Source: Candidatus Zambryskibacteria bacterium CG10_big_fil_rev_8_21_14_0_10_42_12 (GTDB taxonomy: Bacteria > Patescibacteriota > Minisyncoccia > Phycocordibacterales > 1-14-0-10-42-12). Taken from it: a DNA stretch of 64,000 nucleotides. Each line of letters opens with the position of its first letter. Within the stretch, counting starts at the first letter, position 1. The stretch covers positions 61,155 to 125,154 of the forward strand of contig PCXL01000011.1 in the NCBI GenBank assembly GCA_002787695.1, in the 5' to 3' direction. Positions 1 to 64,000 of the stretch are shown piece after piece. Both the position numbers and the translations under genes were made by a program. Under the pieces are notes generated by a model. The model searched no databases. It saw nothing but the letters and a program-made list of their open reading frames with translations, and was not told the origin of the DNA.

Positions 1-1082
1 GATCCTGCTTCCGCTACTTTTTCTGCAAGCTTTTCTCGAAGATACTTGCTTGCCATAACACCTCCACCAAATGCACATGATTGTGCACCAGATTCGACCA
101 AAGCCTTGAAGAGCTTTGTGGTGAGCACATCGGCGACAGCTTCTTCAAATTCTCTCGCAAGACCCGCCTGCCATTCGGCTTGAGCCGTCAGGCGATTGGC
201 GGGCAGGCCCGCTTTTTCATCCTCACTAAATTCATTATCTCTCACTGCATAGAGCACTGCTGTCTTGAGTCCAGAAAAAGAAAAGTCTAGATCAGGTGTA
301 CCAATCATAGGTCGAGGAAGTTCTACGGGTGAAGGAATCTGTTCTACCCGTGCTCGTTCGGCGAGGCGTCCGATTTCCGGACCGCCGGGATATGAAAGAC
401 CCAAGAGGCGCGCAGTCTTGTCATAGGCTTCACCGACCGCATCGTCGCGTGTTTTGCCGACTATAGTATATGAACCCCAAGAATCCATGTGAATAATCTC
501 TGTGTGTCCACCAGAGACGAGGAGAGTTGTCATGGGGAAGTTTGGTGTCTTGATGACATTATTTTCAAACAGGGCAGAGACGAGGTGTCCCTCCATGTGA
601 TTCACCGGAATAACTTCGACATGAGGCCAGAGCACTTTGAGTGCATGGGCAAAATTGATACCGACCCAAAGCGCCGGTTCGAGCCCTGGGCCTTGCGTGA
701 TGGCAATCACATCAATTCCCTCACCACTTACCCCGAGTAAGTGTTGCACAATATGTTCATAGAGATCAGGTTCACGTTCGAGCACTTTCTGAATTTTTTC
801 TTTTGTCTCGATGCTTGCTTCGATCTGTGTTTTAAAGAGTTCATTTTCTTTTTCTTTACTCTCCGCAATCACTTTCAGCATTACTGGAACCAGGTTCAAT
901 CCATGCTCGCGTTTTGCAAGTGCTGGAAATACTCCCCCGAATTCGGCGTGTAGATTTGCTTGTGAATGCACGATATGTGCCAAAACATCGACAGATATGC
1001 CCGTATCTGTTTTGTGCGTTCGTATGAGTGCAATCGAAGTTTCGTCACAGCTTGTCTCTATAGATAGAATAGTTTTTTGCAT
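1..1082 (-). CDS. tsaD: tRNA N6-adenosine threonylcarbamoyltransferase TsaD (Kae1/Gcp family); C-terminus runs off the window edge
   Basis: Minus-strand translation from ATG at 1082: MQKTILSIETSCDETSIAL...HMEGH...LLVSGGHTEII...VGKTRDDAVGEAYDKTARLLGL...GGGVMASKY. These are canonical TsaD motifs. It has no stop within the window, so it is absent from the ORF track. Confidence 0.9.
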   Translation of the reverse strand, partial: MQKTILSIETSCDETSIALIRTHKTDTGISVDVLAHIVHSQANLHAEFGGVFPALAKREHGLNLVPVMLKVIAESKEKENELFKTQIEASIETKEKIQKVLEREPDLYEHIVQHLLGVSGEGIDVIAITQGPGLEPALWVGINFAHALKVLWPHVEVIPVNHMEGHLVSALFENNVIKTPNFPMTTLLVSGGHTEIIHMDSWGSYTIVGKTRDDAVGEAYDKTARLLGLSYPGGPEIGRLAERARVEQIPSPVELPRPMIGTPDLDFSFSGLKTAVLYAVRDNEFSEDEKAGLPANRLTAQAEWQAGLAREFEEAVADVLTTKLFKALVESGAQSCAFGGGVMASKYLREKLAEKVAEAG

Positions 1083-1127
1083 ACTTTTTGTGCGCGGTGA
1101 GGGACTCCCCGCCTGCCAACGCCTGAA

Positions 1128-1195
1128 GTCGTAGACAATAGCGGGCAGGGAACCCCCGGCATCAACAACGTCAATGTTGCGCTCTACCAACTGAC
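1128..1195 (-). pseudogene. Degenerate tRNA-Val(GAC)-like copy (D-arm and anticodon arm recognisable; acceptor and T arms do not fold canonically)
   Basis: The minus strand reads GGGTCAGTTGGTAGAGCGCAACATTGACGTTGTTG. It has a D-loop like AGTTGGTAGAGC and an anticodon stem CAACA/TGTTG with loop TTGACGT (anticodon GAC), but no acceptable T-arm. It lies directly 3' of the intact tRNA-Val and is bounded by 17-bp direct repeats CCGCCTGCCAACGCCTG at 1109-1125 and 1196-1212. Confidence 0.35.
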
Positions 1196-1210
1196 CCGCC
1201 TGCCAACGCC

Positions 1211-1285
1211 TGGTGATCCTTGGTGGGATCGAACCACCGACCTTTTCGATGTCAACGAAACGCTCTACCACTGAGCTAAAGGATC
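1211..1285 (-). tRNA. tRNA-Val (anticodon GAC)
   Basis: Minus strand: GATCCTTTAGCTCAGTGGTAGAGCGTTTCGTTGACATCGAAAAGGTCGGTGGTTCGATCCCACCAAGGATCACCA. It forms a cloverleaf with anticodon loop TTGACAT and an encoded CCA. Confidence 0.85.
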
Positions 1286-1358
1286 GTATGCATGGCGGGC
1301 AGCTAACCGCGCAGAACGGGGCTATAGTATCGTTTCTGGCTGTATATTTCAAATGGTA

Positions 1359-1769
1359 TTAATCTTCGTACGCAAGTACCACAAGTGCTGAAAACGCGAG
1401 AGTGAGGTTCTTTACAACAAATTCTCCGGCGAGTGAAAGCACGGGGAAATATGGATCAAATACGACGTGCCAGCCGTAGAGAAACGTTGAGAATGTCCCG
1501 GCAAGGTGCGCGACAAGAAGTACATGAGTAAGGCTGCGCGCTTTGTTGATGAGGATCATGATTCCCAAAATAGTTTCTATGATGCCGAGCGTGATGAGGC
1601 CTGCACCGTCTGAAAACCAGGGCACCATAGAGTGGTAAACCAAATCAAAGACAGGATTGAATCCAAATATTTTAAGCAATCCAAACCATATGAAAATAAT
1701 AGCGAGCGTGAGCCTCAGAGCGGTTAATAGATGGTGTTTATGCGGAGATGTTTTTAACATTTTTTCCAT
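1359..1769 (-). CDS. Small polytopic membrane protein, DUF417/YkgB(RclC)-like
   Basis: 136 aa with about four TM helices. N-terminal LRLTLAIIFIWFGLLKIFG resembles the YkgB-family signature. Assignment is from memory of the family. Confidence 0.45.
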   Translation of the reverse strand: MEKMLKTSPHKHHLLTALRLTLAIIFIWFGLLKIFGFNPVFDLVYHSMVPWFSDGAGLITLGIIETILGIMILINKARSLTHVLLVAHLAGTFSTFLYGWHVVFDPYFPVLSLAGEFVVKNLTLAFSALVVLAYED

Positions 1770-1850
1770 AAGAAATATTATATCAATTTAAAGGGTCGCT
1801 ATTTGGGGATTTGTCCCAACATTTCTGTCTAACATAAATCTCACCTTCAT

Positions 1851-1898
1851 CCTGTATACGTTTATTTTATGCTATAGCATAAAATAAACGTATACAGG
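1851..1898. terminator. Perfect 48-bp palindrome (24/24 bp arms, no loop) in the intergenic region
   Basis: CCTGTATACGTTTATTTTATGCTA|TAGCATAAAATAAACGTATACAGG. It lies between the stop of the 1916-2218 gene and the start of the 1359-1769 gene, both on the minus strand. It is either a terminator-like hairpin or a dyad operator. Confidence 0.5.
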
Positions 1899-1915
1899 TG
1901 AAAGAATGTGACCAG

Positions 1916-2218
1916 TTACTTCTTTGATTTTCTGGAGAGTACAAATTTTTGCGAGGGGCTTGCCGGCTTGTCTCTGCGATGAATGCAGCCGGCCCAACAG
2001 CAGGGGCGACGCTTACCTTTGGCAAGGTCACTGACCGCGCGTTTTATATGCTGTGTGCGTGTTTCTGCTTTTTTGACCGATATTACCCAACAGATCCATT
2101 CATTTCGTGCGAGCGGTGTAATATCTTCCCATACCCTTTGTGCTTTTGCTGAAGCAGAAAGTGCTTTCTGGAGATCGGCAGGGAGTTTGTGAGCTACGCC
2201 ATCTGAGAGTTTAGGCAT
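1916..2218 (-). CDS. YdeI/OmpD-associated (OmdA, bacteriocin-protection) family protein
   Basis: 100 aa. PADLQKAL...NEWICWVISVKKAETRTQHIKRAVSDLAKGK matches the P-DL-AL...WI..AKK.ETR..RI...LA.GK pattern of this family. Confidence 0.6.
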   Translation of the reverse strand: MPKLSDGVAHKLPADLQKALSASAKAQRVWEDITPLARNEWICWVISVKKAETRTQHIKRAVSDLAKGKRRPCCWAGCIHRRDKPASPSQKFVLSRKSKK

Positions 2219-2336
2219 ATATTGATTTTAGCAAATATACAAGCCGTCTCGAGTTGGAACTGTGGGAGGCCTTGTCCAGCTTGGTGGATTCAACGACATT
2301 GTAAACTCAATTTGATAGTGTCTCGTGCGTAACTCT

Positions 2337-2693
2337 CTAGATGATAGTTTCAGGATTTATAATTGCTTTAGATGGCACACCTTTCTTTTTTAATTCTTCC
2401 ATAATGATTGATATGACAGACATTTGCATACTCATGCCCATTTCTTTTGTTTTTATAGCACCTTCTGTTTGTAATATTGAAAAAGTGAAGTCAGTGAGAT
2501 TATCCAAGTAAGATATACGTTCATTCATTACCTCTTTTGCTCCATTTGGATTAAATGTTGCATACCTAATTTTAAGCATCTCATTCATAACATCTTGGAT
2601 AGTTTTCTCAGAAGAACTTAGTTTAAGATAGTTTTTTGCTACCCATCGTGCGGTTGAGCCAGTAGCTCCAAATTTAAGGATGAATTTCAACAT
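2337..2693 (-). CDS. Hypothetical protein
   Basis: A 118-aa ORF with no recognisable motifs. The coding call rests on ORF length and composition only. Confidence 0.35.
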   Translation of the reverse strand: MLKFILKFGATGSTARWVAKNYLKLSSSEKTIQDVMNEMLKIRYATFNPNGAKEVMNERISYLDNLTDFTFSILQTEGAIKTKEMGMSMQMSVISIIMEELKKKGVPSKAIINPETII

Positions 2694-2731
2694 AATCTTA
2701 TTGTATCACTAGCATCTCATGCTATCTGTTA

Positions 2732-2770
2732 ATGCGGAGAGGGAGGGAATTTCTCCCTCGACTTAAAACT
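2732..2770 (-). repeat. Partial duplicate of the tRNA-Ser 3' end (T-stem plus acceptor 3' strand, T-loop altered)
   Basis: Plus-strand ATGCGGAGAGGGAGGGA at 2732-2748 is identical to 2912-2928 at the tRNA-Ser 3' end. The six-base T-loop is then different (AATTTC against TTCGAA), followed by the conserved CCCTCG. On the minus strand this gives GAGGG-AGAAATT-CCCTC-CCTCTCC-GCA preceded by a 14-bp-stem hairpin. Confidence 0.5.
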
Positions 2771-2865
2771 TTTTCGTCAAAAAGTTTTAGTCTGGGCACC
2801 GGCTCGCGTACAGGCACTACTGTGCCTGACTTCGTACGCTCCGCCGTTCGAATCCCACCTCATCC

Positions 2866-2898
2866 GTAAAACAAAAGTCGCCCGATGCTACGCATCGG
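2866..2898 (-). terminator. Rho-independent terminator 3' of tRNA-Ser
   Basis: Minus strand CCGATGCGTAGCATCGG (7-bp stem) followed by GCGACTTTTGTTTTA. Confidence 0.5.
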
Positions 2899-2914
2899 AC
2901 TCCTTTGTTTTATG

Positions 2915-3001
2915 CGGAGAGGGAGGGATTCGAACCCTCGGTACGGTTTCCCGTACACCGCGTTTCGAGTGCGGCACATTCGACCACTCTGTCACCTCTC
3001 C
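2915..3001 (-). tRNA. tRNA-Ser (anticodon CGA), type II with long variable arm
   Basis: Minus strand: GGAGAGGTGACAGAGTGGTCGAATGTGCCGCACTCGAAACGCGGTGTACGGGAAACCGTACCGAGGGTTCGAATCCCTCCCTCTCCG. It has anticodon loop CTCGAAA, variable-arm hairpin GTACGG-GAAA-CCGTAC, and T-arm GAGGG/CCCTC. Confidence 0.8.
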
Positions 3002-3070
3002 GTGCAATCTAGAACACTATCATATCTTTTGCATTTTTGGTCAAAAATGATATAGTTTCTGCCGTATTTT

Positions 3071-3142
3071 GGCCCTATCGTCTAACGGTTAGGACATCGG
3101 CTTTTCAAGCCGGTAATCGGGGTTCGATTCCCCGTAGGGTCA
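3071..3142 (+). tRNA. tRNA-Glu (anticodon TTC)
   Basis: GGCCCTATCGTCTAACGGTTAGGACATCGGCTTTTCAAGCCGGTAATCGGGGTTCGATTCCCCGTAGGGTCA. It has anticodon loop TTTTCAA and T-loop TTCGATT. Confidence 0.9.
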
Positions 3143-3200
3143 CATGAAAAATGAAGAGGCTCCCGCAAGGGAGCTTTTTCATGTGACCCTACGGGCAGAA
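3143..3200. terminator. Compound hairpin terminator after tRNA-Glu; its outer stem is an inverted copy of the tRNA 3' end
   Basis: GGGTCACATGAAAAA-TGAAGAG-GCTCCC-GCAA-GGGAGC-TTTTTCATGTGACCC. The inner 6-bp stem plus T-run is flanked by a 15-bp outer inverted repeat. Confidence 0.6.
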
Positions 3201-3330
3201 AGGGGTCGGGGAAACTGGGTGTTTCCCCGTGGAGGAAGGCAGTGAGTCCTCGAACGTTGGAAAACCGTGGGTTTCCAAGGTCTCGTAAGGGTCAATGAAA
3301 AATTATCTGTGACCGAAAGTGTATTCACGT

Positions 3331-3348
3331 TTCCCCGTAGGGTCACAT
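3331..3348 (+). repeat. 18-nt perfect direct repeat of the tRNA-Glu 3' end (TTCCCCGTAGGGTCACAT)
   Basis: Identical to 3128-3145. The two copies bracket a 185-bp hairpin-rich segment at 3146-3330. Confidence 0.8.
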
Positions 3349-3391
3349 CAGGACTGATATTCTCGATAGATAATTATGATATATTTTCTTC

Positions 3392-4222
3392 ATGAAAATA
3401 TATCGCTATGTTATAGATGGGCTTGTGATACTCCTGGCACTCTTTGTTTTTGGTCCACATTTGTATTATCTCTTGCCGTATGACTACGTAGACACAACTC
3501 TTCCGGACGATGTTGCCGATTATAATATTGCGATGTATACGTACCTGGAAAGTTTACCTCAAGATTTCCAGACATTACTCGCAGAGCCAACTGGTCTCAC
3601 TGGTACGCAGCGCTTTCGCACACAGGAAAATCGAAGCTTATTATCGGCAGAAGAAGTGTATGAACAGAGCAAGGACAGTGTGGTGATTATCGAGACGATG
3701 GATATGTATGGAGACCCATATAGTGGCGGCGGTGTTGTGCTGTCATCTGATGGGCTGATTGTCACGAGTTATCATCAATTGCAGGATGCAGAAAAAGTTG
3801 CAGTTTCACTTTATGATGGCAGCATTGTCAAAGTCACCGATGTGGTTGCATACGACGAAGCGCTCGATATTGCATTTATAAAGATCGATAGTGTCGATCT
3901 GCAGCCGATGCCGATAGGAGACAGTGCGCTACTTTCGATCGGTGAGCGAGTCTACTCCATCGGGCATCCTGAAGGATTTCATCACTCGTTTGCAGAGGGT
4001 GTGGTCAGTGGTATCCGTGACTATTCGTCTAGAGGTGAAGGGATACAGATCCAGATGACGAATCCGATTTCAGCAGGGAATAGTGGTGGCGCGTTGCTCA
4101 ATACCTATGGCGAGCTTGTGGGTATTCCATCGTGGTCTCTTGAATACGAAGACAATATCGTCTCTATCCAAAACCTCAATTTCTCCATCCCGATCAGGGA
4201 GGCGCTCGGAATTTTAGAATAA
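3392..4222 (+). CDS. Trypsin-like serine protease (S1C/HtrA-like protease domain, no PDZ), N-terminal membrane anchor
   Basis: Catalytic triad context: TSYHQL (His), DIAFIKI (Asp), GNSGGAL (Ser). 276 aa. Confidence 0.85.
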   Translation: MKIYRYVIDGLVILLALFVFGPHLYYLLPYDYVDTTLPDDVADYNIAMYTYLESLPQDFQTLLAEPTGLTGTQRFRTQENRSLLSAEEVYEQSKDSVVIIETMDMYGDPYSGGGVVLSSDGLIVTSYHQLQDAEKVAVSLYDGSIVKVTDVVAYDEALDIAFIKIDSVDLQPMPIGDSALLSIGERVYSIGHPEGFHHSFAEGVVSGIRDYSSRGEGIQIQMTNPISAGNSGGALLNTYGELVGIPSWSLEYEDNIVSIQNLNFSIPIREALGILE

Positions 4223-4348
4223 GTCCAAACCTTGAAAATACGGCTTTATAAAAGAAAATTTTGTTTTTATATATTATAAAGAGCTTAAATCAGGAGTCGT
4301 CTTTTTTATTGATAAAGTTTATTTTTTGGACTAATATCCATAATACAG

Positions 4349-5671
4349 ATGAATACCAATCAACATCAAAAAAATTATGAGGTGAAACTACCCAGAATAA
4401 TGACGATCGTTTTAAGCATTGCTTCTTATTATAGAAAAACATATTTTAATACTAATGACTTAGCTATATTAGGAAACAAATATAAGCAGGATATAATACG
4501 CACCAGGAAAGATAAGGAGCACTATGCTTTTGCGAATGACACGAATTTCGGCGGAATTAGAGGTAATCTCGCTACTTTGTTGACTTGGAAGGGGGTTATT
4601 AAAAAAGATAATAGATTAGTTAATGCGTATTCTGTTGGCAGAAATGAACAAATAGTTAATGCTGTTGCTAGTGGAAAAATTATGCTTGATCTGACAAACG
4701 ACAAAGCTCATACACAGAATGAGAATCTTTTAAAATTATTGAAGGCTGAGATTTACTTAAGGTCAGTCAGGGAAGGTCAGGCACATATAAAAACATTTAT
4801 AAAGAACAATAACCATATTGGTTTTGGGAGAGATCTTGAGTTTCCAAAAACTTCTGTAGTAAAGACCAGTAAAGGTGTATGTTTTTTGAGGGCAATTGTT
4901 AATAATTTTGTAGATAGTAAAAATGAAGTTCTTAGTTATAGAATAGTCGATTTATGGTCTTCTAAAAAAATTTTAAAAGCTAATATTCATGTCTTATTTG
5001 TTGTTCCTAGAGGTAGTGACTATTGGTGTTCTATCTATGCTTTGTCTTTGGAGGAACTGTGGATCAATAAACCTGCAATTATAAATATAAACTTACTAAA
5101 CAAAAAATGTTTTGATGACATTGGAAAAGAGTATGAATTAAGAAAATTAGATTATGCGATAAATAATTTTACGAAAAGAGATGCAAATATAAATTTGCGT
5201 ATAGGGTATGATCCAAGAGAATTTTTAATTAGATATGTTATTGATGAAACAAAAAATAAGAGAATAAGGGAAAGTGAATTTAGTTTGTTTACCAAGAATT
5301 TCTTGAATTGGAATCCGAGAATAAAAATTAATAATGTGGAGGTGTGTAACATTATTGAATCAAGTTCTGGTGGTGTTGATCTGACACTCCAGTTTGTTAA
5401 TGGATCTGAGGCAAAGGTTGAGCTTGAGCATAATTGGAAAAATTATATTGATCATGGTCATCATACTAGTAACGCATGGTCAAAATGTTGGTTGTATGCT
5501 GATGAGCAGTGGGATTTCGATAATATAAAAAATATTTTTCAAACACATTTTAAAAAGCACGGAGACCGTGTTCCAACAACATTTCTAACTAAAATAGATG
5601 GTAAACAAAAGATATTTAGAGTTGATTGGCATACTCTTGATGTTTCGGAAATCGATATTACAAATTATTGA
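4349..5671 (+). CDS. Putative restriction endonuclease of the adjacent R-M system (no recognisable family; C-terminal D...EAK PD-(D/E)XK-like motif)
   Basis: A 440-aa ORF in a strongly AT-rich block of roughly 30% GC. It is convergent with, and ends 6 bp inside, a two-methyltransferase operon. The C-terminal GGVDLTLQFVNGSEAKVELEH resembles a PD-(D/E)XK core. The call is by genomic context. Confidence 0.4.
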   Translation: MNTNQHQKNYEVKLPRIMTIVLSIASYYRKTYFNTNDLAILGNKYKQDIIRTRKDKEHYAFANDTNFGGIRGNLATLLTWKGVIKKDNRLVNAYSVGRNEQIVNAVASGKIMLDLTNDKAHTQNENLLKLLKAEIYLRSVREGQAHIKTFIKNNNHIGFGRDLEFPKTSVVKTSKGVCFLRAIVNNFVDSKNEVLSYRIVDLWSSKKILKANIHVLFVVPRGSDYWCSIYALSLEELWINKPAIININLLNKKCFDDIGKEYELRKLDYAINNFTKRDANINLRIGYDPREFLIRYVIDETKNKRIRESEFSLFTKNFLNWNPRIKINNVEVCNIIESSSGGVDLTLQFVNGSEAKVELEHNWKNYIDHGHHTSNAWSKCWLYADEQWDFDNIKNIFQTHFKKHGDRVPTTFLTKIDGKQKIFRVDWHTLDVSEIDITNY

Positions 5672-6414
5672 TTTGTGATTTTCTTTATGTTTTTCAATTC
5701 TTTTAGTCTATTGATCATAATTGCGTAGTATTCACTATCTTTTTCTATACTTATACTATTTCTCTCTAGGTCATTTGCAACTTTTGTTATTGTTCCACTA
5801 CCAGCAAAACAGTCTAAAATCAGATCGTTTTTATTGGTGAAAATTTTAATTAGAAATTCAATAACTTTCTCAGGTTTTTGTGTAGGGTGTTTTGTTCTTT
5901 CTTTTCCCATACATATCGGTGTTTCTATAAAATTATGCATCTCTCTTTGGTTGCTAAAGTTGAAAGTGTAGCTGATTTTTTTATTATCGAAACCGTTCGT
6001 TGCCCATACAATTGCCTCATTGGAAGACAAAAAACCATTTTTTCTAATTTGTGGTGCCGGATTTGTTTTATGCCAAATTATTGTTGCATGATGTGAAAAA
6101 CCTAACGATTCGTAGATCCGCTTAATATCACTTATATATTCTAACTTACAGAATAAAACTAAATTACCATTTTCCTTTAAAACTTTTTTAATCTCACTTA
6201 CCCACTTTCTGGTAAAAACCAAGAATTCATCATCTTTAAAATAGTCCCATTCTCCAAAATCAGAAGAAAGAGCTTTTCTACCTTTCAATAATTTCGTATT
6301 TTTATTGGCAGTATTGTAGGGAGGATCCACAATAACGGCATCAACTTTTCTTTTGATTTTACCTAGGGAGTTAAAAACATCTCCAAGGATTAGTGTGTGT
6401 TTGTTCTTTTTCAT
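5665..6414 (-). CDS. Site-specific DNA methyltransferase (beta-class N6A/N4C, DPPY motif before FxGxG)
   Basis: VIVDPPYN (motif IV), HPTQKP, DCFAGSGTT (motif I) at the C-terminus. Its start codon overlaps the stop of the upstream methyltransferase (TAATG), indicating translational coupling. Confidence 0.85.
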   Translation of the reverse strand: MKKNKHTLILGDVFNSLGKIKRKVDAVIVDPPYNTANKNTKLLKGRKALSSDFGEWDYFKDDEFLVFTRKWVSEIKKVLKENGNLVLFCKLEYISDIKRIYESLGFSHHATIIWHKTNPAPQIRKNGFLSSNEAIVWATNGFDNKKISYTFNFSNQREMHNFIETPICMGKERTKHPTQKPEKVIEFLIKIFTNKNDLILDCFAGSGTITKVANDLERNSISIEKDSEYYAIMINRLKELKNIKKITNQ

Positions 6415-7343
6415 TAGGTTTTATTTTTTATTCTATCAATCGACATCTTGTAGAACGCGTTGTCTATTTCGCATCCAGAGTAAAACCTGTTCATTCTTTT
6501 GGCTACCACAGCAGTGGTACCAGATCCGAGAAAAGGGTCGAAAACAATGTCACCGCTGTTTGTTGTTGATTTAATAATTCTTTCTAGTAACCACTCAGGT
6601 TTCTGTGTTGGGTGTATCTTCTTTCCTCCAAAAGTTTTACCTTTTGGCCAAATAGATCTCATTTGCTTGCCATCATTGTCTTTTTTCATTAAATCATAAT
6701 TGAAAATATTCCCCTTTCCTTTTCTGGCCCAAATAAAATTTTCGTGATCTGCTACGAATCTAGTACAAGACAAATTGGGTGTCGCATCTGTTTTATGCCA
6801 CAAGATTTCATTTAATAATTCAAAGCCAGTTTTTTCTAATAAATAACCGGTCGTATAAATACTGTGATAAGTTCCTGCCACCCATATTGCTCCATTTTTT
6901 TTCAAAATACGGAATGCCTCGTCTATCCATTTTTTCGTAAATAGTTCATAATTATCGATTATGTCCCAAAGACCTTTATTAGTATATAGGTCTTTGCCAC
7001 CTGATTTTGTAAATTTAATTTTAAAATTGCTTTTACTGAGATTATAAGGGGGGTCTGCAAAAATGAGGTCTATAGACTCGTCTTCTATTGAGCTCATTAT
7101 CTTTATGCAGTCATCGTTAAAAATCTTATTCTTGAGCCCGTCTTTTGTTATTTTATCTCTCGCCTCTTTTTTAGGTTTTTTAGAGAGGGTAAGTAGATAT
7201 GCTAATGAATCTTTTTCAATTCTTCTGGCACCTCCAATTTTAATAGAAGGAATTATATTTTTAGATATGTATCTTTTTATAGTTATTTCAGACACATTTA
7301 AAAAATCAGAAGCTTCTTTTATTGTGTAAAAATTTGGCTGCAT
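6414..7343 (-). CDS. Site-specific DNA methyltransferase (beta-class) with N-terminal HTH domain
   Basis: N-terminal MQPNFYTIKEASDFLNVSEITIKRYI (HTH). IFADPPYN, HPTQKP, DPFLGSGTT. Confidence 0.85.
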   Translation of the reverse strand: MQPNFYTIKEASDFLNVSEITIKRYISKNIIPSIKIGGARRIEKDSLAYLLTLSKKPKKEARDKITKDGLKNKIFNDDCIKIMSSIEDESIDLIFADPPYNLSKSNFKIKFTKSGGKDLYTNKGLWDIIDNYELFTKKWIDEAFRILKKNGAIWVAGTYHSIYTTGYLLEKTGFELLNEILWHKTDATPNLSCTRFVADHENFIWARKGKGNIFNYDLMKKDNDGKQMRSIWPKGKTFGGKKIHPTQKPEWLLERIIKSTTNSGDIVFDPFLGSGTTAVVAKRMNRFYSGCEIDNAFYKMSIDRIKNKT

Positions 7344-7581
7344 TGTTTTTATCTAAGCTCGTAAAAGTATCAATTGGTATCAATTTTAGCAGTAATGGGT
7401 ATTTTGGTATGGGGATAACGTTTGTAGGTTAAAACCAAGTATAAATTTAGGGGAGGTTTTAGCAGTGGTGTAAAAATATTGGTGGTACATATCTTTGGCA
7501 TGAACAAATTCGCGATAGGAGGTCTTTATATTGTGATCCTACGAAGCATTTAACGGAGAATTGTGATATAACGCTTATATT

Positions 7582-8523
7582 ATGCCAGCAAATAATCTTG
7601 GGAAAATTTCAAAAGTGGAGTTTAGGAAAGCGTGGAATCATGAGGCTTCTGATTTTACAAATTGGCTCGCGGAGGAAGAAAACCTACGCCTCTTGAGTGA
7701 TGAAATCGGTATTGATATTAAACTTATTCAAACAGAAGCAAGTGTGGGGAAATTTAATGTTGATATTCTGGCAGAAGAGGAAAACACAGGAAAGAAGATT
7801 GTCATTGAAAATCAACTCGAAGCGACAAACCATGACCATCTTGGGAAAATTATTACCTATGCGTCTGGCTACGAGGCAAATATTGTCATTTGGGTTGTGA
7901 AGGAAGCGAGAGAGGAACATCGACAAGCGGTCGACTGGCTCAATGAGCATACTGATGAGGATCTTGCATTCTTTTTGATACAAATAGAATTGTGGCAGAT
8001 CGGGATGTCTCCGTTTGCACCTAAGTTTGAAATGATTTCTAAGCCAAATGATTGGGCTAAAACAATAAAGCAATCAGTCGGAAGTAATAAAGTAACCGAA
8101 ACAAAGGCGCAGCAATTGCAATTTTGGGAACAGTTTAAGAATTATGCAAAGGACCATAATACAAATTTGAGATTGCAGAAAGCTTATCCACATCACTGGA
8201 TGAACGTCAGTATTGGGAGTAGCCATGCACATATGGCACTTTCTATGAGTTCATTTGATGAGGTGATGCGAACAGAGCTGTATATACCAGATAATAAAGA
8301 AATATATAATTTTTTGTATAAGCAAAGAGATAAGATTGAAAAAGAATTTGGCATGAAGCTCGAGTGGATGGAATTACCAGAAAGAAAAGCGAGTCGTATA
8401 AAAGTAGAAACTTCAGGCCTTATAGATAATACGGACGAATGGGAAACATATTTTGCATGGCTTCAAAAAACCGCCGAAGATTTTCAACGAGTTTTTTCAA
8501 AAATTTTAAAAAAGTATAAATAA
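7582..8523 (+). CDS. PD-(D/E)XK nuclease-fold protein (DUF4268-like)
   Basis: N-terminal FNVDILAEEEN...KKIVIENQLEATNHDHLGKIITYA is typical of NucS/RecB-like nuclease cores. 313 aa, adjacent to the R-M operon. Confidence 0.5.
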   Translation: MPANNLGKISKVEFRKAWNHEASDFTNWLAEEENLRLLSDEIGIDIKLIQTEASVGKFNVDILAEEENTGKKIVIENQLEATNHDHLGKIITYASGYEANIVIWVVKEAREEHRQAVDWLNEHTDEDLAFFLIQIELWQIGMSPFAPKFEMISKPNDWAKTIKQSVGSNKVTETKAQQLQFWEQFKNYAKDHNTNLRLQKAYPHHWMNVSIGSSHAHMALSMSSFDEVMRTELYIPDNKEIYNFLYKQRDKIEKEFGMKLEWMELPERKASRIKVETSGLIDNTDEWETYFAWLQKTAEDFQRVFSKILKKYK

Positions 8524-8527
8524 TCCC

Positions 8528-8671
8528 ATGAACTCATCTAAAACTCTCTATATCATGTGTGGTGTGGGATTTGCGGGGAAATCTACCCTTGCGAAAAAGA
8601 TCGCGGAATATACCGGGGCGACTTTGGTCAGTCAGGATGCTATGTATTTTGAAAAAGAAGAGGTAAGTTGA
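8528..8671 (+). pseudogene. Truncated P-loop kinase/AAA-type ATPase gene fragment (49 codons, Walker A only)
   Basis: MNSSKTLYIMCGVGFAGKSTLAKKIAEYTGATLVSQDAMYFEKEEVS*. It has a Walker A motif GxxGxGKST and terminates after 49 aa, immediately upstream of a GC-rich ORF. Confidence 0.55.
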
Positions 8672-8714
8672 CACATTACGTGTTAAGTAGTATTAAGTAG
8701 ATGGAGGGCAGAGG

Positions 8715-9362
8715 ATGCCGAATCATACGAAGTGGACTGATGACAGGTTGGCTGTGGTTCGAGAACTTGCGAGTGAGCAAGGTCTTACTGCACGTGCAAT
8801 ATTTGCCCTGCAAAGACCAGAGCTTACTGGATTCACCGAGCGTGCGATCCAAAATACGATGGCTCGGTTTGGGTACACGGATCCAAGGCGGAGCGCGCAA
8901 CGAAAGCGTGCGCGTCGCCTAACGAAGGACGAGAAGGAACGACTGATCGAATATCTCGAAGGTGACGGCGCAAAGAAATCGAACAAGCTCGTGGCAAAGA
9001 AGCTCAAAGTGCCGCTTGCTAGTGTCGAGTACTGGCGTAAGCAACTAGGTCAACGGGTCGATCGTAACAAGATTTTCAAATCTGCTGTGTATCGGCGGAG
9101 CGCGTCACGTCGGGCAACTCTGTATGGCCAAGAGATCAGAGAGGCGCGTCGAGCGCAATTTCGGGCGAGGCGCACACGTCTTATCCAACAACTGAGGAAG
9201 CAACCGGACAAGGTTTGTAGGACCTGTAAGGAGCCTTGGTTTGAAGATGAATTCTTCTTTTATCGCGCTTCGACGCGAAGCAAAGACAACAAGCGCTTAT
9301 TGTTTGCGACGTGCAAGGCGTGCGTCAGTGAACAGAGGGCGCGACAACGACGTCATGTCTGA
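8715..9362 (+). CDS. Hypothetical Arg-rich DNA-binding protein (predicted HTH segments plus C-terminal CxxC...CxxC zinc ribbon)
   Basis: 215 aa, about 52% GC against a roughly 42% background. Contains CRTCKEPW...CKACV. It follows the truncated kinase fragment and may be a mobile-element remnant. Confidence 0.45.
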   Translation: MPNHTKWTDDRLAVVRELASEQGLTARAIFALQRPELTGFTERAIQNTMARFGYTDPRRSAQRKRARRLTKDEKERLIEYLEGDGAKKSNKLVAKKLKVPLASVEYWRKQLGQRVDRNKIFKSAVYRRSASRRATLYGQEIREARRAQFRARRTRLIQQLRKQPDKVCRTCKEPWFEDEFFFYRASTRSKDNKRLLFATCKACVSEQRARQRRHV

Positions 9363-10078
9363 AAATGGGGGTCACCTGAAACACGGGTGACCCTTGTTCT
9401 TTTTTGTCTGAGCATTCTATATAATGTACACGCATAGGTAGACTCGCCGGTTTTCAGGCTCTCAGTTTTTGAAAGAAGATCATCTTCTGAACATGACGCA
9501 TTCTTACATGCAGTTTTTGTATTGCAAAAACCCAGAACGGAGCGTTTGGGGAAACAACCCTTAAAAAGGATTGACAAACGCTCCGTTCTGGGTTTTTAAC
9601 GTGCTTTCACCTTCATGAATGCCTTGCGGGCATTTTAATGATTTACAAGCTAAAGTCAAATATATGGCTCTGTTGGGTTTGACACTCAAAAAAATGTATC
9701 TCTTGTCCACAAAATGTGGATAAAGTTCGTTGACTCTTCATGGTCACGTCGTACCATTAGAAGTACGAGAACTGATGGGAAACCAGTACTCGGTCGCCGA
9801 CTATGCAATACAACTGGTTTCCAAAATTTTTCATAGCAGTATAAAACCGACAAACCCGGGGAAGAGGTATGTCGGTTTTTCGTAAAATTTGAAACCAGTT
9901 AGTCGAGAACCTCGACAATCCAAATGACAGAGCACAGAACGTGTTTGTGTTTTGATATTTGGATTGCCATTACGTATATCCCTTACACGGAGTATGCGTA
10001 TCGCAATTCAAAGTTAATGGTCGATATCATTCTCGTACGAGAAATTTATTACAAGAATTAATTAATCAAAGTAAAGAT

Positions 10079-10714
10079 ATGAAGAAAGTAACAGCAATTA
10101 TTGCTACAGTAGCATTTCTCGCAAGTGTGAACGTAGCAAACGCATGGTACTGGGGCGGATGGAATGATGATGACAATACGGTAAACATCAATACTACAAA
10201 TTCTGCAACAGTTTCAAATACAGTAACTACAAAGGCAAACACTGGCTCAAACACAACAGTTGGCGGTAGTGCTGGTAACACAGTATCTGGGTATGGCAAC
10301 AACGGTGGTAATGATGCTACTGGAGGAGATGCAGATGTTGATACTGGTGATGCAACAGCAGTTAGTGATGTTCTCAACAATGTGAACGGAACTGACATTA
10401 ACGTTGTTGGTCCAGACTGTGGTTGTGAAGGTGACAACGAAGTAAACGTAAACGTTAGAAATAGCGCAACGGTTACAAACGATGTTTACACCAAAGCAAA
10501 CACGGGCTACAACACAACAGTTGGCGGCAGTGCAGGTAATGATGTAGACGGCGCTACTCGCCCATGGTGGAGAAGACATCATGTGGTAAATGGTGGCAAC
10601 AACGGTGGTAATGATGCTACTGGAGGAGATGCAGATGTTGATACTGGAGAAGCAGTAAGTGGTACGGTGGTATCTAATTACGTAAACCAGACAATAGTTC
10701 GCGTACGACGATAA
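10079..10714 (+). CDS. Secreted repeat protein (signal peptide; internal repeats TKANTGxNTTVGGSAGN and NGGNDATGGDADVDTG)
   Basis: Start chosen at MKKVTAIIATVAFLASVNVANA (signal peptide). Two near-identical internal repeat blocks. Confidence 0.6.
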   Translation: MKKVTAIIATVAFLASVNVANAWYWGGWNDDDNTVNINTTNSATVSNTVTTKANTGSNTTVGGSAGNTVSGYGNNGGNDATGGDADVDTGDATAVSDVLNNVNGTDINVVGPDCGCEGDNEVNVNVRNSATVTNDVYTKANTGYNTTVGGSAGNDVDGATRPWWRRHHVVNGGNNGGNDATGGDADVDTGEAVSGTVVSNYVNQTIVRVRR

Positions 10715-10736
10715 TCGTACAAGGTGAGGAAGGTTC

Positions 10737-10782
10737 CCTTCCTCCCGCAAAATCCCATATTTTCGGGATTTTGCGGGAGGAA
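10737..10782. terminator. Intercistronic 16-bp perfect inverted repeat (CCTCCCGCAAAATCCC / GGGATTTTGCGGGAGG)
   Basis: Lies between the stop at 10714 and the start at 10794. Confidence 0.5.
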
Positions 10783-10793
10783 CACCGAAAATT

Positions 10794-11285
10794 ATGAAAA
10801 GAAACATCGTGTACATACTCTATATGGGAATATTATGGGCACTCGCACTCCCTGCGCAGGCTTATACAGAGGTGACAAATACGGTGACAACAGAGGCAAA
10901 TACAGGAGGCGGAGGTGGTACGGCGACGGTCAACACAAAGATCTACACAGAGGTAAATGGGGAGGTGATAACTGATATCGATGAGACAAAGACAAGCACA
11001 GACGGTTCTCCTGTAGTGATAGAAAAGGAAATCACATATTCAGATAATTGGAGAGATATACCAACGGACATAGACATGGTTTCAGAAACTCGTACGGAGA
11101 CATCTGTACAGGTTAAAGAGGATTCAGTAATGATGAATGAAGATGATGTCGATGCTATGGAAGAAGTAATGGAGGAGATGACGGAGGAGCGTCTAGAAGA
11201 TGTTGAGGCAAGATCAGAGGCACAGGTAACCGTGTTTGCACGCATTAAAGTATTTTTCAAAACATATGTATTTTGGTGGCTATAA
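10794..11285 (+). CDS. Secreted acidic protein sharing the T(E/K)ANTG motif with neighbours
   Basis: Signal peptide MKRNIVYILYMGILWALALPAQA, then YTEVTNTVTTEANTGGGGG and an acidic C-terminal half. Confidence 0.5.
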   Translation: MKRNIVYILYMGILWALALPAQAYTEVTNTVTTEANTGGGGGTATVNTKIYTEVNGEVITDIDETKTSTDGSPVVIEKEITYSDNWRDIPTDIDMVSETRTETSVQVKEDSVMMNEDDVDAMEEVMEEMTEERLEDVEARSEAQVTVFARIKVFFKTYVFWWL

Positions 11286-13938
11286 AAAAGACCCAATATG
11301 TGAACAAGTGCTAGCGATATGGATCGCGCTTGTGCTTGTATGTGTTCCTGGTGCACCACTGTATGCTGAAGAAGGTGGAGATGCGGAGATAAACACTGGA
11401 GACGCGACTGTTTCGGTTGAAGCAACAAATAGTGCGAACAACAATGTTGTAGACACTGAACCAGAACCAGATCCAGCAGAGGAAGAAGAACAACCTGAAT
11501 CTGTAGAGGAACAAAGTGCTGGCGAGTCAGATGGATCAACAGAAGAAGGTGGGGACGACGAAGGTGCCACATCATCGCCGAGTTTATTGAGTCAGGAACA
11601 GCATGAATTGGCAACGAGTACGGCAACATCGACAGACCCAGTTGCTCAAACGGAGGTCGCTTCAACAACGGGCACGACTACTACACACACAACTATAGAT
11701 ATTGATAATGAAGCACATCTGGAATCAGGTGCCGATTTACTTGCACAGACAGGCGAGAATACTGCGACAAGCACAGGAACGACCACGATAGAAACGGGTG
11801 ATGCATATGCAAACGTAAATATTTTGAATATTGCGAATACAAATATTATTGATTCCTACGGTTTCATGTTGCTCCTTAATAGTTTTATGGGAGATATTGG
11901 AACGATAGATTTTAGAGATTTTATAGCACCATTACTTTTTAATAATAATCAGCAGTCATCTTGTGGTACCGGAGTTTGTGGAGGAGATGATACGCTCGAT
12001 ATTTCTGGAACCAGTACAACAACCATAAACAATGCCGTTATCGTGCGTTCGCAGACTGGTGGCAACTCTGCTTCTGGTGGTGATGCGTCAATACAAACAG
12101 GAGATGCATATGCGGGTGCTAATGTGGTCAATATCGCGAATACTAATATTGTTGATTCGAACTATATGTTGCTTGCCCTCAACAATTTTGGAGATTGGTC
12201 GGGGGATTTGGTGTTGCCTGGAAAAGATTTCTTTATCAATATGCTCTATGGCATGGGTACGACTGGCGCAGGAACAGTGACGGTGAATACAGAAAACAAT
12301 GCGAACATTGAAAACGGAGTTTCTACAGTTGCCGATACAGGAGGTAACACTGCAACAAGTACAGAGAGTGGAGCCAATATTGAAACAGGAAATGCTACAG
12401 CTCAAACAAACGTAACGAATGTAGTAAACCAAAATTTCTTTAATCAGGATTCACTATTTATTATCTTTAAAGTGCATGGCACATGGTCGGGAAATGTATT
12501 TGGACTACCGCCAGGGCTTTCATGGCGCGAGACACCGCATGGTATTGAAGTATTTGGAAGTGGACAGACGCAGACAGGTTCATCTGGTACTGGCTTGAAT
12601 AATCTCTCGATAAACCAACAGAACAATGCCGACATTAAAAACAACGTAGAACTGTATGCTCTTACGGGAGAAAATGAAGCAGGGGGAGGTAATACATCTA
12701 TTCAAACAGGTAATGCGTACGCCGGTGCCAATGTGGTTAATATGGCAAACACTAATATCATTGGCCGCAACTGGATACTTGCCATCGTAAACATCTTTGG
12801 TGACTGGAATGGAAACTTGGCCTTTGGACGACCTGACCTCTGGATAGGTGGCAAAATAGAGCCCGTAAACCCAATGAGTCCTATTGGACCCGGTTCTGAA
12901 CTTCGATATAAAGTTGTTGTGGTAAATAGAGGAGATTCTGATGCGACAGATGTTGTGCTTAAACATCGTTTTGATGTGCCATTTGTCTCATTTGTAGACA
13001 CAAGTAATCCTCAGAAGGTGAATGAGAGAGATACACTATGGAATATTGGCACGATCGCTGTTGGCGAACATGTTGAAATAACATTGCCTGCAGTGGTAAA
13101 AAGTGCACGTGAAATTGTAAGTGGTACAACTCGTATTGAGAGCATGTTTGAGGTTACGTCGTTTGAAACGGATGCTGACAGTGGTGACAACAAAGAGCAT
13201 CTTTCTGTTGTTATAGATAACTATGATGCAAACCTATCTCCAGTAAATCTAAATCCAAACATAGAAGAACCGGTCGTGCCGGTATTACCAGACTTTAGTG
13301 TAGTGAAGACGAGCAGTACTCATACAACAGTGGCAAGCAGTACAGTGGAATATACCGTGACGCTTAAAAATAATGGTGGGTTTGCGCCTGATGCGGTAGT
13401 GATCGATGCACTCAAAGATGAGAACGGAAATATTGTTTTTGAGCAGGTATGGCAACTCGGTCCCGTCTATGAGAATGAGGAAATTACCATTACATACGGA
13501 ACTATCTTTAGTGGTGATATGGAACCGGGATTATACACAAACACTGCAGAAGTCATTGCAAAAGTATCTACCGATAGCGAAGATGTTATCCGATCTTCCG
13601 CCGATGCGATCGTCGCACTGGAAGCAGGTGTAGTGGTAGAACCGCCAGTGATTCCTGCACCAGTGGTACAGCCTGTCAGACGACAGATTGTGGCGATGAA
13701 TGATACATACGGTATAACCCTGATCCCTCCGATGTGTAGCCTCTACAGTTGCTTAATAGATACGGATGATGAGGCTTCTACTCAATTTGGGTTCGGTAAC
13801 ATGTTTCTCGCATCAGCCTTTGGTAGCGGATTCCCGCCAAGTGACGATAGATCACTCAAACTCTTTATTTTGGCAGCAGTCATGTATGCGGTTGGCAGAC
13901 CAAGAGAGAATCGTCATGGCATGTCACTGTTCTTCTAA
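11266..13938 (+). CDS. Large cell-surface protein: signal peptide, Thr/Asn-rich beta-helix-like repeats (TGxNxAxxGxAxIQTGxAYAGANVVNxANTNI), two DUF11/CARDB-like domains, C-terminal hydrophobic anchor
   Basis: The repeat recurs at least four times. The DUF11-like segments are YKVVVVNRGDSDATDVVLKHRFDVP and YTVTLKNNGGFAPDAVVIDAL. The start is inferred at MYFGGY, overlapping the previous gene. Confidence 0.6.
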   Translation: MYFGGYKKDPICEQVLAIWIALVLVCVPGAPLYAEEGGDAEINTGDATVSVEATNSANNNVVDTEPEPDPAEEEEQPESVEEQSAGESDGSTEEGGDDEGATSSPSLLSQEQHELATSTATSTDPVAQTEVASTTGTTTTHTTIDIDNEAHLESGADLLAQTGENTATSTGTTTIETGDAYANVNILNIANTNIIDSYGFMLLLNSFMGDIGTIDFRDFIAPLLFNNNQQSSCGTGVCGGDDTLDISGTSTTTINNAVIVRSQTGGNSASGGDASIQTGDAYAGANVVNIANTNIVDSNYMLLALNNFGDWSGDLVLPGKDFFINMLYGMGTTGAGTVTVNTENNANIENGVSTVADTGGNTATSTESGANIETGNATAQTNVTNVVNQNFFNQDSLFIIFKVHGTWSGNVFGLPPGLSWRETPHGIEVFGSGQTQTGSSGTGLNNLSINQQNNADIKNNVELYALTGENEAGGGNTSIQTGNAYAGANVVNMANTNIIGRNWILAIVNIFGDWNGNLAFGRPDLWIGGKIEPVNPMSPIGPGSELRYKVVVVNRGDSDATDVVLKHRFDVPFVSFVDTSNPQKVNERDTLWNIGTIAVGEHVEITLPAVVKSAREIVSGTTRIESMFEVTSFETDADSGDNKEHLSVVIDNYDANLSPVNLNPNIEEPVVPVLPDFSVVKTSSTHTTVASSTVEYTVTLKNNGGFAPDAVVIDALKDENGNIVFEQVWQLGPVYENEEITITYGTIFSGDMEPGLYTNTAEVIAKVSTDSEDVIRSSADAIVALEAGVVVEPPVIPAPVVQPVRRQIVAMNDTYGITLIPPMCSLYSCLIDTDDEASTQFGFGNMFLASAFGSGFPPSDDRSLKLFILAAVMYAVGRPRENRHGMSLFF

Positions 13939-14195
13939 ACTTCTACAATAAGAGCAAGCGCCCCGTGATGGGGCGCCTTGGTTAGGAATACGGCCTGTCC
14001 GTTACTGTCCAGAACGGCGATGACATGTTTCAGTTTTTCCTCGAGCTGCTTCAGCTCATCAGGATTTGCAAGTTCGATTTCTTTTTTCAAACTTTCCTCC
14101 AGGGGTATTGATTCTGCCTGTAATAATACGCTATTTTCCTGTTTTTTTAAAAGGACACCTTACAAAGGTTGAACCTTTGTAAGGTTGGGATATGG

Positions 14196-15119
14196 TTACT
14201 TTCCAGCTTTCAAAAAGAGGTAAATGTCTTCAAGAGCTTTTACCGCATCGCCTGCAGCGATGTTGTTTTGGTGGTACTTTACATTCGTACAGTCGCCCGC
14301 AGCCCAGATACCAAGGGTACTCGTGCGCTGATTCCATGGATCGATCTCAATTTGTCCGTAGTCGTTGAGCTTCACCACATCCTTGGTGATGTTTGTTGCG
14401 GGTATTAATCCGATTTCTACAAAGATACCCGGCGCTGCAAGTTCTATGTCTTTGTTTTCTTTTGTGTCAGTGTATACGATGCTTGAGACGAATTTATCTC
14501 CTTTGATTTCTTTAGGTTGTGCGTTTAAAACGAGTTTGAAGTTTGGATGTTTTTTAACTTCATCGATGGTCACGGGATCTGCCTTGAGTGTCTCGCTTCT
14601 GTTGAGGAGGGTGACACTTTTTGCATAGGCGAGGAGCTGCGCCGCTGTTTCAAATGCTGCATTTCCACCACCCACGACCACCGTATCTTGACCTGCAAAC
14701 AGAGGGCCGTCACACGATGCGCAGTAGGTAAGTCCTTTATGTTCGAATGTGTCCGCACCAGGGACTTCGAGACGACGACGTTTGCTGCCGGATGTAATCA
14801 AAACCGTTTTTGTTCCGTAGCTACCCTTATCGGTTTCTACGGTAAAACCATTTCCACTTTGTGAAATATTTTTTACCCACTCGGGTACTTTTACATCCAC
14901 AATATCGCCTGCATATTGCTTTACGTGTGTTTCAAATGATTTAGCGAGATCTGCTCCTGAAATTGTAGGAGTTCCGATCCAGTTTTCAATGCCTTCTGAT
15001 ACATTGCTCTGTCCACCCCATTCTCCGGCAATAATAGCGCTCTTGAGGCGTTTTCGGGCCGCATAGACGGCTGCGGCGGCACCTGCAGGCCCGCCACCAA
15101 TAATGATTAAATCGTACAT
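14196..15119 (-). CDS. trxB: Thioredoxin-disulfide reductase
   Basis: IIIGGGPAGAAAAVYAAR (FAD), CASCDG redox-active disulfide, VVGGGNAA (NADPH). Confidence 0.9.
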   Translation of the reverse strand: MYDLIIIGGGPAGAAAAVYAARKRLKSAIIAGEWGGQSNVSEGIENWIGTPTISGADLAKSFETHVKQYAGDIVDVKVPEWVKNISQSGNGFTVETDKGSYGTKTVLITSGSKRRRLEVPGADTFEHKGLTYCASCDGPLFAGQDTVVVGGGNAAFETAAQLLAYAKSVTLLNRSETLKADPVTIDEVKKHPNFKLVLNAQPKEIKGDKFVSSIVYTDTKENKDIELAAPGIFVEIGLIPATNITKDVVKLNDYGQIEIDPWNQRTSTLGIWAAGDCTNVKYHQNNIAAGDAVKALEDIYLFLKAGK

Positions 15120-15185
15120 GGAACTCAGTATATAGTACTTGGTACGTAGTATCTAGTATGAGATATGAGGTATACTGACTCTAGC

Positions 15186-15488
15186 ATGAAGTACTATAAG
15201 CTCGTACGGGACAAGATTCCCGCCATCATCCAAGATAAAGGGCAAACCTGCACATTTCATGTTGCAGAAGAGGAAGAGTATGAGGTAAAACTCAAGGAAA
15301 AACTACGAGAAGAGATAGAGGAGTTTTTAGCGAAGTTACATGAGGAAGAACTCGCGGACGTGATGGAGGTTATTGAAGCGTTGATGAAGTTTAAGGGCAT
15401 AGATCGCGATCGTCTTGAACGCATCAAGCAACAGAAAAGAGATGAGCGAGGAGGATTTGATGCGCGATGTATTCTTGACGAGGCGTAA
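15186..15488 (+). CDS. MazG-like/HisE-like all-alpha nucleoside triphosphate pyrophosphohydrolase
   Basis: MKYYKLVRDKIPAII...EEFLAKLHEEELADVMEVIEAL matches the small NTP-PPase family. An alternative upstream ATG is at 15165. Confidence 0.6.
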   Translation: MKYYKLVRDKIPAIIQDKGQTCTFHVAEEEEYEVKLKEKLREEIEEFLAKLHEEELADVMEVIEALMKFKGIDRDRLERIKQQKRDERGGFDARCILDEA

Positions 15489-15517
15489 CATGCGCGCGAC
15501 CTCTGGTCGCGCGCATG
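15489..15517. terminator. Bidirectional hairpin (13-bp perfect stem CATGCGCGCGACC-TCT-GGTCGCGCGCATG) between convergent genes
   Basis: Perfect inverted repeat immediately after the stop at 15488 and before the ftsZ stop at 15532. Confidence 0.6.
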
Positions 15518-15531
15518 TTCTTTGTTATTGA

Positions 15532-16773
15532 TTATTTAAGTTTCGATCGTCTGAGAAATGCGGGTACAGCTCCCCAGTCGTCATCATCGTCCTCGTCTTC
15601 TTCATCGACGGGTTGTGGCTCAGGTTGTTTTGGTTGAGGTTTTGGTTCAGCAGGTCTTTGAGGCTGTTGTTGAGGTGCCTCTGTTCTTGGCTGAGAAACA
15701 GTATTAAAGATGCGTCCAATGCCTCTTGGTTCTTCTGAATCAGTCACTTCTTGTTGTTGAGGACGGACGACAGGGGTTGCTGGTTTAGATTCGTGAAAGA
15801 GTGTCTTTTTGAGAGCAGTTTCGGGGAATCCTGTCGCAATGACAGTAACTTTAACCTCACCTTTTTTAAGTTTATCGTCTCTTACTGTTCCAAAGATAAT
15901 TTTTGCTTCAGGATCTGCTGATTCAGTGATAACGCGGGCAGCGTCTTGGATCTCAAACATAGTGAGATCTTCACCGCCTGCAATAGAGAAGAGAACTCCA
16001 CGTGCTCCGTTTACTGAAAGTTCAAGTAGGGGAGAATTAATCGCGTTGCGTGCAGCTTCTTCCGCACGTTTCTCACCACTGGCTTTGCCGATACCCATGA
16101 GTGCAGGTCCTGCATTGGCCATAACTGCTCGTATGTCAGCAAAGTCGATGTTAATGATACCAGGTGTAGTGATAAGATCTGAGATGCCTTCTACTGCAGA
16201 TTTGAGCACATCATCGCACATAGCAAATGCGTTGCGGGCTGATGTGTCTTTGTCGATAGTGGCAAGGAGTCTGTCGTTTGGAATGACAATAATGGCATCA
16301 ACTGATTTTGAAAGTTCTTCAAGGCCTTTTTCAGCAAGGCGCATGCGCTGAGTTCCTTCAAATGAAAATGGTTTTGTCACAACGGCTACTGTCAGTGCGT
16401 CGAGTTCGTGTGCTGTCTTTGCAACTACTGGTGCAGCACCAGTACCAGTACCACCACCGAGGCCACTCGCGATAAACACCATGTCTGCACCTTTGATTGT
16501 TTCCTGGATTTCTTCTTTGGTTTCTTCGGCTGCGCGTTTACCCATGTCAGGGTTCATACCGGTACCGAGACCGCGGGTAAGATTTTTACCAATATGGATT
16601 TTCTTTTTAGCAAAAGAATTGTGAAGGTCTTGTGCATCAGTGTTTACAACGATAAATTCAACCCCTTTCACTTTTGAATTCACCATGTGGTTGACTGCGT
16701 TTTTTCCAGAACCACCAACACCGAGTACTTTGATTCGTGCAAATGTTTCAACATCCGGTTTAATTTGAGGCAT
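15532..16773 (-). CDS. ftsZ: Cell division protein FtsZ
   Basis: GGGTGTGAAPVVA tubulin signature and a long Pro/Gln-rich C-terminal linker. Confidence 0.95.
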   Translation of the reverse strand: MPQIKPDVETFARIKVLGVGGSGKNAVNHMVNSKVKGVEFIVVNTDAQDLHNSFAKKKIHIGKNLTRGLGTGMNPDMGKRAAEETKEEIQETIKGADMVFIASGLGGGTGTGAAPVVAKTAHELDALTVAVVTKPFSFEGTQRMRLAEKGLEELSKSVDAIIVIPNDRLLATIDKDTSARNAFAMCDDVLKSAVEGISDLITTPGIINIDFADIRAVMANAGPALMGIGKASGEKRAEEAARNAINSPLLELSVNGARGVLFSIAGGEDLTMFEIQDAARVITESADPEAKIIFGTVRDDKLKKGEVKVTVIATGFPETALKKTLFHESKPATPVVRPQQQEVTDSEEPRGIGRIFNTVSQPRTEAPQQQPQRPAEPKPQPKQPEPQPVDEEDEDDDDDWGAVPAFLRRSKLK

Positions 16774-16980
16774 AGCTTGTGTAGATTATATGTTCTAACT
16801 AGGGCCAGATATAAGGGAATTTTACTGTTATAAAGACAGAAAAACCGCTAGTTATGACCATAGTACCAAAGAAATAGGGCTTTACCATATTGACATCTTT
16901 TCAATACGGGTTGATGTACATGCTTTGTATGAGAAAGAGAACAGCCCGTCGCGTACGCGACGGGCTGGCGAAATTCATGG

Positions 16981-25539: not shown

Positions 25540-28014
25540 ATGGCAAAAAAGAACGAGGAATATAACCCTGAAGGAGAAGGCTTGATAGAGGCGAGTCGTG
25601 TCATTTCGCAGAGTATTGTCGATGAGATGAAGGCATCTTTTATCGACTATGCAATGTCCGTTATTACTGACCGTGCTCTGCCGGATGTGCGCGACGGATT
25701 AAAGCCGGTGCATCGTCGTATTCTTTTTGCAATGCAAGAAATGAATTTGACCTCAAGCGCAAAAACCAAAAAATCTGCTGCTGTTGTTGGTGAAGTGCTC
25801 GGTAAATATCACCCTCATGGAGATACTTCTGTATACGACGCGATGGTTAAGATGGCACAACCGTTCACTATGCGTTACCCACTTGTTATTGGGCAGGGAA
25901 ACTTCGGGTCTGTTGATGGTGATAGTCCGGCCGCTATGCGTTATACCGAAGCTAAGATGTCCAAACTGGCTGGGGAATTACTACGAGATATCGAAAAAAA
26001 GACTGTCGATACACGTCCAAACTATGACGGTACAAAACGAGAACCAGTCGTTCTTCCAACTGCTGTACCGAACTTATTGTTGAATGGCGGTCTTGGTATT
26101 GCGGTTGGTATGGCAACAAACATTCCGCCACATAACCTTACTGAAGTACTCGATGCGACGACACATTTGGTAGATAATCCGGATGCATCATCGGAAGACC
26201 TTATGCAATTTATAAAAGGTCCCGATTTTCCAACTGGAGGTGTGATTTTTAATGAAAAAGATATTCACCATGCGTATTCAACTGGGCGAGGTGGTATCGT
26301 GGCGCGCGGCGTAGCGGATATTGTTGAAACGAAAGGTGGCATGTTCCAGATTGTGATTTCTGCTATTCCATACCGTGTCAACAAACAGGATATGGTTATT
26401 AAAATTGCGGATTTGGTTCGCGAGAAAAAACTCGAAGGTATCAAAGGGCTTCGCGATGAATCAACAAAAGATATTCGAGTGGTTATTGATCTCAAGACAG
26501 GCGCACAGCCTCAAAAAGTGCTCAACTATTTGTATAAACACACACAGCTCGAAGACACATTCCATTTAAATCTCGTGGCACTTGTAGATGGTGTGCCGAA
26601 GACGCTTTCAGTCAAAGGTGTGCTCGAAGAATTTGTCGGACACCGTAAAGAGGTTATTCGTCGTCGCACAGAGTACGACCTCGAAAAAGCGCTCGATAGA
26701 GAGCATATCTTAATTGGTCTCAAAAAGGCACTTGATCATATAGATGAAATCATTGCGCTTATTAAGAAATCTAAGGATGTAGAAACAGCGCGCGCAGGTC
26801 TCATAAAGACATTTAAGTTCTCAGAGCGACAAGCAAACGCCATTCTTGAGATGAGACTTCAGAAGCTTTCCGGACTTGAACGCAAGAAGATTGAGGATGA
26901 ATTGAAGAGTGTACAAGCATTGATCAAAGAACTTAAATCAATTCTTGAAAGCCCAAAGAAGGTAATTCAGATCATCAAAGACGAGCTTGGGGAGATAAAA
27001 GAAAAATACGGAGATGAACGCCAAACGAAGGTTATGAAGGGAGGCGTAAAGAATATTTCTGTTGAAGACATGATTCCTGATGTTGAAAATGTGTTGGTGA
27101 TGACTGCTGGAGGGTATATCAAACGCACTAATCCTGAAGAATTTAAGCGACAAAAAAGAGGTGGTGTTGGTGTGATTGATCTCAATACCAAGGAGGAAGA
27201 TTTTGTAACACGACTTATTTCTGCTGGTACTCATGATAATGTGCTCTTCTTTACAGATAAGGGCAAAGTGTATCAGATAAAAATGTATGAATTGCCGGAA
27301 GGAAAAAGAGCAACAAAAGGTAAATCTGTTATGAATTTCTTGCCACTTGCTCAGGATGAACATATTACGTCTGTGCTCCCAGTTTCAAAAGAAGAAAAAG
27401 CTCAAAAAGACATGTCTATCATTATGGTAACAGAGGACGGCACCTCAAAGCGTGTATCCGCAGATGCATTTTCTGATGTGCGTACATCTGGAATCATTGC
27501 TATCAAGCTTGCACCGAATGACCGACTTATTGCAGCTTCACTGTTGGCTGAGAAGGATTCGGTGTTGGTAACTACACAGAAAGGCCAATCGATTCATTTC
27601 AAAGCAAATGATATTCGAGAGATGGGACGAACTGCTGGCGGTGTACGTTCTATTAAGCTCGGTAAGGGAGATAAAGTTATTGCAGCCCAAGTGGCACCGG
27701 CCGGCATGAAAGATGCAACACTTTTGATAGTTACAAAGAATGGATATGGCAAGAAAACACTACTCAAGGAATATAAAATACAAAAACGTGGCGGTTCTGG
27801 CATTAAGACAGTAAAACTTACGTCAAAAACAGGAGATCTGATCGCATCTATGATTATTACTGACCCAGAAACTGAAGTTGTGGCAATGTCTACAAAGGGC
27901 CAGGTGATTCGCACAGGAGTAGACGAAATCGCGCAGCTCGGAAGGCAAACTCAGGGAGTCCGTGTAATGAAACTTCGTGAAGGGGACGCCATTGCATCGT
28001 TTACGTGCCTGTAA
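25540..28014 (+). CDS. gyrA: DNA gyrase subunit A
   Basis: [23 protein letters not shown] with active-site Tyr region. C-terminal beta-pinwheel repeats. Confidence 0.95.
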
Positions 28015-28166
28015 TAGGAATTGAAAATTAAAGATTGAAGATTGAAAATTAAGCAGTGCGCCCGAAAGGTGTACTGCTTTGTGTATAACTTCAGTCATAT
28101 ATTATCGTATAATGCATGTATTGGATAAATCTAATACCTAGTACCTGACACCTAATATCTATCTTT

Positions 28167-28700
28167 ATGTTTTCAAATCCTATACAAAATGTACCGCGCT
28201 TTGGGTTGAAGCCCGGTATGAAAGTTGCAGATTTTGGTTCTGGTTCAGGTACTTATGCGAGAGAGCTCGCCCATTTCTTGGGGCCCGATGGCAAAGTGTA
28301 CGCCGTTGATATTCAGCGTGAGCTTCTCAATAATTTGGTTGCAGAAGCGGGCAGAGAGGGATTAAGAAATATTGAGCCAGTCTGGGCAGATCTTGAAAAA
28401 GTTGAGGGTAGTAACATTCCCAGCAATACACTTGATGCAGTAGTTATTTCTAACATTCTGTTTCAGGTCGGTAACAAAGAAGGACTCTTGCGTGAAGCCG
28501 TGCGTGTTACTCACCCGTATGGAAAAGTGATTTTAATCGACTGGATTGATTCATTTGGAAATCTTGGGCCACACCAAGGGAGTGTGGTGACACGAGATGA
28601 TGCTGTAGTACTGGCGGACAAAGTTGGGCTCTCGCTTCGATCAGAATTTGAGGCGGGGAGCAATCATTATGGTCTGATTTTTGAGAAGAAGTCTCAATAA
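28167..28700 (+). CDS. Class I SAM-dependent methyltransferase
   Basis: VADFGSGSGTYAREL (motif I). Confidence 0.75.
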   Translation: MFSNPIQNVPRFGLKPGMKVADFGSGSGTYARELAHFLGPDGKVYAVDIQRELLNNLVAEAGREGLRNIEPVWADLEKVEGSNIPSNTLDAVVISNILFQVGNKEGLLREAVRVTHPYGKVILIDWIDSFGNLGPHQGSVVTRDDAVVLADKVGLSLRSEFEAGSNHYGLIFEKKSQ

Positions 28701-28844
28701 GCTTCATTTTATAAACATGCCAGTCCCACGAGTTATCGTATAATGAAGCCACATGTTTACCGAGCACTTAGAAGTAGAATGTTTTAATAAAATACTGTAT
28801 CGAGGACTAAGTGCTTGGCTTATTAAATTATTCTGTCTATCCGT

Positions 28845-30134
28845 ATGAACCGTTTTCAGATCATTCTCATCGCAGCCTTCGCCTTTTTTGCTGTGTTTGG
28901 TGTATTTCTGTTTGCAACGTTCCGAGGTGCAGGTGAAAACCAACAGATCTCTGTCACGATGTGGGGTACTCTGCCACAGGTTGATTTCTATAGCTGGTAT
29001 AGCAGTACACCACTTAGTAAAAATAATAATATTACGGTCACATATGTGTATAAGAATCCGGATACATTTGACCAAGATTTTGTTGAAGCGCTTGCAGACG
29101 GAAGAGGTCCAGATATCATCTTTTTGCCTCATGAGAAAATTTTAGAACACGGCAACAGGATCTATCCGATTCCGTACGATACCCTTTCAGAACGCAATTT
29201 CAGAGATTTGTTCGTTGAAGGGACAGAGATTTTTCTTGGACCAAATGGATCTTACGCACTTCCGATCATCATTGATCCTTTAGTTATGTATTGGAATCGA
29301 GATATATTCCGAAATGCAGGCATTGCACAAGTACCACAATATTGGGATGAATTTCCATCACTTGCGCTGAGCTTGGTAGAACGTGATTCACTCAAAAATA
29401 TTACGCAAAGCGCTGTTGCTCTTGGAGAATACGGCAATGTATATCGGGCACGAGATATTATCTCCGTATTACTCATGCAAGCCGGTACGCCTATTACGCA
29501 ACAATCTTCATTGGGTCTCCAGTCCGTGTTGGGTAGTACGTTTAATTTTGCAACTATGCCTGCAGATGCGGCACTGACGTTTTATACACAGTTTGCAAAT
29601 CCGGCAAAAGATATTTACTCATGGAATCGCTCATTTAATAATTCATTAAACATTTTTGCATCAGGCGATCTGGGAATCCTGTTTGCACGTTCGTCAGATT
29701 TGTTTGCAATTCAATCACGTAATCCAAATTTAAACTTTGACGTAGCTCTTCTTCCTCAACCGCGTGAAGCGACAAATAAAATGACATATGGATACATGGA
29801 AGGTTTGGCGCTTGTAAAGCAGTCGCAAAAACTCTCTGGCGCATATCGTGTGATACAAGAGCTTACTAGTAAAGAGTCGGTGACTGCACTATCAAACATA
29901 CTCAAACTGCCTCCTGTTCGCCGAGATGTGCTGGTGAGCCGTCCGTCGGATGCATATCTCTCTGTGTTCTACGAGAGTGCTTTAATCTCTCAGGCGTGGC
30001 TTTCGCCACATCCTGCTACCACTGATAGTATTTTTAGAGATATGGTGGAATCTATTACAAGTGGGCGGTTGCGAATGGGTGAAGCGATTCGTGCTGCGAG
30101 TGATGCACTTAATCGTGCGCTCGGACGCAACTAA
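28845..30134 (+). CDS. Extracellular solute-binding protein (ABC transporter SBP family 1-like), N-terminal TM anchor
   Basis: DIIFLPHEKI and LPIIIDPLVMYWNRDIF are typical of sugar-type SBPs. Confidence 0.65.
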   Translation: MNRFQIILIAAFAFFAVFGVFLFATFRGAGENQQISVTMWGTLPQVDFYSWYSSTPLSKNNNITVTYVYKNPDTFDQDFVEALADGRGPDIIFLPHEKILEHGNRIYPIPYDTLSERNFRDLFVEGTEIFLGPNGSYALPIIIDPLVMYWNRDIFRNAGIAQVPQYWDEFPSLALSLVERDSLKNITQSAVALGEYGNVYRARDIISVLLMQAGTPITQQSSLGLQSVLGSTFNFATMPADAALTFYTQFANPAKDIYSWNRSFNNSLNIFASGDLGILFARSSDLFAIQSRNPNLNFDVALLPQPREATNKMTYGYMEGLALVKQSQKLSGAYRVIQELTSKESVTALSNILKLPPVRRDVLVSRPSDAYLSVFYESALISQAWLSPHPATTDSIFRDMVESITSGRLRMGEAIRAASDALNRALGRN

Positions 30135-30138
30135 CAAT

Positions 30139-30519
30139 ATGAAATTTCTAAACATAGCAGTTACAACCCTTATCACCGCGTCTCCTCTTTTATTGTATGC
30201 TCAAGAACAAGACGCAATGAGAGGAGAGATAACCGATGAGCGCTGTGAAGGATTTAGCTGTGATTATGGTGATTTAATAAATCTCATACAGGATATTTTA
30301 TTGTTTATGTTGAAGCTTTCAATACCGATCGCAGCTATCGCCCTTGCGGTTGCTGGGTTCAAGATTTTGACAGCACGAGATTCAGTCACAGAACGTAGTG
30401 AAGCTAAAACCATGATGCTTAAAATAGTAGGTGGCGTTATGATTATGTTGGCAGCAGGACTGATTGTGAATACGATTGTTGGTGCGTTATTGCAAGGCGA
30501 CTTTAATTTTTTGGATTAA
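30139..30519 (+). CDS. Small 2-TM pilin-like protein (TrbC/VirB2-like), paralog 1 of 6
   Basis: Signal peptide MKFLNIAVTTLITASPLLLYAQ, then two TM helices with a charged loop. Confidence 0.5.
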   Translation: MKFLNIAVTTLITASPLLLYAQEQDAMRGEITDERCEGFSCDYGDLINLIQDILLFMLKLSIPIAAIALAVAGFKILTARDSVTERSEAKTMMLKIVGGVMIMLAAGLIVNTIVGALLQGDFNFLD

Positions 30520-30523
30520 CATT

Positions 30524-30973
30524 ATGAAATATATCTTCATTACCGTGATACAGGCTGTTTTCATAGGAATGTTTATGATATCCAGTGTAAGTTTTGCGGA
30601 AACAGGTATTGAACCGGGCACCCCTAGTGGAGGTGGTACAGGTATTGAACCGGGCACCCCAGGTGGCAGTCCTGCGTCCCATCAAATCAACTTTCAAAAC
30701 CCGCTCTCGCTTGGAGAAAATGCAACCATCTCAACATTTATTGAGTCAATCCTTAGAAATATTGTTGTTCCGATAGGAGCAGTCGTATCTGTGTTCTTTA
30801 TTATCTATGCAGGCTTCCTGTTTGTGACAGCGCGCGGAAGCGAAGACAAAGTGACAAAAGCAAAAACTGCACTCCTCAATGCGGTTATTGGTACAGTTAT
30901 TATTTTAGGATCATGGGTGATTGCCCAGGCAATTTCAGGCACTGTCTCACAACTAGGAGGCCCAACGTTATAA
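30524..30973 (+). CDS. Small 2-TM pilin-like protein, paralog 2 (Gly/Pro-rich GIEPGTP repeat insert)
   Basis: Signal peptide, duplicated TGIEPGTPxGG, then TM-loop-TM. Confidence 0.5.
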   Translation: MKYIFITVIQAVFIGMFMISSVSFAETGIEPGTPSGGGTGIEPGTPGGSPASHQINFQNPLSLGENATISTFIESILRNIVVPIGAVVSVFFIIYAGFLFVTARGSEDKVTKAKTALLNAVIGTVIILGSWVIAQAISGTVSQLGGPTL

Positions 30974-30980
30974 ACGTATT

Positions 30981-31319
30981 ATGAAAAAAATCGTCTTACT
31001 TTCTACACTTTTTGCACCTCACCTGCTATTTGCCCAACTAATTACATCAGACTTTAAAAGTTTTGTTACGAGCCTGGTGAATGCGTTTTTACCGACACTG
31101 TTGGGTATCATTGCTCTTATTTTGTTTTTGTATTTCGTCTGGCGTGTAGCACAGTTTATTTTGCATGCAGACAGTAAAGAAACACGTTCATCTGCGAGTC
31201 GAGTGTTTCTCTGGGGTATTCTCGCTCTGTTTGTTGCAGCATCACTTGTTGCCATAATTTCATTTTTACTGGGAGAGTTTGGTTTTGGCGTACCGGTTAT
31301 TCCTAAATTGCCACAATAA
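30981..31319 (+). CDS. Small 2-TM pilin-like protein, paralog 3
   Basis: Signal peptide MKKIVLLSTLFAPHLLFAQ and a VFLWGILALFVAASL core. Confidence 0.5.
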   Translation: MKKIVLLSTLFAPHLLFAQLITSDFKSFVTSLVNAFLPTLLGIIALILFLYFVWRVAQFILHADSKETRSSASRVFLWGILALFVAASLVAIISFLLGEFGFGVPVIPKLPQ

Positions 31320-31378
31320 CAGTGGGTTGTTGATAAATAGTAGTCATTTGAGCATTAAACATATTACAATTAAAAATT

Positions 31379-31753
31379 ATGAAAAAAAGTATATATATAA
31401 GTTTGCTAGCATTATCACCACTCATTGTATTGGCACAACCATCTAGTGGTTATTTAACACAATCACAAGGTTTATTGGATGGAGTTTTAAATACGATTAC
31501 ATTACTTATTGGTATTGCAATTGTGCTCGCGTTTCTATTTTTTGTGTGGGGTATTGCAGAATTTATCCGTAAGGCAGATGATGCTGGCAATAGAGCAGAA
31601 GGTCGCCAGAGAATGATCTGGGGTATTGTTGCGCTCGCTGTTCTTGCAACTGTCTGGGGTATTGTGAGATGGCTACAGATTGAACTTGGTCTTTCTGCAA
31701 ACGAAGCTGCGCCGGGAATATTCCAATTCTTCCAGCTTTGGAGTGGTAACTAA
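31379..31753 (+). CDS. Small 2-TM pilin-like protein, paralog 4
   Basis: Signal peptide, then AGNRAEGRQRMIWGIVALAVLATVWGIV. Confidence 0.55.
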   Translation: MKKSIYISLLALSPLIVLAQPSSGYLTQSQGLLDGVLNTITLLIGIAIVLAFLFFVWGIAEFIRKADDAGNRAEGRQRMIWGIVALAVLATVWGIVRWLQIELGLSANEAAPGIFQFFQLWSGN

Positions 31754-31838
31754 TCCACATTGTATCCTTGCCACTTCCGTAGTAGCATTGTCTCATAGGT
31801 GCTAAACGCCCTTAATTATAAAGTTTTATTTACTCAAA

Positions 31839-32189
31839 ATGAAAAAAGCAGTTATTACTTCTTTGATGCTTGGCGCAATGCCGTTTATTGCAAGTGCCCA
31901 GCTTGAAAACATTGAAGACATTGTTGTATCAATTGGTGATATTATCGACCTTTTGGTACCTATTGTGTTTGCACTCGCTATCCTCTATTTCTTCTGGGGA
32001 CTTGCACAATTTATCTTGGCTTCAGGAGACGAAACCGCACGTGCAGAAGGCCGCCAGAAGATGATCTGGGGTATTGTAGCAATTGCAGTAATGGCATCTA
32101 TCTGGGGACTTGTGTTCTTCTTGCAAGATGCTGTTGGTGTAAGTCGAGTAGACGCACCGTCTATCGATGTTATTCCGACTGTCAACTAA
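31839..32189 (+). CDS. Small 2-TM pilin-like protein, paralog 5
   Basis: Signal peptide, then ARAEGRQKMIWGIVAIAVMASIWGLV, almost the same motif as paralog 4. Confidence 0.55.
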   Translation: MKKAVITSLMLGAMPFIASAQLENIEDIVVSIGDIIDLLVPIVFALAILYFFWGLAQFILASGDETARAEGRQKMIWGIVAIAVMASIWGLVFFLQDAVGVSRVDAPSIDVIPTVN

Positions 32190-32209
32190 CGAGAGTGCTA
32201 TAAGATTCC

Positions 32210-32485
32210 ATGGATAGCTTCGGAACATTGCTTGGTAAGATAAACGAGTTCATTATCAATCCGATTATCTACGTCCTCTTTGCGGTTGCATTTATCTTCT
32301 TCTTTATCGGACTTATACAGGTTGTCAAAGGATCAAAAGAAGGTGGAGATGATTTTGCAAAAGGGAAGAGAAACATGCTCTATGGACTTATCGGATTTGT
32401 CGTGATGTTTGGAGTTTACGGCATTATCAACCTGCTCTTAGGAACATTTGGAATCGATACACCGGAATATCTGCAAGGGTTGTAG
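32210..32485 (+). CDS. Small 2-TM membrane protein related to the pilin-like array (no signal peptide)
   Basis: FAKGKRNMLYGLIGFVVMFGVYGI motif analogous to the paralogs. Confidence 0.45.
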   Translation: MDSFGTLLGKINEFIINPIIYVLFAVAFIFFFIGLIQVVKGSKEGGDDFAKGKRNMLYGLIGFVVMFGVYGIINLLLGTFGIDTPEYLQGL

Positions 32486-32507
32486 AAAAATAAGATTCAG
32501 ATAACGA

Positions 32508-32552
32508 AAGACCGCCTGACGGATCCCTTGCGGGACCGTCAGGCGGTTTTGG
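32508..32552. terminator. Bidirectional compound hairpin terminator
   Basis: ACCGCCTGACGG...CCGTCAGGCGGT plus TTTT, between the pilin array and the convergent minus-strand gene. Confidence 0.6.
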
Positions 32553-32566
32553 TTGTGGAGGCGACA

Positions 32567-34873
32567 TCAGTCTACCTCCGGAAACAGAACCCATAGTCGA
32601 TTGACATATGGCTCTGCATTTTCGGTCATGATCCGGATGGTCCTGAAATTACTTCGCAGGACAGTTCCGGACTGACCGACTCTAAACGGTTCTCCGCCGT
32701 CTAGAGAGATGAGAAGTCGATCATCAACCATCATCAGTCGCTCGAGATTTGTGTATTTCGAGCGCGCTATGATGCTGTCGACTTGCGCCTTACCGTTCTC
32801 CATACCGAGCCGTTCGAGCTCGGAGGAGACATAGGAGCGGAGCTCTTCGACAACATCTATCGTTTCTCCCCAGACGCCATTGCCTGGGGCGGCAAACATG
32901 ATTCCTCTTTTTCTTTGGAATCCCCCTGCTCGAGCTTTTGCCTCGAGCTTGTCGATTGTTCGTTGCCAAGGAGAAAAACTCCTCCCGGCAGCAACATAGA
33001 CGGCATGTGCCCAGCGTACGTGCTCCTCGATGTCATGCTCATACGGGTCAATGCCCATATTGCGAGCAATTCCACCATGGAACCCGGCGTTGACTTGGCA
33101 TAAGCCTATGTCTTCATTGTCCGAACCGCGCAAGATCGTGCCGTCGTCATTGTAGTGACGTAAGCCCGACTCTTCGCGACAAATGGCGAGCATCCACCGG
33201 ACTGCTTCCGGACCTTCGCTGTCGAAGACTTGTTGGATAATCGCCTCTGCTTGAGCGGCAGGTATGAGATTGTGCTGCTCAAGGGCTTGTTCAGTTTGTT
33301 TCGGAGCATCGTCAGATCCTCCAAACCAGTCCAACCAACCTCCTTTATTCTCAGAGCGCTCGAGCTGCTGCTTGTACTGCAGCCAGCGGATACCTTCCTC
33401 CGAGGTTAACGGTTTTCCTGGAACTCCAATTCTCGAAGAACCAGGATTGTTGGCAACGCACGCATAGACGTGCACCATCCACCAATCTCCGTCTTCACCT
33501 GTAGGAGACGTATCTCCCTCAGGGCGACAGTACAGGGCAACCCCCTCTTTTGTGAAGAGGATATTGTCCTCAAAATCCTGCCTCATCTGCTTTGCCGTAT
33601 GGATTACTCCAGGAAGCGAAGTGATAAAGGAGGGAGTGAGAATGGTGAGTACCGTTCCCACAGTGGCTAGTGATGCCAGTGTGGTAAACCATGAACCTAC
33701 AACGCGAGAACCGGTTATCCGGTGGTACACTCCGTTAAAGGTCAGAATAGCGATACCGACCGCCATTATGGTGTGAAGTGTCGAGTGGTCTTTGAGCGGT
33801 AAGTGTGCAAGCATTCCGCTCATGAGACCAACGACCATCAGAAATCCGAGAACGGCCCAATACTTCTGCCGTGCGGGTTTGAAACCCATGAGGCGAAGCA
33901 TGAGTGCTCCTATTCCGAAGAGGAGCACGAGGGGGATTGCATACATAAGCAATTGCCCCAAAATAGATTCCGCTCCACTACCACTCACAACGAGTCCTAG
34001 TGCCAATTTATACCCAAAGTATACGATAAGCGCAGGACCCACGATGAAGATGATGATGGAGAAAGCGAAAACGGTGCATGCCAAGTACCACAGTGCTCGG
34101 GCAACTCTGTCTGCAGGTGCTTCTTCCTGCATCACAAACGGCACTGGGCCGTTTGGCGTGAACACGGGAACCATTCTCCCAGAACCGGCCATTCGTCCGA
34201 GTGACGCTAATCCGGGTCGTCGAGCGATTAAGCTCTCTGCGAACCGGGTGAATTTTTGCCAGCGAGTGGCTTGGTAGAGGAACTCGAGCTGGGACGTAAC
34301 CCACGCATCGTATTCTTGTACCGTTTCACCCTCTTTCATCTTCCGAAAAATACGCCGGAAGATGTTTACGAAAAGCTTTACCGGATCTCCAGCAGAAATC
34401 CAGGTAATGGTTCCATCGGGATTGCGTGTTGCCACGTCAAACCCATTTTTGGCCGCACGCCACGCCTGGCCGATCGCGTTCTCGCGATCGTCGGATGGGT
34501 TGCGGTGGAAATAGTCTTGGGCACGTGTCCAGCCGCTCTTGAGTTGATCGGCCAGGATCATCTTGGCTTCCTTGGCGTATTCGCCGCGGAAGGTTTTGAT
34601 GACGATATTGGCGATGACTTCGGCGGCTTTGTCAGGGTCGCCCCCGAAGCCGCCAACCACCTTTTTCCCCACGCTGATGATGATGTCGTACAGGACTTCA
34701 TCTTTCACCGCAGAGAACATGCCTTTTGCTGCGGATTTGATATTCCGCAGTATGTTTCGTAACATTTCTTCTCTCCTTGGCGCGAGATGCGCCGATACTC
34801 TAGATTGTGATAGACCTAAGTCCTCATATATTATAACAAAAAATGGTGAATTGTCAATGTAATTATTTGACAA
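32567..34873 (-). CDS. Polytopic membrane protein with C-terminal SLT-type lytic transglycosylase domain (VirB1-like activity on a VirB6-like multi-TM body?)
   Basis: Central block of five or more TM helices. C-terminal AICREESGLRHYN...DIGLCQVN...Y gives the SLT catalytic Glu-Ser, GLxQ and Tyr motifs. GC about 52-55%. Confidence 0.65.
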   Translation of the reverse strand: MSNNYIDNSPFFVIIYEDLGLSQSRVSAHLAPRREEMLRNILRNIKSAAKGMFSAVKDEVLYDIIISVGKKVVGGFGGDPDKAAEVIANIVIKTFRGEYAKEAKMILADQLKSGWTRAQDYFHRNPSDDRENAIGQAWRAAKNGFDVATRNPDGTITWISAGDPVKLFVNIFRRIFRKMKEGETVQEYDAWVTSQLEFLYQATRWQKFTRFAESLIARRPGLASLGRMAGSGRMVPVFTPNGPVPFVMQEEAPADRVARALWYLACTVFAFSIIIFIVGPALIVYFGYKLALGLVVSGSGAESILGQLLMYAIPLVLLFGIGALMLRLMGFKPARQKYWAVLGFLMVVGLMSGMLAHLPLKDHSTLHTIMAVGIAILTFNGVYHRITGSRVVGSWFTTLASLATVGTVLTILTPSFITSLPGVIHTAKQMRQDFEDNILFTKEGVALYCRPEGDTSPTGEDGDWWMVHVYACVANNPGSSRIGVPGKPLTSEEGIRWLQYKQQLERSENKGGWLDWFGGSDDAPKQTEQALEQHNLIPAAQAEAIIQQVFDSEGPEAVRWMLAICREESGLRHYNDDGTILRGSDNEDIGLCQVNAGFHGGIARNMGIDPYEHDIEEHVRWAHAVYVAAGRSFSPWQRTIDKLEAKARAGGFQRKRGIMFAAPGNGVWGETIDVVEELRSYVSSELERLGMENGKAQVDSIIARSKYTNLERLMMVDDRLLISLDGGEPFRVGQSGTVLRSNFRTIRIMTENAEPYVNRLWVLFPEVD

Positions 34874-34970
34874 ATAACTTAAATTATGATAATAAAGTGC
34901 TAGAACGGCTCTCTAAAGCCATTCGACCTTTTACATAGAGAATGTGGGTGAGGCCCACAGGGAGAAAATG

Positions 34971-36341
34971 ATGAGGAAACTTATCGTATTGGCGAGCGTG
35001 CTCGCCATGATGTGCACGATGCTGGCTTCGGGCCAGACGTTGTTCGAGGGTGTCATTCAGACGAACGACAACCGCGAGGAGGTCGTCAAAATCACGGAGC
35101 AACCAGCGGTGCAGCCGCAGAAGCAAATCCAGGCTGTTGCGCCACAGGCGCAGCAGATCGAAGAGACTCAGGTGGCGGCACCTGTCGATCAGTCGGCGGT
35201 GACTCCTGAACCGACTGCGCCGGCTCAGGATGTCGCGGTTCAGACAGGCATACCTGACAACCCGACAAGCGAGTGGTTGGTCGAGTACATGCTCGGTGGT
35301 CTCTACTGGATAGTCAGAGCCGCATCAGATCTGACATTCTGGCAGATTTTGCTCATTATCCTGGCTGTATTGGCGGTAGCGGGGTTAGGGTATGGATGGT
35401 CGCAATTTCCGCACCCAGTAGCAGATCTGAAATCAAGAATGCGATCGGTATGGCGCAAGTTGCGGGTAGTGTTCGGTGATCATAAGTATCACCGTACCGA
35501 AACTTCCGGCGGACCGTATCGTAAACTGACGCTACTCGAGGATGTATTACGCCAAGGTTCAAAGTCAGGACCTCAACTGGTCTTGTTCTTGGGACTTTAC
35601 GCTGGTGTAGCGTCGGCGGCAGTGCTGACCAACGAGCCTGTGCTTCACCCACAAAACATCGAGCCGGTTGCCGTTGTTGAGAACACGACGTCGACTGTCA
35701 CGATCAGTTGCACGGCGAACATGTCGTGCAACAAGGTGAAGTCTGCGCGACTGGGTACGTCTGACCACGTGTCTGTAACTGCAACATCCAAAGACAAACT
35801 GGTGTTGCAGGTGAAAACTGGTCCTCGTTCGCACATTCAGGAGGACCGTATCGTTCTCCACTACGGTGATGGGGTGGAAAGGCGAATCGCCGGATTCTTC
35901 ACGCTGCCACGTCAGGCAGCTGAGACGATCGAATTCATGATGCGGTTGCATCCTGGTGAGCAGGAGGCTGGAGGTGCACACAGTGCAATCACTGCGGTCC
36001 TCCAAGCTGAGATCGACCGGATCGACCAGCACAAAGTTGACCCGCTCCGTGAGGAGGTAGAGAAACTCAAAGCTCGTGTCCAAGAAAACGAGCAACGAGT
36101 CAGGACAAATACCGGTCTCATGGCCGAGGTGCGCGACGAAGTCGTTGCTCTTCGTGACAGGGTCGGCGAGACAGAAGAGCGACTCGGCAAGCTCGAGCAC
36201 ACCGAGCGCTCACAGGTACTCTACGCCTGTGCCGGTTTCGGCACACGGCAAGAAAATGGCGCCGCACTTGCTGCGGTTGCCAAACGAGAAGGGAAGACAC
36301 CGAAGCAAGTCTGCGAAGACATGCAAACGGATCCTTTCTGA
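34971..36341 (+). CDS. Hypothetical exported/membrane protein with Gln/Pro-rich linker and C-terminal coiled coil (GC-rich)
   Basis: Signal-like N-terminus MMRKLIVLASVLAMMCTML, an internal TM segment ILLIILAVLAVAGLGYGW, and a C-terminal heptad-rich EEVEKLKARVQENEQRV... About 58% GC. Confidence 0.5.
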   Translation: MRKLIVLASVLAMMCTMLASGQTLFEGVIQTNDNREEVVKITEQPAVQPQKQIQAVAPQAQQIEETQVAAPVDQSAVTPEPTAPAQDVAVQTGIPDNPTSEWLVEYMLGGLYWIVRAASDLTFWQILLIILAVLAVAGLGYGWSQFPHPVADLKSRMRSVWRKLRVVFGDHKYHRTETSGGPYRKLTLLEDVLRQGSKSGPQLVLFLGLYAGVASAAVLTNEPVLHPQNIEPVAVVENTTSTVTISCTANMSCNKVKSARLGTSDHVSVTATSKDKLVLQVKTGPRSHIQEDRIVLHYGDGVERRIAGFFTLPRQAAETIEFMMRLHPGEQEAGGAHSAITAVLQAEIDRIDQHKVDPLREEVEKLKARVQENEQRVRTNTGLMAEVRDEVVALRDRVGETEERLGKLEHTERSQVLYACAGFGTRQENGAALAAVAKREGKTPKQVCEDMQTDPF

Positions 36342-36496
36342 TCTGATCAGTTTCCAAATCCAGACCGAGTAGTACCACGTTGTACTGCTCGGCCTGTTTT
36401 AATTTCGAAAAATGTTTAAAATTAGCCATAAAAATGCTCATGGTATTATTAATAAGGAACACAGCTCTGCAATATATATAGGTATAGGAGGCTCAC

Positions 36497-37156
36497 ATGC
36501 GGAAAGGGGTAGTACTGGTTATCTTGTTGTCTCTTGTCGCAACCATTGTTTTTGGATGGTTGTGGTGGAAGACGACCAAGGTCACGCAGGAAGTCGACAG
36601 AGAGATACGTAGGTTGAGAGAGGATATACAACAATCGGAACAGGAATCACGTATAGAAGCTTTTGTCTCGTCGCAGACACAGGCTTTGACGGAAGCACAC
36701 ACGACCGATATGCGTGGACTGCGACAAGAGTTGGCTCAGAATCGACAAGAACTAGAGCGGATAGTGAAGGAGGTGGAAACTCAGAAGGCACTGATTGCCG
36801 AGCGCACTACTCGACAGGAAGTCCAAAAGGAAATAGACGCAAGAGCGAGTATCTTGGCAGATCGTCTCAAGCAGCTCGCTATACGTGTGCTCGATCTCAG
36901 TCGTCGTGTGCAAGAAAATCTGCAACTTGCTCTTGAAGCCAAAGGTGCTTTGGCGGAATTGCAAGACCATGTGCGACGTATAAAACAGGTGACCGATGAC
37001 AACACGCATGAGATACAGGAATTAAATCAAATGCATACATACCGGATTCGGACTGCCTGTGTGCTTGGATACAGCAATGATCCGGATCTTGTGCTGCGTG
37101 CGGAGCGTGTTCGCCTGTCACCTGCGGAGTTTTGTGAACAATTTTTGTCGCAATAG
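36497..37156 (+). CDS. Hypothetical membrane-anchored coiled-coil protein (GC-rich)
   Basis: N-terminal TM VVLVILLSLVATIVFGWLWW followed by about 150 aa of coiled-coil-like sequence. Confidence 0.5.
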   Translation: MRKGVVLVILLSLVATIVFGWLWWKTTKVTQEVDREIRRLREDIQQSEQESRIEAFVSSQTQALTEAHTTDMRGLRQELAQNRQELERIVKEVETQKALIAERTTRQEVQKEIDARASILADRLKQLAIRVLDLSRRVQENLQLALEAKGALAELQDHVRRIKQVTDDNTHEIQELNQMHTYRIRTACVLGYSNDPDLVLRAERVRLSPAEFCEQFLSQ

Positions 37157-37339
37157 CGACTTTCGTCGAGGAGAAGCGCTCCTCGACGAGTTTTTAATGT
37201 TTGTCAAAAAAGCAAAAATAAGCATACAATAGGGACTGCTTGTCCGGGTGATGGAATCCCAAGTAGCAAAGCGAAGCTTACTACGGGACGGGTTGGTAAC
37301 ATAGGAAAAATTACTGAGTGTTGTTTAATAATTTGGAAT

Positions 37340-37421
37340 GCCCGGGTGGCGGAACTGGTATACGCGCACGACTTAAAATCGTGTTCCGAAAGGGGTGCGG
37401 GTTCGATTCCCGCCCCGGGCA
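37340..37421 (+). tRNA. tRNA-Leu (anticodon TAA), type II
   Basis: GCCCGGGTGGCGGAACTGGTATACGCGCACGACTTAAAATCGTGTTCCGAAAGGGGTGCGGGTTCGATTCCCGCCCCGGGCA. Confidence 0.85.
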
Positions 37422-37610
37422 CAAGAATAAAAGAACTGGGCACGAATGTGTCTCGTGATTTTTATTCTCGCCTCGGGCGGGAATCGAAAGCCGGAGCGCG
37501 CGAAGCCGACCGTAGGTCGTGTGCGAGGCGGGGTCGCGACCTCCGTCGTGAAGATTTACCCAGCACTTATAACATAAGTGCTGGGTTTATCGAAACAGGA
37601 GAGTTGTGAC

Positions 37611-37628
37611 CGATTCCCGCCCCGGGCA
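37611..37628 (+). repeat. 18-nt direct repeat of the tRNA-Leu(TAA) 3' end (CGATTCCCGCCCCGGGCA)
   Basis: Identical to 37404-37421. The 190-bp segment between them contains hairpins and a partial inverted copy of the T-arm (GCGGGAATCGAA). Confidence 0.8.
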
Positions 37629-37677
37629 TCATATAAAAAGGAAATGCCCTCGCGGATGCGAGGGGCTTTATGGGGGA

Positions 37678-37851
37678 CTATGCAGCGTTGGCTGTCTCTC
37701 GGGCCAAAATAAGTTTTGGCCCGACTGGCTTGAGTTCACCACGTTTACCTATTTCAACATGGGTGAAATTTGCGAGCGTGATTAGGGCTCCTGGATTCAT
37801 GGCGACCAGGACGTCAATGACATCGTTAACAGGATAGACGCCAGGTTTCAT
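37678..37851 (-). CDS. Small hypothetical protein (57 aa) with its own hairpin terminator
   Basis: MKPGVYPVNDVIDVLVAMNPGALITLANFTHVEIGKRGELKPVGPKLILARETANAA. The stop is followed on the minus strand by GCCCCTCGCATCCGCGAGGGC plus a T-run. Confidence 0.3.
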   Translation of the reverse strand: MKPGVYPVNDVIDVLVAMNPGALITLANFTHVEIGKRGELKPVGPKLILARETANAA

Positions 37852-37988
37852 TTATATTGTTACTCCATACGAAAGATCGGGCCGAGAGTATTTTTATCAT
37901 ATCCTCGTATATATGCAACATAACGCATTCATGCATGCTTCATATGTAGACTGGGGGCGTCCTTTTTGTTATATTTCTTTTGTTTTAA

Positions 37989-38061
37989 CCGCCCATAGCT
38001 CAGTTGGTAGAGCAGTCGCCTCTTAAGCGAACGGTCGTAGGTTCGAATCCTACTGGGCGGA
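37989..38061 (+). tRNA. tRNA-Lys (anticodon CTT)
   Basis: CCGCCCATAGCTCAGTTGGTAGAGCAGTCGCCTCTTAAGCGAACGGTCGTAGGTTCGAATCCTACTGGGCGGA. It has anticodon loop CTCTTAA and an unusual C1:G72. Confidence 0.75.
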
Positions 38062-38076
38062 TGTAATTTAACTCTC

Positions 38077-38784
38077 GTGCTAATGTTTTTTATATTAATA
38101 TATGGTATACGCTATATGCCTTACAATATTAAATACTACAAAACATATCAGTGGAGTAAAAAGTTGGCATATATAATTGGACTTATTGCAACAGATGGAA
38201 GTCTGTCTGTTGACGAGCGTCATATTGATTTTACATCTAAAGATTTAGAGCTTATCAAAATTTTTAAAGATTGTCTGAAACTTTCAAATAAAATAGGTAT
38301 TAAGAAGAGCGGCACAAACAGAGTTTGTTTTTGTATACAATTTGGTAACAAGAATTTTTACAACTTTCTAAATTCTATAGGGATTTATAAGGCTAAATCC
38401 AAAACTATAAAAAGGATTGATATACCTAATAAATATTTTCCACATTTTTTACGTGGCTGTTTGGATGGCGATGGTAATATTGATTTATACAAACATGCAC
38501 AAAGTCAATATATGCAAATTAGATTTAGATTTGCATCTGCGAGTAAACCATTTCTAGAATGGATATTACAGGTATTAAAAATAAAATATAGTATTGAAGG
38601 AGGTTGGATTTATAGTCAAAAAAATAAATCAACCCATGTTTTAGTCTTTGGTAAGACAGACACTTTGAAAATTGGAAAAATCATGTATCATGACCATGCG
38701 AACTTATGCTTACAAAGGAAGTTTGCAAAATATAAACAATGGGCAAGTGGCGGAATTGGTATACGCGCTAGTCTTAGGAACTAG
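38077..38784 (+). CDS. LAGLIDADG homing endonuclease (double-motif), AT-rich; 3' end overlaps tRNA-Leu(TAG) by about 44 nt
   Basis: Two LAGLIDADG motifs, LAYIIGLIATDGSLS and FLRGCLDGDGNID. About 28% GC. It lies between tRNA-Lys and tRNA-Leu(TAG). Confidence 0.8.
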   Translation: MLMFFILIYGIRYMPYNIKYYKTYQWSKKLAYIIGLIATDGSLSVDERHIDFTSKDLELIKIFKDCLKLSNKIGIKKSGTNRVCFCIQFGNKNFYNFLNSIGIYKAKSKTIKRIDIPNKYFPHFLRGCLDGDGNIDLYKHAQSQYMQIRFRFASASKPFLEWILQVLKIKYSIEGGWIYSQKNKSTHVLVFGKTDTLKIGKIMYHDHANLCLQRKFAKYKQWASGGIGIRASLRN

Positions 38785-38822
38785 TGCCGCAAGGCTTGGG
38801 AGTTCGAGTCTCCCCTTGCCCA
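38741..38822 (+). tRNA. tRNA-Leu (anticodon TAG), type II
   Basis: GGGCAAGTGGCGGAATTGGTATACGCGCTAGTCTTAGGAACTAGTGCCGCAAGGCTTGGGAGTTCGAGTCTCCCCTTGCCCA. Confidence 0.85.
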
Positions 38823-38950
38823 CAGTGAGTTTTCGAACGAGGACAAGGACTAGCTTGTGATAACAAGCGTTAGTCTGACTCGAAGCCTGTTTGAGATATT
38901 TTGTGAGCTGGCGAAACAAAATATCCAAACACGGGTACTGAACCTGTAAG

Positions 38951-38974
38951 GTTCGAGTCTCCCCTTGCCCACAG
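38951..38974 (+). repeat. 24-nt direct repeat of the tRNA-Leu(TAG) 3' end (GTTCGAGTCTCCCCTTGCCCACAG)
   Basis: Identical to 38802-38825. The intervening 125 bp contains the hairpin GATATTTTGT...ACAAAATATC and a partial anticodon/T-arm-like stretch. Confidence 0.8.
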
Positions 38975-38984
38975 AAATATTAAT

Positions 38985-39059
38985 TGGAGGCGTAGAGGGG
39001 AATCGAACCCCTGCATAACGGTTTTGCAGACCGTCGTGTTACCACTTCACCACTACGCC
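38985..39059 (-). tRNA. tRNA-Cys (anticodon GCA), CCA encoded
   Basis: Minus strand GGCGTAGTGGTGAAGTGGTAACACGACGGTCTGCAAAACCGTTATGCAGGGGTTCGATTCCCCTCTACGCCTCCA. Confidence 0.85.
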
Positions 39060-39430
39060 ATTGTATCTGTATCGGACTCCAGATTATCATGTTCTTTAGA
39101 AAGAAGCATGTCGATACGCTGTCTATTTTTCTCTCCTTGATCGATATGAAAATCAATAGAAGGGAGTCTCGCAACTTTATATTTTGATTTGAGAAATGTG
39201 ACAAAATCTCTCCTGTTTCTATTCGCAAATAATGAGGCTTGCTCTTCGTATGATTCAGGAAAGACGGTAAACATGACAGAAGCCTTTTTCTTATCGCTTG
39301 ATAAGAGTACGCGCGTCACGGTAATGAGAGATTTACGATTTGATTCTTGTTCAAAGAAAAGGGCTGCACTTTTTCTAATTGCTTCAGTCAGCTGTTCATC
39401 CTTTTTTGCTTTTTGTTCAGGTGTGAGCAT
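39053..39430 (-). CDS. rbfA: Ribosome-binding factor A
   Basis: KSLITVTRVLLSSDKKKASVMFTV resembles the RbfA KH-like core. Located immediately downstream of infB, the conserved gene order. Confidence 0.75.
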   Translation of the reverse strand: MLTPEQKAKKDEQLTEAIRKSAALFFEQESNRKSLITVTRVLLSSDKKKASVMFTVFPESYEEQASLFANRNRRDFVTFLKSKYKVARLPSIDFHIDQGEKNRQRIDMLLSKEHDNLESDTDTMA

Positions 39431-40935
39431 TACTTTATTTCAATGGTAAACCCTTCGAGCGTGTCACCTGTTGCAACTTCAACACGAGATTCGAGCATGA
39501 GGCCGCATTCGTCTCCAGTCTCTGCCTTGCTTGCTTTTTGCTTGGCCTTTTGAAGTTCTTTGATGACTCCTGTGCCTAGTTTATTATCTCTTCGGTAGAT
39601 GTTTACTCTTCCTCCCAATAGAATCTCGCCTTCTTCTACACGACCGCCAATCACCTGCTTTTCTTTAGTTTTGCTAAACAGTTTGAGAATTTTGAGTTTG
39701 CCAGAAGCGACCTCAGTTTCGCTACGAGGAATACGCTTGTTCAGTATTTCATCGAGGCGTTCTGCGAGTTTGTATATGATATCAAAGCTTTCAGTTATGA
39801 TACCGTATTGTTCCGCAGTTCTTTTGGCTGCCTGATCAATTGCTACATTAAAGCCAATGACGATACCAGGAACTTTGCCAGTTACGAGACGTATGTCATT
39901 TTCAGTGATTGTGCCGATACCTGTGTGAACTATTTTTGGGAACAGACGTTCTTCATCCCATTTTGAAATTTCAAACATCACTGCATCGATACTGCCCGCA
40001 GTGTCTGCTTTGATGGCAATCGGAACTTGCAATGCATCTGCCATTTTTTCGGTTGATTCCGAACGTATATCATGTGGTTTGGCTTTGTGTGACTCTGCTG
40101 CGACAAGGGCTTCTTTTTTAGAATCAAACGTTGTAAATGTGCTTCCAACCTGTGGTAATTCAGACCAGCCAACAATACGGACAGGACTCGAGAATGTCGC
40201 TTCATCAATTGTTTTGCCTAAAAAGTTTTCAATACGCCGAACGGGCACAAAGCTGTTGCCAGACTGAATCGCCTGACCTGTTTTGAGGGTGCCGTTTTTA
40301 ATGATGAGTGTTGCACTGATGCCCTTTTTGGGATCAAGGTTGGTTTCGATTATGGCACCTGTTGCTGGTATAGATGTATCACCGGACAAATCTTCCATCT
40401 CTGCAGTGAGGAGCACTAGATCTAAGAGATCCGAAATACCTTCTCCTGTTTTAGCAGATATCGCTGCATAAGAAATATTTCCACCGTAGCCCTCGACGTA
40501 GACGTTATGTTCAGCGAGTGACTGCTTTGTGTTATCTATGTTTGCGCCCGGTTTATCAATTTTGTTGATTGCAACAATAAAGGTCAGTCCTGCTTCTTGT
40601 ATACAATTGAGTGCGTCCAATGTCTGACGTTTTACACCGTCGTCAGCTGCGACAACAAGAATGGCAATATCGGCAGCCTTGGCTCCACGTGTGCGGACAG
40701 AAGAAAATGCTTCGTGACCTGGTGTATCTAAAAAGGTGATTCGCTCGGTCTTCCCGTGCTGATCCGTGTGTTCGACTTCGTAGCTTGAAATATGTTGTGT
40801 GATACCACCTGCTTCGGTTTCAGTGATATTGGTTTTGCGGATATGGTCAAGAAGCGTCGACTTGCCATGGTCGATGTGTCCAAAAATGCCAACTACAGGC
40901 GGTCGTTTTGATTTGTGTGCGGGTTCTGTTGTCAT
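39430..40935 (-). CDS. infB: Translation initiation factor IF-2 (short form lacking the N-terminal extension)
   Basis: GHIDHGKSTLLD (G1), DTPGHEAF (G3), NKIDK (G4). Confidence 0.9.
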   Translation of the reverse strand: MTTEPAHKSKRPPVVGIFGHIDHGKSTLLDHIRKTNITETEAGGITQHISSYEVEHTDQHGKTERITFLDTPGHEAFSSVRTRGAKAADIAILVVAADDGVKRQTLDALNCIQEAGLTFIVAINKIDKPGANIDNTKQSLAEHNVYVEGYGGNISYAAISAKTGEGISDLLDLVLLTAEMEDLSGDTSIPATGAIIETNLDPKKGISATLIIKNGTLKTGQAIQSGNSFVPVRRIENFLGKTIDEATFSSPVRIVGWSELPQVGSTFTTFDSKKEALVAAESHKAKPHDIRSESTEKMADALQVPIAIKADTAGSIDAVMFEISKWDEERLFPKIVHTGIGTITENDIRLVTGKVPGIVIGFNVAIDQAAKRTAEQYGIITESFDIIYKLAERLDEILNKRIPRSETEVASGKLKILKLFSKTKEKQVIGGRVEEGEILLGGRVNIYRRDNKLGTGVIKELQKAKQKASKAETGDECGLMLESRVEVATGDTLEGFTIEIK

Positions 40936-41005
40936 AAAAGATCAATTCGGAGGTTACCATAAAACAGCAGCTAATGCCACGTAATATATATGTTTTATGT
41001 TTGAT

Positions 41006-41518
41006 TTATGAGAGTTTTGCGCGGGCTTCTTTGATTGCCTGCTTCTCTTCATTGGTGAGTTCAAACGTCGAAGAAAACTTTGAAAGTGGTTTGCCAAAGA
41101 GACTGACTCGTTCTCTAGAATAGAGGCTAGAAACAACAACGCCAGTACCTTCTTCGTCTACGAAGGCTGCAGCAAAACTCTGGTTGCCACCGGACCCTGT
41201 TCCTTTAAATGGATTGAAGCGGACAAGGGAGGTGCCACGCATACTACCTTTCATGCGCGCATCTAAGTTGTTAAACATGTCAGTTGCTGAATCGCGCCAG
41301 TCATCTAGTTCGTTTACGGCTTCACAGAGATCGACAATTGTTTTTTCAAGAGATACTGCACCTTTGCCTCGAACAAGGCGCGAAACACGACGAGATAGAT
41401 ATATTACAAATCCGATGAGAATGATATTTATAATAATCAAAAGCGTCACCGCTAGTGTTAGGGGATTGTTTAGAATCTCAGATCCATAGAATGTTGCTGT
41501 GTCAGTAAATGAGTTCAT
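41006..41518 (-). CDS. DUF4446 family protein (N-terminal TM anchor)
   Basis: RFNPFKGTGSGGNQSFAAAFVDEEGTGVVVSSLYSRE...NEEKQAIKEA matches the DUF4446 pattern as I recall it. Confidence 0.5.
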   Translation of the reverse strand: MNSFTDTATFYGSEILNNPLTLAVTLLIIINIILIGFVIYLSRRVSRLVRGKGAVSLEKTIVDLCEAVNELDDWRDSATDMFNNLDARMKGSMRGTSLVRFNPFKGTGSGGNQSFAAAFVDEEGTGVVVSSLYSRERVSLFGKPLSKFSSTFELTNEEKQAIKEARAKLS

Positions 41519-41593
41519 CGTGAAGATTATGGCAAATCCCTTGACCTTTTACAAATGTGGTGTGGAGAAAAATATCGTGTATACTCCTTACGT

Positions 41594-42790
41594 ATGAAAT
41601 TCCCGTTTTTTCGTGGAGATAAAAAAAGGGTATATCTCGATTATGCATCGAGCACACCAATCGACCCTTCTGTGACTCGCATACTCACAGAGTCGTTTGC
41701 AGTGTTTTATAATCCCTCATCAATTCATAAAGAAGGTGTTCTCGCTCGAAACAAAATTGAGTTAGCACGAAGTGAGGCTGTCCGTTTTATCGACGCACAG
41801 CCGGATGAAATTATTTTTACTGGAAGCGGAACTGAATCGTGCGTACTTGCAATTCGAGGTGTGGTAGAGCAGGCGCGTTCTGTTGTGGGGAAGCCACATG
41901 TCATTACATCAATGATAGAACATGCATCAGTGCTCGAAACGATTAAAGATCTTGAAAGACGAGCTGTTATTCGCGCTACATATCTGCAACCAGATCATGA
42001 AGGAAGAATATCGGTAGATGACATAAAAGAGTCTATACAGGAAGACACTGTACTCATTTCTGTGATGATGGTAAATAATGAAGTGGGTACAATCGAGCCT
42101 ATAAAGGATATTGGATTGCTTGTGAGAAAGCATAAAAATGAAAAAGGATATCCGTTGTTCCATACGGACGCGTCTCAGGCGGTACTCTATAACGAAATAT
42201 CAGTATTGAAACTCCATACAGACCTGTTGACTCTCGATGGTATAAAGTGTCGCGGACCACGCGGTATAGGTTTGTTGTATGTTAAGCGCGGCATTCGACT
42301 CGCACCCGTGTTAACGGGAGGGGGACAAGAAAAAGGATTACGTTCAGGTACAGAAAATATTTCTGCAATATGTGGATTTGCGCATGCACTCACACAAGCA
42401 AAGCAAGAGAGAGAAGTGGAGACAAATCGTGTCGAGGAGGTGCGTGCATACGCAAAAATAAAGATAAAAAACGTGATTCCAAACGTTGTGTTTAATGAAA
42501 GCAAAACACACCATAGTCCTCATATCTTGAGTGTTTGTTTTCCTGCATGCGATGCTGAGTTCGTTGTTATTTCACTAGACGCTCTTGGTATTGCAGCTGC
42601 GTGGGGAAGTGCATGTAAAAGTATTCACGGAGACACGTCGTCATACGTTCTTGCCGCTATGGGCAAAGATGATTGTATGCAGTCATCAGTCCGCTTTTCC
42701 TTTGGAAAAGAAACGACAAAGAAAGATATTGATGCACTTTGTGATGCACTTGTAGAACTTGTCCACCGAAAAGTTATTACAACAACATAA
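41594..42790 (+). CDS. Aminotransferase class V / cysteine desulfurase-like PLP enzyme (SxHK motif is DGIK here)
   Basis: RVYLDYASSTPIDP, GSGTESCVLAIRG, HTDASQAV, and DGIKCRGPRGIGLLYV with the Lys retained and the His replaced. Confidence 0.7.
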   Translation: MKFPFFRGDKKRVYLDYASSTPIDPSVTRILTESFAVFYNPSSIHKEGVLARNKIELARSEAVRFIDAQPDEIIFTGSGTESCVLAIRGVVEQARSVVGKPHVITSMIEHASVLETIKDLERRAVIRATYLQPDHEGRISVDDIKESIQEDTVLISVMMVNNEVGTIEPIKDIGLLVRKHKNEKGYPLFHTDASQAVLYNEISVLKLHTDLLTLDGIKCRGPRGIGLLYVKRGIRLAPVLTGGGQEKGLRSGTENISAICGFAHALTQAKQEREVETNRVEEVRAYAKIKIKNVIPNVVFNESKTHHSPHILSVCFPACDAEFVVISLDALGIAAAWGSACKSIHGDTSSYVLAAMGKDDCMQSSVRFSFGKETTKKDIDALCDALVELVHRKVITTT

Positions 42791-42810
42791 TATTGTTATA
42801 ATACATACAC

Positions 42811-43620
42811 ATGGAAGAACTTAATCAACACCAACTTATTTTACTTGTACTCTTAGTGAGTTTTGTCACCTCTATAGGTACAGGAATCATTACGGTCTCT
42901 CTGCTCCAAGAAGCACCTCCGGTTGTGACATCTACCGTTAATCGCGTGGTTGAAAAAACAATTGAGACAGTCGTACAAGGTCCGTCAGAAAATAATGGAA
43001 ATAATAATACTGAAACGGTACGAGAGGTTACGGTAGTGGTAAACCAAGAAGATCTGGTAACTGAGTCAATTGCACAAAATTCTAAAAGTTTGGTACGCAT
43101 TTATGAGACACGACCACTTGGGAGCGAGCGTTTTTATGGTGTAGGAATTATGGTTCCGGGCGGAGTTATTTCCGGCATATCTTCACCGTATGATGGGTCA
43201 GCAAATTATAGAATCGAATATCCAGATGGTACCGAAACGCTTGTTACAAGGGTGCAAAATACAGCAGAAGAACAATTGGCTGCTTTTAAAATAACTGATG
43301 ATACGACTCATGCACCAGTGACGTTTGGTAATTCAGCTGCACTTAAACTCGGACAGACACTTATAACGATTGGTGGAGAATCGCAAAACGTGATATCTAT
43401 TGGCACGCTTTCGTCTCTCGTCACAGATGCAAGTGGTGTGCCAACAAGACTCGATCTTTCTATTGATGAAAAAGACTCTATAGCGGGTGCTCCTGTTATT
43501 ACATTACAGGGTAATATTGTAGGTATTCGTACACGCGAAACTCTCGCAGATGGAACGGTACGCGTGCGCTATATTCCTGCTCACGTTATTCAAAGTACGA
43601 TAGCTAAAATATCCAGTTAG
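42811..43620 (+). CDS. Membrane-anchored trypsin-like peptidase-domain protein, probably non-catalytic (no GNSGG serine motif)
   Basis: N-terminal TM. PDZ-less S1-like fold features GVGIMVPGGVISGISSPYDG and GAPVITLQGNIVGIRTRE. No His/Asp/Ser triad context found. Confidence 0.45.
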   Translation: MEELNQHQLILLVLLVSFVTSIGTGIITVSLLQEAPPVVTSTVNRVVEKTIETVVQGPSENNGNNNTETVREVTVVVNQEDLVTESIAQNSKSLVRIYETRPLGSERFYGVGIMVPGGVISGISSPYDGSANYRIEYPDGTETLVTRVQNTAEEQLAAFKITDDTTHAPVTFGNSAALKLGQTLITIGGESQNVISIGTLSSLVTDASGVPTRLDLSIDEKDSIAGAPVITLQGNIVGIRTRETLADGTVRVRYIPAHVIQSTIAKISS

Positions 43621-43744
43621 AAGGTTAGAATCCTATTGCATTTTATCAATTTTTGAAGTATAATTTGCCCATCAGTTGGTGCACATTGACTGTTTTTCAT
43701 CATTTCTACACGGGACAACTGGATAATTTAAAACGTATACATAT

Positions 43745-46423
43745 ATGCCACCATTTGGAAATTTCACAACTAAAGCAAAAGAAGCAATTAAACGAGCTCA
43801 TGAGCTTGCTATTGAACGTGGACAAAACCACGTAAACCAGCTTCATCTCCTAGCCTCATTATTGCTCCAGGATGAAAGCATGGTTATTTCTGTTCTTGAT
43901 CGATTAGAAATAGACACGGTACTACTCTCTGATGTAACGGTAGAAAGTATTGAGACACCAGATGCGGGTGGAACGCTGTCTCCTTCATACCAGATTTATC
44001 TCACGCCAGAACTGGCACACACGATCGAACATTCAGCAAAGGTGGCGCGCGAGATGGGAGATGAGTTTGTCTCAACCGAGCACTTGTTCCTCGCTATCCT
44101 TGATGTGAAAGGTCCTGCTACAGAAGTTCTTGCAAAGTTTAAGATCGAACGATCTGATGTACTTCGTCTCATCAATGAGATCAAGCATAGTCGCGAAGCA
44201 GAGGTTCCTCAGCAAAAGAAATTTAAATTTCTTGCAAAATTCACACGAAATCTTACGAAGCTTGCATTGCAAAACAAACTTGATCCGGTCATTGGTCGCG
44301 ATGAAGAAATTTCTCGTATCATTCAGATTCTTTCTCGTCGTACCAAAAACAATCCTATTTTAATTGGTGAAGCTGGTGTTGGAAAAACAGCAATTGTTGA
44401 AGGGCTCGCTATTCGCATGGCGACAGGCGACGTGCCAGAGTCACTCAAAAATAAAGAACTCGTTTCTCTCGATCTCGGACTTTTGATTGCTGGAACAAAA
44501 TATCGTGGAGAATTTGAAGAGCGACTCAAAAATATCTTGAAAGAAATCGAACGCGCTGACGGCAACATCATCATATTTATCGATGAGATTCATACGATTG
44601 TTGGTGCAGGATCTGCAGAAGGGTCAATCGATGCTTCAAATATGCTCAAACCGCCACTGGCTCGTGGAGAACTCCGAGCTATTGGTGCAACAACTATAAA
44701 AGAATATCAGCAACACATCGAAAAGGATCCGGCGCTCACGCGTCGTTTTCAGCCCGTGTTTGTCGAGGAACCTTCTCTTGATGACGCAGTGACAATCATG
44801 CGTGGTCTCAAAGAACGATACGAGCTCTATCATGGTGTACGTATTACAGATGATGCAATTGTCGCTTCCGTACATCTTTCCAGTCGTTACATCGCAGACC
44901 GATTCTTGCCTGATAAAGCAGTTGATCTTATTGATGAAGCAGCATCTCACCTCAAGATCTCTCTTGAGAGTATGCCCGCTGAACTTGAAGAAACGCACTC
45001 AAAGATTGTGAAGCTTGAAATAGAAAGAGAAGCTTTGAATCAGGAAGTGAGTGCATCTACGCGTAACGCAAAAGCAAAAAAACGCATTAAAGAAATCGAA
45101 CAAGAAATCGCTGATCTCCGAGAAACGACGAGTGAGCTTGAGATGCGTTGGAAAACAGAAAAAGAAATCGTAACTGATATTAAGTCTGTAAAAAAACAAC
45201 TTGATGAACTTCGCATTGAAGCTGAGGGGGCAGAAGCGCAGGCTGATCTTTCACGCGCCGCAGAGATTCGTTATGGAAAAATTCCAACCCTCGAGAAAGA
45301 ACTTGATCAAAATACCAAACGTCTTAAAACACTTCAGAAATCACGTCGCATTTTGAAAGAAGAAATTACGGAACAAGATATTGCGGACATTGTCTCACGA
45401 TGGACCGGGATTCCTGTTTCTCGCATGCTCGAAGAAGAAGCTGAGCGACTTCAAAAAATGGAAGACGAACTCAAGAAGCGCGTTGTAGGACAAGGTGAGG
45501 CCGTGTCGCGAATCGCGGATACTATCCGACGTTCACGTGTGGGAATTTCTGATCCAAATAGACCAATCGGCTCATTCATCTTCCTGGGACCAACTGGTGT
45601 TGGTAAAACAGAACTCACGAAAGCACTTGCCGAGTTTATGTTTGACGACGAAAAAGCACTTGTCCGCGTAGACATGTCTGAGTTTATGGAGAAGCATTCG
45701 GTTTCTAAACTGATTGGTTCACCTCCTGGATATGTGGGACATGACGAAGGAAGTGCGTTTGCAGAGAAGATTCGCCATCGACCATATTCTGTCGTTCTCT
45801 TTGATGAGATCGAAAAAGCTCATCCTGAAGTATTCAATGTATTGCTTCAAGTTCTTGATGACGGTCGTCTTACCGATGGAAAGGGACGTGTGATTAACTT
45901 CAAAAACGCTATCATCATTATGACCTCAAATATTGGTGCACAGTATATTGATAAAATGGAAAAGATTGGGTTCCATGGTGGCAGTGAAGCTGAAAAATAT
46001 GCAGACATGAAGGAGAAGGTGCTTGAAGCGCTCAAAGACCATTTCCGTCCAGAATTCATTAACCGTCTCGATGAAGTCATTGTCTTTGATGTCCTCGCAC
46101 CAGAGGTGATTAGCGATATCGTACATATTCAGATTGATGAAGTGAAGAAGCGATTGCTCGAAAAAGAAATTACATTGAAGCTTACTGATGAAGCACTCAA
46201 GGAACTCGGTAAGCAAGGATACAACCCAGAGTTCGGTGCACGTCCCTTGAAACGATTGATTCAGACAAAGATTCTCAATCATGCTGCGTCACTTATTATT
46301 TCAAAAGGAATTCAGCGCGGTGGTGAGATTATGGTTGATTGGAAAAATAATGAGTTTGTCTTTGAAGTGAAGAAGGGGAGGAAGGGGAGTATCTTGAAGA
46401 AGGCATTGGTGGAGACGGTGTAA
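43745..46423 (+). CDS. clpB: ATP-dependent chaperone ClpB
   Basis: Two AAA+ modules ([15 protein letters not shown]; [15 protein letters not shown]) and a long middle coiled-coil domain. Confidence 0.95.
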
Positions 46424-46470
46424 AATTCATACGAAGTAACGAATAAATACACAAATTGCTACGAAAAAAC

Positions 46471-46499
46471 AAAAACCGCCTGAGGCGGTTTTTGTTTTG
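46471..46499 (+). terminator. Rho-independent terminator after clpB
   Basis: AACCGCC-TGAG-GGCGGTT followed by TTTTGTTTT. Confidence 0.7.
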
Positions 46500-46624
46500 G
46501 TGCGCCGGGAAGGACTGCGAACACCTTGGAAACCCACAAACCGGGAAGGATTCGCCCCACATTTTATTTATAGAAACAAAACTGTTAACATTAATACTCA
46601 ACAGGTCAATTGTGAAATATAAGA

Positions 46625-47431
46625 ATGGCTAGACGCTGGACAAAAGAAGAAGAGAAGTATTATCGAGATGAATTAGTAAATTTATATTACTCCAAAAACT
46701 TGAGCATGCATGAGGTAGCAAAGGTTTTGAATATAAAATCAGCTACGGTTTTTGATAGATTGCGCCGGTTACGTATTAACACGGTGCCTCATCTTAAGAA
46801 GGGTTATCGAAACGTTCGCAAAGATATTCGTATCCCAGATTGTCATGATGCAAATTTGGCAGAATTTTTTGGCATCATGTTGGGCGACGGCCACCTTTCT
46901 CATTTTCAAGTAACCGTAACATTGGGAACAAAAGAATATGTGTATGTGCAATATGTAAAAAAGTTAATGGAAAAAATTTTTAAAGTGCCAGTTAAAATCT
47001 CAGAAAGGAAGTTTAAGCGAACGGATAATAAGCATTATACTGTTTATTTTGGTTCAACCGTAACGAGTCAGTGGTTAAAAACTGAGGGTTTAGTAGAAAA
47101 TAAAGTGAAAAATCAAGTCGATGTTCCAAAGTGGATATTTGAAAATAATATATTCATGGAAAGATTTTTAAGAGGGTTTTTTGATACTGATGGATCGGTT
47201 TATAAATTGAGGCACGGCATACAAATTGGACTAACAAACCGTTCACTACCGATGCTGAAATCTTTACAATTGATGCTAAAAACACTAGAATACAGGACGT
47301 CTGAAATCAGTGGTTTTCGCTTGTATATAACAAAGAAGCAGGATCTAAAAAGGTTTTTTAAAGAGATTAAACCGAAAAATCCAAAACATACTGCCAGATT
47401 TCAGGAATATCTCAATGCGTCAGTCGCATAG
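46625..47431 (+). CDS. LAGLIDADG homing endonuclease (double-motif) with N-terminal HTH; 3' end overlaps tRNA-Tyr by 15 nt
   Basis: Two LAGLIDADG motifs, LAEFFGIMLGDGHLS and FLRGFFDTDGSVY. N-terminal LSMHEVAKVLNIKSATVFDRLRRL is HTH-like. AT-rich. The stop codon TAG lies inside the tRNA-Tyr acceptor/D region. Confidence 0.8.
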   Translation: MARRWTKEEEKYYRDELVNLYYSKNLSMHEVAKVLNIKSATVFDRLRRLRINTVPHLKKGYRNVRKDIRIPDCHDANLAEFFGIMLGDGHLSHFQVTVTLGTKEYVYVQYVKKLMEKIFKVPVKISERKFKRTDNKHYTVYFGSTVTSQWLKTEGLVENKVKNQVDVPKWIFENNIFMERFLRGFFDTDGSVYKLRHGIQIGLTNRSLPMLKSLQLMLKTLEYRTSEISGFRLYITKKQDLKRFFKEIKPKNPKHTARFQEYLNASVA

Positions 47432-47500
47432 TGGCAATTGCACGAGACTGTAAATCTCGCGGCCTTTTGGCCTACGGGGGTTCGAGTCCCTCCTGGCGCA
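47417..47500 (+). tRNA. tRNA-Tyr (anticodon GTA), type II
   Basis: GCGTCAGTCGCATAGTGGCAATTGCACGAGACTGTAAATCTCGCGGCCTTTTGGCCTACGGGGGTTCGAGTCCCTCCTGGCGCA. Confidence 0.8.
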
Positions 47501-47568
47501 CAATAAAGTAAAACAGCTCGCAAGGAGCTGTTTTACTTTGTATTGCTCTGTTTGGTATATTTAATCCT

Positions 47569-48435
47569 ATGTCAGAATCATACTGTTTTCTAAACGGAAA
47601 GATTATCCCTGAAAAGGATGCATCACTACCTCTTTCAGACATCGGAATTTTGCGGGCATTTTCTGTCTATGACGGCATTGCGTCATTTGAGGGTAAACCA
47701 TTTCTTTTTCAAAATCATTACGAAAGGTTTGTGCGATCGGCTACTGCGCTCGGTATAGCTATTCCATACAGTAATGAAGAACTCTATGAGGCACTCTGCG
47801 AAATGCTACAAAAGTCTCACCTAACTGAGCGTGCAAATATTCGCGCGGTTGCAACTGGAGGTACGACTATCGCGGGTATTGAATTTAAACCAGAAAACAG
47901 CACTATATTTTTTACAGCAGTAAATTTTGTACCATTGCCGAAAGAATTTTACGAGACGGGTGCAAAACTTATCACCCATGAGTACAAACGAGAATTTCCA
48001 GAATATAAAACAGTAAACTATATCACTGGTGTACTTCTACAAAAACGAAGAAAGGAAGCGGGAGCAGTGGAAATACTTTATGTGAAAGACGGACACGTAT
48101 ACGAATGTGCAACCAGCAATATTTTTATTGTGAAGAATGGCGAACTCGTTACTCCGCACAAAGACGTGCTTCCGGGGATTACAAAGAAACTTGTCTGTGT
48201 ATTAGCGATGAAAGAAGGGATTGTTTGTAGAGAAGGAGACGTATCGGTCGATGATCTATTTGCTGCTGAAGAGGTATTTATTACCTCCAGTTTCAAAGAT
48301 ATTGTGCCTATTGTGGAGATAGATGGAAAGATGATTAAAGACGGAAAAAAAGGTTTAAAAACGAGGCAGATTATGAGTTTGGTTCAGAATTATCTTGATT
48401 CGCGACAGGGACTTGATCTCCAAACCAGAGTGTAG
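47569..48435 (+). CDS. Class IV (fold type IV) PLP aminotransferase (branched-chain amino acid / D-amino acid aminotransferase family)
   Basis: GILRAFSVYDG, EVFITSS, about 290 aa. Confidence 0.75.
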   Translation: MSESYCFLNGKIIPEKDASLPLSDIGILRAFSVYDGIASFEGKPFLFQNHYERFVRSATALGIAIPYSNEELYEALCEMLQKSHLTERANIRAVATGGTTIAGIEFKPENSTIFFTAVNFVPLPKEFYETGAKLITHEYKREFPEYKTVNYITGVLLQKRRKEAGAVEILYVKDGHVYECATSNIFIVKNGELVTPHKDVLPGITKKLVCVLAMKEGIVCREGDVSVDDLFAAEEVFITSSFKDIVPIVEIDGKMIKDGKKGLKTRQIMSLVQNYLDSRQGLDLQTRV

Positions 48436-48630
48436 TAAAGTATGCGAGAACTTTTTTCGAAAATAATAGGCTAAGCAAGTCTGAAAATTTTGAGAAAAAA
48501 ATAGAGGATGAGGAGGGAGTTCTAGCACCGCTAAAACAACTGACGAAACACGATTTTTTGCCAAAATTTTCAGGTTTGATTGTCTAAGATTTATTTGGTT
48601 ATTTTCGAGAGAAGTTCTAAACACAAAATT

Positions 48631-48804
48631 ATGTCACAGGATAGACTCATAAAACTTGTTACGAAAGGCGACGAAAAAGGCGTGGGCAAAGGTCACACGT
48701 ACTATACCTTTAAGAATAAGAAAAAAGTTGAACGCAAAATCGAGCTCAAAAAATATAACCCAATCGCTCGAAAGCACACCGTTTACAAGGAAGCAAAGAA
48801 ATAA
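48631..48804 (+). CDS. rpmG: 50S ribosomal protein L33
   Basis: [33 protein letters not shown]. Followed by the terminator AAACCCCAGACATGGGGTTTTGTTT. Confidence 0.75.
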
Positions 48805-48839
48805 ACAAAACCCCAGACATGGGGTTTTGTTTATACTAG

Positions 48840-48911
48840 CGGGTCCACGAGGACTCGAACCTCGAACTTCGGTTTTGGAGACCGACGTTTTACCATTGAA
48901 ACTATAGACCC
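48840..48911 (-). tRNA. tRNA-Trp (anticodon CCA)
   Basis: Minus strand GGGTCTATAGTTTCAATGGTAAAACGTCGGTCTCCAAAACCGAAGTTCGAGGTTCGAGTCCTCGTGGACCCG. Confidence 0.85.
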
Positions 48912-48927
48912 TGACGGCCCGAGTATA

Positions 48928-49824
48928 TCACAAACGGATTAGATTGAGGATCTTGGCGATTTCATTTTTTTCAATCCATTTAATCTCCTTATTCCTCTTA
49001 AACCACGTCATTTGGCGCTTGGCATAATCGACAATAGCTTTTTCAAGCTGAACAATCATTTTTTCTTTTGATATTTTGTTTTGAAGATAATCGGCGAGGT
49101 ACCTGTATTCAAGCCCGAGTTCACGCATGCGTTTGTATGACAATCTATTCTCATGAAGTCGTTGTGCTTCAGTAACCATACCCTTTTTCATACGAGAAAT
49201 GAGGCGATCGTGGATGCGTTTTTTGAGTTCTTCTGGTTCCGACTTAATACCAATCCATGTGACATCATAAGGAACGTTATTTTTTTGCTTGGGAACTTTA
49301 CCAAGAGATTTTACTATCTCAATAGCACGTATGAGGCGTACTTTATTATGGTGGTCTATTGTTTGTGCGCGCTCCGGATCAAGTTTTTTGAGTGTTTCAA
49401 AAAGTTTTTCAGTACTTTGTTTTTGTAGTTCGTTGCGCAGTTTTTTGTTCGGCAAGACTTCGGGGAATGTTTGACCTAAAAGGAGTGCATCAATATAAAA
49501 ACCAGTGCCTCCGCACACAATTGGTGCCTTACTACGATCAAGAATATTCGTAATGGTTTTGTTTGCATCACGCGTAAACTGTGCAACGGTGTATGTTTTT
49601 TTGGGATCTGTCACATCAAGTAGGTGGTGTGGAACGCCTCGCATTTCGCGTTTTGTTATTTTTCCAGTGCCAATATCAAGTCCTTTGTATACTTGGCGAG
49701 AGTCTGCAGAAATTACCTCACCTCCAATTTTTTGAGCAAGCAAAACCGCGAGATCACTCTTGCCGGATGCAGTCGGTCCGACAATCGCAATTACTCGCGG
49801 TCTTGTTTTTTTCTTGAGAGCCAT
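48928..49824 (-). CDS. miaA: tRNA dimethylallyltransferase
   Basis: VIAIVGPTASGKSDLAV (P-loop), DSRQVYKGLDIGTGK. Confidence 0.9.
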   Translation of the reverse strand: MALKKKTRPRVIAIVGPTASGKSDLAVLLAQKIGGEVISADSRQVYKGLDIGTGKITKREMRGVPHHLLDVTDPKKTYTVAQFTRDANKTITNILDRSKAPIVCGGTGFYIDALLLGQTFPEVLPNKKLRNELQKQSTEKLFETLKKLDPERAQTIDHHNKVRLIRAIEIVKSLGKVPKQKNNVPYDVTWIGIKSEPEELKKRIHDRLISRMKKGMVTEAQRLHENRLSYKRMRELGLEYRYLADYLQNKISKEKMIVQLEKAIVDYAKRQMTWFKRNKEIKWIEKNEIAKILNLIRL

Positions 49825-49831
49825 TTAGGAA

Positions 49832-50770
49832 TTAATTATATGTGGGTGCAGGCGCGTATGTGGGAGCAGATGTATAAGCTGGTGCATCTCCGTAACTTGG
49901 TGCGGACGTATATGCAGGAGCGCTACCGTACGCTGGTGCTGACTGATAGTCCGGAGTAGATCCATATGTAGGTGCGCCACTGTATGTTGGGGCATTATCG
50001 GACGTTCGCGCATTGCTGTATGCTGGCGCATCTCCATATGTTGGCGCGGTGCCATAGTTGGGAGCATCATCGTATGTAGAAGCATTTCCGTAGGTTGGAG
50101 CAGTATTGTATGTTGGACCGTCTGAATAAGATGGTGCTTCGCCGTATGCTGGAGCACTACCATAACGAGGAGTATTGCCGTAACTCGGTGCTGATTGGTA
50201 GGATGGAGCGTTGCCATAAGAAGGCGCATTTCTATAGTCTGGTGCGTTATCATATGATGGTGCACGACGGTACGATCCGCTATTTCGATACGATGATGTA
50301 CGTGAATATTGCACATTCTTGTATCGAGGCGCTGACTCATAAGCCGGAGCGTCTTCATACGCAATTGATTCGTACGAGTCTACTTTTTCGTATGTTTGTG
50401 TTCGTGTTTCATTTCCTTCACGATTTGTTGCTTCATCGAATGCAGCAACTGCTTCTTCTCTGAAATAGCCGTCTGCTATAAAACGAGGATCAAGAGATTG
50501 TTTCGCCCAAAATTCTGGACAGTCTGGGTCGTCCATATCAATAAGGCCGTCGCCGTCGTTGTCTGATGCATCGGCGCATTTTGGACAGTCGATATCTTCA
50601 AGGTCGGCATATCCATCGCCGTCGTTGTCTATACCATCAAAACACATAGCATAAAGTGGGGCAGGATAGGGCAGTGTGTCGTTTGGAATTTCGGCAATAA
50701 CTAAAGACGGCACTATGACAGAAAGTGCTAAAAATGAGCTAAAAACCTTATTCTTTAGGCTTAATTTCAT
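49832..50770 (-). CDS. Secreted protein with Ca-binding-like DxDxDG motifs and a long C-terminal Tyr/Pro/Ala hexapeptide tandem repeat (xAPxYG)n
   Basis: Signal peptide. DGIDNDGDGYADLEDIDC and DNDGDGLIDMDDPDC. About 30 consecutive hexamers such as NAPSYG, SAPSYG, TAPTYG, DAPAYS. Confidence 0.6.
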   Translation of the reverse strand: MKLSLKNKVFSSFLALSVIVPSLVIAEIPNDTLPYPAPLYAMCFDGIDNDGDGYADLEDIDCPKCADASDNDGDGLIDMDDPDCPEFWAKQSLDPRFIADGYFREEAVAAFDEATNREGNETRTQTYEKVDSYESIAYEDAPAYESAPRYKNVQYSRTSSYRNSGSYRRAPSYDNAPDYRNAPSYGNAPSYQSAPSYGNTPRYGSAPAYGEAPSYSDGPTYNTAPTYGNASTYDDAPNYGTAPTYGDAPAYSNARTSDNAPTYSGAPTYGSTPDYQSAPAYGSAPAYTSAPSYGDAPAYTSAPTYAPAPTYN

Positions 50771-50821
50771 ATTAGTATATTATAACACTTAATATTATGA
50801 AAATCAAGTGAATCAGGATTT

Positions 50822-50867
50822 GTATTGTATGTGCCACGCGAGGGAATTGAACCCTCATGGATCACTC
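50822..50867 (-). pseudogene. 3'-half fragment of a tRNA-Leu-like gene (variable arm, T-arm, acceptor 3' strand only)
   Basis: Minus strand GATCGTGTGGAGTGATCCATGAGGGTTCAATTCCCTCGCGTGGCA is about 75% identical to the 3' half of the adjacent tRNA-Leu(CAA). No 5' half is present. Confidence 0.6.
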
Positions 50868-50899
50868 CACACGATCTGCTTCAGGCTTTGAAAACACGG

Positions 50900-50981
50900 T
50901 GCTGGGAGGGAGAATCGAACTCCCATGGATTGCTCCACACGATTTTGAGTCGTGCGCGTCTACCAATTCCGCCACCCCAGC
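50900..50981 (-). tRNA. tRNA-Leu (anticodon CAA), type II
   Basis: Minus strand GCTGGGGTGGCGGAATTGGTAGACGCGCACGACTCAAAATCGTGTGGAGCAATCCATGGGAGTTCGATTCTCCCTCCCAGCA. Confidence 0.85.
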
Positions 50982-51075
50982 ATGCGCGTTTAGTCTAGCG
51001 CAGAAGGATATTCTTCTCAACATTTTTGAGTCTAGAGATCTTTCCCGTATAATGACAGAGTAACTTAAAACAGGC

Positions 51076-52071
51076 ATGTCACATTTCTTTCAAGATTCAG
51101 TATTTTGGGTTGAGCTCGATAAGATAAAACCCAATCCATATCAGCCGCGTCGTGAATTTGATGAAGCGGAACTCAAGAGTCTCGCAGACTCTATTCGTCA
51201 GTACGGTCTTTTGCAAGCGCTTGTGGTAACGCGTACAGAGGTTCCGCGTGAAGATGGTGGACTTGCAGTTGAATACGAACTTATTGCTGGCGAGCGACGA
51301 CTCCGGGCTTCTAAAATTGCAGGACTTTCTCAGGTTCCGGTTCTTATTAAATCTGGTGAAGAGAGCGGACTCATGAAGCTTGAGCTTGCCATTATTGAAA
51401 ACGTACAACGAGAAGATCTGAATGCAGTTGATCGAGCACGCGCTTTTGATCGGTTGGCTTCAGAATTTGGACTAAAACATGTCGATATTGCAAAAAAGAT
51501 TGGTAAAAGTCGAGAATATGTATCAAACACGATGCGCATCTTGGCTCTTCCAGATGACATGCTCTCAGCACTTGCAGAAGGACAGATTGCAGAAGGTCAC
51601 ACGCGGCCACTCTTGATGCTCATTGAGCGTCCTGATGAACAAAGAACATTGTTTAAAGAAATTATTCACAAAAAAATGCCGGTGCGTGAAGCGGAACTTA
51701 TAGCGCGCGGTATTGCGTTTGAACGTGCACGAAAAAGAGAGTCTCTTAATGACCCGGAGATTGCAACGCTGGAACATCAGCTCTCAGAGTCACTCGGGAC
51801 ACGTGTTAAAATTGAAGCAAAAGAGAAAGGGGGCAAGATTCATATCGACTATTTTTCACCAGATGATCTGCGATTTATTCTTGAGGCACTTAAAAATCGA
51901 GAAAAAAGAGGAGAACACGGCATGCTCAACGACCATATTGCAAAAGTTGGAGATCAGGAATCACAAAGTGACGGCGAGCATCCACGGAATGTTTCTTTTG
52001 AACCTGAAGAGAAAAAAGAACAGGATTTTGACACCGATGATATGTATTCAATCTCGAATTTTTCTGTATAA
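51076..52071 (+). CDS. parB: ParB/Spo0J-family partition protein (no parA in window)
   Basis: LIAGERRLRASKIAG (ParB box II region), followed by an HTH and an acidic C-terminal tail. Confidence 0.8.
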   Translation: MSHFFQDSVFWVELDKIKPNPYQPRREFDEAELKSLADSIRQYGLLQALVVTRTEVPREDGGLAVEYELIAGERRLRASKIAGLSQVPVLIKSGEESGLMKLELAIIENVQREDLNAVDRARAFDRLASEFGLKHVDIAKKIGKSREYVSNTMRILALPDDMLSALAEGQIAEGHTRPLLMLIERPDEQRTLFKEIIHKKMPVREAELIARGIAFERARKRESLNDPEIATLEHQLSESLGTRVKIEAKEKGGKIHIDYFSPDDLRFILEALKNREKRGEHGMLNDHIAKVGDQESQSDGEHPRNVSFEPEEKKEQDFDTDDMYSISNFSV

Positions 52072-52109
52072 TATATGAGGATCAACAGATTCGCGCTTCC
52101 TTCATGGGT

Positions 52110-52148
52110 GGTGGCAAGTTGTCGGGGGACGCTTGCCACCTATTTTTA
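52110..52148 (+). terminator. Rho-independent terminator after parB
   Basis: GGTGGCAAG...CTTGCCACC plus TATTTTTA. Confidence 0.6.
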
Positions 52149-52228
52149 ATGAGTGATATGATAAATCAGTCGGTGCAATGCCGACCATTAGGTCCGGGTC
52201 CCGCGCTACGCTCCACACACCCCCGGAC

Positions 52229-53749
52229 CTATTTTTTATAGTGATTATTATTTTCTTGAATTGCTGATCGTATTTTTCTTCGGGCACTTGCAGTTTTTGC
52301 GTATTCGAGCCACTTAGAAGACGGTTTTGCATTTTTTTTAGTAACAATTTCTACGATATCTCCATTGTGCAATGTGGTGCCAAGGGAAATCATTTTTCCA
52401 TTTATGCGAGCACCAGAAATATGACCACCAATTTCAGAATGAATTGCATATGCAAAATCAATTGGGGTAGAATCGATCGGCAGATCGATTACATCACCTT
52501 CCGGAGTAAAGACAAAAATGCGATGACTGAAAAAATCAGATTTGATTTGGTCTCCCCATTCGTCTTCTCCGTCGGATTCATGTTTTTGATAGTCGACTAA
52601 ATCTCTTATCCAATTCGGCACATCTTCGACGCCATCTTCTTTGGTGGCACCATGTTGTATTGGTTGTGGAGTAATTAGTCGTTTGATCCAGTCGAGTCCT
52701 GGAAGTGGTAACGTGCGGCCGGCTATTTTGGCTTTGTATCGGAGGTGGGACGCAATACCGTACTCTGATTCGCGATGCATTTCTTCTGTTTTTATTTGAA
52801 TTTCTACGATATTTCGATCTCCTGTAAACACAGTGGTGTGAATCGCTCGGTAGCCATTTGGTTTTGGAAAAGCGATAAAGTCTTTGATACGACCTGGGAG
52901 CGGTCTCCACGTCGAGTGGATTGCTCCAAGTGCACGGTAACAATCGCCAACAGTTGGGACAACAACGCGGAGTGCTAAAATATCGTAAATATTCTCGATC
53001 TCTTTTTTACGTCGTAACTTTCGATATAACGAGAATAGACCTTTGATGCGATAATCAGTTTTTATTTGTGTAATACCGGATGTCCCTAAAGTTTTTTTCA
53101 AATTTCTTAAAAATTTCTCGAGACTTTCTTCCATTTCTTTACGCTTTCGCTTGAGTAGACTTTCTGTTTCTCTGTGAGCTTCTGGGTCAATAAAAGGAAA
53201 GCAGAGGTCTTCCAGTTCACGATGCAGTTTCCTAATACCAAGTCTATAAGCAATCGGTACGTATACTTCCATAGTTTCGCGCGCGATGCGTTCCTGTTTT
53301 TCTTTTGGAACATACGAGAGTGTGCGCATGTTATGGAGTCGGTCGGCGAGCTTTACGATAAGTACTCGAATGTCTTTTGACATTGCAACAAAAAGTTTAC
53401 GCAGACTTTCGTTGTGTCTGTCTGATCCACGATATCGTACGTGACCCAGTTTAGTAACACCATCGACAATGAACAAAATGTCTTTGCCGAATTCTTTTTC
53501 GATGGTTTCTGGTGTGACTCCTGCGTCTTCGATAGAATCGTGAAGTAGTCCTGCGGCAACTGTGGTGGCACTCATGCCAAGTTCAGCAAGTGTTTTGGCA
53601 GTTTCGTAGAGATGTACAAAATATGGTTCACCGGAGTTTCTTTTATGCTCTTTGTGAGCGCCTTCTGCGAAATAGTATGCTTTTTCAACAAGTGCAACGT
53701 CTTGAGGTGTGGCGTTTAAAAGTTTGTCTGTAATATCTTTTGGCAACAT
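52229..53749 (-). CDS. relA: Bifunctional (p)ppGpp synthetase/hydrolase (short RSH: HD, synthetase and TGS domains)
   Basis: HD motif LLHDSIED, synthetase RVVVPTVGDCY...AIHTTV, TGS FVFTPEGDVIDLP. Confidence 0.9.
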   Translation of the reverse strand: MLPKDITDKLLNATPQDVALVEKAYYFAEGAHKEHKRNSGEPYFVHLYETAKTLAELGMSATTVAAGLLHDSIEDAGVTPETIEKEFGKDILFIVDGVTKLGHVRYRGSDRHNESLRKLFVAMSKDIRVLIVKLADRLHNMRTLSYVPKEKQERIARETMEVYVPIAYRLGIRKLHRELEDLCFPFIDPEAHRETESLLKRKRKEMEESLEKFLRNLKKTLGTSGITQIKTDYRIKGLFSLYRKLRRKKEIENIYDILALRVVVPTVGDCYRALGAIHSTWRPLPGRIKDFIAFPKPNGYRAIHTTVFTGDRNIVEIQIKTEEMHRESEYGIASHLRYKAKIAGRTLPLPGLDWIKRLITPQPIQHGATKEDGVEDVPNWIRDLVDYQKHESDGEDEWGDQIKSDFFSHRIFVFTPEGDVIDLPIDSTPIDFAYAIHSEIGGHISGARINGKMISLGTTLHNGDIVEIVTKKNAKPSSKWLEYAKTASARRKIRSAIQENNNHYKK

Positions 53750-53814
53750 ATCCTCATTGTACTCGGCTTTATATTTTTAACAAAGACTGTCGTTAGCGAC
53801 AGTCTTTGTTGCGG

Positions 53815-56010
53815 TTATTTTTTCTTGGTACGTCCTCGTCTTGTTTTCTTTGGTTCCTTTAATATTTCAAGGGCACGAGGAAGTTCTATCTTATAGACGT
53901 CATCTTCCTTAAGAGATCGGAAGTCGCCGTCATGGACAATATATGGTCCAAAGCGTCCGTTGTTCGCAACAATTTCCTTTCCCGTATCTGGATGATTGCC
54001 AAGTATACGAGGGAGGGAGAGGTAGGTGAGCGCATCGTCGAGAGTGACTTCGTCCATTTTTTTATCTTTGGGAAGGCTGGCGCGTTTTGGTTTTGTTTTC
54101 TTTCCTTTTTCAAGTTCACCCAGTTGCACATATGGTCCAAACCGTCCATCAAGTACAAAGACAGGGAGCTCTGATTCTGGATCAGTGCCAAGCGGTTCTG
54201 CATCCTTAATCTCTTCTCCGGTAATGGTCCGTGCACCTTCACAATCTGGGAAACGTTCACAGCTCATAAATTTACCACCACGGCCGAGCTTAATAATCAT
54301 AGGACTACTACATTTTGGACATTTCCATTTACTGTCTGCTTTACCAAGGTCAGTAATCTTTGGACTATTTTCTTTAGCTTCTACATCTTTGGTGAATGGT
54401 TTGTAAAAGTCGGTAAGTGTTTTGGTGTAATCTCTTTTACCTTCGGCAATTTCGTCCAATTCATTTTCCATTTCAGCCGTAAAAGAGTCGCTGATATATT
54501 TCATAAAATTGTTTTCGAGGAAGGTAGATACCACATCTCCTGTATCTGTTGGAATAAGTGTTCGTCCGTTTTTTTCTACATATCCTCGATCGACAATAGT
54601 TTTAATGATTGATGCATATGTTGAAGGGCGACCGATATCTCTTTTTTCAAGTTCTTTCACGAGACCTGCTTCGGTATACCGATGAGGTGGCTCTGTTTGT
54701 TTTTCTTCGGAATCAAGAGAAAGTAGGGCGAGTGGTTCGCCAGAGGTTACCTTAGGAAGTTCAACATCTTCACCACGTGCTTGTGGGTCGGCGAGCAGCC
54801 AACCAGGAGAAATGACACGAGATCCGGTAATGGCAAAATGAGGAATAGAAGTATCTGTGATGTTTGCTTCTATGCGAGTGCGCATGATCTTTGCGTCCTG
54901 CATCTGTGAAGAAACCGTGCGTTGCCAAATAAGTCTGTAAAGACGCTTTTGTTCGTCAGTGTTACCGGCACCCGTCTTGAGACAATTTGTCGGCCGAATT
55001 GCTTCGTGGGCTTCTTGAGCATTCTTACTTTTAGTTTTATATGCACGGTTTTGATAGAGTTCGCTTCCAAATTCTTCCTCAACGTATTTTTTTATTTGAC
55101 TATACGCAAGACCAGACAGGTTTGTGCTGTCTGTACGCATATAGGTGATATGACCTGCTTCGTAGAGTTTTTGTGCAATACCCATGGTACGAGATGGAGA
55201 AAAGCCGAGGCGAGAACTCGCTGCTTGCTGGAGCGTTGATGTGGTAAACGGTGGACGAGGACTACGTTTCGCTTCGGTTTCTTTTACGTCTGTGATTGAC
55301 CAATCATGCGTCTTACCTTTCTCTAGGATCTCCTCTGCTTGTTTTTTGTCTCTAGGCTCTTCAGAACAGGTGAGCTTTATGTCATCTCCTGATTTAGTTT
55401 TAAATAACCCCTCGATAACATAAAACGTTTCTGGAATGAATGCGCGGATTTCTCGTTCGCGCTCCATCAAAATACGAAGTGCAGGAGATTGCACACGTCC
55501 TGCTGAAAGTCCGTAGCGAACTTTCTTCCAGATAAGACCAGAAAGGTCGTAGCCGACGAGTCGGTCGAGAACGCGGCGTGCTTCTTGGGCACGGCGGAGA
55601 TTTTCATCTATATCACGTGGATGTTTGATAGCTTCTGCTACCGCGTCTTTGGTGATTTCGTGAAAAACTACGCGCTTTGGATGCGAGAGTTTTGCCGCCT
55701 CTGCAATATGCCAAGCGATCGCTTCGCCTTCTCGGTCGGGGTCGGTTGCGAGGTAGACTTCGCTTGCATTTTTTGCGAGTGCTTTGATATCAGAAACTAC
55801 CTTCTCTTTGCCTTTAGAAATTTCGTAGTGGGGGAGAAATCCTTTTTCAATATCAACTGCTTTTTTGTTGCTTTTAGGAAGATCACGAATGTGGCCGACA
55901 GACGCGGTTACAAGAAAATCTCCACCGAGATATTTACCGATTGTTTTTGCTTTAGCAGGGGACTCAACTATTAAAAGTTTCTTGCCCGTTGCGTTTTTTG
56001 TAGAAGTCAT
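53815..56010 (-). CDS. topA: DNA topoisomerase I with C-terminal zinc-ribbon repeats
   Basis: TOPRIM LLIVESPAKAKTIGKYLG, active-site Tyr region, CPKCSSPMIIKLGRGGKFMSCERFPDC. Confidence 0.95.
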   Translation of the reverse strand: MTSTKNATGKKLLIVESPAKAKTIGKYLGGDFLVTASVGHIRDLPKSNKKAVDIEKGFLPHYEISKGKEKVVSDIKALAKNASEVYLATDPDREGEAIAWHIAEAAKLSHPKRVVFHEITKDAVAEAIKHPRDIDENLRRAQEARRVLDRLVGYDLSGLIWKKVRYGLSAGRVQSPALRILMEREREIRAFIPETFYVIEGLFKTKSGDDIKLTCSEEPRDKKQAEEILEKGKTHDWSITDVKETEAKRSPRPPFTTSTLQQAASSRLGFSPSRTMGIAQKLYEAGHITYMRTDSTNLSGLAYSQIKKYVEEEFGSELYQNRAYKTKSKNAQEAHEAIRPTNCLKTGAGNTDEQKRLYRLIWQRTVSSQMQDAKIMRTRIEANITDTSIPHFAITGSRVISPGWLLADPQARGEDVELPKVTSGEPLALLSLDSEEKQTEPPHRYTEAGLVKELEKRDIGRPSTYASIIKTIVDRGYVEKNGRTLIPTDTGDVVSTFLENNFMKYISDSFTAEMENELDEIAEGKRDYTKTLTDFYKPFTKDVEAKENSPKITDLGKADSKWKCPKCSSPMIIKLGRGGKFMSCERFPDCEGARTITGEEIKDAEPLGTDPESELPVFVLDGRFGPYVQLGELEKGKKTKPKRASLPKDKKMDEVTLDDALTYLSLPRILGNHPDTGKEIVANNGRFGPYIVHDGDFRSLKEDDVYKIELPRALEILKEPKKTRRGRTKKK

Positions 56011-56065
56011 TGGACTACATTAATACTCTAAATGAAAATGAATTGCAATTCACAAGTGAAATTTA

Positions 56066-56117
56066 GAAAAAAGAAAACGCCCCGGCACGGTCGCGAATGG
56101 AACACATTCGCGACCGT
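56066..56117 (-). terminator. Rho-independent terminator after dprA (14-bp perfect stem)
   Basis: CACGGTCGCGAATG-GAACA-CATTCGCGACCGTG, followed on the minus strand by a T-rich run. Confidence 0.65.
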
Positions 56118-56300
56118 GCGCCGGTGCGGGCAACTCAACTCCATTTTCTGTTGGTGAGCCAGCGTCCCGTAGGGACGGCGACAAGCACCAGCAGACAAAA
56201 AAAGCCGATGCAGTATAGCAATGGCGGCATCTCTCCTCCAAAAGGTCCATGGATGGTACCTGATTAAAATAATAATATATTTATATAAAAAAGTCAAGTA

Positions 56301-57170
56301 TCAAAATTTGAGGGAAATTTCACTAGATATTTCTTTGATGAATCCTTTTATTTCTAGACTCATAAGGGCGATTTGTGCTCGGGATATTTCGAGACCTGAA
56401 TTTTGAATGAGTAAATCTTTTTCAAGCGATCTTTGTCCTAATGTTTTTACGATTTTTTGCTCGTCTTCGCTTAAGGCACTCATATCAATTTCTTTTTGTG
56501 ATTGTGCTTCTGCTTCAATGCTAAGTGCTTCTAATATGTCTTCTGGTTTTGTCACTGGCGTTGCACCAAGACGGATAAGCATATGTGGTCCGGCACTTTG
56601 TGATGAGAAAATTGATCCAGGCACGGTGAGTACTTCGCGATTGTATTCCGTGGCGAGACGTGAGGTTATAAGTGTTCCTGATTTTTCTTCTGCTTCTACT
56701 ACAAGCACAGCGTGGCTCATTCCTGCCATAATTCTGTTTCTTTGTGGAAATGACCATTTGGTTGCATCAAAGTCTGGTTCAAATTCAGATAATAATCCAC
56801 CACCACTTTCGGTAATTTCTTCTGCGAGGTGTACGTGTGATTTCGGGTAGAGTACCTTTGGTGATAAACCAGAACCGGGAACTGCGATAGTTTGTAAACC
56901 ATGTTTAAGTGCAGATTTGTGTGCAATAGAATCAATGCCGAGTGCGAGGCCGGAGACAATAGTAATGGGGTATCCTTTAAGGCCTTCCAGTAAAGATTCA
57001 CAGACTTCTTTTCCATACGGACTATACTTTCGTGAGCCGACAACGGTGAGAATTTTATTGTTTTTATGAGGAAGAGATCCAGCTAGAAAAAGCTTCTTGG
57101 GTTTGTCTGGTATCTCATGAAGAAGTTCTGGCCAGTCTGTTTGTGGTAGTTCTCTGATCTCGTATGCCAT
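56301..57170 (-). CDS. dprA: DNA processing protein DprA (Smf)
   Basis: TVVGSRKYSPYGKEV...VSGLALGIDSIAHKSAL Rossmann-like DprA core. Confidence 0.9.
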   Translation of the reverse strand: MAYEIRELPQTDWPELLHEIPDKPKKLFLAGSLPHKNNKILTVVGSRKYSPYGKEVCESLLEGLKGYPITIVSGLALGIDSIAHKSALKHGLQTIAVPGSGLSPKVLYPKSHVHLAEEITESGGGLLSEFEPDFDATKWSFPQRNRIMAGMSHAVLVVEAEEKSGTLITSRLATEYNREVLTVPGSIFSSQSAGPHMLIRLGATPVTKPEDILEALSIEAEAQSQKEIDMSALSEDEQKIVKTLGQRSLEKDLLIQNSGLEISRAQIALMSLEIKGFIKEISSEISLKF

Positions 57171-57185
57171 ACATATATTGTATCA

Positions 57186-57214
57186 ATAACAGTTTACACA
57201 TATAATGGCTTTAC
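57186..57214 (+). promoter_or_regulatory. Candidate sigma70-type promoter for serS (TTGTAT-17 nt-TATAAT)
   Basis: TTGTATCAATAACAGTTTACACATATAAT, 14 nt upstream of the serS ATG. Confidence 0.4.
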
Positions 57215-57227
57215 ATAACGCAGAAAT

Positions 57228-58499
57228 ATGCTCGATATAAAATTCATTAGAGAGAATAAGGACATTATTAAAGAAGCGGCTCGCAAGAAGCATGTGAAGT
57301 TTGAAGTGGACGAGCTGTTGAAGGTGGACGAGGAACGCCGAGAGGTGTTGCAGGTAGTTGAAGAGCTTCGTTTTAAGCAAAACGATGTGTCTCGCAGAAT
57401 CAATAATGTGTCTGAACCAGAGCGTCCTTTTGTTATCAAAGAGATGCAAGGTGTAAAGGAAGAACTTAAGGAAAAAGAAGAAAAACTAAAGGGAATCATG
57501 AAAGACTGGCAGACACTCATGCTTCAGGTGCCGAATATTCCGGATATGTCTGTGCCCGAAGGAAAAACTGATGAAGAAAATAAAGAAGTGAAAGACTGGG
57601 GGGAGAAAAAAGAATTTTCATTCAAACCAAAAAACCATATCGAACTCTGTGAACTGCATGACTTGGCAGATTTCGAGCGTGGCACTAAGATCGCAGGATT
57701 TCGTGGATATGTTTTAAAAAATGAAGGTGCAGCGTTGTCGTTTGCACTGTGGCAACTGGCATTTAAACACTTTACCCAAAAAGGATTTGAACCAATGGTT
57801 GTACCGTCTCTTGTACGTAAAGAGCTTCTGTATGGAAGTGGATATTTGCCACAAGGCGAAGACGATCTCTATAAAACGCAGGACGAAGATTACTTGGCTG
57901 GAACCGGTGAAGTTTCTACGATGGGTTACTACATGAATGAGGTGCTACCAAAAGACATGTTGTCAAAAAAAATGTTGGCATTTTCACCGTGTTTTAGGCG
58001 TGAAGCTGGAAGCCATAGTAAAGACACAAAAGGATTGATGCGTGTGCATGAATTTTTCAAACTAGAACAAGTAGTGCTTTGTGAAGCGAGTCATGAAGTG
58101 TCGGTTAAACTGCATGAAGAAATCAATCGAAACACTGAAGAGCTTATTGAAATACTCGGTATTCCGTATCGTACGGTTGTAAATTGTGGCGGTGACCTAG
58201 GGCTTGGTCAGGTTAAAAAATACGACATCGAGTTATGGGTACCTTCGCAGGATACCTATAGGGAAATTAGTTCAGCATCATACTTTCATGATTTTCAGAC
58301 ACGGAGACTTAATATCAAATATAAAGATGATGATGGCACTATGCGATTTGCGCACTCTCTTAACTGCACAGGATTACCTAGTCCGCGTATACTGATTGCG
58401 CTTTTAGAAAACAATCAAAACGAAGATGGTTCGATTACTATTCCAGAAGTACTGCGTCCATATCTTGGTGGTCAAGAGATCATAAATAAAAAACAATAA
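57228..58499 (+). CDS. serS: Seryl-tRNA synthetase
   Basis: N-terminal coiled-coil arm and class II motifs (FRREAGS, GLGQVKKYDIE). Confidence 0.95.
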   Translation: MLDIKFIRENKDIIKEAARKKHVKFEVDELLKVDEERREVLQVVEELRFKQNDVSRRINNVSEPERPFVIKEMQGVKEELKEKEEKLKGIMKDWQTLMLQVPNIPDMSVPEGKTDEENKEVKDWGEKKEFSFKPKNHIELCELHDLADFERGTKIAGFRGYVLKNEGAALSFALWQLAFKHFTQKGFEPMVVPSLVRKELLYGSGYLPQGEDDLYKTQDEDYLAGTGEVSTMGYYMNEVLPKDMLSKKMLAFSPCFRREAGSHSKDTKGLMRVHEFFKLEQVVLCEASHEVSVKLHEEINRNTEELIEILGIPYRTVVNCGGDLGLGQVKKYDIELWVPSQDTYREISSASYFHDFQTRRLNIKYKDDDGTMRFAHSLNCTGLPSPRILIALLENNQNEDGSITIPEVLRPYLGGQEIINKKQ

Positions 58500-58503
58500 G
58501 TAT

Positions 58504-59343
58504 ATGATGTTGGGAAGAGACGCCCTGCACTCTCGCTCTTATGCGAGAAAATATAAAAAAAGGTCAAAGATTTTTCTGTGGCTTGCCGGTATCCTATTTC
58601 TGCTCGGTATTCTTTTTTCATGGTGGGTCACCGATAAGTCACCACTGGTTATAAAACATGTAGAAGTTGTTGGTGCTCGCGCACTGTCGGTTAGCAGTAT
58701 ACAAGATGTGGCTCAAAACGAATTACAACATAGGTATCTCATGTGGCACGTTGGAAATGCAATCTTGGCGCCGAGAAAACGTATTGAAGAGCAGCTCAAA
58801 GAGAAATTCTCACTTATTAAAACAGTCGATGTGGAAGTGAAAGGTATTTCGAATTTAGAAATATCTATTGAAGAATACGAGTCTACATATCTCATATGCT
58901 CTCAAACAGACCCTTCTCGATGTTATTTGGCTGATGGAACAGGATATGTGTTTGCGCCAGCTATTCTTTCGGAGGAAACGCGTGCGTATATACGATTTAA
59001 TGTAACATTTGGTGATGAGGTGGTAGGTAGTCGTGTTATCTCTCGAAATAATTTTGAAAAAATAATTTTGTTTAAAGAAGCGCTTGCTGACAGTGGATTG
59101 TCTGTACAAGAGATTACGGTCGTTAGTGATCAAGAAGTAAAACTTCGAATCATAGAAGGAGCCAATATTGTGATAGATATGCAAAGTAATATAGATGAAA
59201 TGCTCGGAAACTTCCTATTATTGCTTGCAGAAGAAACGGAAAAAAATTCGAGTCGGGAGGTGTTTTTAGAGAATACAGAGTACATTGATGTACGTCATGG
59301 AAATAAAGTTTTCTACAAGGCACGTGGAGAGAATGCTTTATAA
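58504..59343 (+). CDS. FtsQ/DivIB-like cell-division protein (cytoplasmic N-terminus, one TM, POTRA-like domain)
   Basis: TM ILFLLGILFSWWV, then VIKHVEVVGARALSVSSIQDV, which is POTRA-like. Confidence 0.5.
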   Translation: MMLGRDALHSRSYARKYKKRSKIFLWLAGILFLLGILFSWWVTDKSPLVIKHVEVVGARALSVSSIQDVAQNELQHRYLMWHVGNAILAPRKRIEEQLKEKFSLIKTVDVEVKGISNLEISIEEYESTYLICSQTDPSRCYLADGTGYVFAPAILSEETRAYIRFNVTFGDEVVGSRVISRNNFEKIILFKEALADSGLSVQEITVVSDQEVKLRIIEGANIVIDMQSNIDEMLGNFLLLLAEETEKNSSREVFLENTEYIDVRHGNKVFYKARGENAL

Positions 59344-59351
59344 TATACATC

Positions 59352-59741
59352 ATGACACAGGCGCTGCTTTTAGCAGATTACATGAGGTGGCACTATACGC
59401 GCGCATTCTCTTCAATGTGGCGTGTCACCAATAATTTTGTTTATTTTTTTTATAATCTTTTTTCAATTTCATTATTGCTCCATACGTTTTTTGCGCCATG
59501 GAAAATGATGACAGAACAAAAAACAAAAGGATTTACATCACTGAGTTCATTATTTGAAAGAATTTTTGGAAATTTTTTGGTGCGTGTGATAGGTGCGATC
59601 ATTCGCTTTGTGACGATAACTATCGGTCTTATCTTTTGTGTGGGTACGTTTTTATGTGGGTTGGTATTTACGATCTTTTGGGTTGTCGCACCATTAGTGA
59701 TGGTCTTTTCTCTAATTGTTGGTATTCGTTTGATTATATAA
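59352..59741 (+). CDS. Hypothetical 4-TM membrane protein
   Basis: 129 aa, hydrophobic, no motifs. Confidence 0.35.
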   Translation: MTQALLLADYMRWHYTRAFSSMWRVTNNFVYFFYNLFSISLLLHTFFAPWKMMTEQKTKGFTSLSSLFERIFGNFLVRVIGAIIRFVTITIGLIFCVGTFLCGLVFTIFWVVAPLVMVFSLIVGIRLII

Positions 59742-59743
59742 AT

Positions 59744-62146
59744 ATGACGTGGAACGACTTAGCACAAAAAGTACATAAATGGCGAGGAGTTTTGTGGCTT
59801 AATCACATATTTCCTCATGCCATACGAAAAATCCTATTTTTTATAAGTGCAGTGGCATTGCTCATTTCCGTAACACTCTCATTGCCGGTAGTGAATATGG
59901 GAAATGAATTTATTTACGGTGTGTTTTTTGTAGGTGCGAGTATCTGGCTTTTCGTGTTTATGCTCGAGGCCTATTATAAATCATATTATTTTGCTGGAAT
60001 TATTGATCGAAAAGGTAAGGCGGATCTTTATACTTATGAAATTGCAGACATTCTCATGGTGGGGGCAGGTACGGATGTTGCGCGCGGTATATTCTTTTCT
60101 GAACTTGGAAAAGAAAGAATAATTCGACTCGGAATCAAGACGCAAGATGTAGACATGTTTTTCAAAAGTCGCCATCGACCGATTGGTTCGCATATTCTTG
60201 AATATACAGGAGACAATGTAACAGCGAGAGAGCTCGCAAAAGCTGTTATTGAATATGATGCTGAACTCAAGGAATTTCTTGCGGGATATGGTATTACACC
60301 GCAAACATTTGTCGGTGCAGTAGATTGGGTTTCAAAAACTCATATGATCACCTTGCAAGAAGAAGCATGGTGGACGAGACAAAAGCTCTCGAGAATACCA
60401 GGTATTGGCAAGAGTTGGTCCCTTGGATATGTATCTGAACTTTCTCGTTTAGGCAATCCACTTTCAGAGAGTCCAGAATATAAAGTAGTAACGATAACAT
60501 CGACTTCAGAAAAGACAGTTGATGAAATTGAGTCAATTCTCTCGAGAACAAACAACGCAAACGTACTCGTGGTAGGAGAGAATCAACACAACATGATGGG
60601 TCTGGTAGCGTCTCTCGGTAGGCGTATCGAACAAGGTAGCGCATATCCGGAGATTGAACACAAACGCATGTATGTGCTGTATCATGATCGTATTTTTGCA
60701 GAAGCAAAAGATACACAAACTCTTGAATCGTTGCTTCATAAAATGTTTAAAGAAGCTGTCAGATCAGAAGAAGTGATAATCGTGATTCGGGATCTCAATG
60801 GATTTATAGAAACTGCTCGAAGCTATTCAGTCGATCTTATTGAGTTTATGAGACCGTATATTTCTTCACCCTTGGTGCAGATTATTGGTTTGGTTGAGAA
60901 GTCTGTGTTCGAGTCATCTATGAGAACGAATCACAATATACTTGGTCTATTTGATCATGTCTCGTATGACGAAAAAGAAACAAACGATTCGTTACTCCAG
61001 ATAGTTGAGCAGGAGGTACTCACGATAGAACATGACGTTGATGTTCGTTTTACCTATGCTGCAGTACATGTGGCATCGGAACAAATCGGCAGATTGTTTG
61101 CAACAGGCGAGCAATTGACACGTGTTCATACGATTCTATCTGAATTAGCACTCAAGGCGAAAAATGAAAAACACGGTTTTGTTACAAAGAATGATGTTGA
61201 GGATTTGCTTCACGTAAAAACTGGAGTACCAGGTAGTCATGTCTCAAAAGAAGAAAAGGCGATACTATTGGAACTTGAATCGTTACTCCATAATCGTGTC
61301 GTGGGACAAGATGATGCGATTCGTGCGATTGGTGATGCTCTGCGGAAAAAACGATCTGGTATTGGGAACCCTAACAAACCAATCGGTTCATTCCTGTTTT
61401 TGGGCTCAACGGGTGTGGGAAAGACGGAAACAGCGCGGACACTTGCAGATGTATTTTTTGGTAGTGAAAGCGATATGGTTCGGTTTGACATGACTGAATT
61501 CAGTGGTGCAGACGCACTCGTACGGTTGTTGGGTGATTTTAAAACTGGTAAGCCAGGATTACTTGTGTCAAAACTTCGTGAAAAACCATACAGCATTATT
61601 TTGTTAGACGAGTTTGAAAAAGCACATAAAGATGTGCACGATTTGTTTCTTCAGATCCTTGATGAGGGAGTATTTTCAGATATGAAAGGGGAACAGGTGA
61701 ATGCGCGCAACACGATCATTGTTGCCACATCAAATGCAGGAAGCGATCTTATTTGGAATTTGATGGCGAAACAGACACCGCCCGCACATATGCGTGAGAC
61801 AGTGATAGATCATATTATTGATGAGGCAATATTTCGCCCAGAATTACTCAATCGATTTGACGGGGTCATTGTCTTTCACCCTCTTGAGAAATCTCATTTG
61901 AGCCAAGTTGCAGAGAGAATGCTTGCAAAACTTTCAGAACGTTTGCGAGATCAAGGGTATCATTTTTCATACAGCAAGGACCTCGTAGATCGATTGGTGC
62001 AAATAGGTAGTGATCCAAAATTTGGTGCACGCCCTATTGCACGTGCTATATCTGAACGGGTAGAAGGTGCTATTGCACGACATATTCTCCAAGGGAAAAT
62101 AAAGACGGGGGACACCATACATATTTCTGCTAAGGATCTTTTGTAG
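59744..62146 (+). CDS. Membrane-anchored Clp/Hsp100-like AAA+ protein with degenerate first ATPase domain (Walker A lost) and intact second domain
   Basis: N-terminal two TM helices. The D1-homologous region VDEIESILSRTNNANVLVVGENQHNMMGLVASLGRR aligns to Clp[38 protein letters not shown] but lacks GxxGxGKT. D2 is intact: FLFLGSTGVGKTETARTLA, a sensor, and a C-terminal small domain. Confidence 0.7.
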   Translation: MTWNDLAQKVHKWRGVLWLNHIFPHAIRKILFFISAVALLISVTLSLPVVNMGNEFIYGVFFVGASIWLFVFMLEAYYKSYYFAGIIDRKGKADLYTYEIADILMVGAGTDVARGIFFSELGKERIIRLGIKTQDVDMFFKSRHRPIGSHILEYTGDNVTARELAKAVIEYDAELKEFLAGYGITPQTFVGAVDWVSKTHMITLQEEAWWTRQKLSRIPGIGKSWSLGYVSELSRLGNPLSESPEYKVVTITSTSEKTVDEIESILSRTNNANVLVVGENQHNMMGLVASLGRRIEQGSAYPEIEHKRMYVLYHDRIFAEAKDTQTLESLLHKMFKEAVRSEEVIIVIRDLNGFIETARSYSVDLIEFMRPYISSPLVQIIGLVEKSVFESSMRTNHNILGLFDHVSYDEKETNDSLLQIVEQEVLTIEHDVDVRFTYAAVHVASEQIGRLFATGEQLTRVHTILSELALKAKNEKHGFVTKNDVEDLLHVKTGVPGSHVSKEEKAILLELESLLHNRVVGQDDAIRAIGDALRKKRSGIGNPNKPIGSFLFLGSTGVGKTETARTLADVFFGSESDMVRFDMTEFSGADALVRLLGDFKTGKPGLLVSKLREKPYSIILLDEFEKAHKDVHDLFLQILDEGVFSDMKGEQVNARNTIIVATSNAGSDLIWNLMAKQTPPAHMRETVIDHIIDEAIFRPELLNRFDGVIVFHPLEKSHLSQVAERMLAKLSERLRDQGYHFSYSKDLVDRLVQIGSDPKFGARPIARAISERVEGAIARHILQGKIKTGDTIHISAKDLL

Positions 62147-62175
62147 GCTTTGCTAAATTTAAGTTTTAGTTTACC

Positions 62176-63315
62176 TTGTTATCCATGTCTTACTATATGG
62201 GATTTTGGGAAAAACTGAAAAAACCGATTTATGCATTGGCGCCGATGGCGGATGTTACTGATGCAGCTTTCAGGCAACTCATCGCACGAAAAAGTAAATT
62301 TGATAAAAAAGGCGGTAATACAGGTGCGGAGTATGTCTCATGGACAGAATTTGTTTCAGCAGACGGTCTTGCACTTGCTCCCGAAGAAGGGAGACAGAAA
62401 CTGATGAAAGCGTTACTGTATTCCGAGATTGAACGGCCCATTGTCGCACAATTTTTTGGAAGCAATCCGGATCATATGGAAGCAGCGGCACGCCTTGCGT
62501 TAGAGCTCGGTTTTGATGGAGTAGATATCAATATGGGTTGCCCAGATCGCTCTATTGAGAAACAAGGTGCAGGTGCTGCGATGATAAAAACTCCTGAGGT
62601 GGCACGTGAGATTATTCGTGCTGTAAAACGAGGTGCCCGCCTGCCATCGTCTACGACTTCAGTCAATGGCGGGCAGGCTACACAGGGAGACAAACAAATC
62701 CCTGTTTCTGTAAAAACGCGTCTTGGGTACAACAAAGATGAACTCGATACATGGCTTCTTGTACTTCTGGAAGAAAAGCCGGCAGCTGTAACAATTCATG
62801 CGAGAACAAGAAAGGAGATGTCTAAAGTTCCTGCACACTGGAACAGGATTAAAGATGCGGTAGATATCAGAAACGAGATGGGAAGTAAAACTTTGATTAT
62901 TGGTAATGGAGATTTGGGGACACTTAGTGATGGGGATCAGAAAATACAAGAGACTGGTGCAGATGGGGTCATGTTTGGTCGTGGAGTTTTTGGTAATCCA
63001 TGGTTTTTTAATAAAGAATTAGTTTCAGATGATGAAGTTGCTTTACCAGTTCGTGGTCAGACAGAAGGAGATAAGGTGCGATACAGTAATACTAAAATTT
63101 CCCAGGAAGACAGATTGAAAACTTTGTTAGAACATGCAGAATTGTTTGATGAATTTTTGGGAGACACTAAAAGTTTTGCTGTCATGAAAAAACATGTGAA
63201 GGCATATATCTCCGGTTTCCTCGGCGCAAAGGAAATCCGTGATCAACTTATGCAGACAAAAGATCTTCAAGAATTTCGCAACTCTCTTAAAATTTATAAA
63301 CTTGCTACCGACTGA
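62176..63315 (+). CDS. dus: tRNA-dihydrouridine synthase with an in-frame insert of about 20 aa encoded by a GC-rich hairpin repeat element
   Basis: ALAPMADVTDAAFR, GVDINMGCP, IPVSVKTRLGY. The insert RGARLPSSTTSVNGGQATQGDKQ corresponds to the 42-bp element at 62636-62677. Confidence 0.85.
   Translation: MLSMSYYMGFWEKLKKPIYALAPMADVTDAAFRQLIARKSKFDKKGGNTGAEYVSWTEFVSADGLALAPEEGRQKLMKALLYSEIERPIVAQFFGSNPDHMEAAARLALELGFDGVDINMGCPDRSIEKQGAGAAMIKTPEVAREIIRAVKRGARLPSSTTSVNGGQATQGDKQIPVSVKTRLGYNKDELDTWLLVLLEEKPAAVTIHARTRKEMSKVPAHWNRIKDAVDIRNEMGSKTLIIGNGDLGTLSDGDQKIQETGADGVMFGRGVFGNPWFFNKELVSDDEVALPVRGQTEGDKVRYSNTKISQEDRLKTLLEHAELFDEFLGDTKSFAVMKKHVKAYISGFLGAKEIRDQLMQTKDLQEFRNSLKIYKLATD
62636..62677. 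repeat. 42-bp GC-rich hairpin element (arms CCCGCCTGCCA ... GCGGGCAGG), copy B, in-frame within dus; copy A at 1108-1149
   Basis: Copies A and B have identical length and identical arms in the same orientation. The central 14-bp core (CTGAAGTCGTAGAC against GTCTACGACTTCAG) is inverted between them. Confidence 0.6.
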
Positions 63316-63490
63316 TATTGCTAATAAATTTAGTATTGGCTATGATAAGGAGAGTATCAAACTGTTTGCGAGAATTGTCTCGCAACACTCTGCTCTTTAC
63401 TCTACCTTGTAGAGTGTACCCTCGATATCAACCCCACGCCGTCCATCCTCAGGTGGACGGCGTAACCCTTTTTTGCGAAAATAGACAGAC

Positions 63491-64000
63491 ATGCAGGAAA
63501 CAGATGGTTCTAAAAAATTTTCTACCATATTGCTCGCCCTTATCCTTATGGTTGGATCCTACTCAGTGGGATATTCTCGTGGACACACGAGTGGCGAAAT
63601 AGAAGGTTCTACGCAACATATTTTAAACAGAGACCCAGAGGCTCTTTCCGTTGACTTTGCGCCATTTTGGAAGGCGTGGGGGATTCTTGAAGAGAAATAT
63701 GTATCGACCTCAACCACTACTACTGAGGTGACGGATCAGCAAAAAATCTGGGGTTCTATTGCAGGCCTTGCATCATCGCTCGGAGATCCATATACCGTCT
63801 TCTTCCCACCTCAAGAAGCAAAGACATTTGCAGAAGATATTAGCGGCAATTTTCAGGGTGTAGGCATGGAAATGACCGTGCGCGACGGTGTGTTGACTGT
63901 CATTGCGCCCCTCAAGGGTATGCCTGCTGATAGGGCTGGAATCATGGCGGGTGATAAAGTGATCGGTATTGATGGAGAATCAACTGGCAATATGACAATC
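63491..64000 (+). CDS. C-terminal processing peptidase (S41 family), N-terminal part; continues beyond the window
   Basis: Signal/TM KFSTILLALILMVG, then IWGSIAGLASSLGDPYTVFF...GNFQGVGMEM (S41 N-domain), and a PDZ start GIMAGDKVIGIDGEST. No stop before the window end. Confidence 0.7.
   Translation, partial: MQETDGSKKFSTILLALILMVGSYSVGYSRGHTSGEIEGSTQHILNRDPEALSVDFAPFWKAWGILEEKYVSTSTTTTEVTDQQKIWGSIAGLASSLGDPYTVFFPPQEAKTFAEDISGNFQGVGMEMTVRDGVLTVIAPLKGMPADRAGIMAGDKVIGIDGESTGNMTI

Follow-up and report, generated by a model that had tools for sequence, protein, structure and literature searches.

Structured miniature inserts behind tRNA genes of Paceibacteria as a candidate family of non-autonomous elements homing to tRNA 3' ends

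The DNA analyzed in the present study (the window) is a stretch of 64,000 nucleotides from a Candidatus Zambryskibacteria genome (Paceibacteria, CPR), in which ARAGORN and Rfam agree on 10 tRNA genes. A preliminary description of the same stretch had counted eleven; the eleventh is a degenerate tRNA-Val-like copy (1138-1205, minus strand, region 1108..1212), which scored 21.8 bits (E=0.22) against a tRNA model threshold of 29 bits. Behind each of four tRNA genes, Ser(CGA), Glu, Leu(TAA), and Leu(TAG), lies a non-coding, hairpin-rich insert of 125-190 bp, and the live tRNA 3' end (DR1) recurs as an exact copy of 17-24 nt (DR2) 125-190 bp downstream, as previously noted. The Lys, Cys, Tyr, and Trp tRNAs of the window have no downstream repeat of their own 3' end.

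The tRNA-Ser(CGA) gene (2914..3001, minus strand; ARAGORN, and Rfam with 54 bits) carries DR1 in its last 17 nt (2912-2928 in plus-strand numbering), which are repeated exactly in DR2 (2732..2748, minus strand). The insert (2749..2913, minus strand) contains, in the sense of the tRNA, an A-tract, a terminator-like hairpin (2880-2900), a T-tract, an inverted copy of the tRNA 3' end (2846-2876, 74% over 31 nt), and a module of class A (profile match 2856-2749, E=4.7e-12). The repeat extends more widely at 81% identity over 32 nt, and this wider DR2 copy (2729-2760) retains a T-arm-like hairpin with a mutated loop. The tRNA-Glu(TTC) gene (3071..3143, plus strand; ARAGORN, Rfam), with its 18-nt exact repeat DR1 (3128-3145, plus strand), is followed by a composite insert (3144..3330, plus strand; class B profile match, E=1.3e-22). 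This begins with a trailer and a hairpin (3159-3174) and continues with an inverted copy covering the tRNA end and trailer (3175-3195, 21 nt, 100% complementary), the class B module (3197-3281), an older degenerate copy of the tRNA end and trailer (3276-3305), and a tail of the class A type (GTGAC CGAAAG), after which DR2 repeats the tRNA 3' end and 2 nt more in an exact 18-nt copy (3331..3348, plus strand).

Both leucine inserts lie on the plus strand, as do their repeats. In the tRNA-Leu(TAA) gene (37340..37422, plus strand; ARAGORN, Rfam), DR1 (37404-37421) is an 18-nt exact repeat, and the insert (37423..37610; class A profile match, E=1.2e-10, with covariation) shows the order A-tract, hairpin, T-tract, inverted copy of the acceptor and T arm (37470-37488, 89%), and class A module (37489-37610), which ends in ...GTTGTGAC; DR2 (37611..37628, 18 nt) starts at T-loop position C56. 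The tRNA-Leu(TAG) gene (38741..38823, plus strand; ARAGORN, Rfam) has a 24-nt exact repeat as DR1 (38802-38825), copied exactly in DR2 (38951..38974). Its insert (38826..38950; class C profile match 38879-38959, E=3e-8, with covariation in P2) consists of hairpins, an anti-T-loop of 8 nt (GACTCGAA) that is the whole of the inverted copy, and a class C module composed of a long P1 hairpin, GTAC, and a P2 hairpin with a TGTAA loop. The hairpin-rich character attributed to these segments was borne out by comparisons with dinucleotide shuffles (z = -4.5 to -7.5, the latter for the Ser insert), and the inverted tRNA-end copies reported for some of them are present in all four.

The remaining two cases of the preliminary description are of a different kind. 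The live tRNA-Leu(CAA) gene (50898-50981, minus strand) is followed 22 nt downstream by a fragment of approximately 46 nt (50830..50875, minus strand), a diverged copy extending from the anticodon stem to the acceptor, the latter differing from that of the live gene. It is the 3' half of a different tRNA-Leu(CAA) allele, module-less and of the classic anticodon-loop type. The tRNA-Val(GAC) gene (1211-1285) lies directly upstream of the Val-like copy, which is, as described, enclosed in a direct repeat, here of 18 nt (1108-1125 = 1195-1212); the region is a tandem partial duplication without a module. These cases bear on the proposal that the segments are inert scars, left when integrase-carrying phages or islands entered tRNA genes and then lost nearly all of their DNA, so that attL and attR came to lie side by side. 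Integrase-type integration is classically recognized by a direct repeat of the tRNA 3' end, tRNA gene fragments from elements of 9-121 kb are common (PMC9897764), and two fragments look scar-like, that of Leu-CAA and a Leu 3' half found in L006. Plain scars of deleted large elements fit the Leu-CAA fragment only, and perhaps the Val region too. As an account of the other inserts this reading is unlikely because independent deletions are not expected to leave identical covarying modules at different tRNAs of distant genomes, nor is an inverted tRNA-end copy expected in an attL/attR pair, and tandem units are each fully structured. Furthermore, none of 238 tRNAs had a repeat of its 3' end more than 400 nt away or an integrase-bearing island, and, thus, there is no large island.

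A survey of Paceibacteria tRNA loci covered 223 tRNAs, or 178 distinct loci once duplicates were removed. Copies of the 3' end (score of at least 14) were found downstream of 19 and upstream of 1 of the 223 tRNAs, and inverted copies (score of at least 12) downstream of 18 and upstream of 0; with duplicates removed, the counts were 15/178 downstream versus 0/178 upstream. By arithmetic, approximately 5e-6 15-mer matches are expected per tRNA in 400 nt, in agreement with the earlier judgment that chance is very unlikely. Inserts are present downstream of 24 of the 178 distinct loci (13%) and upstream of none. Profiles of classes A, B, and C, run on 1.13 Mb of Paceibacteria DNA, matched nowhere but just 3' of a tRNA or tRNA remnant, always on the strand of the adjoining tRNA. 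The same insert features were found in independent assemblies from many samples.

At least three conserved hairpin modules (A, B, and C), with compensatory base changes, are common to the inserts and reappear, with 89-96% identity, behind different tRNAs as well as in distant genomes. The window Glu insert matches the Tyr insert of L077 at 96% over 54 nt, the Gly insert of L011 matches the Glu insert of L140 at 94% over 50 nt, and the Cys and Tyr inserts of a single genome, L005, are approximately 93% identical. Module similarity tracks neither site nor genome, the window Glu module resembling L077 Tyr more closely than it does the L140 module at the corresponding position. In class A, 93.6% of cells are paired versus 79.4% in shuffles (0/500), both sides changed in 6 of 14 pairs, and slid controls gave 22-40%; in class C P2, the loop of which is invariant, 90.7% are paired versus 63.9%, with both sides changed in 4 of 6 pairs. 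Each module has on its left an inverted copy and on its right a direct copy of whichever tRNA is upstream, and the inverted copy is often split by a perfect 9-bp hairpin. The copied segment ranges in length from 5-7 nt to 32 nt across the inserts, and it can differ between two inserts of a single genome: the Cys DR2 of L005 begins in the T loop, and its Tyr DR2 is CACAAAG only. Tandem units occur at L019 Cys, where the second unit begins at the first DR2, and units are nested or composite at window Glu and at L001 Tyr. The 3' end of the live tRNA seems to come from the element: at L077 Tyr and L036 Leu-TAG, CCA is encoded by the live gene and missing from DR2.

Occupancy is patchy. Only a minority of genomes have an insert at any given tRNA type (Cys 6/38, Tyr 5/27, Leu-TAA 5/32, and Leu-TAG 4/26), and occupancy is reciprocal between the window and its closest relative (L077-L079), the IF-2 of which is 82% identical to that of the window. 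The Leu-TAA and Leu-TAG sites are filled in the window and empty in L077-L079, and Trp, Cys, and Tyr are filled in the relative and not in the window; the tRNA-Leu-TAA and tRNA-Trp sequences are identical in both. Patchiness may in part reflect loss through DR1/DR2 deletion rather than gain because some inserts are old and vertically inherited: a class B module is also found in L140, directly upstream of the orthologous protease gene, and the inverted copy and DR2 of L036 Tyr keep a T stem (GTAGG/CCTAC) now absent from the live tRNA. A fixed lineage-specific trailer or processing structure of the tRNA, or else chance or an assembly artifact, might be suspected since tRNA genes of this clade usually run directly into long terminator hairpins. 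This reading is extremely improbable and is refuted by the occupancy data, with identical tRNAs with and without an insert in close relatives and only 13% of loci occupied; the recurrence in independently assembled samples, the low chance expectation, and the empty upstream controls stand against it as well.

In our reading, which we give a probability of roughly 0.5, the inserts form a new family of miniature, non-autonomous elements, mobilized in trans and homing to tRNA 3' ends. This reading was among the options initially listed and is the best supported, by covarying modules across tRNAs and genomes. The Ser, Glu, Leu(TAA), and Leu(TAG) cases would be copies of one superfamily, miniature (approximately 90-190 bp), non-coding, and highly structured, which in Paceibacteria is located only immediately 3' of tRNA genes. 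The copies share one layout: behind the live tRNA 3' end comes a new trailer, in most cases bearing a terminator hairpin, then an inverted T-arm copy that may or may not include the acceptor strand, then module A, B, or C, and last the direct copy of the 3' end, which adjoins the old downstream DNA. [quoted passage not shown] The enzyme would have to come from elsewhere and act in trans, as the elements encode none and none was found in the window: among the 50 window ORFs scanned there was no integrase, as previously stated, and no transposase or reverse transcriptase, and the elements have no mobility gene or any other protein gene. No recombinase candidate for the inserts was found. The inserts had no match in Rfam, IMG/VR, or phage or plasmid collections; no copy was seen on viral contigs, phages, or plasmids, nor any free, circular, or autonomous form, and these families do not seem to have been described previously.

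Elements inserted into tRNA genes by tyrosine integrases (phages, ICEs, and islands) and CIMEs likewise leave the tRNA intact and are bounded on either side by a direct repeat of its 3' end, and their sites are also polymorphic between relatives. The repeats described here begin in the T loop, reportedly a crossover sublocation for integration into tRNA genes (Williams 2002, cited in PMC9897764), and the cis-mobilizable, integrase-less CIMEs of streptococci resemble the inserts in having no recombinase of their own. In contrast to these elements, the inserts are 90-190 bp rather than kilobases long and without genes, carry covarying hairpin modules and an internal inverted tRNA-end copy, and place one module class at many tRNAs with repeats of variable length. 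Two features go further than the attL/attR signature named initially, namely module flanks that copy whichever tRNA is upstream and a copied length that varies; a single pre-adapted attP would not readily account for either. The topology of site, spacer hairpin, inverted site, body, and site may be what remains after recombination between the target and an element that uses one arm of a folded hairpin as its attachment site. CTX-phage-type integration (IMEX) and integron attC sites share this integrated topology, strand-dependent structure with conserved non-Watson-Crick positions, and the lack of an encoded recombinase; a tyrosine recombinase acts there on a folded single-stranded hairpin site, and by analogy we take this as the most likely chemistry. 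However, the target is a tRNA gene and not dif or attI, and the inserts do not match the R''/R' consensus of attC (RYYYAAC / GTTRRRY), and any tie to Xer or IntI is putative.

Several observations are at odds with the mini-element reading. A pre-formed attachment site cannot easily yield one module class flanked by copies of many different tRNAs, and we know of no mechanism that makes an inverted and a direct copy of a target. The conserved G.U pair of class A (8/9 sequences), the tandem-G.A-like internal loop, and the T-loop-motif-like UGUAA loop are RNA-style features, and the module RNA may have a role. It is possible, though clearly less probable, that the inserts are structured-RNA genes co-transcribed with the tRNA, in which the module is enclosed by a minihelix resembling an acceptor/T stem and formed by pairing of the inverted copy with DR2. 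Such an RNA would be processed like a tRNA by RNase P, RNase Z, and the CCA-adding enzyme, copying of the neighboring tRNA end would be part of its working, and the stable tRNA-ended product could have a cellular function or act for the element itself, e.g., as a guide; an RNA that serves mobility would make the two readings overlap. Beyond the compensatory changes and GU/GC alternation of class A on the tRNA-sense strand, raw folding energy is better on that strand in 9/9 class A sequences (G.U pairs, 21 versus 2), and class C P2 has a U.G pair in 5/9 sequences with its UGUAA loop invariant. In approximately eight inserts, the splitting hairpin marks the precise boundary of the acceptor and T-stem parts, the point from which the remainder of a tRNA would extend. 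At L036 Leu-TAG, tRNA and insert are not separated by a terminator, and at L036 Tyr, the inverted copy and DR2 have stayed complementary, though both differ from the live tRNA. On the other hand, a terminator-like hairpin and T-tract separate tRNA and module in 3/4 window copies, and the inserts have no promoter-like site inside and no Rfam family match. The z-scores against composition-matched shuffles are alike on both strands, mismatches between inverted copy and tRNA show no excess of G.U-type changes, and the splitting hairpins, as perfect palindromes, contain Watson-Crick pairs and no G.U. In the L011 class B insert, pairing of the inverted copy with DR2 is impossible because they overlap by only 2 nt, and patchy occupancy is unexpected for a needed RNA.

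The tmRNA tRNA-like domain, mascRNA, viral TLS, and plant mitochondrial t-elements also form an acceptor/T-stem-like helix from distant segments with a large insertion between them; unlike these, the inserts copy their own neighboring tRNA, are multi-copy within a genome, and vary in presence between relatives. Guide-bearing RNAs of mobile elements (TnpB omega RNA, IS110 bridge RNA, and group II intron EBS) similarly join a structured scaffold to segments that are either identical to the insertion target or complementary to it, and the 3' guide of omega RNA is flanking DNA, as DR2 would be. However, the left flank of the inserts is not a constant TAM-like motif, and their "guide" would be base-paired to the inverted copy. 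The scanned window ORFs included no TnpB, IS110 recombinase, or intron RT, and Rfam models of the corresponding RNAs gave no match.

A by-product of DNA uptake and repair is improbable, more so than scars. Naturally competent cells would recombine the DNA of relatives anchored on the conserved tRNA gene, with the other joint at T-loop microhomology or a terminator-palindrome fold-back, and this would duplicate the tRNA end while modules hitch-hike. DprA and pilin-like genes are present, the T-loop TTCGAA is a palindrome common to all tRNAs, and the extent of the repeat varies. The inverted copy carries the trailer of the gene and not CCA, and that of Glu matches the 3' strand (GACCCTA) and not the 5' strand (GGCCCTA), which, therefore, indicates a DNA-level inverted duplication with the terminator hairpin as its axis. 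This account leaves unexplained why the same constrained modules, found nowhere else, are the constant passenger, and why junctions are class-specific (e.g., ...GTGAC, then copy from C56).

The inserts resemble MITEs, REPINs, and BIMEs, which are miniature non-autonomous bacterial repeats mobilized in trans: all are small, non-coding, hairpin-rich, multi-copy, and intergenic, have a patchy distribution among strains, and can break assemblies. The terminal inverted repeats of MITEs are the element's own and the same in all copies, whereas the inverted flanks of the inserts are local tRNA copies. MITEs make target duplications of 2-10 bp, and the inserts, unlike MITEs, lie only at tRNA 3' ends. 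Repeat-like behavior in assembly is visible in the present material, in which contig L140 begins inside an element and L077 has an N-gap at its Cys element.

Ten tRNA genes were predicted in the window by ARAGORN and Rfam in agreement, one fewer than in the preliminary description, the Val-like copy of which was also seen, following tRNA-Val as a sub-threshold match with an 18-nt repeat on both sides. The reported downstream repeats of the tRNA 3' end are real, and exact for tRNA-Ser(CGA) (17 nt), Glu (18 nt), Leu(TAA) (18 nt), and Leu(TAG) (24 nt), in which the copy starts in or adjoining the T loop and stops 1-3 nt past the discriminator. A fifth tRNA said to carry a copy of its own end, Leu(CAA), is followed 22 nt past the gene by a diverged 3' half from the anticodon stem on, which has the acceptor of another Leu(CAA) allele, and no downstream 3'-end copy was present for the window tRNA-Lys, Cys, Tyr, or Trp. 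The four enclosed segments (inserts, 125-190 bp) contain no ORF and fold far better than shuffled controls (z -4.5 to -7.5). An inverted copy of the same tRNA end lies 40-60 nt past the tRNA in the Ser, Glu, and Leu(TAA) inserts; that of Glu matches at 21/21 nt and takes in the trailer CATGAAAAA. Most tRNA genes of the window do not encode CCA and show CA straight after the discriminator (A-CAT, A-CAA, A-CAG; for example at 3143-3146, 37422-37425, 38823-38826, and 47501-47504); tRNA-Val and Cys encode CCA, and the same CA/CCA pattern is shown by many relatives.

The same test was applied to each of the 223 tRNAs with enough flank among all of the loci fetched. A 3'-end copy (score of at least 14) was found downstream in 19 and upstream in one, and an inverted copy (score of at least 12) downstream in 18 and upstream in none; the few matches at 5' ends were neighbouring Leu paralogues. 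After the removal of duplicates, an insert was present at 24 of the 178 Paceibacteria tRNA loci and the pattern was found upstream of none, which upholds the view that it is recurrent and specific and not a product of chance.

The window is bacterial and gene-dense with a GC content of ~43%, and encodes ParB, FtsZ/FtsA, gyrase A, topoisomerase I, DprA, and a short IF-2. The best IF-2 identity among species representatives and JGI metagenomes was 54%, all such matches being from Patescibacteria/Paceibacterota, while the protein database yielded P0002, which is 82% identical in IF-2 and represented by three syntenic contigs (L077-L079, the closest relative), as well as P0004 and P0005 (70%). The related contig L140 carries a neighbouring protease gene with 88% identity to its counterpart in the window. 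Two further assemblies of the same strain matched the window with 100% identity and provided no additional tRNA, and no strain polymorphism was found between L078 and L079, the sequences of which are identical.

In the closest relative, the tRNA-Leu(TAA) gene is identical in sequence to that of the window, but is followed by a plain terminator, and Leu(TAG), which is filled in the window, is also empty. Conversely, inserts with repeats of 13-19 nt follow its Cys, Tyr, and Trp genes, all three of which are empty in the window, the tRNA-Trp sequence being identical in both. The loci filled were 6 of 38 for Cys, 5 of 27 for Tyr, 5 of 32 for Leu(TAA), and 4 of 26 for Leu(TAG). Since each tRNA type is filled in a minority of genomes, and occupancy is patchy and reciprocal, the explanation that these segments are a fixed, lineage-specific trailer architecture was refuted. 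Assembly breaks also occur at inserts.

Read along the tRNA strand, the live tRNA end is followed by a new trailer (usually an A-tract, a hairpin, and a T-tract), an inverted copy of the acceptor strand that is often degenerate or missing, an inverted copy of the T stem and T loop that is the best-kept part (10-14 nt), a module, the distal direct copy, and the old flank; in approximately eight inserts, a perfect 9-bp hairpin separates the two inverted portions. The sequence of the inverted copy shows it to be a copy of the gene itself, at the level of DNA. At Glu, it is the complement of the genomic trailer, not of CCA, and matches the 3' acceptor strand (GACCCTA), not the 5' strand (GGCCCTA), at a position at which the tRNA has a G.U pair. 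The reverse transcription of mature tRNA was rejected as its source because the inverted copy has the genomic trailer instead of CCA. In the Tyr insert of L077 and the Leu(TAG) insert of L036, another related contig, CCA is encoded by the live gene and absent from the distal copy, which suggests that the proximal 3' end came with the insert and that the distal one is the displaced original.

Several loci in related contigs bear on the history of the inserts. In L019, the second of two units begins at the distal copy of the first; therefore, the segment from the T loop to the 3' end is a sufficient target by itself. The window Glu and L001 Tyr inserts are composites that contain an older, diverged tRNA-end copy. 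In the Tyr insert of L036, the inverted and distal copies share a complementary T stem (GTAGG/CCTAC) unlike the GAAGG/CCTTC of the live gene; hence, some inserts are old, with both copies having frozen the tRNA sequence of their time. Downstream of tRNA-Leu(TAA) in L006 (12616-12850), the 3' half of another Leu tRNA, with the acceptor CCCCGGGCACCA, precedes an insert of class C (see below), the distal repeat of which matches the live tRNA, not the intervening fragment; concerted evolution of the two repeats is possible. Right after tRNA-Trp of L009 (4753-4825, minus strand), all that is left at positions 4709-4752 is the final 9 nt of a class A module (ACTTGTGAC) with a T-loop/T-stem copy of 12 nt, and this remnant is a deletion derivative or possibly an excision footprint.

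The modules fall into three classes of conserved hairpins. Class A consists of AGSCGGAGCG, a hairpin, CGCGAGNCGGGG, and a long hairpin with the end ...TTGTGAC, and was found at the Ser and Leu(TAA) genes of the window, Cys in L019 (two in tandem), L078, and L005, Tyr in L005, Lys in L003 and L043, and in L016 and L057. In class B, GGAGGAAGG is placed between two GGGAAAC/GTTTCCC hairpins (window Glu, L077 Tyr, L011 Gly, and L140 Glu). In class C, a long hairpin is followed by GTAC and then by a hairpin of 5-6 bp that has the loop TGTAA (window Leu(TAG), L077 Trp, L029, L036 (two), L001, L006, and L041 (two)). In profile searches of 1.13 Mb, every module matched lay on the same strand as, and immediately 3' of, a tRNA or a single decayed remnant of a tRNA. 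The window Glu and L077 Tyr modules were 96% identical over 54 nt, and those of L011 Gly and L140 Glu 94% over 50 nt, the IF-2 of the L011 genome being only ~52% identical to that of the window; for non-coding DNA, such identities between modules at different tRNAs and in different genomes are very high. In contrast, the Leu(TAA) genes of the window and L077 are identical, but their trailers could not be aligned. Directly upstream of the orthologous protease gene, L140 carries a class B module in the short form found at L011 Gly, and the window module at Glu has the long form, matching L077 Tyr; on this comparison, module relationships do not follow position. Past the distal repeat of the Trp insert of L078, a stretch of ~250 nt (~1600-1860, minus strand) is GC-rich and apparently structured, lacks a counterpart downstream of the window tRNA-Trp, and may be another non-coding RNA or element.

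We give about even odds to the reading that the inserts are mobile but non-autonomous elements, which home to the 3' ends of tRNAs and depend for their movement on a factor encoded elsewhere. Its basis is that inserts occur only at tRNA 3' ends and are reciprocally present or absent beside identical tRNA genes, that the relationships among modules are incongruent, that copies can be tandem or nested, and that assemblies break at inserts. Among the three explanations previously offered, miniature elements mobilised in trans came closest, while scars of deleted elements apply only to Leu(CAA), and perhaps Val. The reported absence of an integrase was corroborated in the 50 window ORFs scanned against Pfam or NCBIfam, which also contained no transposase, TnpB, or reverse transcriptase; two LAGLIDADG genes were the sole relevant finds. 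No distant tRNA-end repeat marking a large island was found for 238 tRNAs, the only match being rejected as T-arm similarity between two tRNAs.

Regarding known families, a scan of the whole window against Rfam 15 at the gathering threshold returned tRNA only, and a second scan at E<=10, over both tRNA clusters with their inserts, returned tRNAs and noise, with no family that matched the modules. Searches of IMG/VR provided 60 exact matches to a class B 15-mer, all of which were attributed to chance, no match to a class C 21-mer, and 120 matches to a gapped class A pattern, not one of which the class profiles confirmed; with two inserts as queries, blastn found nothing in phage and plasmid collections. 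Hammerhead, hairpin, and twister ribozyme cores, group II intron domain V, and a retron without its reverse transcriptase were rejected by eye, and a class B mini-ORF was rejected because the frame was not kept between copies. Full-text literature searches did not find a description of such elements, which appear to be undescribed to date and have an unusual footprint; tRNA gene fragments that flank elements of 9-121 kb are a known phenomenon (PMC9897764).

Like elements that tyrosine integrases insert at tRNA genes, the inserts leave the tRNA intact and have its 3' part directly repeated at either side; however, those elements carry an integrase gene and their families have a fixed crossover and attP, whereas the inserts have no such gene and one class A module occurs with different distal copies, beginning in the T loop at L005 Cys, but limited to CACAAAG at L005 Tyr, L003 Lys, and L043 Lys. 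They resemble MITEs and REPINs in being small, non-coding, and multi-copy, with homologous copies at different loci and presence/absence between relatives. MITEs have terminal inverted repeats of their own that are the same in all copies and duplicate 2-10 bp at varied sites, while the inverted flanks of the inserts are copies of the adjacent tRNA that differ per site, and the repeats are of 5-32 nt and always of a tRNA 3' end. The attC consensus of integrons (R'' RYYYAAC and R' GTTRRRY in an imperfect hairpin) did not fit by eye, the anti-T-loop ATCGAAC and the T-loop GTTCGAT each being off at the central position and GTT at the right end being kept in class C only. IS200/IS605 derivatives (PATEs) and TnpB omega RNAs have a constant 4-5 nt target or TAM on the left, make no duplication, and have TnpA or TnpB as a partner, in contrast to the inserts, which show a duplication and have left flanks of ...TCGAA or ...G(T/G)(G/C)CG; the scanned window ORFs had no Pfam match to OrfB/TnpB, and no Rfam match to HEARO or omega RNA was found. 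CTX-type IMEXs integrate at dif via XerCD and not at a tRNA 3' end, but share with the inserts the order of site, short spacer, inverted site, element body, and site.

This order, as an analogy, makes recombination through a folded hairpin the most likely chemistry for elements of this kind. The attachment site of CTX phage at dif is one arm of a folded hairpin, and integron attC is related. If an element used such a site, recombination would leave the site, a hairpin spacer, the inverted site, the body, and the site again, which would also account for structure mattering on one strand. A single module class is found after genes for Cys, Tyr, Lys, Leu, and Ser, in each case with flanks matching the gene concerned, and the length of tRNA copied differs even between two copies in one genome; it looks as if the flanks were copied from the target at insertion. 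We know of no mechanism that makes both an inverted and a direct copy of its target, nor of a standard transposition or integration mechanism that yields both from a local tRNA.

The modules are under structural constraint. The proposed class A helices were paired in 93.6% of cells against 79.4% in shuffles (0/500 reached 93.6%), slid controls gave 22-40%, and 6 of 14 pairs had changes on both sides; one G.U was retained in eight of nine sequences and another position switched between G.U and G-C. The terminal hairpin of class C was 90.7% paired against 63.9%, with four of six pairs changed on both sides and an invariant loop. Conserved helices with compensatory changes are thus present, as in generic functional structured RNA. 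Raw folding energy was better on the tRNA-sense strand in all nine class A modules, but strand z-scores against composition-matched shuffles did not differ; therefore, the strand preference rests mainly on the conserved G.U.

This covariation and conserved G.U, together with a tandem-G.A-like loop, a T-loop-like pentaloop, and a hairpin placed where the tRNA body would emerge, raise the possibility that the module acts as an RNA, perhaps tRNA-mimicking or guide-like, that serves its own spread. A housekeeping RNA is argued against by terminator-like hairpins upstream of three of the four window modules, by the lack of a G.U-type bias among the positions at which the inverted copy and the tRNA mismatch, and by the patchy occupancy. 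We regard as unlikely the more specific proposal that the modules are RNA parts of a new tRNA-homing element. The insert would be co-transcribed with the tRNA, such that tRNA-complementary (inverted copy) and tRNA-identical (distal copy) segments flank a conserved scaffold; an enzyme acting in trans would locate tRNA 3' ends by means of this RNA, or of the equivalent single strand in folded form, and recombine with them, and at every insertion the flanks would be copied afresh to match the new target. Such a system would represent programmable nucleic-acid-guided insertion with a guide taken from its own insertion site and mimicking the top half of a tRNA.

If the inserts are mobile elements, they would be the first families of repeat elements to be described from Paceibacteria (CPR), organisms with very small genomes, which to our knowledge cannot be grown and from which we know of almost no mobile DNA. 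Their targets are single-copy, essential tRNA genes that are left undamaged, and the mechanism may reveal a recombinase or guide system in which target choice is set by sequence copying. In practical terms, inserts break assemblies, their tRNA-like fragments can mislead annotation, and their presence or absence is a ready strain marker.

Free-standing LAGLIDADG homing-endonuclease-like ORFs lie directly upstream of tRNA genes, with the 3' end of the ORF overlapping the 5' end of the tRNA. They were found in the window upstream of tRNA-Leu(TAG) (38077-38784, plus strand) and Tyr (46625-47431, plus strand), and in related contigs upstream of tRNA-Cys (L146, 6521-7408; L147, 2956-3843) and Tyr (L036, upstream of 1774); their presence did not track that of the inserts. 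The gap between tRNA-Lys and Leu(TAG) in L077 is only 19 nt with no such ORF, and the Leu(TAG) sequence is very different; therefore, the ORF and its tRNA may move together. The end of an HNH-endonuclease-like ORF (...HINGNKHDNRLGNLRILCPNCH...; ~12966-13100) directly precedes tRNA-Leu(TAA) of L077 (12883-12965, minus strand), a position occupied in the window by an unrelated 219-aa ORF.

Elsewhere in the window, a low-GC island (4349-7343; 32-34% vs ~43%) directly after the protease gene holds two N6/N4 DNA methyltransferase genes and a 440-aa ORF without a family match, is missing at the same place in L140, and probably represents a restriction-modification system. A cluster of small T4SS-pilin/TrbC-like genes (28845-32189), annotated by synteny with L077, adjoins a solute-binding protein gene, and, with the DprA gene at 56301-57170, is consistent with a predicted capacity for DNA uptake in this small genome. 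A near-perfect palindrome of ~48 nt (cctgtatacgtttattttatgctatagcataaaataaacgtatacagg; ~1850-1897) between two minus-strand ORFs was the source of spurious microRNA-model matches in the low-threshold Rfam scan. Self-matches in a BLAST comparison of the related contig L268 with the window revealed a 61-nt repeat with 97% identity at 10294-10354 and 10594-10654, 300 nt apart in a region of overlapping ORFs.

Follow-up and report, generated by a model that had tools for sequence, protein, structure and literature searches.

Why does an intact tRNA-Val(GAC) gene sit between the arms of a short hairpin repeat, beside what looks like a damaged copy of itself, and why do the same arms recur elsewhere in the same stretch of DNA? 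The window, by which we mean the whole stretch that was analysed (64,000 nucleotides), has a G+C content of about 43% and contains ten tRNA genes. It resembles a Patescibacteria-like genome of the Parcubacteria/Paceibacteria type, and the closest named homologues of its Dus protein come from Kaiserbacteria and Paceibacterota (about 60% identity). An earlier, sequence-only reading had described the arms, placed a degenerate Val-like copy next to a 42-bp hairpin element, and proposed that this element could be the empty version of the sequences flanking the tRNA.

The arm repeats described in that reading are real. The left arm L (CCCGCCTGCCA, an 11-mer) occurs four times on the plus strand, starting at 163, 1108, 1195 and 62636, and the right arm R (TGGCGGGCAGG, with up to one mismatch) likewise four times on that strand, starting at 197, 1139, 1293 and 62667. 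Every L is followed by a co-oriented R, which yields units of 45, 42, 109 and 42 bp, and four matches for either arm were found in 0 of 100 dinucleotide shuffles. The reported positions also hold, including an exact 18-nt repeat (1108-1125 and 1195-1212) and the right arm beside tRNA-Val at 1293-1303. L and R are imperfect complements: a T.G and a C.A position, identical in all arm copies of the window, break their complementarity. Inside the 11-nt arms, the hairpin elements have a further, inner stem of roughly 5 bp. Read on the minus strand, a unit forms the equivalent hairpin CCTGCCCGCCA...TGGCAGGCGGG (L'...R'). The 109-bp unit contains the intact tRNA-Val(GAC), detected by both ARAGORN and Rfam and enclosed by the arms at 1195-1205 and 1293-1303, and RNAfold places its cloverleaf on top of the stalk. 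Rfam searches at gathering and permissive thresholds returned nothing except tRNA. A sub-threshold "tRNA" of 21.8 bits at 1138-1205 was rejected, as its acceptor stem is made of the two arms.

Over 40 nt, 1150-1194 shares 70% identity with the intact tRNA-Val; this stretch had been taken for a degenerate duplicate of it, but it is the middle piece of an otherwise perfect gene. The minus strand from 1312 to 1091 is a second tRNA-Val(GAC) gene, here called Val*, cut into pieces of 11, 45 and 17 nt. When 1312-1302, 1194-1150 and 1107-1091 are joined, the resulting 73 nt form a flawless cloverleaf, and in-silico deletion of both inserts gave an ARAGORN call of tRNA-Val(gac) with 435 boundary combinations. 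Insert 1 (1303-1195) lies in the D-arm and consists of arm, leader, intact tRNA-Val(GAC), trailer and arm; insert 2 (1149-1108) is an empty 42-nt hairpin in the T-loop, between TTC and GAGT. On the minus strand the first half of the locus reads GCGCGGT TA GC; (C)TGCCCGCCA; TGCATAC; tRNA-Val(GAC)-CCA; GGCGT; TGGCAGGCGGG, and the second half reads TCAGTTGGTAGAGC G CAACATTGACGTTGTTG ATGCC GGGGG TTC; CCTGCCCGCTA-20 nt-TGGCAGGCGGG; GAGT CCCTC ACCGCGC A. The features of the window are as follows.

163-207, plus strand: 45-bp hairpin (E1), in frame in tsaD; adds 15 residues, GLPANRLTAQAEWQA
1091-1107, minus strand: Val* piece 3, GAGT CCCTC ACCGCGC A; remaining T-loop, 3' strand of the T-stem, 3' strand of the acceptor stem and discriminator
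1108-1149, minus strand: empty 42-nt hairpin (E2) in the T-loop of Val*; fold of -20.6 kcal/mol on the minus strand
1150-1194, minus strand: Val* piece 2; remaining D-arm, anticodon arm (GAC), variable loop, 5' strand of the T-stem and T-loop TTC
1195-1205, minus strand: 3' arm of the cassette, TGGCAGGCGGG
1206-1210, minus strand: trailer GGCGT, like the AGGCGT/GGCGA trailers of at least 113 cassettes
1211-1285, minus strand: the cargo, an intact nested tRNA-Val(GAC), CCA encoded; ARAGORN, Rfam tRNA 71.9 bits
1286-1292, minus strand: leader TGCATAC, from arm to nested tRNA
1293-1301, minus strand: 5' arm of the cassette, TGCCCGCCA (family consensus CCTGCCCGCCA); first 2 nt absent or merged with the exon
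1302-1312, minus strand: Val* piece 1, GCGCGGTTAGC; 5' strand of the acceptor stem, U8 and A9, start of the D-stem
1324-1352, minus strand: promoter-like TTGAAA-N17-TACTAT, a consensus match only; upstream flank partly conserved in locus L259
62636-62677, plus strand: 42-bp hairpin (E4), in frame in dus; adds 14 residues, ARLPSSTTSVNGGQ

The elements at 1108-1303 are real, but the outer pieces of Val* lie outside that span or at its edge; the empty-form idea was sound, whereas the twice-interrupted gene and the nesting in its D-arm went unseen. An "outer inverted repeat" reported by a repeat finder at 1088-1101 and 1303-1316 is the acceptor stem of Val*. The promoter-like site upstream of piece 1 is the only candidate for driving the nested tRNA. 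Piece 3 ends 8 nt before the ATG of tsaD, and the start of the public TsaD call (445 aa) lies within the tRNA fragments.

Relatives of the window preserve uninterrupted versions of these sites. In loci L259 and L260, whose TsaD is 78% identical, an intact tRNA-Val(gac) occupies the syntenic position between OmdA and tsaD. The L259 gene is identical to the rejoined Val* over the first 28 nt and 77% identical overall, its upstream flank is similar, and its homologous 3' end stands immediately before tsaD. The in-frame hairpin in tsaD had been overlooked by the sequence-only reading; its residues are missing from TsaD homologues that are 82% identical, and the empty site is present in the DNA of L259 and L263. 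The copy in dus, at the other end of the window, had been correctly recognized as in frame. Relative to its arms, this copy carries the core of E2 in reverse-complemented form; the insert is missing from 14 of 14 aligned Dus homologues (some 83% identical), and the empty site is present in the DNA of L257. As orthologous empty sites exist in relatives, E1, E4 and the Val* inserts are DNA insertions. The empty sites at dus and tsaD show no target-site duplication; a possible GCGGG microhomology is seen at tsaD only. Assembly error is excluded because the same filled alleles are repeated in independent JGI contigs from one sample (L258 and L262).

Further copies elsewhere, which the sequence-only reading had proposed to look for, proved abundant in scans of genomes and metagenomes. 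We scanned species-representative genomes for L-N15-45-R, a search whose counts are lower bounds. Loci below about 56% G+C contain a coherent hairpin family with the consensus CCCGCCTGCCA-ACGCCTGAAGCCGCAGGCAA-TGGCGGGCAGG, although the conservation of the arms across collections is partly imposed by the exact-match search patterns; matches at high G+C were set aside as chance-like. The hosts include Saccharibacteria, Doudna-, Magasanik-, Nomura-, Jackson- and Falkowbacteria and SR1 and, by genome label, Desulfobacteria (one closed chromosome), Dehalococcoidales, Chloroflexia, Ignavibacteria and others. Beyond the window we counted at least 85 empty and at least 113 loaded copies.

The loaded copies came from metagenomes, in which the pattern L'-N50-80-GTTCRA-N10-40-R' gave at least 120 matches against a chance expectation that we roughly estimate to be of order one. 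For 113 of the 120 matches listed, ARAGORN placed an intact tRNA inside the arms; these represent 102 distinct sequences. Among these, at least 22 anticodons are carried, led by Thr(CGU) with 20, Arg(CCU) with 16, Thr(UGU) with 10 and Pro(CGG) with 8. Leader and trailer pair and thereby lengthen the stalk (e.g., TCGCCTAA...AGGCGT among the matches listed), and they are similar to the inner stem of the empty hairpin, which indicates that the empty element is the same stalk with a 6-nt loop replacing the tRNA. With at least 113 loci in which a tRNA occupies the place of the hairpin tip, the 42-bp element is indeed the cargo-less form of the tRNA flanks. Other tRNAs are flanked by the same arms, a point that the sequence-only reading had proposed to check, only not as free-standing genes: they are nested in cognate genes.

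The nesting follows a rule. Precise excision from CCTGCCCGCCA to GGCAGGCGGG restored an outer tRNA in 58 of the 113 loci listed, and inner and outer anticodons were the same in 51 of these 58 rebuilt genes; the remaining seven disagreements look like miscalls of outer genes with further inserts. All 56 listed outer genes that were scored for strand are co-oriented with their cargo. For 100 of the 113 listed cassettes, the flanks have their best match in tRNAs of other loci that serve the same amino acid. Insertion points among the listed loci cluster in the D-loop and 3' D-stem (positions 20-25), the anticodon loop (31-37, often within the anticodon) and the T-loop (54-56), with neither a duplicated target nor a shared target motif. 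A generic search around 167 ordinary tRNAs for nesting within flanks of any other kind yielded only neighbouring tRNAs of arrays and no second arm family. In a Saccharibacteria locus (L018) and in L008, a tRNA-Thr(CGU) is nested like a Russian doll in a decayed outer tRNA-Thr(CGU). One cassette of L008 bears different arms. The loaded pattern gave zero matches in 2.9 million viral contigs, where the arms occurred only at a chance-like level; as these contigs hold neither loaded cassettes nor a nested tRNA-Val, no carriage by phages is indicated.

We propose, with a probability of roughly 0.65, that a resident tRNA-Val(GAC) gene was invaded twice by a non-autonomous mobile hairpin and that the cargo tRNA replaces the gene it destroys. 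The element would be a small, non-coding DNA hairpin that moves either empty or loaded with a whole tRNA at the tip of its stalk. A loaded copy that enters a tRNA gene would kill that gene, while the nested cargo would be transcribed from the promoter of the host gene, be released through ordinary tRNA end-processing and assume the function of the destroyed gene. Where tRNA genes are single copy and genomes small, only an insertion that bears a replacement would be viable, which would explain the matching anticodon and shared orientation, since survival would need a transcribed cargo that decodes the same codons. The host would then become dependent on the cargo, the old gene would decay and the new tRNA would itself be open to re-invasion. 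On this reading, the window's Val* would be the ancestral gene, whose counterpart in L259 remains intact, and the nested tRNA-Val would serve as the current working copy. Transcription from the host promoter, processing of the cargo and loss of outer-gene function are predicted steps in this account.

The main alternative, which we consider unlikely, is that the stalk holds the two exon ends close to each other, the insert is cut from the precursor tRNA at the foot of the stalk and the exons are ligated; the nested tRNA and a working outer tRNA would then come from a single transcript. In bacteria, this would parallel the non-canonical and multiple tRNA introns and split tRNAs of Archaea. The position of the inserts within or beside the D, anticodon and T loops would suit such a process, as would the uniform co-orientation described above and the GC-rich complementary arms, which are similar to the pairing of leader and trailer in the split tRNAs of Nanoarchaeum. 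Many outer genes also have several small GC-rich hairpins in their loops, like multi-intron archaeal tRNAs, and about 45% of the listed loci, Val* included, give a perfect outer gene after in-silico excision, with T-loop and D-loop signatures equal to those of ordinary tRNAs. This comparison of inner and outer quality uses loop signatures only, since the ARAGORN bracket output omits stem mismatches. On the other hand, the outer genes of the listed loci are graded from intact through mutated and internally deleted to truncated. Changes at conserved positions are common and include T54C, loss of D-loop G residues (G18/19) and acceptor mismatches (L156 and L181); internal deletions are found in L195 and L137 and a truncation in L018, and some outer genes are riddled with the additional loop hairpins. 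A functional outer tRNA would also leave a cargo with the same anticodon without a reason. The junctions, moreover, sit at the point where an intron-only helix ends bluntly, without a bulge-helix-bulge, and the window and 12 loci gave no group I intron signal.

Hairpins within open reading frames speak against removal from RNA as well. Among the matches listed, the length is a multiple of three in 13 of 15 ORF-borne empty copies, compared with 58% of the intergenic ones, and their orientation relative to the gene is 8:7. Because the reading frame is kept and both orientations occur, these hairpins are translated rather than cut from the mRNA. Excision of single empty hairpins from 230 candidates in genome loci rebuilt no tRNA, that is, no hairpin was the sole interruption of an intact tRNA, which is weak evidence as fewer than one was expected at random.

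A second alternative, which we regard as quite improbable, is intronless homing, whereby free-standing LAGLIDADG or GIY-YIG endonucleases encoded beside tRNA genes would cut uninterrupted alleles and repair would copy the cassette-bearing allele. The window does contain two LAGLIDADG ORFs that abut tRNA genes (38077-38781 and 46625-47428), and the arrangement tRNA-Lys/endonuclease/tRNA-Leu is repeated in a Saccharibacteria locus (L073). Six cassette loci have LAGLIDADG-like ORFs and eight have small GIY-YIG ORFs; several of these ORFs lie no more than about 150 nt from the cassette. However, the cassettes themselves contain no endonuclease gene, most cassette loci have none nearby, and the same arms serve at least 22 anticodons. 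Allelic homing would, in addition, fix the insertion position, whereas related cassettes differ in their position in the target tRNA between hosts. Cassettes whose inner tRNAs share 89-93% identity can be lodged in outer genes that share no more than 67-77%, and their insertion points differ (one in the anticodon loop and the other in the D-stem, position 21 against 23, and 37 against 35). Pro(UGG) and Pro(CGG) cargoes share one tRNA backbone and are each found within their cognate gene.

Nested tRNAs have a mean identity of 0.76 to their own outer gene and of 0.72 to outer genes elsewhere with the same anticodon; as they are on average no closer to their own outer, the nested tRNAs are, for the most part, foreign to the gene they sit in. 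Identities of 85-99% between cargo and outer gene are confined to a minority. In L150, L144 and L161, the outer gene itself has a trailer and an arm, with self-nesting up to three deep, and these loci are cassettes invaded by a like cassette; gene conversion may lie behind others of the highly similar pairs. The shifting positions of related cassettes argue for repeated independent insertion and not for one inherited allele or site-specific allelic homing.

A third possibility, that the hairpins are host-functional motifs (terminators, processing or protein-binding sites, or DNA uptake signals) and the tRNA locus a by-product of recombination, seems very unlikely to us. In its favour, empty copies in low-GC loci are mostly intergenic (64 clearly so versus 15 in long ORFs, among the 112 matches listed), they are enriched near tRNA genes, and the same 41-nt hairpin recurs across several phyla, including on a closed Deltaproteobacteria chromosome. 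Such motifs would not be expected to show presence and absence at three orthologous sites or to lie in frame within conserved enzymes, nor would they explain the nested same-anticodon cassettes. The hairpins are not followed by a T-tract, and four in 64 kb is too low a density for an uptake signal. A local duplication or an assembly artefact, which short repeats and palindromes can produce, can be dismissed, given an identical locus in the independent contig L262, abundant copies elsewhere with at least 100 analogous loci in many samples, and three pieces that rejoin as a flawless tRNA with an ortholog in a relative.

Returning to the mobile hairpin, we considered how it might move. All-against-all clustering of ORFs from about 200 loci revealed no recurrent transposase or recombinase near the elements; the ORFs that recur are housekeeping genes and the LAGLIDADG-like and GIY-YIG ones only, and no integrase ORF was found near cassettes or in the window. 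Mobilization in trans by an enzyme is probable, with an insertion machinery that would prefer the loops of tRNA genes. Insertion linked to replication through single strands receives no support from orientation relative to GC skew, which is unbiased (36:34), and empty hairpins lie in local hairpin loops about as often as control positions do (30% versus 25%, p = 0.36).

None of the 113 loaded cassettes listed lies in non-tRNA DNA. Selection for complementation accounts for the cognate match, but it does not account for the absence of loaded copies from neutral DNA outside tRNA genes. As no listed loaded copy lies there, although neutral intergenic sites are much the more numerous, and empty ones are mostly intergenic, very strong targeting of tRNA genes must be assumed, and this targeting perhaps depends on the cargo. 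A tentative extension, which we hold to be possible but doubtful, is that of a selfish tRNA-gene replacement element whose cargo tRNA, as RNA or folded single-stranded DNA, guides insertion to the loops of cognate genes. Guidance of this kind would confine loaded copies to cognate tRNA genes while leaving empty hairpins scattered, and it would amount to a form of homing that needs no fixed sequence sites.

Literature searches turned up no account of a tRNA gene lying within its cognate gene, nor of nested, mobile or disrupted bacterial tRNA genes like these, and a literal search with the arm sequences returned unrelated primers and oligonucleotides only; because no description was found, we rate the nested cassettes as new in kind. 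If the proposal is correct, a parasite drives the turnover of tRNA genes in bacteria with small genomes (Patescibacteria/CPR), eliminating the resident gene and substituting its own copy, which would be a route for the horizontal replacement of core components of translation and an addiction-like strategy without a toxin. It would also offer a concrete case of tRNA genes becoming interrupted, nested and split, a topic so far mainly studied in Archaea, and a 42-bp element found in frame in essential enzymes and across phyla would imply a widely available insertion activity. For annotation, it would mean that tRNA debris is taken for protein, as in the public TsaD of 445 aa, and that isoacceptor counts and "pseudo-tRNAs" in metagenome-assembled genomes are misjudged.

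How do these elements compare with known systems? The disrupted tRNAs of Archaea, including those attributed to "intron transposition" in Thermoproteales and the split tRNAs, likewise carry small insertions in the D, anticodon and T loops, several per gene, with related inserts at varied positions in different tRNAs and GC-rich complements that join halves. The present genes are bacterial, and by inspection their junctions end a continuous intron-only helix of 10-11 bp in place of the 3-4-3 bulge-helix-bulge. They also differ in the complete same-anticodon tRNA inside, in the decay of the outer gene and in the translation of the same inserts in ORFs. Group I introns are a poorer parallel, with no Intron_gpI match in the window or in 12 loci and inserts of only 42-125 nt. 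Intronless homing by SegB of phage T4 shares the selfish spread linked to tRNAs and the endonuclease ORFs between tRNA genes, but the present cassettes lack an endonuclease and their insertion position varies.

Integrative islands and miniature elements of the integrase type are similar in that they target tRNA genes, bring a replacement sequence that preserves a functional tRNA and leave a pseudo-copy. Here, however, a whole nested tRNA takes the place of a fused 3' segment, the sites are in the D-arm, anticodon loop and T-loop, and there are neither attL/attR direct repeats nor an integrase. Separately, a duplicated tRNA 3' end, as in tRNA-targeting islands, marks further short insertions of the window (37423-37629) and of L259. 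Integron attC sites differ in that the present arms lack GTTRRRY and there is no array or nearby integrase. REP/RAYT systems (REPINs) have a conserved flanking tetranucleotide of the GTAG type, which is missing here, where copies lie within ORFs and tRNA genes and have no RAYT-like neighbour. Compared with palindrome-associated elements derived from IS200/IS605 (PATEs), the ends of the present hairpins pair together, no fixed target is used and the GC-skew bias is absent.

MITEs and mobile insertion cassettes are closer: they too lack a transposase of their own and have terminal inverted repeats, multiple copies, empty and cargo-bearing forms and presence/absence polymorphism. The hairpins described here lack a target-site duplication; excision from arm to arm gives canonical tRNAs with no duplicated bases. 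The neighbourhoods of about 200 loci revealed no parent insertion sequence with the same ends. The ends pair into a stalk in which two positions are consistently non-Watson-Crick, and every cargo among the matches listed is a tRNA, with its cognate gene as the target. The Rickettsia palindromic elements (RPEs) and the GC-cluster and double-hairpin elements of organelles are likewise short, palindromic, non-coding and selfish, and they resemble the present family further in combining intergenic copies with translated in-frame insertions in conserved proteins, here tsaD and dus. RPEs, which at about 100-150 bp are longer than the 42-bp element, are not known to be related to our hairpins in sequence. 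What sets the present hairpins apart from these elements is the form loaded with a tRNA, the location in tRNA genes and the distribution over several phyla.

In the copy of the hairpin element that lies in dus (62636-62677), the core (62647-62666) reads as the reverse complement of 1119-1138, the core of the copy in the T loop of Val*, the split outer tRNA-Val(GAC) gene upstream of tsaD, while the orientation of the arms is unchanged. The hairpin core appears to have been inverted between its arms. The same hairpin, with a length of 40-41 nt and consisting of the arms and the core CGCCTGAAGC, is also found in genomes outside the Patescibacteria (loci L061 (CP070673.1), L009, L010, L057, L114, L075 and L022), including a closed Deltaproteobacteria chromosome of 5.1 Mb, and these copies sometimes carry extra right arms in tandem. 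Other mini-hairpins, of CCGCC-N3-4-GGCGG types, occur within the D, anticodon and T loops of presumably dead outer tRNAs that enclose a tRNA of the same type (L139, L160, L191, L215 and others); in several Thr outer tRNAs the anticodon loop is replaced by TTCCGCCAAAGGCGGATAAACTCC, which they have in common. These possibly represent further element families.

The tRNA debris at Val* also affects the annotation of tsaD. The public TsaD gene call (protein P0121, from L262, an independent contig with the same tRNA-Val locus) is 445 aa long because its start was placed inside the debris (window 1083-1196), and its extra N-terminal stretch is a read-through of the empty hairpin and the second piece of Val*. 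The true start of tsaD is the ATG at window 1082.

Small inserts that target tRNA genes and belong to a second family were observed in the window (37423-37629) and in L259 (3825-4000), a relative with a TsaD 78% identical. Duplicated tRNA 3' ends accompany tRNA genes of the window as follows.

37423-37629: insert of ~190 nt after tRNA-Leu(UAA), ending in a duplicated tRNA 3' end (CGATTCCCGCCCCGGGCA)
38824-38973: duplicate of the tRNA-Leu(UAG) 3' end (GGTTCGAGTCTCCCCTTGCCCACA), ~125 nt after that gene
2729-2760, 2846-2868, 3175-3195, 3328-3357: partial 3'-end copies of tRNA-Ser(CGA) and tRNA-Glu(UUC), direct and inverted, around the intact genes

The core of the tRNA-Leu(UAA) insert, GCCGGAGCGCGCGAAGCCGACCGTAGGTCGTGTGCGAGGCGGGGTCGCGACC, is found again within a T-loop insertion of the L259 tRNA-Val(GAC), and the duplicate beyond tRNA-Leu(UAG) looks like another integration scar. 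In this genome, small insertions appear to have general hot spots in the tRNA genes.

Further features of the window are listed below; the low-GC block is probably an acquired restriction-modification island.

1851-1898: perfect 48-bp palindrome (24+24, no spacer) between DUF417/DoxX-like and OmdA-like genes
4000-8000: low-GC block (32-34% vs ~43% GC), containing an unannotated ORF of 440 aa
5668-6414, 6417-7343: two adjacent N6/N4 DNA methyltransferase genes inside this block
38077-38781, 46625-47428: LAGLIDADG endonuclease-like ORFs (Pfam LAGLIDADG_3, E = 1.8e-13 and 6.2e-17)

The LAGLIDADG-like ORFs lie between tRNA-Lys and tRNA-Leu and immediately upstream of tRNA-Tyr, and the tRNA-Lys/ORF/tRNA-Leu layout is also present in a Saccharibacteria genome (L073, 6720-7380).

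Follow-up and report, generated by a model that had tools for sequence, protein, structure and literature searches.

The segment that follows the tRNA-Ser(CGA) gene in the window (the whole 64,000-nucleotide stretch of a Candidatus Zambryskibacteria contig analysed here) is one copy of a Patescibacteria-wide family of gene-less folded units that lie 3' of tRNA genes and are apparently undescribed. The units measure about 100-180 nt and are ordered in a common way: an optional terminator hairpin, an arm complementary to the repeat that copies the tRNA 3' end, and, last, two hairpin domains that are conserved. When the tRNA-sense strand folds, pairing between arm and distal repeat closes a three-way junction. 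We put at roughly one half the probability that these units are non-autonomous miniature integrative elements that target the 3' ends of tRNA genes, possibly acting as a folded single strand.

The tRNA-Ser(CGA) unit and its siblings in the window

The 17-nt sequence ATGCGGAGAGGGAGGGA (plus strand) occurs in identical form at 2732-2748 and 2912-2928. The latter occurrence belongs to the 3' end of a tRNA-Ser(CGA) gene called by both ARAGORN and Rfam and the former is a copy lying about 180 nt downstream of the tRNA, just as the initial annotation had described. For a 17-mer with up to 3 mismatches, 0.07 occurrences would be expected by chance in the window, versus the 2 exact copies observed. 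Taken with its flanks, the repeat covers 32 nt at 81% similarity, and 5 of the 6 mismatches fall inside the 7-nt T-loop, which reads TTCGAAT in the tRNA and AGAAATT in the copy. The copy ends 2 nt beyond the discriminator and, like the gene, lacks CCA. The features of the locus are listed below along the minus strand.

3044-3016, minus: promoter-like site
2914/2915-3001, minus: tRNA-Ser(CGA), the unit's upstream anchor (ARAGORN and Rfam RF00005, 54 bits; no encoded CCA)
2912-2928, minus: DR1, TCCCTCCCTCTCCGCAT, an exact repeat made of the tRNA's last 15 nt and 2 nt of trailer
2867-2913, minus: trailer containing a hairpin like that of an intrinsic terminator (A tract, then a stem of GTCCGATGC/GCATCGGGC, then a U tract), from a terminator scan and folding
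2849-2866, minus: the arm, CGGATGAGGTGGGATTCG, an inexact reverse complement of the tRNA tail (T-loop C56 to the discriminator); it pairs with DR2 to form H1
2800-2846, minus: domain P2, CGGC-GGA-GCGTAC-GAAGTC-[AGGCAC AGTA GTGCCT]-GTACGC-GAG-CCG, with the motif TCGAAnGnCGGAGCGnnCGAAG and a tandem G.A internal loop
2755-2796, minus: domain H3 in its type-B form, CCCAGAC-[A/U-rich hairpin]-GTCGAGGG, from the RNAalifold consensus and pair counts of 7 type-B units
2732-2754, minus: DR2 region, AGAAAT followed by TCCCTCCCTCTCCGCAT; it supplies the 3' strand of H1 and bounds the unit on the right

The segment had originally been taken to start at the minus-strand string GGATGAGG...; a 47-nt trailer, which holds the terminator hairpin (2880-2900) and a U tract, comes before it. 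The string GGATGAGGTGGGATTCGAACGG is found at 2865-2844 on the minus strand. The hairpin reported ahead of the copy is present as an A/U-rich, 11-nt perfect inverted repeat at 2764-2789 that reaches about 14 bp when folded. The 186-nt Ser segment as a whole folds with -87.3 kcal/mol (z = -8.9 versus shuffles). An inverted repeat, I1, underlies the arm, and the H1 pairs are recovered in the type-B consensus. Read as its reverse complement, the Ser arm has 5 mismatches to its own tRNA and 2 to the tRNA-Ser(cga) tail of L080, another CPR genome. The window ORF list places no ORF inside the unit, and no promoter is predicted inside it.

The idea that the segment is a tRNA-like or pseudo-tRNA module did not hold up. 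At this locus the only tRNA called is the true one at 2915-3001, and no tRNA, tmRNA or tRNA-like covariance model finds a match in 2732-2913, even at E<=10; ARAGORN calls no tmRNA in the window and there is no Rfam tmRNA match. A retained T-stem under a rewritten T-loop is a correct description of the Ser copy but is peculiar to it and does not extend to the family; the window's sibling units lack the T-stem's 5' strand entirely. Over 7 type-B relatives the T-arm-like hairpin is paired in 71% of cells, which is no different from shuffled or slid controls. In the three-way junction, the copied T-stem strand pairs with the upstream inverted arm.

Four of the ten tRNAs of the window (Ser-CGA, Glu-TTC, Leu-TAA and Leu-TAG) have an exact 17-24-nt copy of their own 3' end 150-210 nt downstream. 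This recurrence, together with the hundreds of nt of homologous structure in other genomes, had escaped the first reading of the sequence. The siblings of the Ser unit are as follows.

3144-3348, plus: unit after tRNA-Glu(TTC), type D, with DR1 at 3128-3145 and DR2 at 3331-3348, 18 nt exact
3175-3195, plus: perfect 21-nt inverted copy within the Glu unit
37423-37630, plus: unit after tRNA-Leu(TAA), type A, with DR1 at 37404-37421 and DR2 at 37611-37628
38824-38974, plus: unit after tRNA-Leu(TAG), type C, with DR1 at 38802-38825 and DR2 at 38951-38974, 24 nt exact

The Ser and Leu-TAA spacers are homologous, both running through a terminator hairpin, the arm, TCGAAnGnCGGAGCGnnCGAAG, a hairpin, GCGAGnCGG, a second hairpin domain and the tail copy. 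The motif TCGAAnGnCGGAGCGnnCGAAG occurs twice in the window as against 0.05 times expected. The Leu-TAA unit, which has the same P2 motif as the Ser unit and an H3 that reads GGGGTCGCG...GTGACCGA, scores 63.6 bits against the family covariance model R1 described below (33 bits with filters off); relative to this unit and to other relatives, the Ser P2 carries compensatory changes. Two more types of internal module are shared with other genomes. The Leu-TAG unit contains the first, a hairpin with a UGUAA loop (GGGTACTG-GAACC-TGTAA-GGTTC) whose stem covaries and which is seen at 10 other CPR loci. The second, the Glu unit's CAGTGAGTC module, gives that unit an interior (CAGTGAGTCCTCGAACG...) unlike that of the others and is also present in L009. 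The window further contains a degenerate tRNA-Val copy after tRNA-Val and a diverged 3' half after tRNA-Leu(CAA).

Distribution and covariation of the family

An exact search with the Ser-unit motif over one genome per species (185,579 species genomes) returned 105 matches at 100 loci. Fifty of the 105 sit within 400 nt 3' of a tRNA on the same strand, and the host genomes of all 50 are labelled CPR/Patescibacteria or unclassified bacterial MAGs; at least 13 tRNA isotypes are represented among these tRNA-linked units. The other matches are unrelated, mostly high-GC and partly clear protein-coding sequence, and look like chance. The covariance model R1, built from 19 minimal units, identified 75 units in 456 kb of fetched loci, of which 62 lie no more than 700 nt 3' of a tRNA; copies without any tRNA also occur. 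Among bystander tRNAs, meaning those that were not the reason for fetching a locus, a tail copy is found downstream in 8 of 39 versus upstream in 1 of 39. Most, though not all, family members have a trailer hairpin between tRNA and arm.

The repeat is typically 19-22 nt long across the family (range 11-27 nt), starting at T-loop C56 and ending 1-3 nt past the discriminator; in type A units its start is preceded by GTGAC. CCA is present in the repeat only where the gene encodes CCA, and the repeat extends into the trailer, which indicates that it copies the DNA of the gene and not the mature tRNA. Reverse transcription from mature tRNA is disfavoured by the same absence of CCA unless gene-encoded. 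Target-site duplication by a staggered cut is disfavoured as well, since in L014/L067 and in L092 unit and distal repeat move together.

In type A units (19 sequences) the three-way junction is paired in 91.8% of cells and shows double changes in 16 of 30 pairs, a result equalled by none of 500 shuffles; slid controls are 26-40% paired. H1 consists of the arm and the first 7-10 nt of the tail copy, more in long-armed units, while P2 is a hairpin with two tandem G.A positions and H3 reads GGUCGCG...CGUGACC with an inner CGAG/CGAG motif and an AGCA-type loop. The P2 motif served as search pattern, and its invariance is partly by construction. One G.U pair is invariant in 19 of 19 type A sequences and two further pairs are often G.U, which assigns the fold to the tRNA-sense strand. 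The arm position that faces T-loop nucleotide 59 covaries through all four pair types, and the arm also follows the unusual TTCAAAT loop of L018. Read off the alignments, the tandem G.A positions are flanked by covarying Watson-Crick pairs and accompanied by a 1-nt bulge, versus the 3-nt bulge of a kink-turn; the conserved junction reads by eye as GTGAC/CGA, versus GTTRRRY for the attC box.

Type B, to which the Ser unit belongs, has P2 as in type A and another H3, CCyAGAC-hairpin-GUCGrGG. Its junction is 93.4% paired in seven units and 26 of 44 pairs are compensatory, the structure having been derived and counted on one and the same alignment; pair 79-116 of H3, for example, is CG in 4 units, UA in 2 and UG in 1. 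The search for covariation in relatives that the initial annotation had proposed gave a positive answer. Its more general view, that the sequence is not random and that its structure is under selection, is upheld because the secondary structure of the family shows abundant compensatory changes.

Rfam 15 (4227 families) holds no relevant match to the Ser unit at E<=10 and none for six canonical-unit loci at E<=0.01, and a full-text literature search found no description of such units. Viral contigs (searched with two patterns) and phage and plasmid collections yielded chance coding-region matches or nothing. Judged by sequence, the core motifs of hammerhead and other small ribozymes, of group II domain 5 and of SRP-like elements do not fit, and Rfam reports no match to them. 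TIGR arrays do occur in CPR, but they are built of 36-nt units and are unrelated.

Turnover of units and variable DNA at the distal repeat

Comparison of related genomes shows that units are gained, lost, swapped and duplicated. The order tRNA-Val, tRNA-Ser(cga), tRNA-Glu(ttc) is common to the window and locus L018, and the Ser/Glu pair is found in L081 too; TrxB-FtsZ downstream were compared between the window and L018, where FtsZ is 68% identical. At the tRNA-Ser(cga) site the window has a type-B unit, L018 a short type-A unit whose arm, GGATTTG, fits the TTCAAAT loop of that tRNA, and L081 no unit. The L018 unit precedes a conserved core gene, with no island; in L081 tRNA-Ser runs directly into the promoter of the conserved downstream gene, and only the unit is missing. 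At the tRNA-Glu site the type-D unit of the window corresponds to a type-A unit in L018 and to two near-identical type-A units in L081. The L081 pair brackets 2.9 kb encoding an Ldh_2 protein and a UvrD-like helicase, and the corresponding place in L018 is occupied by Fic and kinase genes. In a WWE3 genome, a stretch of 158 nt is 99.4% identical between loci L014 and L067, and its limits coincide exactly with the ends of the repeats. The L014 copy has no tRNA, just a 25-nt tRNA-tail-like sequence, and a serine-recombinase ORF lies just downstream of the L067 copy. Perfect tandem units are found in L084 and L080.

The distal repeat is also shown to behave as an attachment point for small islands. 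In the window, a low-GC restriction-modification region comes after the tRNA-Glu unit and variable small genes come after the tRNA-Ser unit; no third repeat that would close an island is present there. Tandem duplication, with an island later inserted into the middle repeat, would also account for the near-identical copy pairs, which for this reason do not prove self-transposition. L002, where tRNA-Glu is directly followed by tRNA-Val, was considered as a clean empty site and set aside, its downstream DNA being unrelated to the window.

The gene beside the Ser unit encodes a 118-aa protein identical to one annotated from a Candidatus Zambryskibacteria MAG. Homologues sit in unrelated neighbourhoods, downstream of a tRNA-Ser gene in 6 of the 9 contexts examined. 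In 5 of these 6 (the window, L153, L156/157, L163 and L162) the gene is directly behind a tRNA-Ser tail copy, and in L159 it is 1.1 kb downstream of tRNA-Ser(gga). A type A or B unit lies between tRNA and gene in 4 of the 5 tail-copy contexts; the fifth has none. The junction CCGCAT/(C)TAACAGnTAGCA in front of the gene is common to the window and L156/157 while their unit types differ, which argues for separate insertions of the units between the body of the tRNA and a tail-flank junction that is older. The protein has no Pfam match; its predicted structure is all-helical and confident (pLDDT 92), and the model matches no fold in the PDB. Clustering of all ORFs around 47 loci revealed no recurrent family that could be a linked protein. 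The window ORFs scanned include no integrase, recombinase or transposase, and searches for a recombinase, transposase or reverse transcriptase linked to the units found none.

Mechanism, competing readings and likeness to known systems

As a miniature integrative element, a unit would enter by recombination of its own tail copy with the 3' end of a tRNA gene, in a reaction presumably catalysed by an enzyme encoded elsewhere. The strand-specific fold may present the tail copy as a duplex within a folded single strand, in the manner of the CTX-phage attP hairpin or of integron attC, and arm and tail would co-vary because the fold presents the tail in this form. One can imagine a circular single-stranded form in which one tail and one arm make up a rod, capped by the terminator hairpin on one side and by P2/H3 on the opposite side. 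Such a circle would account for an arm that is palindromic to both repeats, to the upstream one across the terminator hairpin and to the downstream one across P2/H3. For the Ser unit, the circle junction should read ...GTCGAGGGAGAAAT-TCCCTCCCTCTCCGCAT joined to ATAAAACAAAGG..., and an empty site should have tRNA-Ser directly joined to TAACAGATAGC. When metagenomes were searched for an empty site with TTCGAATCCCTCCCTCTCCGCATTAAC, all that came back were tRNA-Ser genes with the tail in common but otherwise unrelated. For the Ser locus itself neither an exact empty site nor an excised form was found.

One expects tandem G.A positions and an invariant G.U in a functional RNA more than in a DNA site. 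This speaks against an element, as do the lack of a linked enzyme and the absence of anything similar from phage, plasmid and viral collections, and the arm features that units of one isotype share across distant lineages, as the Glu units do, fit long vertical co-evolution or a host function as well. The main rival is a structured RNA that serves the host and is tied to its tRNA by read-through from the tRNA promoter, a reading that we rate as somewhat unlikely. The helix of arm and tail would mimic an acceptor/T-arm minihelix, which would make the RNA a possible substrate for RNase P, RNase Z or CCA addition, or a protein might bind its G.A motifs; such an RNA could serve in processing or insulation or function as a small RNA, comparable to dicistronic tRNA-snoRNA genes and mascRNA. 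The location of the fold on the tRNA-sense strand, the isotype-specific arms and an arm-tail helix collinear with acceptor and T-stem all agree with this, as does the placement of the unit, always 3' of a tRNA and in the same orientation. No promoter is predicted within the unit, and any transcript should therefore come from the tRNA. However, a strong intrinsic terminator usually stands between the tRNA and the fold, and the resemblance to tRNA is limited: the T-loop is lost, no tRNA-like model matches, and the arm of minimal units pairs with just 7-10 nt of tail. A host function would also have to be reconciled with the fact that most tRNAs and the orthologous sites in relatives are without units, that subtypes replace one another at one tRNA and that copies exist without a tRNA.

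Integrase-made att duplications in tRNA genes are typically of the size of the unit repeats and lie at the same position. This raises the possibility that the units are scars or conserved end-pieces of larger tRNA-integrating islands or prophages, that is, attL/attR remnants left after deletion of the cargo. The variable genes after the distal repeat in the window (Glu, Ser) and likewise in L018 and L081, the serine-recombinase ORF adjoining the L067 copy and the repeated occurrence of 118-aa gene homologues behind a tRNA-Ser tail copy point in that direction. We nevertheless consider it unlikely: a strand-specific fold maintained across phyla by dozens of compensatory changes is not what a scar would keep, and unit subtype and adjoining cargo assort independently. 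In addition, the L018 Ser unit stands before a core gene with no island, L081 lacks the unit only, and in the window no third repeat closes an island. Another proposal, a decaying partial tRNA duplicate (pseudo-tRNA) or a chance repeat, is extremely improbable. The window does have such duplicates, as seen with tRNA-Val and tRNA-Leu(CAA), and the initial annotation had reasoned that decay would be favoured if covariance models gave no hit and the stem were not conserved in relatives. The models indeed give no match, but relatives have a conserved, covarying fold. The chance expectation is only 0.07, the interior of the unit is dissimilar to a tRNA body and homologous interiors lie behind unrelated tRNAs in many genomes; the strong covariation and the other family-level data contradict decay.

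If the units are mobile, as the integrative-element reading holds, they would be among the smallest site-specific elements known and would show tRNA tails being multiplied into extra insertion points for islands. A bolder version, which we regard as distinctly unlikely, is that they form a new minimal element class, about 130-180 nt long and with no gene, whose active form is a rod-like single-stranded circle (DNA or RNA) with the arm-paired tRNA tail as attachment site or guide. Were this so, the choice of target would reside in base pairing, in the manner of bridge RNAs and IS200/IS605 guides, and not in a protein. The streamlined Patescibacteria genomes would also be seeded by the units with decoy sites of attachment, by which the integration of islands is steered. 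If instead they are RNAs, they would constitute a widespread new class of tRNA-linked RNA in organisms whose RNA biology has hardly been explored. Of the tRNA genes sampled in Patescibacteria, a fifth to two-fifths carry a conserved folded unit, even though the genomes are very small. On either reading the units explain assembly breaks and "partial tRNA" annotations near CPR tRNA genes, and they provide a defined covariance model and defined junctions for work in cultured Saccharibacteria.

Several known systems share parts of this design. The tRNA-like domain of tmRNA, viral TLS, mascRNA, bacterial YrlA and tRNA-snoRNA genes have in common with the units an acceptor-like helix built from a tRNA 3' strand or a position directly 3' of a tRNA. 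The units differ from them in having no mimic of the T-loop or D-loop, no covariance match and a terminator before the fold, and in mimicking their own neighbouring tRNA. IS200/IS605-derived PATEs and REP elements are likewise small, gene-less, hairpin-rich and strand-specific, and their target or end is read by base pairing with an internal guide; these guides are 4-5 nt long, however, with no 20-bp repeat and no specificity for tRNA genes, and no Y1 transposase was seen with the units. CIMEs and MITE-like elements resemble the units in that they lack a mobility gene of their own, are bounded by repeats, reach many copies per genome and vary between strains. CIMEs are kb-sized ICE remnants, though, and MITEs have fixed terminal inverted repeats and short target duplications. 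In the units the "inverted repeat" is the local tRNA tail and changes with each tRNA; assignment to MITEs was rejected, as the family has no common terminal inverted repeats or fixed target duplication, its arm and tail varying by tRNA and its repeat from 11 to 27 nt.

An architectural parallel exists with the attP(+) hairpin of CTX phage, a Xer-dependent IMEX, and with integron attC. In both, as in the units, a target-like sequence and an inverted copy some 90-130 nt apart form an imperfect strand-specific stem with bulges and non-canonical pairs, no recombinase is encoded in the unit, and ORF-less arrays occur. The imperfect stem of the units is H1, which covaries, and its strand is fixed by the G.U pairs. 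The resemblance is one of architecture only: CTX attP and attC target dif or attI with known recombinases and boxes, whereas the units lie at tRNA genes. In this last respect they are akin to islands and prophages inserted at tRNA sites by P4-type tyrosine integrases, which also have a 17-24-bp repeat of the tRNA 3' end starting in the T-loop, leave the tRNA intact and border on variable DNA. As in such integrative elements, both boundaries of the unit carry a direct repeat of the tRNA 3' end (17 nt exact in the Ser unit). There is no integrase gene, nor any other gene, in the ~100-180 nt between the repeats; what lies there is a conserved strand-specific three-way junction, with homologous interiors at different tRNAs. 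What would be new is DNA that integrates at tRNA sites but is gene-less, 100-180 nt long and defined by a conserved fold, with a modest chance that it represents something categorically new.

Degenerate and diverged tRNA copies

Degenerate or diverged copies follow two of the tRNA genes in the window:

1141-1197 (within 1108-1210), minus strand: degenerate tRNA-Val(GAC)-like sequence, downstream of tRNA-Val(GAC) (1211-1285)
50831-50877, minus strand: diverged copy of the 3' half of tRNA-Leu(CAA), 20 nt past that gene (50898-50981)

The tRNA-Val(GAC)-like sequence, which received no call from ARAGORN or Rfam, has a broken T-arm and a still recognisable D-arm and anticodon arm; exact copies of GGCGTTGGCAGGCGGG at 1195-1210 and 1108-1123 bracket it. 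The tRNA-Leu(CAA) half-copy spans the anticodon stem through the acceptor end (35/49 identical), and the changes in its T-stem are compensated. It looks like a displaced or imported half from integration in the anticodon loop.

Genes and variable DNA near the tRNA genes

The following features were noted:

2337-2693, minus strand: gene for a 118-aa protein (homologues P0002-P0042)
about 3392-14000: variable region that follows the tRNA-Glu unit, the folded segment ending in a copy of the tRNA tail
30476-32189, plus strand: four small genes in a row with type IV secretion pilin domains (TrbC/VirB2-like, PF18895)
38077-38784, plus strand: LAGLIDADG-type homing-endonuclease ORF (Pfam PF14528)
46625-47431, plus strand: LAGLIDADG-type homing-endonuclease ORF (Pfam PF14528)

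The 118-aa gene and its homologues are repeatedly found directly behind a copy of a tRNA-Ser 3' end (cga, gct or tga) in neighbourhoods that are otherwise unrelated; at locus L159, a homologue lies 1.1 kb downstream of tRNA-Ser(gga). The protein belongs to no Pfam family. Its AlphaFold model is all-helical and confident (pLDDT 92), and no fold match to it was found in the PDB.

At tRNA-Glu, a metagenome contig (L002 1-220, JGI 3300004209) matches the window at 99.9% identity as far as the final 6 nt of the gene (3138-3143), past which it runs into tRNA-Val and unrelated DNA. The homology break falls within the repeated tRNA-Glu tail, which differs by one A/G base. Beyond the unit, the variable region codes for two N6/N4 DNA methyltransferases, DUF4268, a DUF11 protein and a 440-aa protein without a Pfam match, and its GC content drops to 0.32-0.34 at 4000-8000. 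Because the syntenic interval in the relative L018 measures only about 2.7 kb, the region looks like an island hot spot.

Each homing-endonuclease ORF terminates within a tRNA gene or right where one begins (Leu-TAG at 38741, Tyr at 47417), and the first ORF starts 16 nt past tRNA-Lys.

Units copying tRNA ends in other genomes

At two loci elsewhere (L163 about 1040-1172, L156 about 1935-2218), tRNA-Ser(gct) has mirror-image units at its 5' side; the window holds no 5'-side tRNA copies. Each comprises a copy of the first 17-18 nt of the tRNA, then a core with a CGGAGCGAGG-like sequence. In L163 the tRNA 5' end then follows the core in reverse-complement form. The L156 locus repeats its 5'-end copy, together with a follower of about 125 nt, twice in tandem.

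In two metagenome contigs (L109 5783-5960, L110 6663-6900), tRNA-Ser is followed by a tandem pair of units, one of about 70 nt and one of about 130 nt, each with GGGATGAGAAG inside and TCCCTCCCTCTCCGC at its end. Their tRNA-Ser genes are unrelated and come from other organisms; these tandem arrangements suggest that similar tail-copying may occur beyond the Patescibacteria unit family.

Follow-up and report, generated by a model that had tools for sequence, protein, structure and literature searches.

The segment of 185 bp that follows the tRNA-Glu(UUC) gene, and that lies between two copies of that gene's 3' end, is a real feature of the DNA and is not a one-off scar: its anatomy recurs after 4/10 tRNA genes (Ser-CGA, Glu, Leu-UAA and Leu-UAG) of the window (that is, the whole 64-kb stretch of DNA that was analysed), and its core is found again behind many other genes in metagenomes. 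The segment may well represent one copy of a family of non-autonomous insertion modules that duplicate or replace the 3' ends of genes. On the best reading of these sequences, the family consists of gene-less modules of approximately 100-250 bp that are specific to the Patescibacteria (CPR) and occupy the 3' termini of genes that are conserved and highly expressed; it is apparently undescribed.

The original prediction had described an 18-nucleotide perfect direct repeat (TTCCCCGTAGGGTCACAT) bracketing the segment, as well as a shorter inverted copy within it, and both are borne out. The direct repeat is exact at 3128-3145 and at 3331-3348, with 18/18 positions identical and a sharp edge at which similarity ends, and the inverted copy (15 nucleotides at 3181-3195, perfectly complementary to 3334-3348) is real and non-random. 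With two mismatches, that inverted copy extends across 3181-3198 as a third match to the 18-mer, and three such matches were found in 0/100 dinucleotide-preserving shuffles of the window. The inverted repeat is also longer than had been noted, since perfectly complementary arms of 21 nucleotides (3131-3151 and 3175-3195) wrap a hairpin, GCTCCC-GCAA-GGGAGC, that is followed by TTTTT. The label 'compound terminator hairpin' is accurate for 3131-3195, which forms a palindrome around a terminator-like hairpin.

The tRNA gene is preceded by a promoter-like sequence (TTTGCA-17-TATAGT, at 3028-3056). Because the gene is placed at 3071-3142/3, the proximal repeat copy (termed A0) corresponds to tRNA positions 58-73 plus three trailer bases; it therefore holds the last two nucleotides of the T-loop, the 3' strand of the T-stem, the 3' strand of the acceptor stem, the discriminator and the trailer CAT. 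The parts of the locus are as follows.

3071 to 3142 (end 3142/3), plus strand: tRNA-Glu(UUC), from ARAGORN and an Rfam tRNA score of 64.6 bits, without encoded CCA
3128 to 3145, plus strand: A0, the proximal repeat copy, an exact 18-mer
3146 to 3180, plus strand: T, an intrinsic-terminator-like hairpin, from the sequence, the inverted repeat and the fold
3175 to 3195, plus strand: A', the inverted copy, 21 nucleotides complementary to 3131-3151, of which the last 15 (3181-3195) are also complementary to 3334-3348
3196 to 3281, plus strand: type-4 core, defined by coordinates, with blocks that are invariant or covarying in 36 metagenome copies and with homologues at loci L004 and L067
3202 to 3210, plus strand: core block GGGGTCGGG
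3208 to 3228, plus strand: core hairpin H1
3226 to 3239, plus strand: core block CCCGTGGAGGAAGG, followed by the variable hairpin H2
3257 to 3278, plus strand: core hairpin H3, TTGGAAAACC-GTG-GGTTTCCAA
3282 to 3330, plus strand: extra 3' hairpins of the Glu copy, GGGTCAATG...CTGTGACC (3289-3314) and GAAAGTGTATTCACGT (3315-3330)
3331 to 3348, plus strand: A, the distal direct copy of the tRNA-Glu 3' end, an exact 18-mer

Within part T, the stem (3159-3164 paired with 3169-3174, loop GCAA) forms the apex of the palindrome, and the stretch 3159-3179 has the G+C-rich hairpin and T run of an intrinsic terminator. A terminator scan reported the Glu stem (3159-3174) on the minus strand only, and the plus-strand TTTTT tail was for that reason taken from the sequence; the equivalent stem of the module behind tRNA-Ser was also reported by the scan. 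The core of the Glu module spans CCCGTGGAGGAAGG...GGAAAACCGTGGGTTTCC, and the elements by which type 4 is defined in this analysis (GGGGTCGGG, a covarying H1, CCCGTGGAGGAAGG, an H3 of the form GGAAAACC-GTG-GGTTTCC, and AG) are all present at 3202-3281. The extra hairpins that follow (3282-3330) are similar to the 3' portions of the type-1 and type-2 cores. When folded as RNA, as the original prediction had proposed, the segment proved to be very strongly structured (MFE -95.7 kcal/mol, z = -8.0 relative to shuffles), and in the predicted fold the pairing of A' (3181-3195) with A (3334-3348) closes a multi-hairpin domain. The only open reading frame inside the repeat-bounded segment is a single antisense one of 55 amino acids.

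The four modules of the window share one order of parts: the gene 3' end (A0) comes first, then a terminator hairpin, the inverted copy (A'), a branched structured core and a second direct copy (A). Each module is placed behind the 3' end of a gene whose orientation it shares, with the inverted copy before the core and the direct copy after it. The longest match to the tRNA tail within 450 nucleotides downstream is bimodal, measuring 17-24 nucleotides for these four tRNAs versus 5-7 nucleotides for the other six (the background being 5-8 nucleotides), and the tail repeats are placed 127-188 nucleotides downstream; an inverted copy is found 35-57 nucleotides downstream in Glu, in Leu(UAA) and, in degenerate form, in Ser. 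The three modules that were folded (Ser, Glu and Leu-UAA) each show a terminator hairpin followed by a branched domain that the A':A pairing closes (z values of -8 to -11), and the Ser and Leu(UAA) cores have in common a homologous hairpin with a GGA/GA internal loop. The sister modules, some of them matched by a covariance model of core type 1 (termed R1), are listed below together with a decayed copy.

2729 to 2913, minus strand: module after tRNA-Ser(CGA) (2914-3001, minus), from repeats and a weak R1 hit at 2747-2857; it has a terminator hairpin, a degenerate inverted copy (~2846-2866), a type-2 core, a T-arm-like hairpin and a 17-nucleotide exact tRNA-end copy at 2732-2748
37422 to 37628, plus strand: module after tRNA-Leu(UAA) (37340-37422), from repeats and an R1 hit of 65.6 bits at 37478-37618; A0 at 37404-37421, a hairpin, A' at 37471-37486, a type-1 core (P1 at 37490-37529, P2 at 37530-37611) and A at 37611-37628
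38824 to 38974, plus strand: module after tRNA-Leu(UAG) (38741-38823), a 127-nucleotide structured segment plus a 24-nucleotide exact tRNA-end copy; distal copy at 38951-38974, proximal copy at 38802-38825
46497 to 46570, minus strand: decayed type-4 module with a tRNA-Tyr-like 3' fragment, an internally deleted core end GTGGGTTTCCAAGGTGTTCGCAG and a second copy TCCTTCCCGGCGCACCA

The decayed module has, after its second copy, a terminator in common with clpB, and its intact counterpart is found at a tRNA-Tyr gene elsewhere (locus L175). It also accounts for a motif that had been noted as shared between the Glu segment and a region upstream of the second LAGLIDADG gene (46505-46560): the motif is genuine but sits on the other strand (46523-46537 is the reverse complement of GTGGGTTTCCAAGGT at 3267-3281), and it belongs to a decayed sister module rather than having any tie to the LAGLIDADG gene itself. 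The LAGLIDADG genes of the window are located at the 5' side of other tRNAs, outside the modules. The surroundings are those of an ordinary chromosome (gyrA, clpB, ftsZ, ftsA, infB, topA, parB and dprA are present), with a low-GC methylase block after the Glu module; sequence identical to the window is also contained in other samples. The protease that neighbours the module is 100% identical to a protein of Candidatus Zambryskibacteria bacterium CG10_big_fil_rev, and the host of the window is accordingly a CPR bacterium of Candidatus Zambryskibacteria.

A search of metagenome contigs with a type-4 pattern taken from the tRNA-Glu copy (CCCGTGGAGGAAGG-N(1-30)-GGAAAACCGTG) returned matches on at least 120 contigs; because these loci were chosen by the presence of the core, they are uninformative on its frequency. 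Approximately 65 of the matches lie within 150 nucleotides 3' of a same-strand tRNA gene, with more than 30 anticodon species represented. Among the matches listed, one is preceded by a tmRNA gene and others directly follow the protein genes rpsI, rplK, rpmG and uvrC. In an alignment of 37 copies, GGGGTCGGG and GGGTTTCC-AG are nearly invariant even though they fall outside the search pattern, and hairpins H1, H2 and H3 covary. Cores of 65 nucleotides are 97-100% identical between different targets, and the sequence immediately after the core always repeats the local gene end, as tabulated for the junctions of 70+ other copies. The length of the repeat ranges across loci from approximately 9 to 29 nucleotides, with 10-25 being typical; a single case of 41 nucleotides is probably a partial tRNA gene copy.

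Type 4 is one of at least four core types, and one and the same type is found at different tRNAs. For type 1, 27 hits of model R1 were examined in 754 kb, and 22/27 were found 10-63 nucleotides 3' of a same-strand tRNA. In the type-1 alignment 90% of cells are paired (pairing being somewhat inflated, as the alignment is fitted to the model), compared with 34-47% when partner columns are slid; cells with double-sided changes number 176, whereas the slid controls have 16-42. In 22/28 type-1 sequences one G.U pair is conserved, which indicates that the gene-sense strand is the strand that folds.

Evidence for insertion is provided by the sites that lack a module. A pattern scan for tRNA-Glu in one genome per species gave 120 loci, mostly from Patescibacteria, and the comparison of relatives that the original prediction had called for, in which an identical segment at all tRNA-Glu loci would have pointed to a conserved trailer, instead revealed that about three-quarters (~75%) of approximately 100 tRNA-Glu loci in other genomes, mostly Patescibacteria, are empty. 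The occupied tRNA-Glu loci hold at least four different core types, and an insertional origin is supported because most loci are empty and the rest differ in core type. The earlier proposal of a mobile or integrative scar is thus supported in part; the segment appears to be neither a private scar of a single integration nor a prophage remnant, since it belongs to a large multi-copy family with a conserved core. In other Patescibacteria genomes, approximately 25 tRNAs (Glu, Ser, Val, Arg and Leu) display the same arrangement, and many more loci carry a core with shorter or decayed arms.

The closest relative (locus L004, in which the downstream protease is 88% identical) carries a homologous but shorter module at this position, with two hairpins altered by compensatory changes and with its own variant of the tRNA end; it has no counterpart of 3282-3330, the P2-like part with its conserved hairpin. 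Beyond that relative, homologues of the protease do not adjoin tRNA-Glu, as judged by synteny. The gene adjoining the Ser module is preceded in the window by tRNA-Ser(CGA) and a type-2 module, in L135 and L138 by tRNA-Ser(GCU) and a type-1 module, and in L131 and L136 by no tRNA at all; in L138, a tRNA 5' region is tandemly duplicated.

At protein-coding targets the repeat consists of the last few codons plus the stop, and its two copies differ by synonymous codons. In the rpsI gene of L154, for example, the copies read CAG TGG AGC AAG AGA TAA and AAG TGG TCT AAA CGA TAA, and the inverted copy is exactly complementary to the proximal end, which is the functional one. In the rplK gene of L156, three alternative ends (MGVEVK*, MGVEIK* and VEVK*) are stacked one after another and are parted by a type-4 core and then by a type-1 core; such stacked, once-coding ends are the product expected from repeated insertion at a gene end. 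The remainder of the L154 rpsI gene uses AGA six times and CGA once, so that the proximal copy fits the codon usage of the gene, which suggests that this copy is native. Since, in addition, the distal copies of several rpsI loci are alike, the distal copy may have been carried by the element, as opposed to being a displaced host end. A candidate small peptide (GGAGG, then UUG, leading into the distal copy) was rejected, being in frame in L154 and out of frame in L151.

At three loci (L044, L053 and L091), cargo genes are located between the end of a tRNA gene and a partial copy of that end plus a module, without a recombinase; L061 represents the uninterrupted counterpart of L044. A putative recombinase pseudogene in L053 had no Pfam support.

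These observations suggest a mechanism, much of which we infer from the arrangement of the repeats. A module would enter by a recombination event that duplicates or replaces the end of the target gene, such that an essential gene would be left intact, with the proximal copy completing the functional gene and the distal copy staying unused. The arms would provide target specificity: by pairing of A0 with A', or of A' with A, they could form a duplex copy of the target, in a manner resembling a folded single-stranded attachment site. The conserved core would be recognised by machinery acting in trans, as a sense-orientation single strand of RNA or ssDNA, and copies would presumably decay by deletion after insertion; decayed copies are indeed frequent.

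A bolder form of this proposal, which we consider possible but rather doubtful, is that of a programmable mobile element, in which the constant core would recruit a host or unlinked enzyme and the variable arms would select the site by base pairing or by duplex mimicry. New arms would then be all that is needed to direct the element to any other conserved gene end, and insertion programmed in this way would explain why a single core is found at over 30 different gene ends. As regards the insertion reading in general, several observations (the sense-specific folding, the fixed orientation, the conserved loops and a copy between two tRNA genes without a terminator) would fit a transcribed RNA as well, and part of the remaining weight falls on mixed readings that give the core both mobility and a function.

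The strongest alternative, although an unlikely one, is that the core is a structured RNA with a function for the host, which would be produced by read-through or co-transcription and closed by a helix made of a copy of the gene end and its complement. The repeats would then reflect structural needs, for instance as a mimic of the acceptor/T-arm stack that borrows tRNA-processing enzymes or as a means of stabilising or terminating the transcript, and would not be footprints of insertion. Such a role agrees with the covariation and the conserved G.U pair on the gene-sense strand, with an orientation that is always that of the upstream gene at a distance of 10-63 nucleotides, with conserved loop sequences (AACUGCUU, CAGCAG and UGACGA), with the absence of the core from viral contigs, and with the L061 module, which lies between two tRNA genes without a U-tract terminator. 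It agrees also with the type-2 and type-3 copies, where a hairpin at the junction of acceptor and T-stem interrupts A' and produces a tRNA-like outline. That cores at different targets are nearly identical could be due to strong functional constraint on a host RNA, and not to recent movement. Most copies, however, lie behind a canonical terminator, and little transcript is therefore expected to reach the core. Nor would a host function readily accommodate the patchy distribution, the differing core types at orthologous tRNAs, the loss of the P2-like part in the relative at 88% identity or the abundance of decayed copies, and a structural role leaves unexplained the stacked coding ends with their intact stops and synonymous differences. 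The repeat also includes trailer bases that are not CCA, which makes it a copy of the gene as opposed to the mature tRNA, and no Rfam family matches: at the gathering score Rfam 15 returned only tRNAs in the window, and permissive searches gave no relevant match at E <= 10 in 2500-3500 or at E <= 5 in 37300-39100.

Several more specific roles for the structure were tried and set aside. A kissing interaction of the AACUGCUU loop with CAGCAG was unsupported in L031 and L061. By-eye comparison alone, with the consensus of hammerhead, twister, HDV-like and K-turn motifs, with P4 of RNase P and with helix 45 of 16S rRNA, gave no fit. A retrovirus-like primer-binding site, in which A' would pair with the mature tRNA 3' end, was rejected, since what A and A' reproduce is the genomic trailer (CAT, CAAA) rather than CCA.

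Considerably less probable is an attL/attR scar, in which a prophage or island would have been integrated into the 3' end of tRNA-Glu by a tyrosine or serine integrase and then deleted down to 185 bp. Integration into tRNA genes classically leaves a direct repeat that runs from the T-loop to just past the end of the tRNA, and the repeat observed here has that form. Large serine recombinase genes adjoin tRNA-Glu and tRNA-Ser in other Patescibacteria, tyrosine-recombinase-like ORFs (recognised by a C-terminal motif only) are found by such tRNAs at L034 and L038, cargo blocks bounded by tRNA-end repeats exist, and the low-GC methylase block in the window follows a module. Random deletion, however, would not be expected to yield the same architecture and core both at four tRNAs of the window and, elsewhere, at more than 30 gene ends, and it leaves the inverted copy unexplained. 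The serine-recombinase elements overlap their tRNA by 41 or 62-65 nucleotides, a different sublocation from that of the module repeats. Neither the repeat-bounded segment nor the scanned ORFs of the window hold an integrase or recombinase gene; recombinases, transposases and reverse transcriptases were likewise not found among the annotated window ORFs that were scanned, and no integrase remnant was present in or beside the window modules. Among 2.9 million viral contigs, none matched the type-4 core pattern, and a search of phage records with 2400-4300 returned tRNA matches only.

A purely local accident, namely a decayed tandem duplicate of tRNA-Glu or a palindrome extended or duplicated by template switching (a process that can turn terminator hairpins into long palindromes), is very improbable: A' exactly mirrors the sequence that precedes the hairpin, trailer included, and the tandem duplication in L138 offers a precedent, but a core common to at least 120 loci in other organisms cannot arise locally, and the sharp boundary of the repeat together with the absence of tRNA-like remains from the intervening sequence rules out a decayed tandem tRNA gene.

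Returning to the preferred reading of a family of insertion modules, several known systems resemble it in part. Integrative elements and islands at tRNA and tmRNA genes likewise insert at the 3' end, duplicate the end of the gene while leaving the gene intact, keep an unused distal copy and become stacked in tandem. The modules differ from them in measuring 100-250 bp without an integrase or other ORF, in using one core for more than 30 targets (including the last codons of ribosomal protein genes), in bearing an inverted copy of the target, and in having a core that is not found on viral contigs.

Folded single-stranded attachment sites provide a structural likeness. The attP(+) site of CTX-phi, which is used by XerCD, and the attC sites of integrons are of this kind, and like the modules they present inverted and direct target-like copies separated by approximately 100 nucleotides of structured spacer, with strand-specific folding. 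Because inverted and direct copies flank the structured spacer, one strand can fold into a mimic of the target duplex, and the integrated layout (site, cargo, inverted site, spacer, site) is also similar. CTX-phi and integrons, however, rely on one fixed site (dif, or R boxes GTTRRRY) and a known recombinase, whereas the arms of the modules differ at every target, no recombinase is linked to them and the cargo is usually a terminator only. At the module junctions there are no GTTRRRY boxes, the core sites of attC, and the arms are gene-specific.

Short repeat families such as REP/BIME-REPIN sequences, MITEs, Rickettsia palindromic elements and Correia elements are, like the modules, short, gene-less, multi-copy, structured and gene-flanking; they often act as or contain terminators, and are mobilised in trans. 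In contrast to the modules, those families have constant termini, target duplications of 0-10 bp and no copies of the ends of neighbouring genes; the constant terminal repeats and fixed short target duplication of MITEs and REPINs are replaced here by arms that vary per locus and match the local gene.

Two further systems resemble the modules in their handling of gene ends. In the mitochondrial atp6 hybrid gene of the fungus Allomyces, a homing-endonuclease element replaces the 3' end of the gene, and there, too, a foreign or duplicated end completes the gene and the old end persists downstream, unused and with synonymous differences; elements of that type encode an endonuclease, whereas the modules encode nothing. 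Diversity-generating retroelements, which are common in CPR genomes, also place a second copy of a gene 3' end (TR) downstream of a hairpin. The module repeat, however, is 10-25 nucleotides and not ~100, and the differences between copies are not adenine-specific; at the Glu locus the repeat is 18 nucleotides and identical, and neither a reverse transcriptase (among the window ORFs scanned) nor a nearby avd gene was found.

Literature searches that covered CPR tRNA repeats, miniature integrative elements and the core sequences yielded no account of the family, and these repeats go unmentioned in a paper on group I introns within the tRNA genes of Patescibacteria (PMC13011429). If the modules are what they appear to be, a repeat family has colonised the most conserved gene ends of CPR bacteria (those of tRNAs, tmRNA and ribosomal protein genes) without breaking the genes, which would be noteworthy for the genome biology of a large share of the bacterial tree. 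The combination of a constant core with target-matched arms makes insertion specified by nucleic acid possible, which, if true, would be relevant to programmable DNA insertion; if the core is instead a functional RNA, it would represent a new and widespread RNA class. CPR bacteria have tiny genomes and single-copy tRNA genes, and the modules would account for spurious tRNA fragments, and for contig breaks beside tRNA genes, in CPR assemblies.

Within the window, the genes for tRNA-Ser(CGA) and tRNA-Glu diverge across an interval in which their promoter-like sites overlap, and a separate module (that is, a gene-less structured insertion bracketed by two copies of the gene end) is found 3' of each of them. 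The protease gene that follows the tRNA-Glu module is itself followed directly by a low-GC block, which contains an ORF of 440 amino acids of unknown function, two N6/N4 DNA methylases and a DUF4268 protein; in the closest relative (L004), whose protease is 88% identical, the genes downstream of the protease differ from these.

Within 3002-3070, minus strand: promoter-like site, TTGACC-17-GATAGT
3002-3070 region, plus strand: promoter-like site, TTTGCA-17-TATAGT
4349-8500: low-GC block (32-34%)

Two further tRNA genes of the window are adjoined by LAGLIDADG ORFs (identified by Pfam), each of which extends into the 5' end of its tRNA gene and coincides with a local drop in GC content, and both pairs look like endonuclease-plus-tRNA cassettes. 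Near the second of these, and directly preceded by the clpB terminator, lies a decayed module of type 4 (the core type of the tRNA-Glu module), in which a 3' fragment resembling tRNA-Tyr is succeeded by a core end that has suffered an internal deletion, and then by another copy of the tRNA-Tyr end, inclusive of CCA. The 5' part of this old tRNA-Tyr is missing, an intact tRNA-Tyr is present on the opposite strand, and the second cassette seems to have taken the place of the old minus-strand gene.

38077-38784: LAGLIDADG ORF 1, extending into tRNA-Leu-UAG (38741)
46497-46570, minus strand: decayed type-4 module with tRNA-Tyr remnant
46625-47431: LAGLIDADG ORF 2, extending into tRNA-Tyr (47417)
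47417-47501, strand opposite to the remnant: intact tRNA-Tyr

In other Patescibacteria, antisense ORFs of ~320 to 580 amino acids adjoin tRNA-Glu at five loci (L028, L068, L098, L099 and L087), and the final 41 or 62-65 nt of each ORF overlap the 3' part of the tRNA gene. In L098 and L099 the ORF is a large serine recombinase by Pfam, which places Resolvase and Recombinase domains in both and also a Zn ribbon in the latter; an ORF beside tRNA-Glu in L034 and L038 is tyrosine-recombinase-like, as judged from its C-terminal motif only. At three additional loci, a gene cassette separates the end of tRNA-Glu from an incomplete copy of it, and a module comes after this copy; none of the three cassettes contains an integrase.

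L044, 6290-7180: pyrophosphatase-like ORF (by eye) and a small unannotated ORF
L091, 5130-7530: putative NUDIX-like ORF and others
L053, 3340-4010: decayed ORF, recombinase-like by eye, an assignment to which Pfam gave no support

Modules were also found at further loci.

L061, about 6040-6225, minus strand: type-1 module flanked by tRNA-Glu and the neighbouring tRNA gene

This module has no U-tract terminator and is placed between two tRNA genes, so that it must belong to a tRNA precursor transcript there. Upstream of the type-4 modules of L142 and L171 is a sequence resembling the 3' half of initiator tRNA-Met (…GCATAACC…CCCCCGCAACA), for which ARAGORN called no tRNA at either locus, and which may represent a tRNA interrupted by an intron, as has been reported for Patescibacteria.

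Repeats of other kinds were observed as well. In L138 (3470-3760), two tandem copies of a 148-nt unit, comprising the promoter region and first 17 nt of tRNA-Ser(GCU), lie upstream of the real tRNA-Ser(GCU) gene. In the window, two copies of a 61-nt stretch (10294-10354 and 10594-10654; 97% identity, 300 nt spacing) both fall within an ORF at 9959-10714 that has no Pfam match. The window also encodes DNA-processing protein A, a finding compatible with this organism taking up foreign single-stranded DNA and recombining it.

56301-57170: dprA

Follow-up and report, generated by a model that had tools for sequence, protein, structure and literature searches.

The low-GC insert at positions 4223–7385 of the window, the whole 64-kb stretch of Candidate Phyla Radiation (CPR) DNA that was analysed, is most likely an ordinary DNA restriction–modification (R-M) defence cassette, made up of one cutting enzyme and two protective adenine methylases. 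The probability that this region represents a three-gene Type II R-M cassette acquired by horizontal transfer was estimated at approximately 0.75, and the subtype is probably Type IIS-like. The 440 amino acid protein (R) would represent a new restriction endonuclease family within a known kind of system, its nuclease activity being predicted from residue conservation and structural modelling. An R-M system with an undescribed nuclease, as the earlier note had proposed, was the best-supported reading, on the basis of gene linkage in 42 of 42 related loci, reverse look-ups, the exchange of one methyltransferase pair for another and the presence of invariant acidic residues; the fold matches were weak.

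The GC content of the block was ~30%, compared with a mean of ~43% across the whole window (2-kb bins). Values between ~4200 and ~7600 ranged from 0.28 to 0.36, with 0.44–0.48 in the left flank, and the left edge was sharp and coincided with the stop codon of a trypsin-like peptidase gene (4222). The region had been described as an AT-rich block with sharp borders; the low GC content and the left border were upheld, but the right border at 7581 was not, as the gene at 7582–8523 is still low in GC (0.35–0.40) and values of at least 0.50 were reached only past ~8600. No integrase and no flanking direct or att repeats bounding the island were found. Horizontal acquisition of the cassette is proposed from this composition and from the patchy spread of the R family across phyla. 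The three open reading frames noted previously were all recovered in the ORF map, and the organization of the region was as follows.

4223–4348, plus strand: intergenic region 5′ of the putative endonuclease gene (ORF map, promoter scan).
4349–5671, plus strand: R, putative restriction endonuclease, 440 aa (synteny, homologues, predicted model).
5665–6414, minus strand: M2, beta-class N6-adenine DNA methyltransferase, 249 aa (PF01555, MTase_II, motifs).
6414–7343, minus strand: M1, HTH_17 and beta-class N6-adenine DNA methyltransferase, 309 aa (PF01555, PF12728).
7344–7581, no strand: M1–DUF4268 divergent intergenic region, which holds a tandem repeat and a DnaA-box-like 9-mer.
7582–8523, plus strand: DUF4268 / PADLOC 'PDC-S11' phage-defence candidate gene, 313 aa (PF14088, PDC-S11).

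The ORFs, Pfam matches and motifs bore out a convergent arrangement of the 440 amino acid frame with two DPPY methyltransferase genes that overlap at TAATG, the first of which carries a helix–turn–helix (HTH) domain. The M1 stop and M2 start codons have one base in common (cctAATGaaa on the minus strand), and R and M2 overlap by 7 nt at their 3′ ends. R and the methyltransferase genes are separate but adjacent in the gene map, as a Type II R-M system requires. No ORF for a controller (C) protein was found upstream of R in the 126 nt that follow the preceding gene, and this interval is too short to accommodate one; a relative, L050, has a 71 amino acid HTH_3 gene upstream of its R homologue. 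A promoter-like consensus match (TTGATA-17 nt-TAATAT) is located 5′ of R at 4309–4337, such matches being no commoner than in shuffled sequence.

The 440 amino acid protein gave no match in the Pfam, NCBIfam or PADLOC profiles. At E ≤ 10 in Pfam there was no match for this ORF and no consistent weak match across all 27 family members, and single-sequence and profile queries of PDB sequences were also negative. The frame had been said to have no recognisable family, and all four of these resources were indeed empty. Similarly, no sequence likeness of R to any characterised nuclease was found in PDB, Pfam or 1.84 billion representatives. The claim that the endonuclease candidate is novel was sustained in that its family is small and isolated, comprises 57 unique homologues that are 33–45% identical, and is described by no database searched. 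The homologues formed 27 clusters; the alignment was made from 27 sequences and invariance was counted in 57. An HMMER profile searched against the 1.84 billion representatives recovered only the R family and fragments thereof, with four full-length 50%-identity clusters. A 693 amino acid repetitive protein from the same search was set aside as an artefact-like match. Restriction enzymes are often without sequence relatives, therefore another orphan family is in itself unsurprising. Relatives of R were not detected by tblastn against plasmids or in a viral contig scan. The family is patchily distributed in CPR lineages, Saganbacteria, a Pacearchaeota MAG and MAGs of Bacilli, Clostridia and Mycoplasma, and genes for other defence systems or for mobility, among them a serine recombinase and a Gabija-like OLD-TOPRIM/UvrD pair, are often found alongside its loci. 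This spread and these neighbours were counted as support for the mobility of an R-M cassette.

To assess gene neighbourhood, 47 related loci were scanned, 42 of which had downstream DNA. Convergent adenine methyltransferase genes follow the R homologue in all 42, as they do in the window; a full pair was present in 39, and in the other three the contig stops within the first gene or shortly beyond it. The pair is either beta plus beta or, in 14 loci, an unrelated D12-class plus gamma-like NPPY pair, and the conserved unit is thus 'R plus two adenine methyltransferases' rather than a single operon lineage. Reverse look-ups from three M1 homologues with a DNA-binding domain led back to R homologues with 33–43% identity.

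The same loci bear on the gene at 7582–8523, the product of which matched PF14088 (DUF4268; E 5.7e-31) and PDC-S11 (E 2e-123, residues 4–311). This protein could be the cognate nuclease of M1 and M2, with the 440 amino acid gene being unrelated; it has the low-GC block and an intergenic region in common with M1, is a PADLOC defence candidate and has an N-terminal D...E-N-Q pattern that resembles PD-(D/E)XK enzymes by eye. However, a homologue was found beside the methyltransferases in 0 of 47 loci, whereas a 440 amino acid homologue was present in all those with downstream DNA, and PADLOC catalogues PDC-S11 as a stand-alone candidate. The DUF4268 protein was rejected as the cognate nuclease on this synteny, a role for it being extremely improbable, and its gene is judged to be a separate system.

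An AlphaFold model of the complete R protein had a pLDDT of 85.8, and the protein was divided into the regions below.

4349–4717, plus strand: R residues 1–123, helix/beta-hairpin region (predicted secondary structure, invariant residues).
4721–5248, plus strand: R residues about 125–300, PD-(D/E)XK-like fold in which the canonical D...(D/E)xK residues are absent.
5261–5668, plus strand: R residues 305–440, proposed catalytic PD-(D/E)XK domain.
5276–5278, 5378–5380, 5420–5422 and 5426–5428, plus strand: key codons for E310, D344, E358 and E360, respectively.

Residues 1–123 are proposed to form the DNA-recognition part of the protein. N34, T35, R51, K56, Y59, D64, T65, G68, G69, R71, G72, N73, T79 and G82 are invariant in 57 sequences and include the block D64-T65-x2-G68-G69-x-R71-G72-N73; residues 58–71 were of low confidence in a fragment model. 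The middle domain is possibly a degenerate nuclease domain that serves in DNA binding or dimerisation, or else a non-canonical second active site. E310, D344, E358 and E360 were present in 57/57 sequences and occupy the canonical helix-1, strand-2 and strand-3 positions in the alignment and the model. A C-terminal D...EAK motif had been pointed out beforehand; its aspartate, D344, proved to be invariant, but E354 and A355 were not conserved. The conserved signature is D344...K356-x-E358-L-E360-H361, in which K356 is nearly invariant (27-sequence alignment) and precedes E358 by two residues within one predicted strand. The third catalytic position in R is occupied by Glu instead of Lys. BamHI likewise has Glu at the Lys position of the PD-(D/E)XK site, and the BamHI-like E...D...ExE active-site variant within the PD-(D/E)XK superfamily is a near relative in kind of the predicted R site. 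The structure models of R matched nuclease folds weakly, and a Foldseek search of the R model against PDB returned nothing significant. The C-terminal domain is proposed as the source of the fold matches, an assignment made by subtraction rather than by direct domain search.

The weak fold matches, the lack of a nuclease-family match for R and a middle PD-(D/E)XK-like domain without canonical catalytic residues would all be compatible with a different role for the 440 amino acid protein, either as a DNA-binding accessory (a specificity or regulatory factor) or as an inactivated nuclease relic, in which case the methyltransferases would be an orphan pair. This explanation is considered very unlikely, as the four acidic residues are invariant at canonical active-site positions in 57 sequences of 33–45% identity and a factor of this kind would not be expected to persist with two unrelated methyltransferase pairs. 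Furthermore, the R homologue of locus L045 is split into two ORFs with both methyltransferases intact, which is how toxic R genes usually decay. A lone M1-like methyltransferase was also present in a phage-like region, which implies that something exists for the phage to evade and fits phage counter-defence against this specificity.

M1 and M2 both matched PF01555 (N6_N4_Mtase) well above the cut-off of 26.7 bits (M1, E 3e-53, 181 bits; M2, E 5.5e-44, 151 bits). The AdoMet-binding motif I and the catalytic motif IV are present in both proteins, with DPPY at residue 97 and FLGSG at 271 in M1, and DPPY at 30 and FAGSG at 203 in M2; motif IV (DPPY) before motif I (FxGSG) is the beta-class order. 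M2 additionally matched PADLOC MTase_II (E 1e-62), and its nearest solved structure was 5hek/5hfj (134 bits), deposited as an adenine-specific DNA methyltransferase (DpnA) and presumably M1.HpyAVI, a methyltransferase from a Type IIS system. The solved structure nearest to M1 was CcrM (193 bits), which was also the best NCBIfam match. M1 and M2 resemble CcrM/HinfI-type enzymes in motif order and in DPPY, but the CcrM equivalog (NF050803) was not reached by either (237 bits for M1 and 145 for M2; cut-off 830). The NF050803 match spans model positions 3–255 of 350; unlike CcrM, M1 and M2 are without the ~100-residue C-terminal part of the model and are R-M-linked rather than orphan cell-cycle enzymes. 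Identity between M1 and M2 is only 32%, and their target-recognition parts may therefore differ.

Type IIS systems with two methyltransferases and one nuclease include MboII, EarI/SapI/BspQI and MnlI/HpyAVI, and SapI and BspQI are similar in size to R. Like such systems, the cassette combines one putative nuclease gene with two adjacent methyltransferase genes; the nuclease is a multi-domain protein of ~430 amino acids whose catalytic module, in R a predicted one, is C-terminal. The R-family profile found only the family itself among 1.84 billion representatives and PDB sequences, which provisionally sets R apart from the named Type IIS enzymes, the entries of these libraries carrying no enzyme names. 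Class II Type IIS enzymes (BsaI, BsmAI, SapI and others) have two catalytic sites in one chain (Chan et al., PMC3017599). The middle domain of R differs from this arrangement in that its canonical positions lack a conserved acidic pair, therefore a second active site is doubtful; R could equally well dimerise and use a single site, as FokI does.

It appears unlikely that this is a true R-M system with a 440 amino acid nuclease which is not Type IIS, having a symmetric or degenerate target and methyltransferases that share the work otherwise; examples would be a division between double- and single-stranded forms of the incoming DNA, as seen in DpnII, or a pair of overlapping specificities. A symmetric site is also compatible with two methyltransferases, as DpnII illustrates, and their presence is no proof of an asymmetric one. 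The loci with a D12-class plus gamma-like pair ('type B') resemble the DpnII-type arrangement, in which one nuclease is accompanied by a D12-class enzyme and another adenine methyltransferase, and the closest likeness of M1 is to CcrM, which acts on the palindrome-like GANTC. Against this, the R models indicate a large, multi-domain protein with a separate C-terminal catalytic module, and large multi-domain nucleases are typical of Type IIS/IIA and not of the small homodimeric Type IIP enzymes. Both unrelated methyltransferase pairs were, moreover, recruited as pairs, and the low identity between M1 and M2, with target-recognition parts that may differ, also argues against a symmetric target. 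An examination of 4-, 5- and 6-mer depletion outside the island revealed no outstanding asymmetric word in the 64-kb window, which is too small for this test.

In the Type IIS-like cassette that is preferred here, M1 and M2 are N6-adenine methyltransferases, each of which would modify one strand of an asymmetric target and so shield the host DNA, and the convergent 440 amino acid protein would be the cognate restriction endonuclease. The N-terminal two thirds of R (the helix/beta-hairpin region and the PD-(D/E)XK-like domain without catalytic residues) would read the site. The C-terminal PD-(D/E)XK domain would bind Mg2+ via E310, D344, E358 and E360 and cut unmethylated DNA, probably at or near the site in the Type IIS/IIA manner, with cleavage at a distance as a predicted property.

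A possible means of regulation was located at the 5′ end of M1, where two further features were identified.

7200–7331, minus strand: HTH_17 (excisionase/MerR-like) DNA-binding module, M1 residues 5–48 (PF12728, E 2.6e-10; TIGR01764, E 1.8e-8).
7367–7385, minus strand: tandem direct repeat ATTGATAC-c-AATTGATAC (M1 strand), an exact repeat and proposed operator.

The 9-mer GTATCAATT occurs twice without mismatch, at 7367–7375 and 7377–7385, 24–42 nt upstream of the M1 start, with four copies counted across the whole window and 1.2 expected. TTGATA hexamers overlap the repeat, which could simply represent a duplication of −35-like promoter elements. At locus L048 both repeat units are intact upstream of an M1 homologue that is 85% identical. 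Of 80 loci taken from a scan of metagenomes with the operator pattern, most were unrelated chance or repeat-element matches, and only L091 was informative. This locus encodes a stand-alone 63 amino acid HTH protein, 49% identical to the M1 HTH module, which precedes a distant methyltransferase (28% identical to M1), and the identical 23-nt ATTGATACCAATTGATACTTTTA is located 13 nt upstream of the HTH gene. Recurrence of the repeat 5′ of related HTH modules, even by a distant methyltransferase, supports an operator role, and the earlier suggestion that the tandem repeats are a candidate HTH operator thereby gained independent support from L048 and L091. The tandem repeat is proposed as a putative operator for the M1 HTH module, and from its sequence the first methyltransferase appears to carry its own on/off switch.

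To our knowledge, the known HTH-autorepressed methyltransferases are C5-cytosine enzymes. R-M control through autorepression by the N-terminal HTH of the modification enzyme is established (PMC3874152, section 17), and M.SsoII/Ecl18kI, M.EcoRII and M.ScrFIA are examples (review PMC3874152). M1 is like the M.SsoII/Ecl18kI group in that the first methyltransferase of the operon carries an HTH at its N terminus and a repeat lies by or over the promoter, 24–42 nt from the start codon. It is unlike this group in being a beta-class adenine enzyme with an HTH_17 (excisionase-like) module, and its predicted binding is to a direct rather than an inverted repeat. Through its HTH_17 module, M1 would attach to the two ATTGATAC units of its own promoter, and the M1–M2 operon would be repressed when the methyltransferase level suffices.

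LexA–methyltransferase fusions were seen among the M1-type methyltransferases of relatives, and a DnaA-box-like site, TTATCCACA, was found with the LexA-fused relatives, in which a conserved A-G site is the putative point of self-cleavage. The M1–DUF4268 intergenic region contains a one-mismatch DnaA-box-like 9-mer, TGGGGATAA, at 7409–7417.

The 57 unique sequences and their strict two-methyltransferase partner define the R family, which could provide the enzyme toolbox with a new specificity. As a defence system, the cassette would belong to lineages (CPR/Patescibacteria and other uncultured groups) in which few such systems are characterised, and the HTH module and tandem repeat resemble a portable control unit. 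A more far-reaching interpretation is offered only tentatively and with low confidence: R may be a structurally new restriction endonuclease class, with two PD-(D/E)XK-derived domains per chain, one of them reused for site reading, and a specificity of recognition or cleavage that is new among known enzymes, carried in a portable cassette with interchangeable M1 repressor heads. The head would be, jointly and just as tentatively, HTH_17 with the ATTGATAC tandem operator in this cassette, and a complete, apparently self-cleaving LexA module by a DnaA-box-like site in most relatives. If true, the capacity to methylate would be coupled to DNA damage, and one use of such coupling might be feedback against self-restriction. 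The LexA–methyltransferase fusions of the relatives point to a connection, as yet unexplored, between R-M control and the SOS response, and account for some of the 'LexA' annotations in CPR genomes.

The coding arrangement that the earlier note had described, on a contig of a metagenome-assembled genome of Candidatus Zambryskibacteria (CPR), was recovered in the ORF map as follows:

4349–5671, + strand, R, 440 aa ORF, the putative restriction endonuclease
5665–6414, − strand, M2, 249 aa ORF, methyltransferase
6414–7343, − strand, M1, 309 aa ORF, methyltransferase

R and M2 share 7 nt at their 3′ ends, and the reported TAATG junction is present, one base being common to the M1 stop and the M2 start. 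We regard this cassette, with a probability of roughly three in four, as a Type II restriction-modification (R-M) system with the 440-aa protein as putative endonuclease. This kind of system is already known.

To survey linkage, ORFs were called in all fetched related loci and scored against the window proteins. Convergent methyltransferase genes followed the R homologue in 42/42 loci with downstream DNA, and no R homologue lacking a methyltransferase was found among them; the pair was complete in 39, while in the other three the contig stops in or just past the first gene. Two kinds of pair were distinguished. Type A (28 loci and the window) has an M2-like gene (∼250 aa) followed by an M1-like one; type B (14 loci) has a D12-class DPPY methyltransferase (∼345 aa) and then a ∼430-aa methyltransferase with motif I ahead of NPPY, a gamma-like order. 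The types are intermixed across R lineages, type B loci L019 and L043 for example having R scores like those of type A loci, so the conserved unit is the R protein with a pair of adenine methyltransferases. Starting from three M1 homologues that have a DNA-binding head, look-ups led again to an R homologue (33–43% identity). At L045 the R homologue is broken into a pair of ORFs of 131 and 195 aa (5998–7064) and both methyltransferases are intact. A lone M1-like methyltransferase, 68% identical and without a DNA-binding head, was found at L058 (5001–5759) and L059 (2393–3151) in phage-like surroundings that include Mom, WhiB and recombinase genes, and is possibly a phage anti-restriction methyltransferase. 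Taken together, the linkage, the split R and the lone phage-region gene form the pattern expected of a toxic nuclease guarded by protective methyltransferases. In L050 and L051 the R homologue has a 71-aa HTH_3 gene, controller-protein-like, immediately upstream (9442–9657 and 8394–8609, respectively); there the cassette adjoins a Gabija-like OLD-TOPRIM and UvrD pair and a serine recombinase.

R is identical (100%) to an NCBI 'hypothetical protein' from Candidatus Zambryskibacteria. It had been said to belong to no recognisable family, and it matched nothing in Pfam (even at E ≤ 10), NCBIfam or PADLOC, nor any PDB sequence as a single sequence or profile. Homologues formed 27 clusters (35–46% identity, each 428–447 aa), with 36 loci in species-representative genomes; the family totals 57 unique sequences, 33–45% identical to the window protein. 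A profile search of 1.84 billion representative proteins recovered, besides fragments, no more than four full-length clusters at 50% identity. This is a small, isolated family, new with respect to the libraries searched; prior annotation in REBASE is possible. A lead from the size of SapI/BspQI came to nothing. Its hosts are mostly CPR (Paceibacterota, Nomurabacteria, Saccharibacteria, Adlerbacteria and Howlettbacteria), with Saganbacteria, one Pacearchaeota MAG and gut Bacilli, Clostridia and Mycoplasma MAGs, a patchy spread that fits horizontal transfer. No relatives were found in plasmid records or viral contigs.

A confident AlphaFold2 model of R was obtained with the family alignment (mean pLDDT 85.8, pTM 0.76). 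Fold matches to VRR-NUC, LlaBIII, NucC, TnsA, FokI, PaqCI and HamA were obtained with the full model only and are assigned, by subtraction, to residues 305–440. The element order of this modelled C-terminal domain is canonical, with E310 on helix 1, D344 just ahead of strand 2 and E358-x-E360 within strand 3. These four residues, with H361, W363, H369 and H371, are invariant in 57/57 sequences, and the E...D...ExE arrangement is that of the BamHI active site. The previously proposed 'D...EAK' motif survives in part: D344 is invariant, and K356 nearly so in a 27-sequence alignment, but EAK as such is not conserved. That the 440-aa protein is a non-catalytic accessory appears improbable.

In the 57 sequences the middle domain lacks a conserved acidic pair at the canonical positions. 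Invariant Arg, Asn, Lys, Thr and Gln are numerous in this domain and in the N-terminal third, among them those of the DTxxGGxRGN block (residues 64–73). These residues may form a common DNA-recognition surface, which would imply the same target across the family. Recognition-site inference by k-mer depletion in the window gave no result. Within the Type II reading, we favour Type IIS/IIA behaviour, given that there are two methyltransferases and that the nuclease is large and modular; a DpnII-like arrangement, in which two methyltransferases serve a symmetric site, is considered unlikely. R would cut either with one active site through dimerisation, the mode in which FokI acts, or with two sites per chain. 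Two catalytic sites in one chain correspond to Class II (PMC3017599).

Both methyltransferases match PF01555 far over threshold, as well as PADLOC Type II methyltransferase profiles, and in both DPPY precedes FxGSG, in agreement with the beta class originally assigned. By the usual rule, (D/N)PPY indicates N6-adenine methylation. M1 and M2 are 32% identical; the closest solved structures are CcrM for M1 (193 bits) and 5hek/5hfj, which we take to be M1.HpyAVI, for M2 (134 bits), and both fall far under the CcrM equivalog cut-off. The HTH noted at the M1 N-terminus is an HTH_17/excisionase-type domain (residues 5–48).

The tandem repeats noticed in the divergent promoter region are two exact copies of GTATCAATT at 7367–7385, reading ATTGATAC-c-AATTGATAC on the M1 strand, 24–42 nt upstream of the start codon. 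In L048, which has the closest HTH_17-type M1 (85% identical), both units are intact and the spacer base and downstream flank have diverged. Scanning of metagenome contigs with a 17-base operator pattern gave mostly unrelated matches. In L091 an identical 23-nt ATTGATACCAATTGATACTTTTA precedes, by 13 nt, a free-standing HTH gene (63 aa), 49% identical to the M1 N-terminus and followed by a beta-class methyltransferase only 28% identical to M1. The repeat thus travels with the HTH module and not the methyltransferase lineage, which supports its being the putative operator of this module. The units contain TTGATA and may alternatively be −35-like elements. R-M control by a modification enzyme that represses its own gene through an N-terminal HTH is established (PMC3874152). 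The putative control unit here, an HTH_17 module with its tandem repeat on an adenine methyltransferase, is new. The 17-base pattern also occurs within an unrelated repeated element, atccggtaaatttcaATTGATACAAATTGATACttttagaattgctg, in several soil contigs (L065, L077, L094, L104 and L071), in L071 (16–173) as a tandem array of 10 copies with a 20-nt period.

In most relatives, a complete LexA-like N-terminus (LexA_DNA_bind and Peptidase_S24) replaces HTH_17 on the first methyltransferase, for example at:

L001, 10105–11517
L010, 7292–8728
L012, 4728–6119
L013, 8033–9469
L050, 6001–7383
L052, 5001–6434

Aligned to E. coli LexA, the module keeps the A-G cleavage site, the GxSM serine and the TLKK/TLKR lysine. 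Such fusions account for ∼80 clusters among the 120 matches listed, some annotated 'LexA', and no paper on them was found. A perfect DnaA-box-like 9-mer, TTATCCACA, lies in either orientation ∼100 nt or less from the M1 start in 13/17 LexA-type loci inspected (L012, L013, L015, L018, L020, L022, L026, L035–L039 and L044); 471 kb hold 25 exact copies, where ∼4 would be expected. The window has copies at 7409–7417 (one mismatch), 8184–8192 and 9715–9723 (both exact). The LexA-type loci also have tandem TTTCGGT-like direct repeats just ahead of a TATAAT box.

The window averages ∼0.43 GC (2-kb bins), falling from 0.44–0.48 in the left flank to 0.28–0.36 between ∼4200 and 7600. An AT-rich block with sharp borders had been proposed at 4230–7581; the low GC and an abrupt left edge, directly past a trypsin-like peptidase gene (stop 4222), were found, but the right edge lies near 8600, as GC is 0.35–0.40 across the gene at 7582–8523 and at least 0.50 only past ∼8600. 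That gene (+ strand) is a DUF4268/PADLOC PDC-S11 defence candidate, and with it in the same low-GC block the island is ∼4.4 kb long and holds two defence modules. That it is the real methyltransferase partner is barely credible, the gene being absent from 47/47 related loci scanned. By eye, its N-terminus has a D...E-N-Q pattern resembling PD-(D/E)XK nucleases; no relative was found among PDB sequences.

A border search around the R-M island found nothing. The 3′ end of tRNA-Glu (3071–3143) recurs ∼200 nt downstream (83% identity over 30 nt), with perfect 15–21-nt inverted copies in between:

3125–3154
3175–3195
3328–3357

These repeats, which may be an old integration scar at the tRNA, do not border the R-M island. 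The intergenic region after a GC-rich gene at 8715–9362 has a perfect inverted repeat of 23 nt (26-nt loop) at 9526–9597.
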